From a virus: a stretch of 12,526 nucleotides of DNA. The notes beneath the pieces were generated by a model. That model was given only the letters and a program-made list of their open reading frames with translations, had not been told where the DNA came from and did not search any database. The stretch is from the IMG/VR virus record IMGVR_UViG_3300005936_000004; one strand, 5' to 3'. Of the stretch, positions 1 to 12,526 are shown in pieces; position 1 is the first letter of the stretch, and every line of letters begins with the position of its first letter. Both the position numbers and the translations under genes were made by a program.

Positions 1-120
1 ATGTTCCTAAAAATATAAAAGGAGAAATACAAGTTAATGTTCCCATAGGAATAGCAAATCCCTCAGCAGTAGATGAAAGTGTAAACATGCAAGTAATAGT
101 AAAAGTCTATCATTTTGACG
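1..120. repeat. Terminal direct repeat, left copy (circularisation overlap or terminal redundancy)
   Basis: Bases 1-120 are identical base for base to 12407-12526 by direct comparison. The repeat lies inside a continuous ORF. Confidence 0.95.
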
Positions 121-470
121 GTTCAACCGAAACTCAATTAGGAAGCACAGCAACAAGCACATTATATACCATAGGAAATTTAAACTCTGGAGGACTTGCA
201 AGAATGTCTGCAAACGCATTATTAAAAGTTACACAAGCAACAACTAAAAGATTTAAGGCAGGAGAAATATTAAGAGTAACTGTTGAAGGCTGGTTTGAAG
301 CAACAACTGGGGCAAATAGTTTAATAGCAGCAATAGGACTTGACCCCTCAAACAGACCAGACACAAAAGAACCATCAACAATTGCATCTAATAAATTAAG
401 ACCACAAATTATTGTAACAGGCCAACCAACAAGATTAAGTATAAACGTTCCATTTCAATTAGATATATAA
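1..470 (+). CDS. Same 234-aa ORF, 3' part (continues from 12172 across the junction; first full codon at 3)
   Basis: Mapping 12407 to position 1 puts codons at 3, 6, ... 87, the same frame as track ORF 87..470. Bases 3-86 translate without a stop (VPKNIKGEIQVNVPIGIANPSAVDESVN). Total length is 235+470=705 nt, or 234 aa. The protein is beta-rich with no motif I recognise. Confidence 0.7.
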   Translation, partial: VPKNIKGEIQVNVPIGIANPSAVDESVNMQVIVKVYHFDGSTETQLGSTATSTLYTIGNLNSGGLARMSANALLKVTQATTKRFKAGEILRVTVEGWFEATTGANSLIAAIGLDPSNRPDTKEPSTIASNKLRPQIIVTGQPTRLSINVPFQLDI

Positions 471-471
471 A

Positions 472-1572
472 ATGCCAGAAACAGAAATAAGCTCAGCAAG
501 TGAAAGTGATATTACAGGGATAGTCAAAGACGAACCTGTTAGTTCAAACACCCCCGATAGTGCAAGTGATTCAAAAGAAACAAAATGGCAGGATGATGAG
601 TTCTATGAAAGATTTGGTTATTACACAGACCCAAAAACTCCAGAGATAACTGCAGTGATTGATGCAAGAGCAACATGGACTGTTGGAAAAGGGTTTAAAG
701 CAGAACCCGCAGCAAAGTTTATCTTAGATGGGATTAGAGGAAATGGTTTTGATTCATTCAACACCATCCTAGAAAACGCAATGAGAACTATGCTGATTGG
801 TGGGAACTTCTACGCAGAGATTATAAGAGATGATTCTGGAAACTTGATTAATCTTAAACCATTAGACCCTGGAGTAATGTCTAATATTGCAGATAAGGAA
901 GGACAGATAATAAGATTTGAACAAAGCTCTAAAGTTAAAGGAAAGAAACCTAAAACCTTTGCAAGAGATAAAATATTTTATCTTCAAAGGAATAGGGTAT
1001 TAGATGAGATTCACGGGAGAGGTATTATTCAAAAACTTAAACTAATTCTTGATATGAAGACAGAAGCGATGCAAGACAGCAGAACAATCAATCATCAGTT
1101 CGCTTATCCAAAGTGGATAGTTCACTTAGACAGCGACGACGATACAAAGATAGCAGCGTTCAAACAAAAGTATGATGGAATAAATGAAAGCGGACAACCA
1201 ATAATTTACGTTCCTAAAGATATTGTAGTTCCAGAACTTGTTGCAGTTGCGCCAAATGCTTCAATCTCATTATTACCTTGGATAAATTATCTTGATAATC
1301 AATTCTATCAAACTGCTGGAACTCCAAAGATAATCGTAGGAGGTGGTTCAGAGTTCACAGAGAAAGCATCATCAATAGTTTATCTAGCCTTCCAACAGAA
1401 CACAGAAGAAGACCAGCTTTTTTTTGAAGAGCAAGTAGGTTTGCAATTAGGTTTGGAAATAAATTTAGAGTTCCCTGTAAGTTTGGAGAATGAATTGCTT
1501 AGCGATGAGAAGAAAGACCCAGACCCTACAACAGTTCAACCTAACGAAACAACCGCAGGAGCAGGACAATGA
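472..1572 (+). CDS. Putative portal protein
   Basis: 366 aa, located between the terminase block and the capsid block. Segments IHGRGIIQKLKLILDMKTEAMQDSRTINHQFAYPKWIV and FYQTAGTPKIIVGG resemble conserved stretches of HK97/SPP1-type portal proteins as I remember them. The C-terminal tail is acidic. No search was run. Confidence 0.65.
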   Translation: MPETEISSASESDITGIVKDEPVSSNTPDSASDSKETKWQDDEFYERFGYYTDPKTPEITAVIDARATWTVGKGFKAEPAAKFILDGIRGNGFDSFNTILENAMRTMLIGGNFYAEIIRDDSGNLINLKPLDPGVMSNIADKEGQIIRFEQSSKVKGKKPKTFARDKIFYLQRNRVLDEIHGRGIIQKLKLILDMKTEAMQDSRTINHQFAYPKWIVHLDSDDDTKIAAFKQKYDGINESGQPIIYVPKDIVVPELVAVAPNASISLLPWINYLDNQFYQTAGTPKIIVGGGSEFTEKASSIVYLAFQQNTEEDQLFFEEQVGLQLGLEINLEFPVSLENELLSDEKKDPDPTTVQPNETTAGAGQ

Positions 1573-1715
1573 AAATAAGTGATAGATTAATGATTATGGA
1601 AACTGATATTAAATGGATTAAGAAGATGTTGTATGTAACTCTGGGGGGAGTATTCGCAACCATAGGTTTTGAGAATAAAGAAATCTTAGCATTAATCGTA
1701 GGGGTGACAATATAA
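1569..1715 (+). CDS. Small hydrophobic protein (48 aa), translationally coupled
   Basis: The ATG overlaps the portal stop (ATGA at 1569-1572). Its TAA overlaps the next ATG (TAATG at 1713-1717). Translation is MKISDRLMIMETDIKWIKKMLYVTLGGVFATIGFENKEILALIVGVTI, with hydrophobic stretches. It is below the 60-aa track threshold. Confidence 0.5.
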   Translation: MKISDRLMIMETDIKWIKKMLYVTLGGVFATIGFENKEILALIVGVTI

Positions 1716-2956
1716 TGGGAACTGGATTTAGCACAACTAGCAGAAGAAAGAAAAAGAGTAGTGTAACACAGAAATCACCAACTCAAGAATCAACACCAAC
1801 TCCAATTAAGATAAGAAGCGACCAAGCACTTGTTAAGGAAAAGTTTGGAGATACTGTTGAAGGTATTGGTTCACCCGAGATTGAGAGAATAAGAAGAGGA
1901 GAAGCTGGAAGGGTATTTGAGGAACAAGTAAGAGGGGCAGACCCCGGGCAAAGACTTGCAGGAGCAGAGAACTTTCAAGCTAATTTTACCCCTGAACAGC
2001 AACAAAGAAGAGAGAACTTATTATCTGGAGCAGAAGGTTTTGAACAAGAAGCGTTTTTTAACCCACCCCCAAGAGTTGATTTATCACAGAGTGGGTTTGA
2101 ACCTAGACCAGAAGAAGAACAAGGACAAGAACAAGGAGCATTCAGACAAGCATTAAGAAATGTTACAAGGGGAGCGGAGGAATTAACTGGGCAAGCAGCA
2201 GCACAGAGAATTCTAAGTGGGGAAGCAAGTCAAGATGATTTCTTTGCAGTATTACCATTACCTGGAGGAATTACAGGAATAAAGGGGGCAATAGCTGCAA
2301 CAGGTTTAGCAAGATCCGCAAAAGTTGCAGCAAGATCCGCAAAAGTTGCAGGAGCAAAGGGGGCAATAGCTACAACAGGTTTAGCAAGACCCGCAAAAAA
2401 AGCAGCACAAGCAATAAAACCAGGACAGAGTTTAATTAAGAATTTCATAGATGTTGATACTCCAGCATTTAGGAAAGAGTTTGGATTAACAAATGAACAA
2501 ACAAGAGCATTAACAAAACAACTAGGGAATAGGAGAGTTAATGAGGTTGCAGACTTTCTAACCAAAGGAGCAAACCCACAAAAGACAATAGGGAAAAGAA
2601 TAGGTGATACTCTGAAAGCAAATAAAGGAACAATCGGATTAGCTGTGGGAGTTAGTGGAACCATGACATGGTTAGCATCAGATAATATTATTGGTGGAGT
2701 TACAATATTCTCAAATACAATAAGGGATGCAGTAACCTTTGGACAAATGTCTCCAGAGGAAGGATTAGCATCATTAGATTCAGCACAAGAATTTATAAAC
2801 GATGCAAAAACTTTTATCAATGTTAATACTGCCTTGAATCCAGTATTATGGCCTTCAAGAAATCTAGCACTAACAAACACAGAAGTCGCACAATTACAAA
2901 TAGATACAAATAAACTTTTAATGAATCAAAATGGAGGTCAAACAAATGGAAAATGA
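1715..2956 (+). CDS. Hypothetical structural-module protein with basic/disordered N-terminus and in-frame tandem repeats
   Basis: 413 aa. GGGGTGA lies 7 nt upstream of the ATG. The position between portal and scaffold-like genes is where minor head or internal proteins are commonly encoded. It contains the repeat GIKGAIAATGLARSAKVA / ARSAKVA / GAKGAIATTGLARPAKKA and a hydrophobic segment GTIGLAVGVSGTMTWL. Confidence 0.75.
   Translation: MGTGFSTTSRRKKKSSVTQKSPTQESTPTPIKIRSDQALVKEKFGDTVEGIGSPEIERIRRGEAGRVFEEQVRGADPGQRLAGAENFQANFTPEQQQRRENLLSGAEGFEQEAFFNPPPRVDLSQSGFEPRPEEEQGQEQGAFRQALRNVTRGAEELTGQAAAQRILSGEASQDDFFAVLPLPGGITGIKGAIAATGLARSAKVAARSAKVAGAKGAIATTGLARPAKKAAQAIKPGQSLIKNFIDVDTPAFRKEFGLTNEQTRALTKQLGNRRVNEVADFLTKGANPQKTIGKRIGDTLKANKGTIGLAVGVSGTMTWLASDNIIGGVTIFSNTIRDAVTFGQMSPEEGLASLDSAQEFINDAKTFINVNTALNPVLWPSRNLALTNTEVAQLQIDTNKLLMNQNGGQTNGK
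2281..2398 (+). repeat. Nested in-frame tandem repeats (43-nt unit repeated at 75-nt period; perfect 21-nt duplication inside)
   Basis: 2281-2323 and 2356-2398 differ at 2 positions. The unit gcaagatccgcaaaagttgca occurs back to back at 2309-2329 and 2330-2350. Confidence 0.9.
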
Positions 2957-3251
2957 ACAAACGTCGAATGAAGAAGGAGAAAAAACTCAGGGAGAAAGTA
3001 ATTCAACTCAAGAGGGAGAAGGTGAAGGAAAGAAAACGTTATCAAACTTAGACAGAGCAGACTTAAACGTTGAAGCTATGAAGAGAGAGAATGATAGAAA
3101 AGAAGAACTAATCACTCGAGAAGAAAACTTAGCTGCGAGAAAGATGGTCGGTGGAGAAGCAGAAGCTGGAAGCCCATCAAACGAACCTAAGAAAGAAACT
3201 AACTCTGAGTATGCTGAGAGAATCCAATCTGGAGGAGAATATGGAAAATAA
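2946..3251 (+). CDS. Acidic, charged protein; putative scaffolding protein
   Basis: I prefer the ATG at 2946 because GGAGGT (2933-2938) lies 7 nt upstream; the track start is 2931. The 101-aa product is rich in E/K/G/S, has a predicted helical charged core (DRADLNVEAMKRENDRKEELITREENLAARK), and lies upstream of the capsid gene block. Confidence 0.5.
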   Translation: MENEQTSNEEGEKTQGESNSTQEGEGEGKKTLSNLDRADLNVEAMKRENDRKEELITREENLAARKMVGGEAEAGSPSNEPKKETNSEYAERIQSGGEYGK

Positions 3252-3429
3252 AGAAACTAAAATCCCAAAAGATTTAGGGATAAAGATTGGAACACCTTTA
3301 GAAGTTCTATGGACTAATGTTAAAAAGCAAACTGAAAGCTTAATCGAAAAGATTGAGAATGATTTAATAATCAATAAAGAGTTATTGAAAGTTGCTAAAG
3401 ACAAAATTCTACTAGAGCAAAGGAAATAA
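3241..3429 (+). CDS. Hypothetical small helical protein (62 aa)
   Basis: I prefer the ATG at 3241, preceded by GGAGGA at 3231-3236, over the track start 3151, which would overlap the previous gene by about 100 nt. Translation is MENKETKIPKDLGIKIGTPLEVLWTNVKKQTESLIEKIENDLIINKELLKVAKDKILLEQRK. Confidence 0.5.
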   Translation: MENKETKIPKDLGIKIGTPLEVLWTNVKKQTESLIEKIENDLIINKELLKVAKDKILLEQRK

Positions 3430-3435
3430 CAAAGG

Positions 3436-3443
3436 TTTAAATA
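3436..3443 (+). promoter_or_regulatory. Candidate archaeal-type TATA box (TTTAAATA) for the capsid operon
   Basis: TTTAAATA ends 21 nt before the ATG at 3465. No Shine-Dalgarno motif lies in between. The geometry matches the boxes at 7836 and 9669. Confidence 0.5.
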
Positions 3444-3464
3444 TATCAATGCTTAGTGGTAACC

Positions 3465-3869
3465 ATGGCAAACGAAACTACTCTAATGGTTGAGACTGAA
3501 TTACCTATCAATTTTAAATGTGCTGATGGAGCTGGTATTGCAAAAGGTGCTATTCTTAAACTAACTGAATCAATGACTGCTATAATTACAAGCGGACAAA
3601 ATGATAAAGTTGCTGGAATCGCAGCAGAAGAGAAGATTGCAAACGATGGTAAAGTTACTATTAAAGTTTATATGGGTGGAATATTCAAAGGTGTTGCTGG
3701 AGCAGCAGTTAATGTTGGAGCTGCATTAATGACTGATGCAACTGCTAATAAGATTGAAACTGCAACTACTGGAACTGGAGCAAGTGGAATAGGATATGCT
3801 TTAGAAGCGCCTTCTGGAGATGGGCAGACTTTTATATTTAGATTACAAATTGGAGGTTCAGTTTCTTAA
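3465..3869 (+). CDS. DUF2190-like small beta protein (putative head decoration/cement-type protein)
   Basis: 134 aa from the ATG at 3465; the track start 3456 is a GTG. The pattern VAGIAAEEKIANDGKVTIKVYMGGIFKGVAGAAVNVGAAL...IGYALEAPSGDGQTFIFRL matches my recollection of the DUF2190 family. That family is typically encoded immediately upstream of HK97-fold capsid genes. Confidence 0.6.
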   Translation: MANETTLMVETELPINFKCADGAGIAKGAILKLTESMTAIITSGQNDKVAGIAAEEKIANDGKVTIKVYMGGIFKGVAGAAVNVGAALMTDATANKIETATTGTGASGIGYALEAPSGDGQTFIFRLQIGGSVS

Positions 3870-4778
3870 ATGGCAGACACAGCTGGTGAAGCAGATATTA
3901 GAGGAATTGACATCGACAAGTTAGCAAAGGGTTTTGCAGATTTAGAACCTAATGTGATTAAGAGTTTTGTAAGTTCAACTCCAACTAAAGCAAGGGAAAT
4001 GAGATGGTTTCAAAAGACTTCTGGATTTATCGACACAGCTACAACTGACGACACAGCTGGTTCTTTAATCTCAAACACTTCTGGCGGAAGACCTTTTGTT
4101 GCAGAGCAAAGTTGGACTAGAAATACATCTTACGTTAAAGAGTTCTTTGTTGAATCTCCAATGTTGTCTAACTCTGATTTGAAAGATAATGATGTAGACT
4201 TATTGACTACAACTATCAGAGACTTAGTTCGTTCTGTTCAAAGAAAAGTAGGATTGAGAATGTTTGAAATCTTATTTAATTGTTCAGCCGCTACTCCAAC
4301 ACAACCACTAACAGGAACTACAACTGTTCAAACAACAGCTTCTACTGATGGATGGGATATAGTCGCAAATGCAAATCCAATCCTAGATATTCTTAACGGG
4401 CAAATGAAAATAAGACAGCAAGGTTATGATGCTGGTAAAGCAATAATCGCTATGAACTCAATAGAGCATAAGTTCTTAATCAGTTATTTAATAAATACTA
4501 AAGGTTCAAGTATCCCTAGTTTCTCAACTGAGAAATTAAGAAGTGGTGTAGTTATGGAAATATTAGGAAACAGCGTTATAGTAGATGAAATATTTACAAC
4601 TGATTGGGTTTACCAATGGGTGCCAAATAGGGCCGCTACATGGAGAAGTTTTACTCCTCTAACATCTGCTAAGATAGTAGAACCTCTAATCGGCGCAAAG
4701 ATTAGAGTTAAAGAAGAAGGAGAGCTTATTCTACACGACCCAAACGCAGTCCATGTTATTTCTGATACAATAGGATAA
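3870..4778 (+). CDS. Putative major capsid protein (HK97-like fold)
   Basis: 302 aa, starting directly after the DUF2190-like gene stop (TAA then ATG), with GGAGGT at 3852-3857. Size, position downstream of the scaffold-like and decoration-like genes, and a T/S/N-rich beta composition fit small N4-gp56/E-like capsid proteins. The call rests on context plus overall look, not a verified alignment. Confidence 0.7.
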   Translation: MADTAGEADIRGIDIDKLAKGFADLEPNVIKSFVSSTPTKAREMRWFQKTSGFIDTATTDDTAGSLISNTSGGRPFVAEQSWTRNTSYVKEFFVESPMLSNSDLKDNDVDLLTTTIRDLVRSVQRKVGLRMFEILFNCSAATPTQPLTGTTTVQTTASTDGWDIVANANPILDILNGQMKIRQQGYDAGKAIIAMNSIEHKFLISYLINTKGSSIPSFSTEKLRSGVVMEILGNSVIVDEIFTTDWVYQWVPNRAATWRSFTPLTSAKIVEPLIGAKIRVKEEGELILHDPNAVHVISDTIG

Positions 4779-4779
4779 A

Positions 4780-5040
4780 ATGACAAAACAAAATAGAGAA
4801 ACTGCATACAAACATTTTAGAGATTTAGAAACTAATTACACAGCGTTATCACATTTAGATAAAGGTATGACTTCAACTGTTAATTTAAGAGCAAGAGCTA
4901 AAGCTAATGCTGAAGCTTTGTTATTAAGAAATCCAGAACTCGCGCAACTTAACGAAAAAGATAATAAAACTCCAATTACAAAAGAAAATCAATCGCCCAA
5001 AACTGATTCTAAGGAGAAAGTTAAAGATGTCAGTAGATAA
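4780..5040 (+). CDS. Hypothetical protein (86 aa), helical N-half and Lys-rich tail
   Basis: The ORF starts 1 nt after the capsid stop. No motif recognised. Confidence 0.6.
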   Translation: MTKQNRETAYKHFRDLETNYTALSHLDKGMTSTVNLRARAKANAEALLLRNPELAQLNEKDNKTPITKENQSPKTDSKEKVKDVSR

Positions 5041-5209
5041 TTTAAAGAACTTAAGTCAGACTAAGTTTGCAGTTACTAATTTTACAGAAGACTATACTTT
5101 AGATTGTAATGCAGAGGCAGGCGCTACAGCTTTGGCTGATGTTGTAGGAACTTTAATTAGAGACCTAATTGCTAAAGGTATTATCAATCCAGCGGGAACG
5201 GTGGCATAA
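5027..5209 (+). CDS. Hypothetical protein (60 aa)
   Basis: AAGGAG at 5011-5016 lies 10 nt upstream of the ATG. The gene overlaps the previous one by 14 nt. Its TAA (5207-5209) abuts the LamG reading frame. Confidence 0.6.
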   Translation: MSVDNLKNLSQTKFAVTNFTEDYTLDCNAEAGATALADVVGTLIRDLIAKGIINPAGTVA

Positions 5210-6027
5210 TAGCAGCTGGAGATATTAAAACTGTTGTAGCAGATAGGTTTGAACACAAACCCGCAGTTGTTCTTGATGGTGTTGATGATTATGTTTTAGC
5301 TGATGCTCATGCTGTTGCAAGAGTTGCAGCAGGAGATACTGTTGGAACTTATAGCGCATGGGTAATGGTTGATAAATTAGCAGGAGTTGATACAATATTA
5401 AGTGTAGGAGATAATAATTCTACAACAGAAGGTTTAGTTTTTAATATTGATACAAATGGAAAATTAAGAGCCATCTTAGAGTTTGGTGCAGCAGAACAAT
5501 GGGATATCGCAGAAACAGGACAATCAATTAAACCAAATGTATGGACTCATGTTACTTTGGTTCAAAATGGAACACCTCAAATGTATATTAATGGAAAAAA
5601 GATTGTAATAACAGCTTCAACAACCACAGCTTTATCTGCATGGTATAACATTTTAGCTAACTGTGATAAATTTGCAATTGGAGTTGAAGAAACAAATGCA
5701 ACACACATAAACGATTATGGGGGAGCAATAGGAGAAGTAAAATATTGGAATAAAGCTTTAACTGCAGATGAAATATATAATGATTTTCAAGGAAATGTTT
5801 TAAGTGATGATGGAACTTATTTACAATTAGATATTAACATGGATGGAGATGTTACAGATGCAGGACTTGGAGCTGATGATGGAACTCTTGTAGGTAACGC
5901 ATATCTTGACCCAGAATTTGCACAATTAACTTCTAAACTAAGAGTAATGGGCCCAGTAGTTGCTGATAATTTCTCAATAGCAGCAACACAAGGAAGCATA
6001 CATGCAGTAGTTGTTAAAGCAGCGTAA
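5209..6027 (+). CDS. LamG / concanavalin A-like lectin domain protein, apparently starting at a non-ATG codon (ATA at 5209)
   Basis: The track ORF starts at M 5365, but the same frame is open from 5176. It encodes the typical N-terminal LamG strand (PAVVLDGVDDYVLADAHAVARVAAGDTVGTYSAWVMVDKL) before that Met. Downstream motifs WTHVTLVQNGTPQMYINGKK and GAIGEVKYWNKALTADEI are classic Laminin_G_3 features. No ATG, GTG or TTG occurs in frame between 5176 and 5364. Confidence 0.7.
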   Translation: MAAGDIKTVVADRFEHKPAVVLDGVDDYVLADAHAVARVAAGDTVGTYSAWVMVDKLAGVDTILSVGDNNSTTEGLVFNIDTNGKLRAILEFGAAEQWDIAETGQSIKPNVWTHVTLVQNGTPQMYINGKKIVITASTTTALSAWYNILANCDKFAIGVEETNATHINDYGGAIGEVKYWNKALTADEIYNDFQGNVLSDDGTYLQLDINMDGDVTDAGLGADDGTLVGNAYLDPEFAQLTSKLRVMGPVVADNFSIAATQGSIHAVVVKAA

Positions 6028-6036
6028 AATATATTA
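6027..6036 (+). promoter_or_regulatory. Weak candidate TATA-like box (AAATATATTA) upstream of the 6059 ORF
   Basis: This AT-rich box ends 22 nt before the ATG at 6059, the same spacing as the stronger boxes. The sequence is less canonical. Confidence 0.3.
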
Positions 6037-6058
6037 AGTCCTATTGGTAAGTAATTCT

Positions 6059-6223
6059 ATGGCAAATACTATAAGCGAGAAAGAACTAAAAACTAATTGG
6101 CCTAATGAGGAAGGTTTAACTGCAAGAACACAGAAACAAACTGGCAGACAAATGAACCTTCTACCCGAGGGATTGAATGGGATTAAGACTGTTATTCTGG
6201 AAAGAGATAAGGAGTTAATGTAA
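6059..6223 (+). CDS. Small hypothetical protein (54 aa), coupled to the fibre-like gene
   Basis: Translation is MANTISEKELKTNWPNEEGLTARTQKQTGRQMNLLPEGLNGIKTVILERDKELM. Its TAA overlaps the ATG at 6223 (TAATG). It is below the track threshold. Confidence 0.5.
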   Translation: MANTISEKELKTNWPNEEGLTARTQKQTGRQMNLLPEGLNGIKTVILERDKELM

Positions 6224-7668
6224 TGGCAAGACCACCAAGTGCTGATAGTATTATTAGAAATGCTAAACAAGCTGAGCGTAAGATTGAAACTCATGCAAAT
6301 ATTGCGAGTGGGATGATTCTACCAAATAATTCTGGTGACCACACTAAAGGGATTAAGAGAGATGTGCCAATCAATGATTATGATTTAGTTAACAAAAAAT
6401 ATGTTGATGATGAAATAGGCTCAGACCATCCACATCAAGATGTTCAAACAACTGCTTCTCCAACATTTGTGAAGATTGATGGAGGAGAAGGGTATTTTTA
6501 TGATGGAACTAACAGTGTTGGTTTAACAGATAGCACTAACGCAATAACTTCTTACGGAGATGTTGTGTTTAATAATGGAGATATTAAACAACCATCAGAT
6601 ACTTCAAGACATTATTTTGGTTTAAGTGATGATGCTTATATAGAATTTGATGGAAGCAAAATGAATATAATTGCTAACGCAGTTACTGCTACAGATGATA
6701 TGTATTTACAAGCAGATGGTCATTATTTTACTACAACTGCTAATACAGATATTTTCTTATGGTTTGTTGGAACCTCACATACTGGTTTAATGAAATGGGA
6801 TGAAAGTGCAGACACATTTCAATTTAATGATAAGGTTAGATTAGTTAGCGATTTATGGACTCAAGGTAATGCTGGTTTTGGAAGAGCTGTTGCTTCTAAT
6901 AATAGAGTATCTATTCAACATAATACTGCAGTAACTGGTTCAACACAAATAGCTACAAATTCACAAATAGTTTATGGAGCAGGTAGTGCTTCTAATTCTG
7001 CTGTGGCTCATTATGCTTTATTTTCAGATTTTTCAACAAGTGCTACATATTCAGGAAATATGACTAATAACGTTTATGGATATTCAGGTGTTTTAAATCA
7101 TTATGGAAGTGGAGATTTAGCAAAAGCAAAAGGTATGAGTTTTCAAATTAACAACAGAAATACAGGGAATTTAGCAAGTCCTCAAACTATGGTAATAAAA
7201 GCAACTTCAAATTTAGGAGCTGGTTCAGTAACCGGTAGTCCAGTAGGTTTATATTTAGAAGAACAAACATTAGGGACAACTCCATGGCAAGTTTATTCTG
7301 TTGCTGGAAATTGGAATTTAGGAACTGGAAATTTAGAAACTACTGGAAGAATATCAACAGGACAATCAACTTTTTCAACAACAGGACCAACAGATAATGT
7401 GGATGTTTCAGGGATTAATTCTTTACTGATTGACGCTTCAAGTAACACCGTAACCATTGGAGGTTTTACTGGTGGAGTAGCTGGACAAATTTTACATATT
7501 GTATTAATCGATTCAACTAACCATTTAATATTAGAGAATGAAGAAGGAAGCGCGTATCAAGATTTAATTATGCATCAGGGAACTGATGAAGAAATTGACA
7601 AGGGTGGAGTAACTATGGTTTGTGATGGAACAGATTGGTTTGATTGTTCACATGCTAAACACGCATAA
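6223..7668 (+). CDS. Putative tail-fibre / receptor-binding-like protein
   Basis: 481 aa with AAGGAG 8 nt upstream. The N-terminal motif DYDLVNKKYVDDEI resembles the D-x-V-N-K-x-YVD motif common in phage fibre and spike N-termini. The rest is G/N/S/T-rich, repetitive beta-type sequence. It is the last gene of the structural block. Confidence 0.5.
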   Translation: MARPPSADSIIRNAKQAERKIETHANIASGMILPNNSGDHTKGIKRDVPINDYDLVNKKYVDDEIGSDHPHQDVQTTASPTFVKIDGGEGYFYDGTNSVGLTDSTNAITSYGDVVFNNGDIKQPSDTSRHYFGLSDDAYIEFDGSKMNIIANAVTATDDMYLQADGHYFTTTANTDIFLWFVGTSHTGLMKWDESADTFQFNDKVRLVSDLWTQGNAGFGRAVASNNRVSIQHNTAVTGSTQIATNSQIVYGAGSASNSAVAHYALFSDFSTSATYSGNMTNNVYGYSGVLNHYGSGDLAKAKGMSFQINNRNTGNLASPQTMVIKATSNLGAGSVTGSPVGLYLEEQTLGTTPWQVYSVAGNWNLGTGNLETTGRISTGQSTFSTTGPTDNVDVSGINSLLIDASSNTVTIGGFTGGVAGQILHIVLIDSTNHLILENEEGSAYQDLIMHQGTDEEIDKGGVTMVCDGTDWFDCSHAKHA

Positions 7669-7713
7669 ATTTATAAAACTAAAAATAATCCCACCCCCAC
7701 GATTAAAAACGTT

Positions 7714-7733
7714 CTTTCCTTTGGGAAGTTTTT
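7714..7733 (+). terminator. Hairpin plus T5 tract, candidate terminator of the structural operon
   Basis: ctttcc (7714-7719) pairs with gggaag (7723-7728) including one G-U, with a 3-nt loop, and is followed by ttttt (7729-7733). It lies 46 nt after the fibre stop. Confidence 0.45.
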
Positions 7734-7830
7734 ACTCGCCCCCCCTATGTCATATATTACGCATGGGCTAGTGTTCCATAAAAAATGAGAGAGTTACAGC
7801 GTCGGTGTTAAAGGTTATAGTCTATCACCG

Positions 7831-7843
7831 ATATGTTTATATA
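7831..7843 (+). promoter_or_regulatory. Candidate archaeal-type promoter (ATATGTTTATATA)
   Basis: TTTATATA (7836-7843) ends 21 nt before the ATG at 7865. 12 of 13 positions are identical to the element at 9664-9676. There is no SD upstream of 7865. Confidence 0.55.
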
Positions 7844-7858
7844 GTTGTTGTTGTTGTT
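7844..7858. repeat. (GTT)5 microsatellite between TATA box and start codon
   Basis: gttgttgttgttgtt, read directly from the sequence. Confidence 0.9.
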
Positions 7859-7864
7859 AATACT

Positions 7865-7987
7865 ATGAAAACAAAAACAAGTGAAATTAAATGCAAAAAA
7901 TGCAAACACAAATGGATAACTAAAAGCAAACTAGGAATTCTTATTTGTGCTAGTTGTGGGAGCAAAGTTAAAAATGAAAACAATTAA
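7865..7987 (+). CDS. 4-Cys zinc-ribbon protein (40 aa)
   Basis: I prefer the ATG at 7865 over the track start 7805, which would run through the promoter. Translation is MKTKTSEIKCKKCKHKWITKSKLGILICASCGSKVKNENN, with CxxC-x17-CxxC. Confidence 0.6.
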   Translation: MKTKTSEIKCKKCKHKWITKSKLGILICASCGSKVKNENN

Positions 7988-8147
7988 AGAATATTTGGAT
8001 AAAGCAGTATTATCAGAATTAGAAGCTGGATACGTAACAGCATTAAAAGATGTCTTAGCGTTGATTGATGAAATAACACCTGTACATATAAGGATGGGTA
8101 GTAATACCACAGCAATTAGAGAACTAAAAAAGAGGATTGAAGGATGA
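7974..8147 (+). CDS. Hypothetical small helical protein (57 aa)
   Basis: I prefer the ATG at 7974; the track start 7947 is a GTG. The gene overlaps the zinc-ribbon gene by 14 nt. Confidence 0.5.
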   Translation: MKTIKEYLDKAVLSELEAGYVTALKDVLALIDEITPVHIRMGSNTTAIRELKKRIEG

Positions 8148-8181
8148 CATATTTAATTGATGACAATGGAGGTATAACAAA

Positions 8182-8547
8182 ATGATATTAGAATTAAGCG
8201 GAGACTACCTAAAAGCAGAAGATGTTAAAGGTGGCGAAATAGTTACGTTTAGAGATGCGGGTGTAGGAGCAGAACTAACAAGCCCAGAGGGAAAGGTTAA
8301 GAAAGTTATTAACTTTAAAATTGAACTAGGCGATAAAGCTAAGAGCTACACACCAAACAGAACAGCTTTAGAGTTGTTTGTAAAGGCTTGGGGTAAAGAC
8401 ACTAGTGTTTGGATTGGTAAGCAATTCAAGATTAACTTAATTAAGGTTAATGTGTTTGGAACTCTTAAGGATAGCATAGCGCCAGAGATATTGGCTGGTG
8501 AACAAGCACCAATAAACACTCAAACCGTAGAAACTGTTAAGATGTAG
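8182..8547 (+). CDS. Hypothetical protein (121 aa), beta-rich; a possible OB-fold/DNA-binding role is only a guess
   Basis: GGAGGT (8168-8173) lies 8 nt upstream. No motif confidently recognised. Confidence 0.65.
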   Translation: MILELSGDYLKAEDVKGGEIVTFRDAGVGAELTSPEGKVKKVINFKIELGDKAKSYTPNRTALELFVKAWGKDTSVWIGKQFKINLIKVNVFGTLKDSIAPEILAGEQAPINTQTVETVKM

Positions 8548-8754
8548 ATGGATATCACAAAAGAAACAGATATGTTTGAGAGTGGTGCATCTAAGTCAGC
8601 TGTTAAGCTTATCAAGAACTCTAAAGGTATCAACTGGGAGATAAAGGTTGTTGCTGGTGAAGAGCATTTGATTGAGGGTTTAAAGATGATTGCGTTGAAG
8701 ATGCACAGAGAGTTAGAAGAAGACTTATTGGATAGCAATCTAATGCTAAAGTAA
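8548..8754 (+). CDS. Hypothetical protein (68 aa)
   Basis: The ATG directly follows the previous TAG. This is the last gene before the large noncoding region. Confidence 0.55.
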   Translation: MDITKETDMFESGASKSAVKLIKNSKGINWEIKVVAGEEHLIEGLKMIALKMHRELEEDLLDSNLMLK

Positions 8755-8766
8755 ATTATTATTAAG

Positions 8767-8781
8767 CCCTCACTTAGAGGG
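8767..8781 (+). terminator. Short hairpin after the last early gene (possible terminator element)
   Basis: ccctc (8767-8771), loop actta, gaggg (8777-8781), 13 nt after the stop at 8754. No T tract follows, so terminator function is uncertain. Confidence 0.3.
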
Positions 8782-8897
8782 TATATGGGGATGAGGGGTT
8801 TAATCACCTCCTCACCTCTTTACAAAGCTAGGCTAAGCGTAGTGTATTACTCCTGCAACACAGCAGGCTCTGGCGATGGCTTTATTAAGCTGTGATG

Positions 8898-8925
8898 CTT
8901 TAGCTCAGCGTACGCTGAGCTAAAG
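8898..8925. repeat. Perfect 28-bp palindrome
   Basis: ctttagctcagcgt / acgctgagctaaag. The two 14-nt halves are exact reverse complements with no spacer. Confidence 0.95.
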
Positions 8926-9095
8926 AGATTATAGCTTAGTAACTACGTCTGGCTTGGGATTTGCAGGTTTGTAGTGTGTAAAGAATATTAACGCTGTGCT
9001 TATGCTGTGCTGGTGAGTATTAACCTTTTATAGATTCCAATCTACTTAAAGCTACTGCCTCAAACTAGTGAGCAACGCTAGGAAGTTCCTGCGCT

Positions 9096-9123
9096 AATAG
9101 GCTAGTGCAAGCACTAGCTTATT
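9096..9123. repeat. Inverted repeat: GCTAGTGC-AA-GCACTAGC, extended to 13 pairs with one G-T
   Basis: 9101-9108 is the exact reverse complement of 9111-9118. The flanks aatag / cttatt extend the pairing. Confidence 0.9.
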
Positions 9124-9132
9124 CTATTCCAC

Positions 9133-9153
9133 GCAAGCCAGTGTTGGGCTTGC
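9133..9153. repeat. Hairpin, 7-bp perfect stem (gcaagcc / ggcttgc), 7-nt loop
   Basis: Read directly from the sequence. Confidence 0.85.
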
Positions 9154-9163
9154 TTCCCAACCC

Positions 9164-9185
9164 GCTAAGCTGTGCTGTGCTTAGC
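9164..9185. repeat. Hairpin, 7-bp perfect stem (gctaagc / gcttagc), 8-nt loop containing GCTGTGCT repeats
   Basis: Read directly. GCTGTGCT also occurs at 8993-9000 and 9004-9011. TAAGCTGTG occurs at both 8886-8894 and 9166-9174. Confidence 0.85.
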
Positions 9186-9265
9186 TCCCCATAGCCCCAC
9201 CCCTCCATCCCTCCCTCCCTCCTTCCTTCCTATGCGATTATTGGCTTCTCTTCTCTCTTCTTATC
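9184..9265. repeat. Polypyrimidine (+) / polypurine (-) tract with G-quadruplex / i-motif potential
   Basis: C runs of 3-4 occur at 9187-9190, 9195-9198, 9200-9203, 9209-9211, 9213-9215 and 9217-9219, separated by 1-5 nt. The CT-rich stretch then continues to about 9265. Confidence 0.85.
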
Positions 9266-9282
9266 TAGGAGCCCAGCCACAG

Positions 9283-9326
9283 ATTTTATAATTTTAAAGG
9301 ATTAGATTTTAAAATATTATATATAT
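9283..9326. other. AT-rich block (candidate DNA unwinding element)
   Basis: Only 3 of 44 bases are G/C. It contains agatttta twice (9281-9288 and 9304-9311). Confidence 0.5.
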
Positions 9327-9494
9327 GTGTGTTCACCAGCTAGAGCCTAACACCTCACCAGCGAAGTGCTATAAACTAGCATAGCATAACAGACCCCCAA
9401 CTCGCCGAGCGTTCGAGGCGTCAGATGGTTTATGCGTCCCTTGACCAAATTTTGAGAAGGTAGGAATCACCTTTTAACACAAACACACATATAT
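9321..9494. repeat. 13-bp perfect inverted repeat (atatatgtgtgtt / aacacacatatat) bracketing a 148-nt GC-rich core
   Basis: 9321-9333 is the exact reverse complement of 9482-9494. The enclosed 9334-9481 contains local hairpins at 9367-9372/9381-9386 and 9455-9461/9469-9475. Confidence 0.85.
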
Positions 9495-9595
9495 TAATTG
9501 ACCAAATAGCCCCTCCTGTTTCATTATTAATTATTAACAAATTACGTTGTCATTAAGGGTTTGATGTAAATACACTTTTAACTTTATTATTTCAC

Positions 9596-9615
9596 CTATC
9601 TTCATTCGAAGATAG
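9596..9615. repeat. Perfect hairpin/palindrome ctatcttc-attc-gaagatag upstream of the 9664 promoter
   Basis: 8-bp perfect stem read directly. It sits in an AT-rich region about 50 nt upstream of the TATA box, so it may be an operator. Confidence 0.8.
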
Positions 9616-9663
9616 TCTTATTAATATTAAATTTTATTTAAAGAAATATGTCCTGAATTATAC

Positions 9664-9676
9664 ATAAGTTTATATA
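9664..9676 (+). promoter_or_regulatory. Candidate archaeal-type promoter (ATAAGTTTATATA) for the packaging/structural operon
   Basis: TTTATATA (9669-9676) ends 22 nt before the ATG at 9699. There is no SD. It nearly matches the element at 7831-7843. Confidence 0.55.
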
Positions 9677-9698
9677 TGAATGATGTTAGACATATATT

Positions 9699-9947
9699 AT
9701 GGCAGGAAGAAGTAGATATTCATTTGCATTAGAGTTTGTTAAACAACTCAAAGGAGAAGGTTATGATGAAATTGGATTAATGAGTCTTAGAGAGAAGATG
9801 ATGATGCACTTAGGTTCTGATGAAAGAACTCTCCAGAAATACGCTCAACTCATGGTTTCAACTAAATTACTTAAAGACATGGGAATAGGGTGTAGATTTA
9901 AGATTATGATTCCTAAAGAAGCTAAGAAAGGGCAAAAGAGATTATAA
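9699..9947 (+). CDS. Putative winged-helix DNA-binding protein (82 aa)
   Basis: The helix-turn-helix-like segment SDERTLQKYAQLMVSTKLLKD is followed by a wing-like MGIGCRFKI and a basic tail. It is the first gene after the noncoding region and lies upstream of the terminase. It could be a regulator, an origin binder or a small-terminase equivalent. Confidence 0.4.
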   Translation: MAGRSRYSFALEFVKQLKGEGYDEIGLMSLREKMMMHLGSDERTLQKYAQLMVSTKLLKDMGIGCRFKIMIPKEAKKGQKRL

Positions 9948-10159
9948 TGGCTAGAAAACAAGTAACGCAAAGGCACCACATCAGCTATCCAGATGAACCC
10001 GCTGGAGAGATATTAGTTACCTTATACAAGGGAGAACACTGGGCTATTACAGTATTAAATAGGCGTAAGAAGAACATGAGTAAGGGCTTTCTAAGGTGTT
10101 TGCAGGAGTATATTGATTCTCACGCGGAGCAGGCGGTGGATTTAGATGCAGAAGCTTGA
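9947..10159 (+). CDS. Hypothetical protein (70 aa) immediately upstream of the terminase
   Basis: TAATG overlap with the previous gene and a 14-nt overlap with the terminase gene. It contains RHHISY...GEHWAI. Any link to His-Me (HNH-like) nucleases or to a small terminase is unverified speculation. Confidence 0.55.
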   Translation: MARKQVTQRHHISYPDEPAGEILVTLYKGEHWAITVLNRRKKNMSKGFLRCLQEYIDSHAEQAVDLDAEA

Positions 10160-11423
10160 GCTGGATAAGTGGCAAAAGGAAGTATTGGCTACGAGTGGTA
10201 ACAAAGCCATATGTTCTGGGCGACAATCTGGTAAATCTACTATTATCTCGCAGGATGGAGGGGAATACGCTGCTAAGAACAAGAACAAGAGTATTATGAT
10301 TATCGCAGCAACAGAGAGACAAGCATTACTTCTATTCGAGAAGGTTTTAAGCTATTTACATGATAATTACAGAAAGATGATACTCTCTGGAGTAGATAGA
10401 CCAACTAAGCATGAGTTGAAGCTAAACAATGGAACTATAATAAGATGTTTGCCAACAGGTGATAGTGGTTATGGTATCAGAGGTTTCACAATCGATAGAT
10501 TATACGCAGATGAAGCAGCTTTTATCTCAGAAGACGTGTGGGCGGCTGTAACGCCTATGCTGGCAACAACTGGGGGGGATATTGTTTTGTTATCTACACC
10601 ATTTGGAGCAACTGGTTATTTTCACAGATGTTTTCATGATAAGAACTTTACATCTTTCCATGTGAACACGGAAGAAGTTGCTCGAGGAAGAGAAGAACCA
10701 CAAAAGAGCAATATGCTAGAGTTCTTGAAAGATGAGAAAGAGAGAATGACTAAGTTACAATATCAGCAGGAATATTTGGGATTGTTTGTTGGTGGAATTA
10801 TGAGACTCTTTGAACCAGAATTAATAGATAAGGTTTGCACTATCACCCCTGGGGCTGTCATCCATCCAGGAGGTGATAACTTCTTAGGAGCAGACATAGC
10901 CCGCCATGGTGGGGATGAAACGGTTTTAATATCAGCTAAACGAAGAGGAGAGATATTAAGAATGTTTGAACTAGACATCCCAGAAGCTCAAGCATTAACA
11001 AACACAGCAAGACTAATGATTCACAAAGACTTTCTCTATGATTACAAGAAGATGTATATTGATGATGGTGGTATGGGGATTGGGGTTTATGATATTCTTT
11101 TTGAAGATGAACAAACTAAAAGAAAAGTTGTAGGGATTAATAACGCTAAACGTAGCATTGATAGATTGAAGGGAGCTGATAAAGATAGGAAAGTTCCAAT
11201 GATGAAAGAAGACCTTTATATGAATTTAAAGAACTTGATGGAGAAAAGTTTGATTGAATTGTTTGATGATGCAAGATTAAAGCAAAGCTTAAAATCTATG
11301 CAATACGAATACTCAGAAGGTGGGAAGTTGATAATCTATGGGAACTACTCCCATATTGCAGAAGCATTGATTAGAGTTGCGTTTGCGATGAAAGACAAAA
11401 CTTTAAAACTTTGGGTGTGTTAA
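10146..11423 (+). CDS. terL: Terminase large subunit
   Basis: 425 aa. Walker A is CSGRQSGKST. Walker B with the catalytic Glu is RLYADEAAF. The coupling motif is VLLSTPFG. The C-terminal RNase H-like nuclease signatures are LGADIARHGGDETVL and MYIDDGGMGIGVYD. GGTGGA lies 5 nt upstream of the ATG. Confidence 0.93.
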   Translation: MQKLELDKWQKEVLATSGNKAICSGRQSGKSTIISQDGGEYAAKNKNKSIMIIAATERQALLLFEKVLSYLHDNYRKMILSGVDRPTKHELKLNNGTIIRCLPTGDSGYGIRGFTIDRLYADEAAFISEDVWAAVTPMLATTGGDIVLLSTPFGATGYFHRCFHDKNFTSFHVNTEEVARGREEPQKSNMLEFLKDEKERMTKLQYQQEYLGLFVGGIMRLFEPELIDKVCTITPGAVIHPGGDNFLGADIARHGGDETVLISAKRRGEILRMFELDIPEAQALTNTARLMIHKDFLYDYKKMYIDDGGMGIGVYDILFEDEQTKRKVVGINNAKRSIDRLKGADKDRKVPMMKEDLYMNLKNLMEKSLIELFDDARLKQSLKSMQYEYSEGGKLIIYGNYSHIAEALIRVAFAMKDKTLKLWVC

Positions 11424-11430
11424 GTAAAAC

Positions 11431-11790
11431 ATGGCATTTACAGGAATAACCGCAACAGAAGCAGAGATTGACCAGAAGACTGGAGCTAATGTAAGCGCTG
11501 CATTTACTGATGTTATGAAAACAGCAGCCCTTCTTCAAGCGGAGAGTGTTGTTAATGGATTCGCGAGATATAATTTCTCTGATAATTGGGGAACCTTAAA
11601 CGTTGATGTGAAATATTTAATCACAAACATAACTGCTTCTATGGTTGCGATTGAAGGGATAGGATATGACTTAGATACTTATGGAAGAACTGTTGCAGAA
11701 GATAAAATAACAATTCTAACAAACGACGTTCAAAGAAACTTATCAATATTGAAAGATAAAAAAGTACAGGACTTTGTAAATGGCGCATGA
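11431..11790 (+). CDS. Hypothetical protein (119 aa); possible head-tail adaptor/connector-type protein
   Basis: Helical; the opening (ITATEAEIDQKTG...MKTAALLQAESVVNGF) is reminiscent of gp6-like connector proteins. This is a weak, memory-based call. Confidence 0.3.
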   Translation: MAFTGITATEAEIDQKTGANVSAAFTDVMKTAALLQAESVVNGFARYNFSDNWGTLNVDVKYLITNITASMVAIEGIGYDLDTYGRTVAEDKITILTNDVQRNLSILKDKKVQDFVNGA

Positions 11791-12172
11791 TTTTAAACGA
11801 TTCCCTGAATTAACAAACAGGCAGATGAACTTATACTATTTTGAAAGCCCACACAAACAGATAACTCAGGACTTTGTAGCTAAGGTTGTGAAAGTAACTG
11901 ATGGAGACACAATAAGAGTTAAGTGGGAAGATAGAGACTTTGACTTTCCTATTCGTTTTATAGATATTGCAGCCCCAGAACTTGATGAGATTGGTGGAGC
12001 TAAAAGCCAGAGTTGGTTGGAGAGTGAGATTTTAGGGGAAGAAGTAACTGTTGTTATGGATAGAAAAAACAGAGTGGAGAAGTGGGGAAGACTTTTAGGA
12101 AGAATATTATTTAGAGGGATTGATATTAATCAAGCAAGCATGAACGGAGGTTTTTCGATAAGATTTGAATAA
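11780..12172 (+). CDS. Staphylococcal nuclease (SNase/thermonuclease) fold nuclease
   Basis: VTDGDTIRV, IRFIDIAAPE, EEVTVVMDRKNRVEKWGRLLGRI and GIDINQASMNGGFS match the SNase family pattern (DGDT...R-x-x-gIDaPE...D-x-yGR-x-L...G-x-diN). It has overlapping starts and stops with both neighbours. Confidence 0.85.
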   Translation: MAHDFKRFPELTNRQMNLYYFESPHKQITQDFVAKVVKVTDGDTIRVKWEDRDFDFPIRFIDIAAPELDEIGGAKSQSWLESEILGEEVTVVMDRKNRVEKWGRLLGRILFRGIDINQASMNGGFSIRFE

Positions 12173-12526
12173 TGACATTACCAGGAGTTTTTAATCAGAG
12201 GGAACAGTTTGTTAATTATGATTGGGTTGATATTGCAAATGGAACGGGTTATGTTGAATATTATGGAGCGTTATGTAATGGTGGATTAGAAACAACAACA
12301 CCGAGAAGCACAGTTAGTTCAGAGTTCATAAAGATAGTAAATCCAATAGGAGGAATAGCAAACGCATTAACTCAACTATTTAATTTAGATTTTGATATAG
12401 AATTTAATGTTCCTAAAAATATAAAAGGAGAAATACAAGTTAATGTTCCCATAGGAATAGCAAATCCCTCAGCAGTAGATGAAAGTGTAAACATGCAAGT
12501 AATAGTAAAAGTCTATCATTTTGACG
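12172..12526 (+). CDS. Hypothetical virion-module protein, 5' part of a 234-aa ORF that crosses the genome junction
   Basis: The ATG at 12172 overlaps the preceding TAA (TAATG). My translation (MTLPGVFNQREQFVNYDWVDIANGTGYVEYYGALCNGG...) has no stop to the window end. The ORF is missing from the track only because it runs off the end. Confidence 0.7.
   Translation, partial: MTLPGVFNQREQFVNYDWVDIANGTGYVEYYGALCNGGLETTTPRSTVSSEFIKIVNPIGGIANALTQLFNLDFDIEFNVPKNIKGEIQVNVPIGIANPSAVDESVNMQVIVKVYHFD
12407..12526. repeat. Terminal direct repeat, right copy
   Basis: Exact 120-nt copy of 1-120. This implies a unit genome length of 12,406 bp. Confidence 0.95.

What the first reader, a model, noticed from the sequence alone, without database searches (positions are those of the whole stretch)
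1..12526. Near-minimal terminase/portal/HK97-type virus genome with no recognisable replication, integration, lysis or tail-tube genes
I can assign TerL, portal-like, scaffold-like, DUF2190-like and capsid-like proteins, two adhesin-like proteins, a nuclease and a few small DNA-binding proteins. Nothing looks like a polymerase, primase/helicase, Rep, integrase, endolysin or holin, tail tube or tape measure. At 12.4 kb it sits at the extreme low end for viruses using this packaging machinery. Either replication and exit are fully outsourced to the host through the noncoding region and small proteins, or the functions are carried by novel proteins. Candidates are the 413-aa repeat protein, the 234-aa junction ORF, and the 121-aa and 68-aa early proteins.
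Basis: inference. Interest (0 to 1): 0.6.

Follow-up and report, generated by a model that had tools for sequence, protein, structure and literature searches.

The report
Minimal 12-kb archaeal head-tail virus genome
This is the complete 12.4-kb genome of an uncultured, probably archaeal virus from a large undescribed family that builds a tailed-phage-type capsid and packaging motor yet has no recognisable replication, integration, lysis or tail-tube genes, so it copies its DNA with host or helper-virus machinery.

Summary
The window is a closed 12,406-bp genome: an exact 120-nt end overlap, with the junction bridged by contigs in four salt-lake runs. All genes lie on one strand.

About 80% of the genome is one virion and packaging block, 7.6% is a 944-nt noncoding gap, and six ORFs of 60-121 aa are the only other coding capacity.

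Firm calls: TerL, portal, cement protein, staphylococcal-type nuclease and LamG protein. The HK97-type capsid call rests on weak but consistent sequence hits. New calls from structure and profile work:
- The 119-aa protein has a head-to-tail adaptor fold.
- The 121-aa "early" protein is an OB-fold resembling single-strand DNA-binding proteins.
- The 234-aa and 413-aa proteins look like virion surface proteins, not replication enzymes.

No polymerase, primase, Rep, MCM, integrase, lysin, tail tube, tape measure or sheath was found here. Among 65 accessory ORFs of relatives, one AAA_25 ATPase was the only replication-type domain.

More than 380 relatives exist. Viral contigs top out near 13 kb, and closed genomes measure 10.8-12.4 kb.

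Promoter layout and an intron-bearing tRNA in a close relative point to an archaeal host.

A satellite lifestyle is not excluded. This scan reported the same family twice before on other DNA.

The parts
1..120 (.). Assembly overlap, identical to 12407-12526; closes the 12,406-bp genome
   Evidence: Exact 120-nt direct repeat. Contigs bridge 12406->1 in four runs.
12172..12526 (+). First part of the 234-aa junction ORF (continues at 121-470): beta-sandwich virion protein
   Evidence: Family alignment A4 has a conserved N-terminus and a C-terminal domain ending PF(K/Q)(I/L)DI. The ESM Atlas model of the L002 homologue is a beta-sandwich resembling DUF11, PepX_C and NPCBM_assoc, and its sequence-feature neighbours and closest structural neighbours are viral clusters. 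Weak profile hit to fimbrial subunits, E 0.0067.
3..470 (+). C-terminal 155 aa of the same 234-aa junction ORF
472..1572 (+). Portal protein, 366 aa
   Evidence: Pfam Phage_portal E 2.3e-13. phrog_12 E 4e-18.
1569..1715 (+). 48-aa ORF with a hydrophobic stretch that reads as one membrane span (by eye, no predictor run); kept at this position in relatives; function unknown
   Evidence: Homologues at this position in L002 (portal-adjacent) and L053.
1715..2956 (+). 413-aa protein: charged, disordered-looking N-terminus, Ala/Gly-rich repeats, conserved C-terminal domain. Probably a virion surface or appendage protein
   Evidence: 356 clusters in 1.8 billion representatives. In long members the C-terminal domain is fused to PEGA, CarboxypepD_reg, CBM96 and SNase domains. 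No Pfam, PHROG or PDB hit of its own.
2931..3251 (+). 106-aa acidic protein, scaffold-like by position and composition only
   Evidence: Conserved position and weak similarity in relatives. No family hit.
3244..3429 (+). 61-aa conserved small ORF between the scaffold-like and cement genes
   Evidence: Homologues in L005, L021, L026, L064 and L070.
3456..3869 (+). Cement / capsid-stabilising protein (DUF2190), 137 aa
   Evidence: Pfam Phage_cement_2 E 1.9e-9. phrog_673 E 5.8e-10.
3870..4778 (+). Major capsid protein, HK97-type, 302 aa
   Evidence: phrog_1650 major head protein E 9e-4. Family profile A3 hits solved capsids P-SCSP1u gp19 (E 2e-4) and gp6 (E 2.5e-3), and T7 10A weakly.
4780..5209 (+). 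Two small conserved ORFs (86 aa and 60 aa) directly after the capsid gene; possible neck or fibre-joining proteins
   Evidence: 10-11 relatives each at the same position. No family hit.
5209..6027 (+). LamG / concanavalin-like adhesin, 272 aa. The window's start codon reads ATA; the population has ATG
   Evidence: Pfam Laminin_G_3 E 3.7e-14. Frame open from 5176. ATG at 5209 in G001 and in all four runs (place 5211 A>G).
6044..6223 (+). 59-aa conserved ORF preceding the fibre gene
   Evidence: 10 relatives.
6223..7668 (+). 481-aa fibre- or spike-like protein: conserved N-terminal ~65 aa, variable remainder
   Evidence: The N-terminus matches 402-605-aa proteins at the same position in L070, L064, L026 and L101, while the rest differs. 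No family hit.
7805..8147 (+). Zinc-ribbon ORF (likely start 7865) and an overlapping 66-aa ORF; small 'early' proteins
   Evidence: Weak hits, all below Pfam's cut-offs, to TFIIB, A2L, TFIIS and ribosomal-type zinc ribbons. TTTATATA lies 22-29 nt upstream of 7865.
8182..8547 (+). 121-aa OB-fold protein with a conserved C-terminal VETVKM tail; candidate single-strand DNA-binding protein
   Evidence: 15 homologues. AF2 model pLDDT 72. Foldseek top hits are PrgE, Pf3 SSB, gene V protein and SSBs. VIA: PRD1 SSB P12 Z 5.4, Pf3 SSB Z 5.2, gp32, RPA.
8548..8754 (+). 68-aa ORF, unassigned
   Evidence: A few relatives only: L060 and L093. No family hit.
8755..9698 (.). 944-nt noncoding gap, hairpin-dense; candidate origin and control region
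   Evidence: No ORF of 40 aa or more lies wholly inside it on either strand. RNA-fold z -6.3 for 8760-9235. Strongest sliding-window signal in the genome. 28-bp perfect palindrome at 8898-8925. No Rfam family.
9234..9296 (+). Family-wide conserved element GCGATTRTTGG - 21 nt - TAGGA - CCCAGCCACA-like box - AAATTTTATAA; promoter/operator of the TerL operon
   Evidence: Found in 22 family loci, one a near-identical fragment of this genome. In every locus where a TerL gene was mapped it lies upstream of TerL on the same strand. In five loci it starts exactly 80 nt before the TerL ATG.
9699..9947 (+). 82-aa ORF, first gene after the gap; its helix-turn-helix look is a guess by eye
   Evidence: Five homologues, none with a Pfam domain. 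TTTATATA lies 24-31 nt upstream of the ATG.
9947..10159 (+). 70-aa highly conserved ORF overlapping the TerL start; packaging accessory by position
   Evidence: 42 clusters at 46-82% identity. Invariant H10 H11 Y14 Y27 G29 E30 H31 W32. No Pfam or PDB hit.
10146..11423 (+). Large terminase subunit, 425 aa
   Evidence: Pfam Terminase_6N E 2.7e-10. 30% identity over 97% of its length to Halogranum tailed virus 1 TerL, E 1e-40.
11431..11790 (+). Head-to-tail adaptor, 119 aa
   Evidence: AF2 on 56 sequences: pLDDT 83.5, pTM 0.79. By my count about 35 of the top 42 VIA hits are phage adaptor or neck proteins: phage 812 Z 9.6, P74-26 Z 9.3, Mu Z 8.4, HK97 gp6 Z 6.2, P22 gp4 Z 5.7.
11780..12172 (+). 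Staphylococcal-nuclease (SNase) homologue, 130 aa, catalytic residues conserved
   Evidence: Family profile against thermonuclease E 1.5e-13; D41, D43, R59, E67 and R104 invariant. phrog_452 E 1.7e-12.

Best explanation
The window is the whole genome of a free, probably lytic, very small head-tail-type virus of an archaeon. The host may be a small-genome DPANN-type archaeon from a salt lake.

Shown:
- The genome is closed at 12,406 bp.
- About 9.9 kb (80%) is one co-oriented block: 70-aa accessory, TerL, adaptor, SNase nuclease, beta-sandwich protein, portal, 48-aa hydrophobic protein, 413-aa surface protein, scaffold-like protein, cement, HK97-type capsid protein, two small proteins, LamG adhesin, 59-aa protein, fibre.
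- The remaining 2.5 kb holds six ORFs of 60-121 aa and a 944-nt hairpin-dense gap.
- None of the six small ORFs resembles an enzyme of DNA synthesis.

Inferred:
- The capsid is small, probably T=4 or T=3.
- DNA is packaged by TerL together with the conserved 70-aa partner.
- The portal is capped by the adaptor, which carries a stubby, tube-less attachment apparatus built from the fibre, the LamG and beta-sandwich proteins and the 413-aa protein. The nuclease may travel with the virion.
- Replication is done by the host replisome, started in the hairpin-rich gap and helped by the OB-fold single-strand-binding-like protein and small DNA-binding proteins.
- The nuclease may recycle host DNA into nucleotides.
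- The conserved element at 9234-9296 is the TATA-type promoter/operator that switches on the TerL operon.
For: Closure.

Gene calls.

No replication, integration, lysis or tail-tube family in any window ORF. Among 65 accessory ORFs of relatives, one AAA_25 ATPase was the only such domain.

OB-fold model with single-strand-binding proteins among the top hits.

Autonomy:
- The fibre has a conserved N-terminal anchor and a variable remainder.
- There are LamG adhesins here, and F5/8-type-C adhesins in relatives.
- So the element carries its own fast-evolving attachment genes.
- No integrase was found in the 65 accessory ORFs of relatives, and the only long contig inspected in detail, 77 kb, joins a relative of this virus to another virus rather than to a host chromosome.

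Family: more than 380 TerL relatives. Closed genomes measure 10,806 to 12,430 bp.

Archaeal host:
- TTTATATA lies 22-31 nt upstream of start codons at operon heads, with no Shine-Dalgarno sequence there; internal genes carry GGAGG.
- In five relatives the conserved TATA element sits so that TerL would be leaderless.
- Close relative L113 has a tRNA gene with a ~28-nt insert in the anticodon arm.
- The best isolate TerL match is a haloarchaeal virus.
- TerL-bearing contigs were binned with an 'uncultured archaeon' (0.6 Mb) and a 'Nanoarchaeota archaeon'.
- A TrmB regulator occurs in a relative.

Precedent: verdandiviruses are tailed archaeal viruses of 20 kb or less with no replication genes (10.1101/2021.07.29.453957).

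Hairpin-dense gap at the same place in this genome and in L113, despite no sequence similarity.
Against: - No host link by CRISPR spacer or integration site was obtained. Other family contigs were binned with bacteria: Saccharibacteria, Balneolia and an unnamed 'bacterium'.
- No nozzle, knob or tube protein was identified, so a self-made tail is inferred, not shown.
- The adaptor is the short 119-aa type. The short adaptors among the hits (96-139 aa: P74-26, Mu, JBD30, Bxb1, HK97 gp6) come from long-tailed phages, whereas most of the podovirus adaptors among the hits are 185-260 aa.
- OB-fold scores are modest (Z 5-6, Foldseek E 5e-3) and show a fold, not a function.
- Origin function of the gap is untested. 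Hairpins could equally be RNA structures or protein-binding sites.
- A close relative shares 180 nt at 99.4% identity with a 42-56 kb tailed virus from the same lake series. This fits co-infection and leaves room for helper dependence.
Confidence: 0.6

Rival explanations
1. It is a satellite virus. It makes its own capsid, packaging motor and attachment fibres, but needs a co-infecting larger tailed virus for DNA replication and perhaps for a tail. Models are Streptomyces MiniFlayer or the capsid-forming PICIs, but in archaea and without an integrated stage.
For: - Gene content and size match that class: capsid, portal, TerL and adaptor, no replicase, no integrase, 10.8-12.4 kb. MiniFlayer has capsid and packaging genes, no replicase, no integrase and short fibres (PMC10690885).
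- The adaptor is the short type seen in long-tailed phages and in SaPI1.
- No tube, nozzle or knob protein was found.
- Close relative L113 shares 180 nt at 99.4% identity with a 42-56 kb tailed virus of the same lake series, enough to fuse the two in a 77-kb contig.
Against: - The window itself shares no DNA with that large virus, and only TerL is homologous, at 30%.
- The large virus lacks the family's conserved promoter element.
- The family carries its own hypervariable fibre and adhesin genes. These are needless for a tail thief, although MiniFlayer also has fibres.
- Verdandiviruses, which also lack replication genes, are taken to rely on the host for replication.
- One relative carries its own AAA_25 ATPase.
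Confidence: 0.25
2. It is a bacteriophage of an ultra-small bacterium, for example a Candidate Phyla Radiation / Saccharibacteria host, not an archaeal virus. The rest of the reading is unchanged.
For: Family contigs were binned with a Saccharibacteria MAG (0.8 Mb), a 'bacterium' MAG (0.7 Mb) and a Balneolia MAG. Genes inside operons use GGAGG ribosome-binding sites.
Against: - Binning of 2-11 kb viral contigs is unreliable, and the bins disagree with each other.
- TATA-like boxes lie 22-31 nt upstream of leaderless starts.
- A relative has a tRNA with a short insert in the anticodon arm.
- The best isolate TerL match is a haloarchaeal virus.
- Archaeal-type zinc-ribbon and TrmB hits.
Confidence: 0.1
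3. The virus does encode its own replication initiator, hidden among the unassigned small ORFs: the 82-aa, zinc-ribbon, 66-aa or 68-aa protein. This initiator would bind the hairpin-rich gap and load the host helicase, so replication is virus-directed rather than fully outsourced.
For: - Those ORFs flank the gap.
- The OB-fold protein next to them suggests a small replication module.
- One relative carries an AAA_25 ATPase in the equivalent accessory region, between the capsid gene and the noncoding gap upstream of TerL.
- The gap is hairpin-dense in two lineages.
Against: - None of these ORFs matches any initiator family.
- They are poorly conserved across the family, whereas initiators that match a fixed origin usually co-vary with it.
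- No iteron set conserved across relatives was found.
Confidence: 0.2

Closest known systems
Verdandiviruses (tailed viruses of Asgard archaea; Medvedeva et al., 10.1101/2021.07.29.453957)
   Same: Small archaeal viruses with HK97 capsid, portal and TerL. A capsid-stabilising (cement) gene lies directly upstream of the capsid gene. They carry arrays of small zinc-binding and HTH ORFs and no replication or transcription genes, and the authors predict full reliance on the host.
   Different: Verdandiviruses encode a major tail protein, a short tape measure and a baseplate hub, and reach about 20 kb. Here no tube or tape measure was found and genomes are 10.8-12.4 kb. The capsid and portal proteins found no match in 50,697 deposited phage and archaeal-virus records. 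I did not check whether verdandivirus genomes are in that collection.
Streptomyces satellite virus MiniFlayer / MulchRoom (PMC10690885)
   Same: Capsid and packaging genes, no replicase. MiniFlayer has no integrase and short podovirus-like fibres.
   Different: Bacterial host and a demonstrated helper. No sequence similarity was tested here. Helper dependence is unproven for this family.
Capsid-forming PICIs (as summarised in PMC10690885)
   Same: Elements that encode capsid, portal, terminase, HNH and head-tail connectors but no tail. The comparable size, roughly 10-15 kb, is from my own knowledge, not from the paper.
   Different: PICIs are integrated in host chromosomes and carry an integrase and their own replicase or primase. 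None was found here, and the family is recovered as closed free genomes.
Smallest isolated tailed phages (Salmonella phage astrithr and satellite P4, both 11.6 kb; phi29-like podoviruses)
   Same: Same size range and the same capsid, portal and packaging principle (PMC13669383).
   Different: By my own knowledge, phi29-like phages carry a protein-primed DNA polymerase and P4 a primase-helicase. No polymerase or primase was found here.
Halogranum tailed virus 1 (haloarchaeal myovirus, 144 kb)
   Same: Closest TerL among deposited genomes: 30% identity over 97% of its length, E 1e-40.
   Different: A genome twelve times larger. No capsid or portal similarity is detectable by tblastn.

Membership tests
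Duplodnaviria / Caudoviricetes (hallmarks as in the ICTV profile, PMC12451611 abstract) | HK97-fold major capsid protein | tested here: met
   phrog_1650 E 9e-4. Family profile hits solved podovirus capsids, E 2e-4 and 2.5e-3. This is sequence-level evidence only; no structure model was made.
Duplodnaviria / Caudoviricetes | Portal protein | tested here: met
   Pfam Phage_portal E 2.3e-13, above the curated cut-off.
Duplodnaviria / Caudoviricetes | Large terminase (ATPase-nuclease) | tested here: met
   Pfam Terminase_6N E 2.7e-10. Read by eye, a Walker A motif (GRQSGKST) and a Walker B motif (LYADEA) are present, and most of their residues are invariant in the family alignment.
Duplodnaviria / Caudoviricetes | Capsid maturation protease | tested here: inconclusive
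   No protease family in any window ORF or in 65 accessory ORFs of relatives. Only sequence profiles were used.
Tailed virion (any Caudoviricetes morphotype) | Head-to-tail adaptor | tested here: met
   By my count about 35 of the top 42 structural hits of the 119-aa model are phage adaptor or neck proteins, Z up to 9.6. No sequence-profile hit.
Tailed virion (any Caudoviricetes morphotype) | Tail tube, nozzle or knob, tape measure or sheath | tested here: inconclusive
   No Pfam, PHROG or PDB profile hit. Single members of the 234-aa family gave weak PHROG 'tail protein' hits, E 0.005. The 413-aa, 481-aa, LamG, 86-aa and 60-aa proteins were not modelled.
Verdandiviruses | Siphovirus-type tail module (major tail protein, tape measure, hub) and Asgard host shown by CRISPR spacers | tested here: inconclusive
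   No tail module found by profiles. Host link not obtained. Direct sequence comparison with verdandivirus proteins was not done.
Capsid-forming PICI | Integrase and chromosomal residence | tested here: not met
   No integrase in the window or in 65 accessory ORFs of relatives. The family is recovered as closed 10.8-12.4 kb contigs.
Capsid-forming PICI | Own replication initiator or primase | tested here: not met
   None found by Pfam or PHROGs.
Satellite virus of the MiniFlayer type | Capsid and packaging genes present, replicase absent | tested here: met
Satellite virus of the MiniFlayer type | Dependence on a helper virus | not testable with these tools
   The only lead is the 180-nt 99.4% identical segment shared by relative L113 and a 42-56 kb virus.
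phi29-like / Picovirinae-type minimal podoviruses | [quoted passage not shown] | tested here: not met
   No polymerase family in any ORF. The largest unassigned ORFs, 413 aa and 481 aa, have structural-protein relatives.

The most novel reading that the evidence does not exclude
The family may be the first head-tail-type satellite viruses of archaea. They would be virulent, never-integrated elements that build their own capsid, motor and fibres. They would borrow DNA replication, and possibly a tail, from a co-infecting 40-60 kb tailed archaeal virus, such as the one that shares a 180-nt near-identical segment with a close relative.
Probability: 0.2. Interest if true: 0.8.

Novelty: new variant of a known kind. 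Interest (0 to 1): 0.55.

Why it matters
Tailed viruses are the most abundant viruses known. Their lower size limit, and which functions they can hand over to the cell, are open questions.

This family is large: more than 380 TerL relatives, found in salt-lake runs and in many other metagenome data sets whose record names point to soda-lake sediment and other habitats. Its closed genomes measure 10.8-12.4 kb, around or below the 11.6 kb of the smallest cultured tailed phages. Unlike those phages, it carries no polymerase or primase.

It therefore gives a natural minimal parts list for a portal/terminase/HK97 virion. It also poses a concrete test: can such a virus replicate from a noncoding origin with host enzymes only, or is it a new kind of archaeal satellite? 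If the host is a DPANN-type archaeon, it would also add to a virome that is barely known.

The conserved promoter/operator element and the adaptor, nuclease and surface-protein set are ready targets for experiments.

Tried and rejected
- Rfam on the window and on five relatives: nothing in the window beyond a chance microRNA hit.
- tRNA scan of the window: none.
- 119-aa family against PDB sequences and PHROGs: nothing usable. Foldseek on its model: nothing significant. Only the exhaustive structural aligner found the adaptor fold.
- 413-aa protein: no Pfam, PHROG, PDB or ESM Atlas lead of its own.
- Complex prediction of the 413-aa C-terminal domain with the nuclease: no verdict.
- 70-aa ORF as a cysteine-less HNH nuclease: suggested by invariant HH...EHW residues and by true HNH genes at the same position in L001 and L011. 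Not supported by BLASTP, Pfam or a PDB profile, so kept only as an idea.
- Spacer-like matches of the window in four MAGs that hold family contigs: none convincing.
- MAG taxonomy through handles: not given.
- The 77-kb contig as an integrated provirus: rejected. It is about 1.4 copies of a 12.2-kb relative joined to another virus through a 142-180-nt identical segment.
- Sequence conservation of the 944-nt gap: only the 63-nt element is conserved.
- Context of the long fused protein P0112: uninformative.
- No RNA holder was listed among sequencing runs.
- Literature searches found no description of this family.

Full report
**What is there.** The window's first 120 bases equal its last 120 exactly, so the unit is 12,406 bp. 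In each of four salt-lake runs a contig bridges position 12406 back to 1. The DNA therefore exists as a circle, a concatemer or a permuted population. All credible genes are on the + strand. Composition is 31-44% G+C, and there is no tRNA. The genome occurs at high identity in 24 'salt lake metagenome' runs from 2017-2019. Some of those may be its own source.

**Gene assignments that hold.**
- TerL 10146-11423: Terminase_6N, E 2.7e-10.
- Portal 472-1572: E 2.3e-13.
- Cement / DUF2190 protein 3456-3869: E 1.9e-9.
- LamG protein: E 3.7e-14.
- A zinc-ribbon ORF (all).
- Nuclease 11780-12172: a staphylococcal thermonuclease homologue (family profile E 1.5e-13) with the catalytic Asp, Arg, Glu and Arg invariant.
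- Capsid protein 3870-4778: supported only weakly, but from two directions. These are phrog_1650 at E 9e-4 and a five-member family profile that hits solved podovirus capsid proteins at E 2e-4 and 2.5e-3.

**New assignments.**

(i) The 119-aa ORF after TerL is conserved in every relative.
- A 56-sequence alignment gave an AlphaFold model with pLDDT 83.5.
- Foldseek found nothing significant.
- An exhaustive alignment to 48,161 solved chains put phage head-to-tail adaptor and neck proteins in about 35 of the top 42 places, by my count.
- Examples: phage 812 Z 9.6, P74-26 Z 9.3, KHP30 Z 8.8, Mu Z 8.4, HK97 gp6 Z 6.2, P22 gp4 Z 5.7.
- The scores are modest for a helical protein, but the list is very specific. 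I call it the adaptor.

(ii) The 121-aa 'early' ORF has 15 homologues sharing a C-terminal VETVKM tail.
- Its model (pLDDT 72) is an OB-type barrel.
- Best matches include PrgE, Pf3 SSB, gene V protein, PRD1 SSB P12 (Z 5.4), gp32, bacterial SSBs and RPA.
- This shows a fold. Single-strand DNA binding is an inference.

(iii) The 234-aa junction ORF belongs to a family with a conserved C-terminal domain. The ESM Atlas model of a homologue is a beta-sandwich resembling DUF11, PepX_C and NPCBM_assoc. Its sequence-feature neighbours and closest structural neighbours are viral clusters.

(iv) The 413-aa ORF has 356 relatives at the 50%-identity cluster level. In the long ones its conserved C-terminal domain is fused to PEGA, CarboxypepD_reg-like, CBM96 and SNase domains. 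That marks it as an exposed virion protein and ties it functionally to the separate nuclease gene of this genome.

(v) The 481-aa ORF shares only its first ~65 residues with 402-605-aa proteins at the same position in relatives. This is the usual layout of a fibre: a conserved anchor and a variable receptor-binding part.

**What is absent.** Pfam and PHROGs on every window ORF found none of the following: polymerase, primase, helicase, Rep, MCM or Orc, integrase, endolysin, holin, tail tube, tape measure, sheath or protease.

I then scanned 65 ORFs of relatives that lie outside the conserved core. Pfam found one AAA_25 ATPase (L006, E 1.6e-25), HNH nucleases upstream of TerL in two genomes, adhesin domains, a TrmB regulator and a CcdA-like protein. 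It found no other replication-type domain and no integrase. The absence is therefore a property of the family, not an accident of this contig.

**The family.**
- IMG/VR, GTDB MAGs and metagenomes hold more than 380 TerL relatives at roughly 40-70% identity.
- Gene order is conserved: small ORF(s), TerL, adaptor, nuclease, beta-sandwich protein, portal, small hydrophobic ORF, 300-500-aa protein, acidic ~95-aa protein, ~60-aa ORF, one or two cement genes, capsid protein, then a variable arm.
- Closed genomes measure 10,806, 12,180, 12,412 and 12,430 bp. Among the contigs returned, only a 15.6-kb one and a 77-kb one exceed about 13 kb.
- The 77-kb contig is a chimera of about 1.4 tandem copies of a 12.2-kb relative and a 42-56 kb tailed virus, joined through a 142-180-nt segment that is 99.4-100% identical in both.
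- The window itself shares no DNA with that large virus.
- The capsid and portal proteins find nothing in 50,697 deposited phage and archaeal-virus records. TerL is closest to haloarchaeal HGTV-1, at 30%.
- My literature searches found no description of the family. A 2026 survey notes that complete genomes below 11.6 kb with Duplodnaviria genes are frequent in metagenomes (PMC13669383).
- This scan reported the same family twice before on other DNA, with the same conclusion.

**The noncoding gap.** The 944 nt between 8754 and 9699 contain the most hairpin-prone stretch of the genome.
- Fold z-score is -6.3 for 8760-9235 and down to -6.7 in sliding windows.
- There is a perfect 28-bp palindrome at 8898-8925.
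- There is a 189-nt stretch closed by 13-bp arms, z -3.3.
- Close relative L113 has a 1.08-kb gap at the same place, with equally strong hairpin signal (z -5 to -7) but no alignable sequence.

Only one piece is conserved: GCGATTRTTGG, 21 T-rich bases, TAGGA, a CCCAGCCACA-like box and AAATTTTATAA, at window 9234-9296.
- I found it in 22 family loci, one of them a near-identical fragment of this genome. Wherever a TerL gene was mapped in the locus, the element lies upstream of it on the same strand.
- In five loci it starts exactly 80 nt before the TerL ATG.
- That spacing puts the TATA-like box about 27 nt before a leaderless start codon.
- I read it as the promoter/operator of the packaging and virion operon. 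A packaging-site role is not excluded.

**Host.** No direct link was obtained. The indirect evidence points to archaea:
- TTTATATA lies 22-31 nt upstream of the starts at 9699, 7865, 3465 and 6059 with no ribosome-binding site, while internal genes carry GGAGG.
- The promoter geometry described above.
- A tRNA gene in close relative L113 has a ~28-nt insert in the anticodon arm. Rfam scores it at 53.8 bits, and the bacterial-mode tRNA finder misses it.
- The HGTV-1 TerL match.
- Bins named 'uncultured archaeon' (0.6 Mb) and 'Nanoarchaeota archaeon'.

Other bins are bacterial, so binning alone proves nothing.

**How it most likely works.**

Shown: a full head-and-packaging set, an adaptor, its own adhesins and fibre, a nuclease, and no DNA-synthesis enzyme.

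Inferred:
- A small capsid, T=4 or T=3, by analogy with P4, SaPI1 and phi29 (my own knowledge and PMC13669383).
- A tube-less, fibre-bearing portal vertex.
- Replication by the host replisome starting in the hairpin-rich gap, aided by the OB-fold protein.
- Nucleotide supply from host DNA through the nuclease.

The precedent is the verdandiviruses, tailed archaeal viruses of 20 kb or less that also lack replication genes and place a capsid-stabilising gene in front of the capsid gene.

The main rival is a satellite virus of the MiniFlayer kind: capsid and packaging genes, no replicase, no integrase, short fibres.
- For it: the missing tail hub, the short adaptor, and the recombination trace with a larger virus.
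- Against it: the element's own variable fibres, the lack of any shared DNA or promoter element between this genome and the large virus, and the archaeal precedent for host-dependent replication.

I put the autonomous virus at about 0.6 and the satellite at about 0.25.

**Verdict.** This is a new variant of a known kind: a family-level group of minimal portal/terminase/HK97 viruses, likely archaeal, with replication handed over to another genome.

Noticed in passing
window 5209-5211: The LamG gene's start codon reads ATA in this contig. It reads ATG in the 99%-identical fragment G001 and, at full depth, in all four salt-lake runs (place 5211 A>G). The window therefore carries a rare or erroneous variant, and the gene is 5209-6027 (272 aa).
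   Followed up: yes
window 9234-9296, and 21 other family loci (e.g. L023:1786, L027:1841, L019, L056): A conserved noncoding element: GCGATTRTTGG - 21 nt - TAGGA - CCCAGCCACA-like box - AAATTTTATAA. It lies upstream of TerL on the same strand in every locus where TerL was mapped. In five genomes it starts exactly 80 nt before the TerL ATG.
   Followed up: partly
L113:743-843: A close relative (12.3 kb) encodes a tRNA with a ~28-nt insert in the anticodon arm. Rfam scores it at 53.8 bits and ARAGORN misses it. It looks like an archaeal-type tRNA intron. The anticodon was not worked out.
   Followed up: partly
L113:12171-12350 versus L117:12331-12510; chimera L112/L116: A 180-nt segment is 99.4% identical between a 12.3-kb relative and a 42-56 kb tailed virus that carries its own terminase, Mu-F-like protein, NrdD, QueD and an intein-bearing radical-SAM gene. 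It fuses the two in a 77-kb contig.
   Followed up: partly
window 9947-10159: A 70-aa ORF overlaps the TerL start and is very conserved (42 clusters, 46-82% identity), with invariant H10, H11, Y14, Y27, G29, E30, H31 and W32. True HNH nucleases occupy this position in L001 and L011. No profile supports an HNH reading here.
   Followed up: partly
P0112, P0134 (relatives of window 1715-2956): Long proteins fuse PEGA domains, the conserved C-terminal domain of the 413-aa family and an SNase nuclease in one chain. This suggests that the separate nuclease and 413-aa genes of this genome work together on the virion.
   Followed up: partly
window 9312-9500: A 189-nt stretch closed by perfect 13-bp arms (9321-9333 / 9482-9494) lies just downstream of the conserved TATA element. 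RNA-fold z is -3.3. It is absent from relatives, so it could be an inserted element or a small RNA.
   Followed up: partly
window 1465-1496, 5350-5900, 7988-8047: Contigs of co-occurring strains break away from the window at these places, and there is a 9-nt deletion at 7650 in all four runs. These are mosaic spots at the portal C-terminus, in LamG and in the early ORFs.
   Followed up: no
L006:6133-7092: The 10.8-kb closed relative carries a 319-aa AAA_25 (RecA-type) ATPase in its variable arm. It is the only replication-type domain seen in the family.
   Followed up: partly

Follow-up and report, generated by a model that had tools for sequence, protein, structure and literature searches.

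Archaeal leaderless promoters carry their box about 22–26 nt upstream of the start codon, whereas the corresponding bacterial distance is about 10 nt (PMC6028130). Together with leaderless first genes and RBS-led internal genes this spacing makes up the 'group D' gene-start architecture of GeneMarkS-2, represented by Halobacterium, Haloferax and Sulfolobus; in Sulfolobus operons the RBS is absent from the first gene and present on later genes (PMC2699501). The M. jannaschii promoter comprises a TATA box (TWTATATA), a 9-nt BRE with a conserved position −34, and PPE and Inr elements, with 23 ± 2 nt between the TATA box's 3' end and the transcription start (PMC2699501).

The window analysed here, a 12,526-nt stretch of uncultivated virus DNA, has a terminal overlap of 120 nt and forms a circular unit of 12,406 bp. 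It is AT-rich (36% GC), and its genes are all encoded on the same strand and would make up about five transcription units. The initial annotation had proposed a terminase-portal-HK97 type module in an unusually small archaeal virus, and the module was borne out. The large terminase, TerL (10146-11423), matches PF03237 (E 2.7e-10) and phrog_2 (E 1.9e-42), the portal (472-1572) matches PF04860 (E 2.3e-13), and the MCP has an HK97 fold (AlphaFold2 model pLDDT 74; Foldseek E 1e-12 to phage D3 and HK97). None of the genes recognised codes for a tail tube, sheath or tape-measure protein, and the window also encodes no protein-primed polymerase or other recognisable replication protein. Among 50,697 deposited phage and virus records, MCP and portal gave no tblastn match, and the best TerL match came from HGTV-1, a virus of haloarchaea (E 1e-40, with 30% identity over 97% of the length); the best bacterial-phage TerL match in the same records was partial, at E 1e-23. 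The window very probably represents the complete genome, circular or terminally redundant, of an uncultivated virus of archaea that has a portal, a large terminase and a capsid of the HK97 fold; its promoters would be archaeal and its first genes leaderless. Its promoter architecture and TerL affinity support the view that this virus and hundreds of sediment relatives are very small capsid-portal-terminase viruses of archaea; genomes in the family measure 12.2-12.9 kb.

TATA boxes at a fixed distance from start codons

The plus strand of the 12,406-bp unit holds only three TTTAWATA boxes, and each lies 21-22 nt before the ATG of an SD-less gene that follows a gap. All three were verified in the sequence where the initial annotation had placed them. 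In the capsid-unit promoter (3427..3443), the A-rich BRE-like element ATAACAAAGG is followed by the box TTTAAATA at 3436-3443, which ends 21 nt before ATG 3465 and is the top match (19.7 bits) to a PWM trained on relatives only. It precedes, after a 35-nt gap, a predicted leaderless first gene (3465..3869) encoding a cement/decoration-like protein of 134 aa (PF09956 Phage_cement_2, E 1.5e-9), with the MCP gene next. Early promoter 1 (7831..7843) consists of ATATG and the box TTTATATA at 7836-7843, 21 nt before ATG 7865 (gap 196 nt; PWM 15.5 bits), while early/packaging promoter 2 (9664..9676) consists of ATAAG and TTTATATA at 9669-9676, 22 nt before ATG 9699 (gap 944 nt; 13.7 bits). The two early promoters, ATATGTTTATATA and ATAAGTTTATATA, are identical at 12 of 13 positions, as had been noted. 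TTTAWATA-N21-22-ATG thus occurs three times versus 0.13 +/- 0.34 expected, and none of 200 dinucleotide shuffles reached three.

A weaker box had been reported at 6027-6036, before ATG 6059. An A/T box is indeed present, but its position is 6030-6037 (TATATTAA), 21 nt before the ATG; we chose this register because homologues of the gene carry TTTATTAA or TTTATAAA at exactly this distance (5/6 homologues when TTTATATA is included). The stop codon of the LamG gene lies within the A-rich stretch upstream, and the 54-aa gene that follows the box (6059..6223; no SD, 31-nt gap) is predicted to be leaderless and heads the fibre unit. A fifth, degenerate box, TTTAAAAC at 11402-11409, was missed by the initial annotation; it follows AAAGACAAAAC in a promoter at 11393..11409, ends 21 nt before ATG 11431 and is the fourth-best PWM match. 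Each of the four best PWM matches in the window is followed, at 21-22 nt, by the start codon (ATG) of a gene. The window promoters at 6030 and 11402 are both weak and are assigned by homology.

The same geometry recurs across 73 non-redundant loci of the family (445 kb). On the coding strand, 108/212 TTTAWATA boxes are separated by exactly 21-22 nt from the ATG of a following ORF (93 at 21 nt, 15 at 22 nt), versus 2/109 on the other strand (2 at 21, 0 at 22; Fisher P 2e-22). The spacer is fixed in length and variable in sequence, and TTTAAATA is the dominant box variant. A low-GC Clostridioides phage showed no peak at 21-22 nt (0/42 boxes); SIRV2, chosen as a positive control, uses another TATA consensus. 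An A-rich BRE-like element abuts the box, with A at −34, −33 and −32 in 0.96, 0.83 and 0.99 of family sites, and downstream there is a T at −10 in 0.75 and C or T at −1 in 0.85. Homologues of the cement gene carry GAAAnnTTTAWATA 21-22 nt before the ATG in 24/24 cases (19/19 non-redundant), and three independent promoter classes share A-S-A-W-A upstream of the box, with 33 such sites preceding early or unidentified genes, most of which have no homologue in the window. Read from sequence, the box and its BRE-like element, with T at −10 and Y-R at −1/+1, form the archaeal BRE/TATA/Inr layout. One point against the archaeal reading is that 21 nt sits at the lower limit of the range for M. jannaschii.

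A bacterial host (for example CPR/Patescibacteria or Planctomycetota), in which TTTAWATA would serve as an element of the −10 or UP type and leave an SD-less leader of 14-15 nt, is improbable on these data. The boxes lack a −35 partner, and there is no enrichment of sigma-70-like sites (46 vs 39.3 +/- 5.8). Aligned with a −10 hexamer, the box places A at the invariant final T and, in the other register, T at the invariant A, and its distance from the ATG differs from the bacterial leaderless value cited above.

Promoter within TerL and partition of box and SD genes

The box at 11402-11409 lies within the last TerL codons. In 32/38 relatives, AAAGACAAAAsTTTAAATA stands 21 nt before the ATG homologous to 11431, and the TerL Leu420 codon is TTA in 66/70 sequences, versus 37% TTA at other conserved Leu columns (P 2e-24). 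This family-conserved promoter constrains synonymous sites of TerL. Chance or base composition, by which the A/T-rich intergenic DNA of such a genome would yield TATA-like words near starts, would be in keeping with the weakness of the fourth and fifth window boxes, but we give it a negligible probability and reject it on the shuffles, the strand contrast and the TerL synonymous constraint; it would likewise predict neither a spacer of fixed length and variable sequence nor the lack of such a peak in a low-GC bacterial phage.

The gene at 11431 (g11431; 11431..11790, 119 aa), predicted to be leaderless in relatives, heads the morphogenesis unit, which continues with an SNase-like nuclease (11780-12172), a gene of 234 aa that spans the overlap (12172 to 470), the portal gene and four further genes (1569-1715, 1715-2956, 2946-3251 and 3241-3429). 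In the window, g11431 may also be read through from TerL, via a GGTG 13 nt upstream. This GGTG, and the fact that the TerL-internal box would be part of the TerL mRNA, fit a different account, in which the box serves a regulator encoded by the virus as operator, or acts at the RNA level as an AU-rich translation enhancer in longer read-through transcripts, rather than as a basal promoter; the small proteins of the virus also include predicted zinc-ribbon and possibly DNA-binding ones. We consider this account even less probable than a bacterial host. The motif, A-rich element, T at −10 and Y-R at −1/+1 together match a host-type core promoter, and an RNA enhancer would require neither a fixed distance nor SD-less genes. 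The box precedes non-homologous genes in diverged genomes whose early proteins are not conserved, which makes a regulator specific to the virus unlikely.

The early unit (7865..8754) contains four small genes without conservation in relatives: a predicted leaderless 40-aa zinc ribbon (7865-7987; zinc-ribbon matches sub-threshold), a second gene with SD GGAG (7974-8147), a third with SD GGAGGT at 8168-8173 (8182-8547), and a fourth (8548-8754) whose ATG abuts the preceding TAG. In the packaging unit (9699..11423), a predicted leaderless 82-aa gene (9699-9947) is coupled by a TAATG overlap to a 70-aa gene (9947-10159), and TerL is last. The internal MCP gene (3870-4778) has the SD GGAGGT at 3852..3857 and the fibre gene (6223-7668) has AGGAG at 6210-6214. 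A hairpin followed by a T5 run at 7714..7733, 3' of the fibre gene, is a candidate end of the late transcription unit; across the family, T5 runs are enriched upstream of promoters (19/59 vs 9.6% background). The 944-nt ORF-free region upstream of early promoter 2 (8755..9698) contains palindromes and a C/T-rich tract, had no Rfam family or tRNA, and is a candidate replication origin or packaging region.

SDs had been described for block-internal genes in general. This holds for 13 internal genes (>=4-nt match to AGGAGGTGA located 3-16 nt upstream; GGAGGT, AGGAG and GGTGA kinds), but four others lack an SD and have a start that overlaps or abuts the preceding stop. Among family homologues, TATA and SD are largely mutually exclusive: cement genes have TATA in 19/19 and SD in 3/19, g11431 in 32/38 and 3/38, MCP in 4/25 and 18/25, SNase in 0/36 and 20/36, and fibre in 0/4 and 4/4. 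SD motifs do not tell archaea from bacteria and are equally compatible with a bacterial host. The proposed archaeal grammar of fixed-distance TATA boxes, leaderless first genes and SD-led internal genes is nevertheless supported by the TATA/SD split taken with the family-wide spacing, the BRE-like A stretch and the −1 pyrimidine.

In the proposed mechanism, each unit would open with an archaeal core promoter consisting of an A-rich TFB-recognition element (BRE), an 8-bp TATA box (TTTAWATA; weaker in two), an A/T-rich stretch with T at −10 and a pyrimidine-purine initiator. Host TBP and TFB would bind there and, given the 21-22 nt between the box and the A of the ATG, RNA polymerase would start on or next to that A, and the first gene would be translated from a leaderless mRNA. 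Later genes would be translated from polycistronic mRNA, most by Shine-Dalgarno pairing (GGAGGT, AGGAG, GGTGA) and the rest by termination-reinitiation at overlapping or abutting stop-starts (TAATG, TAAAATG, TAGATG).

Evidence on the host

Nothing was found that links the virus directly to a host: it has no spacer match, no integration site and no tRNA. MAG labels on family contigs conflict (Planctomycetia, Saccharibacteria, Heimdallarchaeaceae, Nanoarchaeota and 'uncultured archaeon'), and the Heimdall-labelled contig is viral throughout. The Planctomycetia and Saccharibacteria bins would favour a bacterial host, but the Saccharibacteria label of contig L010 looks like a binning artefact, because L010 shares the TerL-embedded box, 22 nt before the ATG. 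Two other contigs, one P22-like and one carrying M23 and CHAP peptidoglycan hydrolases, share the fibre's C-terminal domain; these are features of bacterial phages and count against an archaeal host. The shared domain is, however, a mobile module that other proteins carry as five repeats, and TerL is nearest to a haloarchaeal virus. Promoter architecture and TerL point to an archaeal host.

Comparison with known systems

Like group D genomes, the virus combines a box-to-ATG distance of 21-22 nt with SD-less first genes and SD-led internal genes. Unlike those cellular genomes, it is an uncultivated 12.4-kb virus in which some internal genes start by stop-start overlap rather than an SD, and the spacing in its family is unusually tight, with 86% of spaced boxes at exactly 21 nt. 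With the 'box A' promoters of methanogens (TTTATATA / TWTATATA; M. jannaschii, PMC2699501) the virus shares TTTAWATA, the conserved A at −34 in the BRE, an A/T-rich proximal element, a Y-R initiator and a spacing within 23 +/- 2 nt. Nearly all M. jannaschii mRNAs, however, have leaders of at least 9-10 nt and an RBS (PMC2699501), whereas the virus geometry predicts none; the expression style of the host would therefore not be Methanococcus-like.

HK97-fold MCP, portal and TerL are common to the virus, Halogranum tailed virus 1 (HGTV-1) and other archaeal Caudoviricetes, but HGTV-1 is a 144-kb myovirus and the virus genome is about 12 times smaller. By description, the verdandiviruses (tailed viruses of Asgard archaea from marine sediments) resemble it in their sediment origin, in a cement gene, for capsid stabilisation, that immediately precedes the MCP gene, in lacking replication genes and in arrays of small non-conserved genes; they are set apart by complete genomes of ~20 kb, larger than those of the virus family, and by siphovirus tail proteins. 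The smallest known tailed phages (phi29-like phages and, at 11.6 kb, Salmonella phage Astrid and satellite P4) have bacterial hosts and bacterial promoters, and the virus has no protein-primed polymerase; they are of the same size class, the virus genome being slightly larger than the smallest quoted for an isolated tailed phage, 11.6 kb. The promoter and expression grammar is textbook; the virus family itself appears to be undescribed.

Spaced TATA boxes and gene starts in the window

The window begins and ends with a perfect 120-nt overlap (1–120 is identical to 12407–12526) and therefore represents a circular or terminally redundant unit of 12,406 bp, all credible genes of which lie on the + strand. 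On this strand the TATA box TTTAWATA occurs only three times, at 3436, 7836 and 9669, and each copy ends 21–22 nt before the ATG of a gene, which bears out the fixed box-to-ATG distance proposed in the initial annotation. The arrangement TTTAWATA-N21-22-ATG is thus observed three times compared to 0.13 ± 0.34 times in dinucleotide shuffles, and none of 200 shuffles reached three. As had also been claimed, the two early promoters (boxes at 7836–7843 and 9669–9676, ATGs at 7865 and 9699) have 12 of 13 positions in common. All four proposed box sites were found in the sequence at or near their assigned places. The weak AT box before the ATG at 6059 exists, but not at 6027–6036: homologues of the 54-aa gene that starts there (6059–6223) carry TTTATTAA or TTTATAAA precisely 21 nt 5' of the ATG, and the weak box of the window is therefore TATATTAA at 6030–6037. 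The genes led by these four boxes start at 3465, 6059, 7865 and 9699, after gaps of 35, 31, 196 and 944 nt, respectively, and none has a Shine-Dalgarno (SD) site, as in leaderless mRNAs. The initial annotation missed a fifth promoter, the degenerate box TTTAAAAC at 11402–11409, which is located 21 nt before the ATG of a 119-aa gene (11431–11790) and ranks fourth in the window by a promoter matrix trained only on relatives; in the window, this gene also has GGTG 13 nt upstream of its ATG.

The proposal that internal genes depend on SD sites held in a per-gene tabulation, in which 4 nt or more of AGGAGGTGA are matched 3–16 nt upstream of 13 genes; examples are GGAGGT before 2946, 3870 and 8182, AGGAG before 1569, 5027 and 6223, and GGTGA before 1715. 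The internal genes that lack an SD, at 472, 8548, 9947 and 12172, all overlap or adjoin the preceding stop codon (TAAAATG, TAGATG, TAATG). At the portal gene (458–474 and the homologous sites) there is neither an SD nor a TATA box, and the conserved GATATATAAAATG junction, which consists of the upstream stop plus one base, suggests that the gene is translated by termination-reinitiation coupling.

Database searches revealed 1,858 relatives of the large terminase (TerL) and 1,723 of the major capsid protein (MCP), and the longest contigs cluster at 12–13 kb; other complete units measure 12,430, 12,311 and 12,395 bp. Many of the relatives were recovered from metagenomes of marine and deep-sea sediment (LAZR01 and SDBS–SDBV01 sets). 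A 77-kb contig (Ga0222658_1000054) was considered as an integrated copy, which was ruled out since it is a head-to-tail concatemer with a period of 12,198 nt and copies that are 98–100% identical. We fetched 94 loci of relatives and counted boxes in a non-redundant set of 73 loci, to which the window was added (445 kb in total); TTTAWATA has 212 copies on the coding strand and 109 on the opposite one. When the distance from box end to an ATG opening an ORF of at least 40 aa was scanned, 93 coding-strand boxes were at exactly 21 nt and 15 at 22 nt (108/212), compared to 2 and 0 on the other strand (Fisher P = 2e-22). The spacer between box and ATG is constant in length and variable in sequence. 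This strand signal, 108 versus 2, is strong enough for reuse as a screen.

With gene starts anchored by homology, TATA box and SD are largely mutually exclusive. A TATA box precedes 19/19 homologues of the cement gene, 32/38 of the 119-aa gene and 5/6 of the 54-aa gene, with an SD 4-mer at 3/19 and 3/38 of the first two, respectively. The reverse holds for the MCP (TATA 4/25, SD 18/25), the SNase-like nuclease (0/36 and 20/36) and the fibre (0/4 and 4/4), while portal homologues mostly have neither and retain the TAAAATG junction. The box variant TTTATATA was found before 11/30 small, non-conserved genes of early type, 0/43 homologues of the 119-aa gene and 4/24 cement genes, and its usage may mark two promoter classes. 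Runs of T5 are enriched approximately threefold upstream of promoters (19/59 versus 9.6%), a value confounded by the AT-rich spacers and consistent with oligo-T termination.

Archaeal and bacterial readings of the box

The textbook archaeal arrangement combines a BRE/TATA element at about -26 with a first gene that is leaderless and internal genes that are SD-led or coupled. Bacterial sigma-70 promoters consist of -35 and -10 hexamers 16–18 nt apart, the -10 having A at position 2 and T at position 6, and the -10 of bacterial leaderless genes is located about 7–10 nt from the ATG. A bacterial reading of the boxes fits poorly. The box hexamers TAAATA and TATATA end in A, while TTAAAT and TTATAT have T at position 2; no -35 partner of the box is present, sigma-70-like sites are not enriched (46 versus 39.3 ± 5.8), and the boxes lie 21–22 nt from the ATG. 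In the distance scan a low-GC Clostridioides phage gave no 21–22-nt peak (0/42 boxes). SIRV2, tried as a positive control, gave no information, as it has another TATA consensus and an extremely AT-rich genome. The layout agrees with the leaderless rule that GeneMarkS-2 applies to archaea, in which the box of first genes is about 22–26 nt from the start codon and internal genes have a ribosome-binding site; in bacterial leaderless genes the box is about 10 nt from the start codon (PMC6028130).

The core promoter of M. jannaschii comprises the TATA element TWTATATA, a 9-nt BRE in which -34 is conserved, and proximal and initiator elements, and in 94% of its promoters the TATA 3' edge is 23 ± 2 nt from the start site (PMC2699501). 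The elements of the viral promoters are comparable. The box edge is 21–22 nt from the ATG, where transcription is inferred to start, and an A-rich element with a conserved -34 lies directly 5' of the box: in the position matrix (A of ATG = +1) A is present at -34, -33 and -32 in 0.96, 0.83 and 0.99 of sites. The matrix also contains T at -10 in 0.75 of sites, a pyrimidine at -1 (C or T in 0.85) and a purine, A, at +1, as expected for a proximal element and an initiator. The A-rich element was seen separately in three promoter classes, those of cement genes, of homologues of the 119-aa gene and of 33 early or unidentified genes (most of these lacking a homologue in the window), and it is therefore not one inherited sequence. 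Together these features support the box layout as an archaeal core promoter, predicted to be bound by TBP/TFB and to direct initiation by RNAP.

The 21–22-nt spacing puts the predicted transcription start at the A of the ATG. A start further downstream would destroy the start codon, and larger spacings are nearly absent, which speaks against leaders; from the fixed spacing alone we infer leaderless first-gene mRNAs. TTTAWATA is similar to the 'box A' of methanogens. M. jannaschii mRNAs almost always carry leaders (PMC2699501), and the expression style of the viral host would therefore be unlike that model.

The fifth promoter is embedded in a coding sequence. Its BRE/TATA (11393–11431) occupies the final ~10 codons of TerL (10146–11423), which encode K-D-K-S/T-L-N-I; the copy in the window is degenerate. 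In some 50 relatives the closing TerL codons spell AAAGACAAAAsTTTAAATA, located 21 nt upstream of the following gene's ATG. The codon for Leu420 is TTA in 66/70 TerL genes, compared to 37% for 19 further conserved Leu columns taken together (P = 2e-24), and those for Lys416 and Lys418 are AAA in 96–99%. Thus, the box is under DNA-level constraint with nearly frozen synonymous sites, a clear example of synonymous positions constrained by a regulatory signal.

Gene content and host assignment

The terminase-portal-HK97 module proposed for this virus was confirmed. TerL matches PF03237 (E 2.7e-10) and phrog_2 (E 1.9e-42), and the portal (472–1572) matches PF04860 (E 2.3e-13) and phrog_12. The 302-aa MCP (3870–4778) has only a weak PHROG capsid match and was assigned by its model: AlphaFold2 with 44 homologues gave a pLDDT of 74.3 and a pTM of 0.72, and the best Foldseek matches in the PDB were the phage D3 virion, the HK97 prohead and encapsulins (E ~1e-12, probability 1.00). 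A cement/decoration-like protein (PF09956; 3465–3869) is encoded directly before the MCP and an SNase-like nuclease at 11780–12172. In the search for tail proteins (tube, tape measure or adaptor, nozzle), only a 272-aa LamG-domain protein (5209–6027; the ORF finder gives only 5365–6027) and a fibre-like protein (6223–7668) with a Phage_depo_C-type C-terminus were recognised. The start of the LamG gene (5207–5211) is ATG in three near-identical genomes (L097, L098, L100) and ATA in the window and a fourth (L099), a start-codon polymorphism inside a population that is >99% identical. One of 30 homologues of the 119-aa protein weakly matched a head-tail adaptor PHROG (E 0.002); a profile search of this product against PDB sequences gave no match, and its single-sequence model was poor (pLDDT 55). 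Scans of the non-coding regions for tRNAs and Rfam families found no tRNA and no credible family, and no replication gene was recognisable in the window.

Several further sequence features were observed. The gene after the portal (1715–2956; 413-aa product, function unknown) contains imperfect repeats of up to 62 nt at 2271–2407, with a 21-nt sub-repeat, that encode repeated GAIAATGLAR(S/P)AK segments. The first early gene (7865–7987) encodes a 40-aa CxxC...CxxC zinc ribbon with best Pfam matches, all sub-threshold, to the TFIIB zinc ribbon (E 1.3e-4) and the A2L zinc ribbon; speculatively, its target could be the transcription machinery of the host. Between 8755 and 9698 there are 944 nt without an ORF, with locally raised GC and negative GC skew, which harbor a perfect 28-bp palindrome (8898–8925), a hairpin (9096–9123), a C/T-rich tract (~9187–9232) and a perfect 13-nt inverted repeat, ATATATGTGTGTT/AACACACATATAT (9321–9333 and 9482–9494). 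Several relatives also have an ORF-free stretch, of 0.56–1.4 kb, and CA/TG-rich tracts flank their early promoters. The region is a candidate origin or packaging region.

The initial annotation had pointed to an archaeal host. Promoter architecture and TerL affinity support an archaeal domain; the tRNA scan, the metagenome-assembled genome (MAG) labels and the fibre gene yielded no direct link to a host. Among 50,697 deposited phage and virus records, TerL is matched best by HGTV-1, a virus of haloarchaea (30% identity over 97%, E 1e-40), and its best bacterial-phage match is partial (E 1e-23); the MCP and portal had no match in this set. MAG labels on contigs of the family (L008–L011, L107; P0005, P0022, P0052) conflict, naming Planctomycetia, Saccharibacteria, Heimdallarchaeaceae, Nanoarchaeota and 'uncultured archaeon'. 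The contig labeled Saccharibacteria carries the TerL-embedded box, 22 nt before the ATG, and the one labeled Heimdall is viral throughout, so that the labels look like binning artefacts, which could mislead host prediction; being mutually inconsistent, they were dropped as host evidence. The C-terminal ~110 aa of the fibre (7330–7668, residues ~370–481) form a PF25692-type module. A 745-aa protein encoded on a 46.5-kb contig, which belongs to a Pacearchaeota-labeled MAG, has a C-terminus with 53% identity to it. Tail-spike proteins of 670 aa contain the module five times in tandem, and a P22-like contig of 30.8 kb encodes one of these. The module is also found on a contig that carries M23/CHAP lysins, and the TATA grammar is absent from contigs that share it. 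It is mobile and therefore uninformative on the host, and a Pacearchaeota assignment was rejected.

Comparison with known viruses

The promoter grammar is the known archaeal one, and the virus family apparently is undescribed: a non-exhaustive literature search found no prior description of a ~12-kb archaeal HK97 virus family. With >1,700 MCP and >1,800 TerL relatives from deep-sea and marine sediments, saline lakes and groundwater, and complete circular genomes of only 12.3–12.4 kb, we tentatively entertain, as a serious possibility, that this is a large, globally distributed archaeal family, the smallest known with an HK97 capsid, portal and terminase, and that it may infect an uncultivated lineage of DPANN or Asgard archaea. 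Having no replication genes and no recognisable tail tube, such viruses would rely wholly on the host to be replicated and transcribed, or perhaps on a helper virus. If so, promoter grammar alone would assign the host domain of the family. The value of the grammar is diagnostic, giving a host domain from sequence for abundant uncultivated viruses with conflicting labels, and the transcription-unit boundaries of a minimal 12.4-kb capsid-portal-terminase virus are now precise and testable.

The smallest isolated tailed phages have genomes of 11.6 kb; 12.4 kb is close to the smallest size known for tailed viruses, and the described archaeal ones are much larger. By description, the verdandiviruses of Asgard archaea resemble the present family in their sediment habitat, in a cement gene that precedes the MCP gene and in the lack of replication genes, but they have genomes of ~20 kb and siphovirus tails, whereas the genome described here is 12.4 kb and has no recognisable tail genes.

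Follow-up and report, generated by a model that had tools for sequence, protein, structure and literature searches.

The stretch of DNA analysed here (the window, 12,526 nt in full) carries a 120-nt terminal direct repeat, so that the unique genome is 12,406 nt long, and all of its genes are encoded on one strand. A single gene-free gap of 944 nt, or 7.6% of the unique genome as had been estimated earlier from the letters alone (the sequence-only reading), separates a 68-aa gene from a set of genes encoding, in order, an 82-aa protein, a 70-aa protein and TerL. The gap, referred to as the island, is delimited as follows.

8755–9698, no strand: the non-coding island in full, flanked by the 68-aa gene (stop codon 8752–8754) and the 82-aa gene (ATG 9699); defined as ORF-free, GC-enriched and carrying one variant haplotype.

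Composition and coding capacity of the island

The sequence-only reading had found no ORF of 60 aa or more in 8755–9698, and none is present even at a cut-off of 40 aa. The sole ORF that reaches into the island is antisense (95 aa, 8520–8807) and covers its first 53 nt. Each of the six frames carries all three stop codons, which rules out a gene hidden by an alternative genetic code. G+C content is 0.451 over 8761–9480, matching the earlier hand count of about 45%, compared with 0.362 in the rest of the window; it peaks at 0.57–0.63 in 60-nt windows at 9135–9195, the highest value outside the island being 0.55. AT-rich blocks at 9281–9330 and 9500–9698 adjoin the palindromes, initiator sites flanking them being undetected, the lowest-GC block of the genome (0.26) lies within the island, and no T-run of T5 or more occurs in it. 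GC skew and AT skew both switch sign at 9000–9450; the GC-skew check that had been proposed for an origin was run and is uninformative, because all genes lie on one strand, and skew was set aside as an origin marker.

No DNA match to the window was found in the INPHARED phage collection, and ARAGORN found no tRNA or tmRNA in it. The proposed Rfam check returned no match at the gathering threshold for the window; at a permissive threshold the sole match was MIR860 on the palindrome, which was dismissed as a chance hairpin match (26.8 bits against a gathering score of 89), and seven relatives gave zero matches.

Strain-level constraint and folding

Fifteen independent strain contigs, picked for encoding neighbouring proteins identical to those of the window, contain 3 variable sites in the 944 nt of the island versus about 56 in 2,870 nt of flanking coding DNA (6885–8754 and 10160–11159), which bears out the earlier suggestion that the region is constrained. 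The three sites (8926, 8930 and 8935) all belong to one haplotype and all lie in the outer 3' arm of a hairpin at 8883–8942. The low-diversity block extends over the two downstream genes (9699–10288), so linkage or a recent sweep could contribute to it.

The hairpin-dense region that had been noted is more structured than chance would give. Against shuffles, the folding energy of 8755–9190 stands at z = −5.7 (+ strand) and −6.0 (− strand), the reverse strand folding equally well because the stems are perfect Watson-Crick palindromes. The stretch 9310–9520 gives z = −3.1, and coding control stretches range from +1.0 to −2.8. GC-enriched structured islands (z from −1.8 to −7.8) occupy the same position in 14 relatives.

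The GC-rich hairpin block

The first part of the island, 8755–9232, is an array of perfect palindromes with a C-rich tract at its end.

8767–8781, + strand: first hairpin, CCCTC-ACTTA-GAGGG, 13 nt past the stop codon of the 68-aa gene (sequence and fold).
8859–9185, no strand: dispersed GCTGTG(CT) repeats at 8859 (−), 8889, 8993, 9004, 9169 and 9174 (motif search).
8883–8942, no strand: long hairpin whose core is a 28-bp perfect palindrome, 8898–8925 (fold).
9101–9185, no strand: three perfect hairpins, 9101–08/9111–18, 9133–39/9147–53 and 9164–70/9179–85 (sequence and fold).
9186–9232, − strand: C-rich tract, with the G-quadruplex motif GGGAGGGAGGGATGGAGGGG at 9200–9219 on the minus strand.

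The 28-bp palindrome was thus present as described, and the "at least five" further perfect stems are the first hairpin (8767–71/8777–81), the three hairpins of 9101–9185 and two stems further downstream (9457–61/9469–73 and 9596–9603/9608–15). The repeated motifs were likewise recovered, with five of the seven + strand copies of GCTGTG in the genome falling inside the island. A GCTGTG-type repeat, in the form GCTGTGCTT, is also found in the island of relative L122, and the repeats are candidates for a protein-binding motif. The first hairpin (8767–8781) is a possible 3' boundary of the structural operon, and L122 and L116 have a hairpin plus a T-run at the matching position. The canonical G-quadruplex motif (four runs of at least three G, loops of 1–7 nt) occurs once in the genome, at 9200–9219.

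The block 8755–9232 could not be aligned even to its nearest relatives, and when the whole island was compared with 87 TerL-related loci, similarity at the nucleotide level was confined to 9195–9320. The sequence of 8755–9190 is not conserved even in lineages that keep the downstream stretch 9318–9684 at 64–78% identity, and only an 11-nt linker (CTTATTCTATT, 9118–9128), between the hairpins 9101–9118 and 9133–9153, can be aligned with relatives. The three-hairpin layout around this linker is retained in L116/L036 with different stem sequences. The block is lineage-specific in sequence, though GC-rich structured islands occupy the same position family-wide.

ORB-like boxes in related islands

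No replication protein was found in the window. In relatives, ORB-like boxes of the form (G/T)TTCCA(C/T)(A/T)GGAAAT-N3-AGGT are present, with 34 matches in 22 of 95 related loci versus 2 in shuffles and a sixfold higher density in non-coding DNA. They share with the Pyrococcus mini-ORB TTCCAGTGGAACT (PMC1904270) its invariant TTCC...GAA. Just downstream of the conserved core described below, the boxes often flank AT-rich DNA as inverted pairs (L116/L036, L022, L077, L046, L044, L040 and L129), and in some relatives they sit inside coding DNA far from the island. No ORB-like box was detected in the window, where a PWM built from 20 sites in relatives scored at most 9.6 bits against a shuffle 95th percentile of 14.3, and a strict ORB regular expression gave zero matches over the island.

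The earlier proposal of a replication origin thus gains indirect support from the Orc1/Cdc6-type boxes in the same island of relatives, and the window itself has none. Given this distribution, an origin here is something that we infer, and the hairpin-rich block 8755–9232 may, by analogy, serve as one. It would act as a DNA-level protein-binding platform, its most likely role being to assemble replication factors of the host, a small DNA-binding protein of the virus, or both.

A family-wide core with archaeal-type promoter geometry

The only widely conserved sequence lies at the centre of the island, and two further TATA-like elements follow it.

9234–9291, + strand: family-wide core, made up of box A (GCGATTATTG, 9234–9243), a pyrimidine spacer, box B (TAGGAGCCCAGCCACAGA, 9266–9283) and the TATA-like TTTTATAA (9284–9291) (iterated nhmmer profile).
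9306–9316, no strand: second TATA-like box, palindromic, ATTTTAAAAT, abutting the downstream module (repeat and sister comparison).
9669–9701, + strand: predicted promoter of the 82-aa gene, TTTATATA at 9669–9676, 30 nt before ATG 9699, Shine-Dalgarno sequence absent.

The iterated nhmmer profile finds the core in 44 of 88 related sequences, the window scoring E = 6.5e-20. In about 13 of 35 relatives, judged by eye, a C-rich tract (G-rich in L004) lies directly upstream of box A. The sequence-only reading had described a polypyrimidine tract of about 80 nt at this place; 9186–9265 is indeed 84% pyrimidine, but consists of two runs parted by the conserved box GCGATTATTGG.

In 10 of 17 relatives the distance from the TATA-like box of the core to the next ATG is 28–30 nt, as expected of an archaeal leaderless promoter. 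Such promoters place a TATA-like octamer about 25–30 nt ahead of the start and directly behind a purine-rich BRE, and the core of the window reads CACAGA-TTTTATAA. Judged by its sequence, 9234–9291 is an archaeal-type promoter with upstream elements and predicted transcription starts. The upstream box, spacer, BRE-like box and TATA box would constitute a family-wide promoter that in most relatives is predicted to start a leaderless mRNA for TerL or a small gene 30 nt downstream, and that in the window would point into the module at about 9318–9684. Five relatives contain the whole core intact, and in frame, inside the TerL ORF, and it is conserved across TerL proteins that are only 55–70% identical.

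The same geometry recurs before the 82-aa gene and in relatives, with TTTAAATA at 5637 and the ATG at 5666 in L002, and also in L004 and L001. The 82-aa gene is predicted to be expressed from a leaderless mRNA, with 9669–9698 as the putative promoter heading the packaging operon. Scans for sigma-70 promoters and intrinsic terminators gave merely weak 9/12 matches and one hairpin, and a bacterial reading of these signals is not favoured. The protein itself had been labelled a wHTH; Foldseek does return winged-helix domains, but at E > 1, with no significant match in the PDB/Foldseek search, no Pfam match and an AF2 pLDDT of 71, leaving the label weakly supported.

An inverted, covarying module

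The region between the second TATA-like box and the 82-aa promoter is a conserved module.

9318–9684, no strand: conserved module, inverted relative to sister lineages (blastn, sequence, covariance model).
9319–9498, + strand: structured part and ncRNA candidate, core domain 9379–9478 (covariance model and covariation).
9321–33/9482–94, + strand: outer inverted repeat of the structured module.
9384–89/9430–35, + strand: helix P3 of the structured module.
9397–9402/9423–28, + strand: helix P3b of the structured module.
9403–06/9417–20, + strand: helix P3c of the structured module.
9457–61/9469–73, + strand: helix P4 of the structured module.
9510–9524, + strand: C-rich block CCCCTCCTGTTTCAT, conserved, lying 12 nt beyond the structure on its 3' side.
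9596–9615, + strand: hairpin CTATCTTC-ATTC-GAAGATAG followed by a T-rich tail (sequence; tentative).

By blastn, 9318–9684 is the reverse complement of L122 3692–4041 (64%), 9361–9655 that of L125 44–349 (69%) and 9320–9523 that of L129 1–201 (78%), an identity range equal to the conservation of adjacent coding DNA. The inverted module was recognised by BLAST in L122–124, L125–128 and L129, by sequence and model in L130 and by the covariance model in a fifth, distant lineage, L075; its orientation relative to neighbouring genes is opposite in the window to that in all five sister lineages. The longer model, R1, scores 143–179 bits in five lineages (171.5 in the window) and 41.6 in L075; the shorter R2 gives 98.5 bits in the window and 76.8 in L075, and found no copies outside the six lineages over 95 loci. 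Present in 6 of about 95 loci, the module is accessory. A pattern scan of IMG/VR recovered only the window's own strain and four stretches unmatched by the R1 model. In L075 a 67-aa gene borders the module, its product being no homologue of the 82-aa protein, and short ORFs within the module (for example MKQ..., 5–16 aa, reverse strand) were rejected as genes, neither their length nor their sequence being conserved.

The long-range 13-bp inverted repeat noted earlier forms the outer helix, and covariation among relatives, the kind of check that had been proposed, was measured against shuffles over all six lineages. With six sequences only, in an alignment fitted to the model, 8 pairs are changed on both sides versus 2.6 ± 1.1 in shuffles, a number that 0 of 500 shuffles attain; 92.5% of cells are paired versus 86.6 ± 1.0 in shuffles, and the covariation score is 0.273 versus 0.160. 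Slid controls are 26–58% paired with at most 3 double-sided changes. Helices P3 and P3b/c contain nine G.U and zero A.C pairs, and the outer helix five versus two; alifold energy is near-equal on the two strands (−19.4 and −19.7). Compensatory changes above controls, together with tolerance of G.U and not of A.C, are the marks of a generic structured ncRNA, as seen in these six model-aligned sequences.

The palindromic box at 9306–9316 is the counterpart of the palindromic TATA found between the module and the 82-aa gene in sister lineages. In the window, L122, L126 and L130 a TATA box directly adjoins the module; in L075 and L129 it is 10–22 nt upstream. With the box so placed, transcription would start only past the 5' half of the 13-bp inverted repeat, and the outer "closing stem" may lie outside the RNA. 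The C-rich block lies about 9–13 nt from the structure in the other four lineages that have it and, in the RNA sense, resembles an anti-Shine-Dalgarno sequence, a likeness on which any role would be speculative. Hairpins of different sequence occupy the place of 9596–9615 in L130, L126 and L122, making this tentatively a possible 3' end of the RNA. The module is read as a small ncRNA gene on the + strand, with putative ends. It would be an autonomous, lineage-restricted unit with a core of about 110 nt that folds with covariation support, transcribed as a small ncRNA from the abutting TATA box, and as a self-contained unit it would have come through the inversion that sets the window apart from the five sister lineages.

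Host and virus family

Among genome bins, the closest matches go by the labels "uncultured archaeon" and "Nanoarchaeota", and a Heimdallarchaeaceae MAG is the source of one TerL; some bins holding relatives bear bacterial labels, and Pfam searches of the ORFs next to the L017 tRNAs yielded no host clue. The archaeal labels, the ORB-like boxes of relatives and the lack of replication genes, shared with verdandiviruses from the same datasets, suggest that the host is most likely an archaeon. Neither this host nor the family-wide archaeal-type promoter at the centre of the island had been foreseen by the sequence-only reading. The family comprises at least 1,772 TerL homologues (E ≤ 1e-60).

Interpretation of the island

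The island is a mosaic of parts and not a single element. Our preferred reading, held with slightly better than even confidence, is that it is the one large intergenic control region of a tailed virus that very probably has an archaeal host, comprising the hairpin block, the family promoter, the ncRNA module and the promoter of the 82-aa gene.

A different emphasis would make the island chiefly a replication origin, with Orc1/Cdc6-MCM recruited to the palindromes and G-rich tract, unwinding in the AT-rich 9281–9330 and 9500–9698, and the promoter and module aiding origin firing, for example through transcriptional activation or priming. The lack of a replication gene, the inverted ORB-like pairs flanking AT-rich DNA in relatives' islands and the coincidence of the only G-quadruplex motif with the lowest-GC block of the genome are consistent with it, and the module's indifference to orientation suits a DNA element. 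Against this, the whole window is devoid of an ORB-like box, some boxes of relatives lie in coding sequence distant from the island, the skew is uninformative with all genes on one strand, and the G.U-over-A.C asymmetry and compensatory changes of the module are more RNA-like than expected of a duplex-DNA site; we regard an island that is mainly an origin as a serious but doubtful proposition. That the island, and the core especially, is a pac or cos site recognised by the terminase encoded just downstream seems unlikely. Its position directly upstream of the 82-aa, 70-aa and TerL genes fits, the intact core inside TerL ORFs suggests a position-independent DNA function tied to terminase, and seven contigs start 8–50 nt upstream of box A. 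However, the fixed 28–30-nt spacing to the next ATG is a promoter property, C-tracts and hairpins alone can break assemblies, and the complete assemblies (the window, L002, L006, L022 and L077) close on 101–127-nt overlaps away from the island (inside coding DNA in L022, L077 and the window, at a gene boundary in L006), which points to circular or permuted genomes.

The suggestion of a large structured RNA transcribed in the gene direction survives in reduced form, as an RNA-like element with compensatory changes restricted to the module of about 110–290 nt at about 9319–9625. One RNA spanning 8755–9500 would agree with the very low folding energy of 8755–9190 and with possible read-through from the upstream operon, no T5 terminator run being present; it is nonetheless very improbable, as the reverse strand of that block folds as well, the block is not conserved where the module is, a conserved promoter directed downstream lies mid-region and no Rfam match was obtained. 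Hardly credible is a decaying gene, a neutral spacer or a programmed invertible switch. The module is inverted compared with relatives and bordered by AT-rich, quasi-palindromic TATA-like sequences, as a switch might be; yet no recombinase domain was found in the window, all 15 independent strain contigs are collinear with it in one orientation, and degraded coding sequence, which the sequence-only reading had raised, is rejected by the absence of ORF remnants, the stop codons of all types in all frames and the lower strain variation of the island than of its coding flanks.

Beyond the preferred reading of a composite control region, a broader conjecture can be put forward tentatively. Archaeal tailed viruses lacking replication genes might run on one origin-mimicking control region, for which relatives use ORB boxes and the window a platform of palindromes and a G-quadruplex; one sub-lineage would have added a hitherto undescribed structured ncRNA as a cassette that works in either orientation, and the core would be multifunctional and essential enough for some genomes to retain it in frame within TerL. 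The small tailed viruses that infect uncultured archaea (Asgard or DPANN) carry genes for neither replication nor transcription, and for the question of how they take over a host the island offers concrete, testable DNA and putative RNA parts. The promoter core is conserved in dozens of genomes, the Orc1/Cdc6-type boxes of relatives would explain replication via origin mimicry, and the module is a new covariation-supported RNA-like element without an Rfam family. The models of the island provide search tools for annotating the family, and replication and gene timing in a 12-kb archaeal virus become an addressable question.

Comparison with known systems

The virus is a circularly assembling head-tail virus of about 12.4 kb without replication genes that is verdandivirus-like by description. 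Verdandiviridae-like tailed viruses of Asgard archaea, from the same sediment datasets, likewise have small head-tail genomes (≤20 kb), small HTH and Zn-ribbon genes, and no replication or transcription genes, implying full reliance on the host; the term "non-coding" is absent from the main text of that paper (bioRxiv 10.1101/2021.07.29.453957).

Archaeal BRE/TATA leaderless promoters have a counterpart in an A/T-rich 8-mer (TTTTAAAA, TTTATATA or TTTAAATA) placed after a purine-rich CACAAA and 28–30 nt before an ATG that lacks a Shine-Dalgarno sequence; 10 of 17 relatives show it, as does the 82-aa gene of the window. The core differs in having about 50 nt more sequence on its upstream side (box A, T-rich spacer, TAGGAnCCCAGCC) and in being conserved far beyond the needs of a basal promoter, even in frame inside TerL in five genomes. 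Archaeal oriC-type origins (ORB/mini-ORB, Orc1/Cdc6) resemble the islands of relatives in their ORB-like boxes, candidate Orc1/Cdc6 sites that are often paired in inverted orientation around AT-rich DNA; the window shares with those islands the position, the GC-rich palindromes and the AT-rich flank, but has neither an ORB-like box nor an orc1/cdc6 gene next to the island, and some relatives' boxes lie within genes.

The pRNA of phi29 and the lambdoid or P4-type antisense regulators are small structured RNAs that phages encode beside packaging or regulatory genes, and the module is similarly a compact conserved RNA-like element, putatively with its own transcription, beside a packaging operon. 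It differs in matching no Rfam family and in being accessory, and TerL here is of the T4 type (PF03237); to our knowledge, terminases of that type need no pRNA. The non-coding control regions of small eukaryotic dsDNA viruses, the polyomavirus NCCR and the papillomavirus LCR, work with the viral initiators T antigen or E1. The island has no homology to them, belongs to another host domain and shows no evident T antigen- or E1-like initiator, and the analogy is one of logic only: in each case the genome lacks a polymerase gene, and a single non-coding block of about 5–10% of its length brings together palindromes of the origin, AT tracts, G-rich elements and promoters for both gene sets.

Genome and gene content

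The last 120 nt of the window are an exact copy of its start, so the window represents a complete, circularly assembling genome of 12,406 nt. The circular assembly opened inside a 234-aa gene and left the 120-nt repeat at both ends, which is why this gene (window 1-470 and 12172-12526) looks split, ORF 87-470 being its 3′ part. All convincing genes lie on the + strand. The only recognisable nucleic-acid-related proteins are the large terminase (TerL), an SNase-like nuclease and a small TFIIB/Zn-ribbon-like protein; none of the window's genes was recognised as coding for replication, transcription or recombination.

Features of the window and its non-coding island
472-1572 (+), portal
3870-4778 (+), major capsid protein, weak match
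5365-6027 (+), ConA-like fibre protein
7805-7987, TFIIB/Zn-ribbon-like protein, 60 aa
8755-9232, hairpin block of the island
9234-9291, conserved core of the island, opening with box A (9234-9243)
9318-9684 (approximate), module of the island
10146-11423 (+), T4-type TerL
11780-12172, SNase-like nuclease (PHROG 452 at E = 1.7e-12; Pfam SNase at E = 9e-4 and 20.1 bits, slightly short of the 21-bit cutoff)
+ strand, cement/scaffold-like protein

A constrained non-coding island

The sequence-only reading had flagged 8755-9698 as a gene-free, GC-enriched and hairpin-dense island, and its observations hold. The island is without an ORF, with all three stop codons in each of the six frames, and G+C is 0.451 over 8761-9480 versus 0.362 elsewhere, with 60-nt peaks of 0.57-0.63; GC skew and AT skew both change sign at 9000-9450. 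The 28-bp perfect palindrome (8898-8925) and the 13-bp long-range inverted repeat (9321-33/9482-94) are present, and the further perfect stems, put at five or more, number at least six. The repeated motif GCTGTG is clustered here (5 of the genome's 7 + strand copies), and the polypyrimidine tract of about 80 nt is 84% pyrimidine, in fact two runs split by GCGATTATTGG. Folding of 8755-9190 is far past chance (z = -5.7 and -6.0 on the two strands) and that of 9310-9520 reaches z = -3.1, against +1.0 to -2.8 for controls from coding DNA.

Exact-protein look-ups with the two genes flanking the island recovered some 15 independent contigs of this virus in ENA, JGI and NCBI assemblies, each matching the window at more than 99.2% identity. 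Across them the island shows one variant haplotype (8926 A>T, 8930 T>G, 8935 delC), which falls in the large hairpin's outer arm; about 18 variable sites would be expected at the rate of the flanks (6885-8754 and 10160-11159), which hold about 56 in 2,870 nt. The low-variation block extends over two small downstream genes, and the contigs were chosen for encoding identical neighbouring proteins; despite both caveats, an unconstrained spacer should not vary less than coding DNA.

Strain-variable patches (5547-5712, 5773-5786, 6885-7007 and 7650-7661, including a 12-nt indel) fall in the ConA-like gene and in a 481-aa gene (6223-7668), and look like diversification of host-recognition proteins.

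The conserved core

Only 9195-9320 of the whole island can be aligned with relatives at the TerL level, and an iterated nhmmer profile detects the core in 44 of 88 sequences. It reads TTATTA-GCGATT(A/G/C)TTG, about 24 nt of T/G-rich sequence, then TAGGA(A/C)CCCAGCCACAAA-TTTT(A/T)AAA. The 3′ half is read as BRE plus TATA because in most relatives the next ORF, TerL or a small gene, begins 12-29 nt past the aligned core; the 5′ half would serve for control from upstream. The core is probably a promoter.

Two observations make it more than a basal promoter. In five related loci the whole core lies in frame within an intact TerL ORF (L012 1189-1260, L017 5331-5396, L018 1291-1362, L029 2236-2306 and L043 771-835), with no second, upstream copy in any of them; these copies occupy the linker that joins the ATPase domain to the nuclease domain, and translate roughly as KRFLNDLNITRGEPQPQILKYN. 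In addition, seven contigs (L032, L052, L030, L062, L015, L054 and L050) start 8-50 nt upstream of box A, far more than expected if breaks were random. The assembly could have failed where the sequence is hypervariable or rich in C or hairpins, or the starts could be true physical ends of the genome.

An inverted module with RNA-like features

Besides the window's own cluster, only four contain homologues of the 82-aa protein, whose ATG (9699) follows the island. Their contigs are 64-78% conserved with window 9318-9684, a level equal to that of adjoining coding DNA, and the match lies on the opposite strand relative to the gene. A covariance model from five lineages found a distant copy in L075 (41.6 bits; 76.8 with a shorter model), also antisense to the neighbouring gene. 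All other loci among about 95 lack the module, which is therefore an accessory, self-contained cassette. A switch by inversion is ruled out by the single orientation in 15 of 15 strain contigs and by the lack of any recombinase encoded in the window, and the inversion is for the same reasons taken as an evolutionary event.

In an alignment limited to six lineages and fitted to the model, 92.5% of cells are paired in the proposed helices (shuffles 86.6 +/- 1.0%; slid partners 26-58%) and 8 pairs are changed on both sides (shuffles 2.6 +/- 1.1, with 0 of 500 reaching 8). Clear compensation is seen in CGCC/GGCG, CACC/GGTG and GACC/GGTC, in GCAUAA/UUAUGC and GCUUAA/UUAAGC, and in AAGGU/ACCUU, AGAGU/ACUCU and UAGG/CCUA. 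The central helices contain nine G.U and no A.C pairs, a pattern that favours an RNA read from the + strand; alifold energies are equal on both strands. Conserved unpaired stretches (ACAGACCCC, UCAGAUGG, CUUGACCAAA, the loop GGAAUC and the C-rich CCCUCCUGUUUCAU, which in the window sits 12 nt 3′ of the structure) suggest specific contacts. The module is directly adjoined by a palindromic TATA box in the window, L122, L126 and L130; in L075 and L129 this box is 10-22 nt upstream. The 'closing stem' formed by the 13-bp repeat may not be RNA, since the start is predicted to come after the repeat's 5′ arm, and a hairpin with a T-rich tail (9596-9615) could form the 3′ end. No Rfam family matched. 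That the module is functional is very likely; that it acts as an RNA is the favoured reading, held with less assurance.

The hairpin block and the origin question

The sequence of the hairpin block is lineage-specific. The nearest comparable island, in L116/L036 (TerL 73%), has different stem sequences but a common layout: ATAGG, an 8-bp hairpin, CTTATTCTATT, a 7-8-bp hairpin, a C-rich tract and box A. Islands at the same position in 14 relatives are structured (z -1.8 to -7.8) and, with one exception, GC-rich (0.42-0.64 versus 0.32-0.42 for the genomes). The stems of the block are perfect Watson-Crick palindromes, so both strands fold equally well, a property that fits dyad sites acting in DNA no less well than it fits RNA. 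On the minus strand the C-tract yields the only G4 motif of the genome (9200-9219); a similar tract was seen by eye in roughly a third of relatives.

The case for an origin at this position in the family rests mainly on the ORB-like boxes of relatives, (G/T)TTCCA(C/T)(A/T)GGAAAT-N3-AGGT, which lie in or adjoining the island and are frequently arranged in inverted pairs shortly downstream of the core (L116 1846(+)/1894(-); also L022, L077, L046, L044, L040 and L129). At 16 bits or more there are 34 matches in 22 of 95 loci versus 2 in shuffles, with a 6-fold higher density in non-coding DNA. The window has no ORB-like box; its own recurrent motif, GCTGTG(CTT), also occurs in the island of L122, a relative with its own homologue of the 82-aa protein. 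A replication origin within the island is a tentative proposal, and a pac site there is unlikely; neither excludes a promoter core or a functional, possibly RNA-encoding module.

Boxes of 24-32 bits also occur in coding DNA (L002 3742, L004 605, L013 336, L035 1627, L047 2656 and L055 1053), three in a conserved 130-146-aa gene ('..VP.ETKV..') and three in TerL. In L116, a (TAC)9 microsatellite (1918-1944) directly follows the inverted pair, before the next gene's TATA box. The L122 island (2345-3700, about 1.35 kb, G+C 0.55-0.64) carries four 22-nt tandem repeats (GGAGTCGAGTCGTGTGCAATAT, 3340-3425), four CTCAATGGTGGTTATTT repeats within a 72-aa ORF and two GCTGTGCTT motifs resembling those of the window's island. 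The complete relative L002 has a second GC-rich non-coding block (4100-4427) with a tRNA T-arm-like GCAGGTTCGAATCCTGC; ARAGORN called no tRNA there, and it may be an attP-like tRNA fragment.

Virus family and host

The TerL family is very large (1,772 proteins at E <= 1e-60, many on contigs of 11-13 kb) and its members stem from sediment, groundwater and saline lakes in Antarctica. An archaeal host is indicated by four lines of evidence. In 10 of 17 loci an ATG without a Shine-Dalgarno is preceded at 28-30 nt by an A/T octamer (TTTTAAAA or TTTTATAA), as is the window's 82-aa gene by TTTATATA (9669), the arrangement of archaeal TATA boxes with leaderless mRNAs. The relatives' ORB-like boxes fit the Pyrococcus mini-ORB TTCCAGTGGAACT, including its invariant TTCC/GAA (PMC1904270). 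Among genome bins, the nearest matches carry the labels 'uncultured archaeon' and 'Nanoarchaeota', and a Heimdallarchaeaceae MAG holds one TerL; other bins holding relatives have bacterial labels. Verdandiviruses, which are tailed viruses of Asgard archaea no larger than 20 kb and come in part from the same datasets as this family, reportedly have no replication genes either (bioRxiv 10.1101/2021.07.29.453957).

Upstream of TerL, L017 from Loki's Castle sediment has minus-strand ORFs and genes for tRNA-Ala and tRNA-Met (1139-1220 and 3155-3222, both -), which may mark a provirus junction or be virus-borne; ORFs flanking the tRNAs had no Pfam match. L046 (contig Ga0222658_1000054, 77 kb) and L115 (17.6 kb, TerL 77%), of which 12 kb each were covered, far exceed a genome of about 12 kb and could reflect integration, a concatemer or a larger relative.

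Comparison with known control regions

The preferred reading of the island is a compact control region that unites a protein-binding platform of palindromes, repeats and the G4 with a strong, conserved promoter, the gene for an accessory small RNA and the packaging operon's promoter. As far as the analysis and limited literature searches show, the family-wide core with its in-frame TerL copies, ORB-type boxes in tailed archaeal viruses without replication genes, and an RNA-like module outside Rfam are new. Intergenic regions uniting an origin with promoters are a known kind, and by analogy the island would work like the non-coding control region of a small dsDNA virus that has no polymerase.
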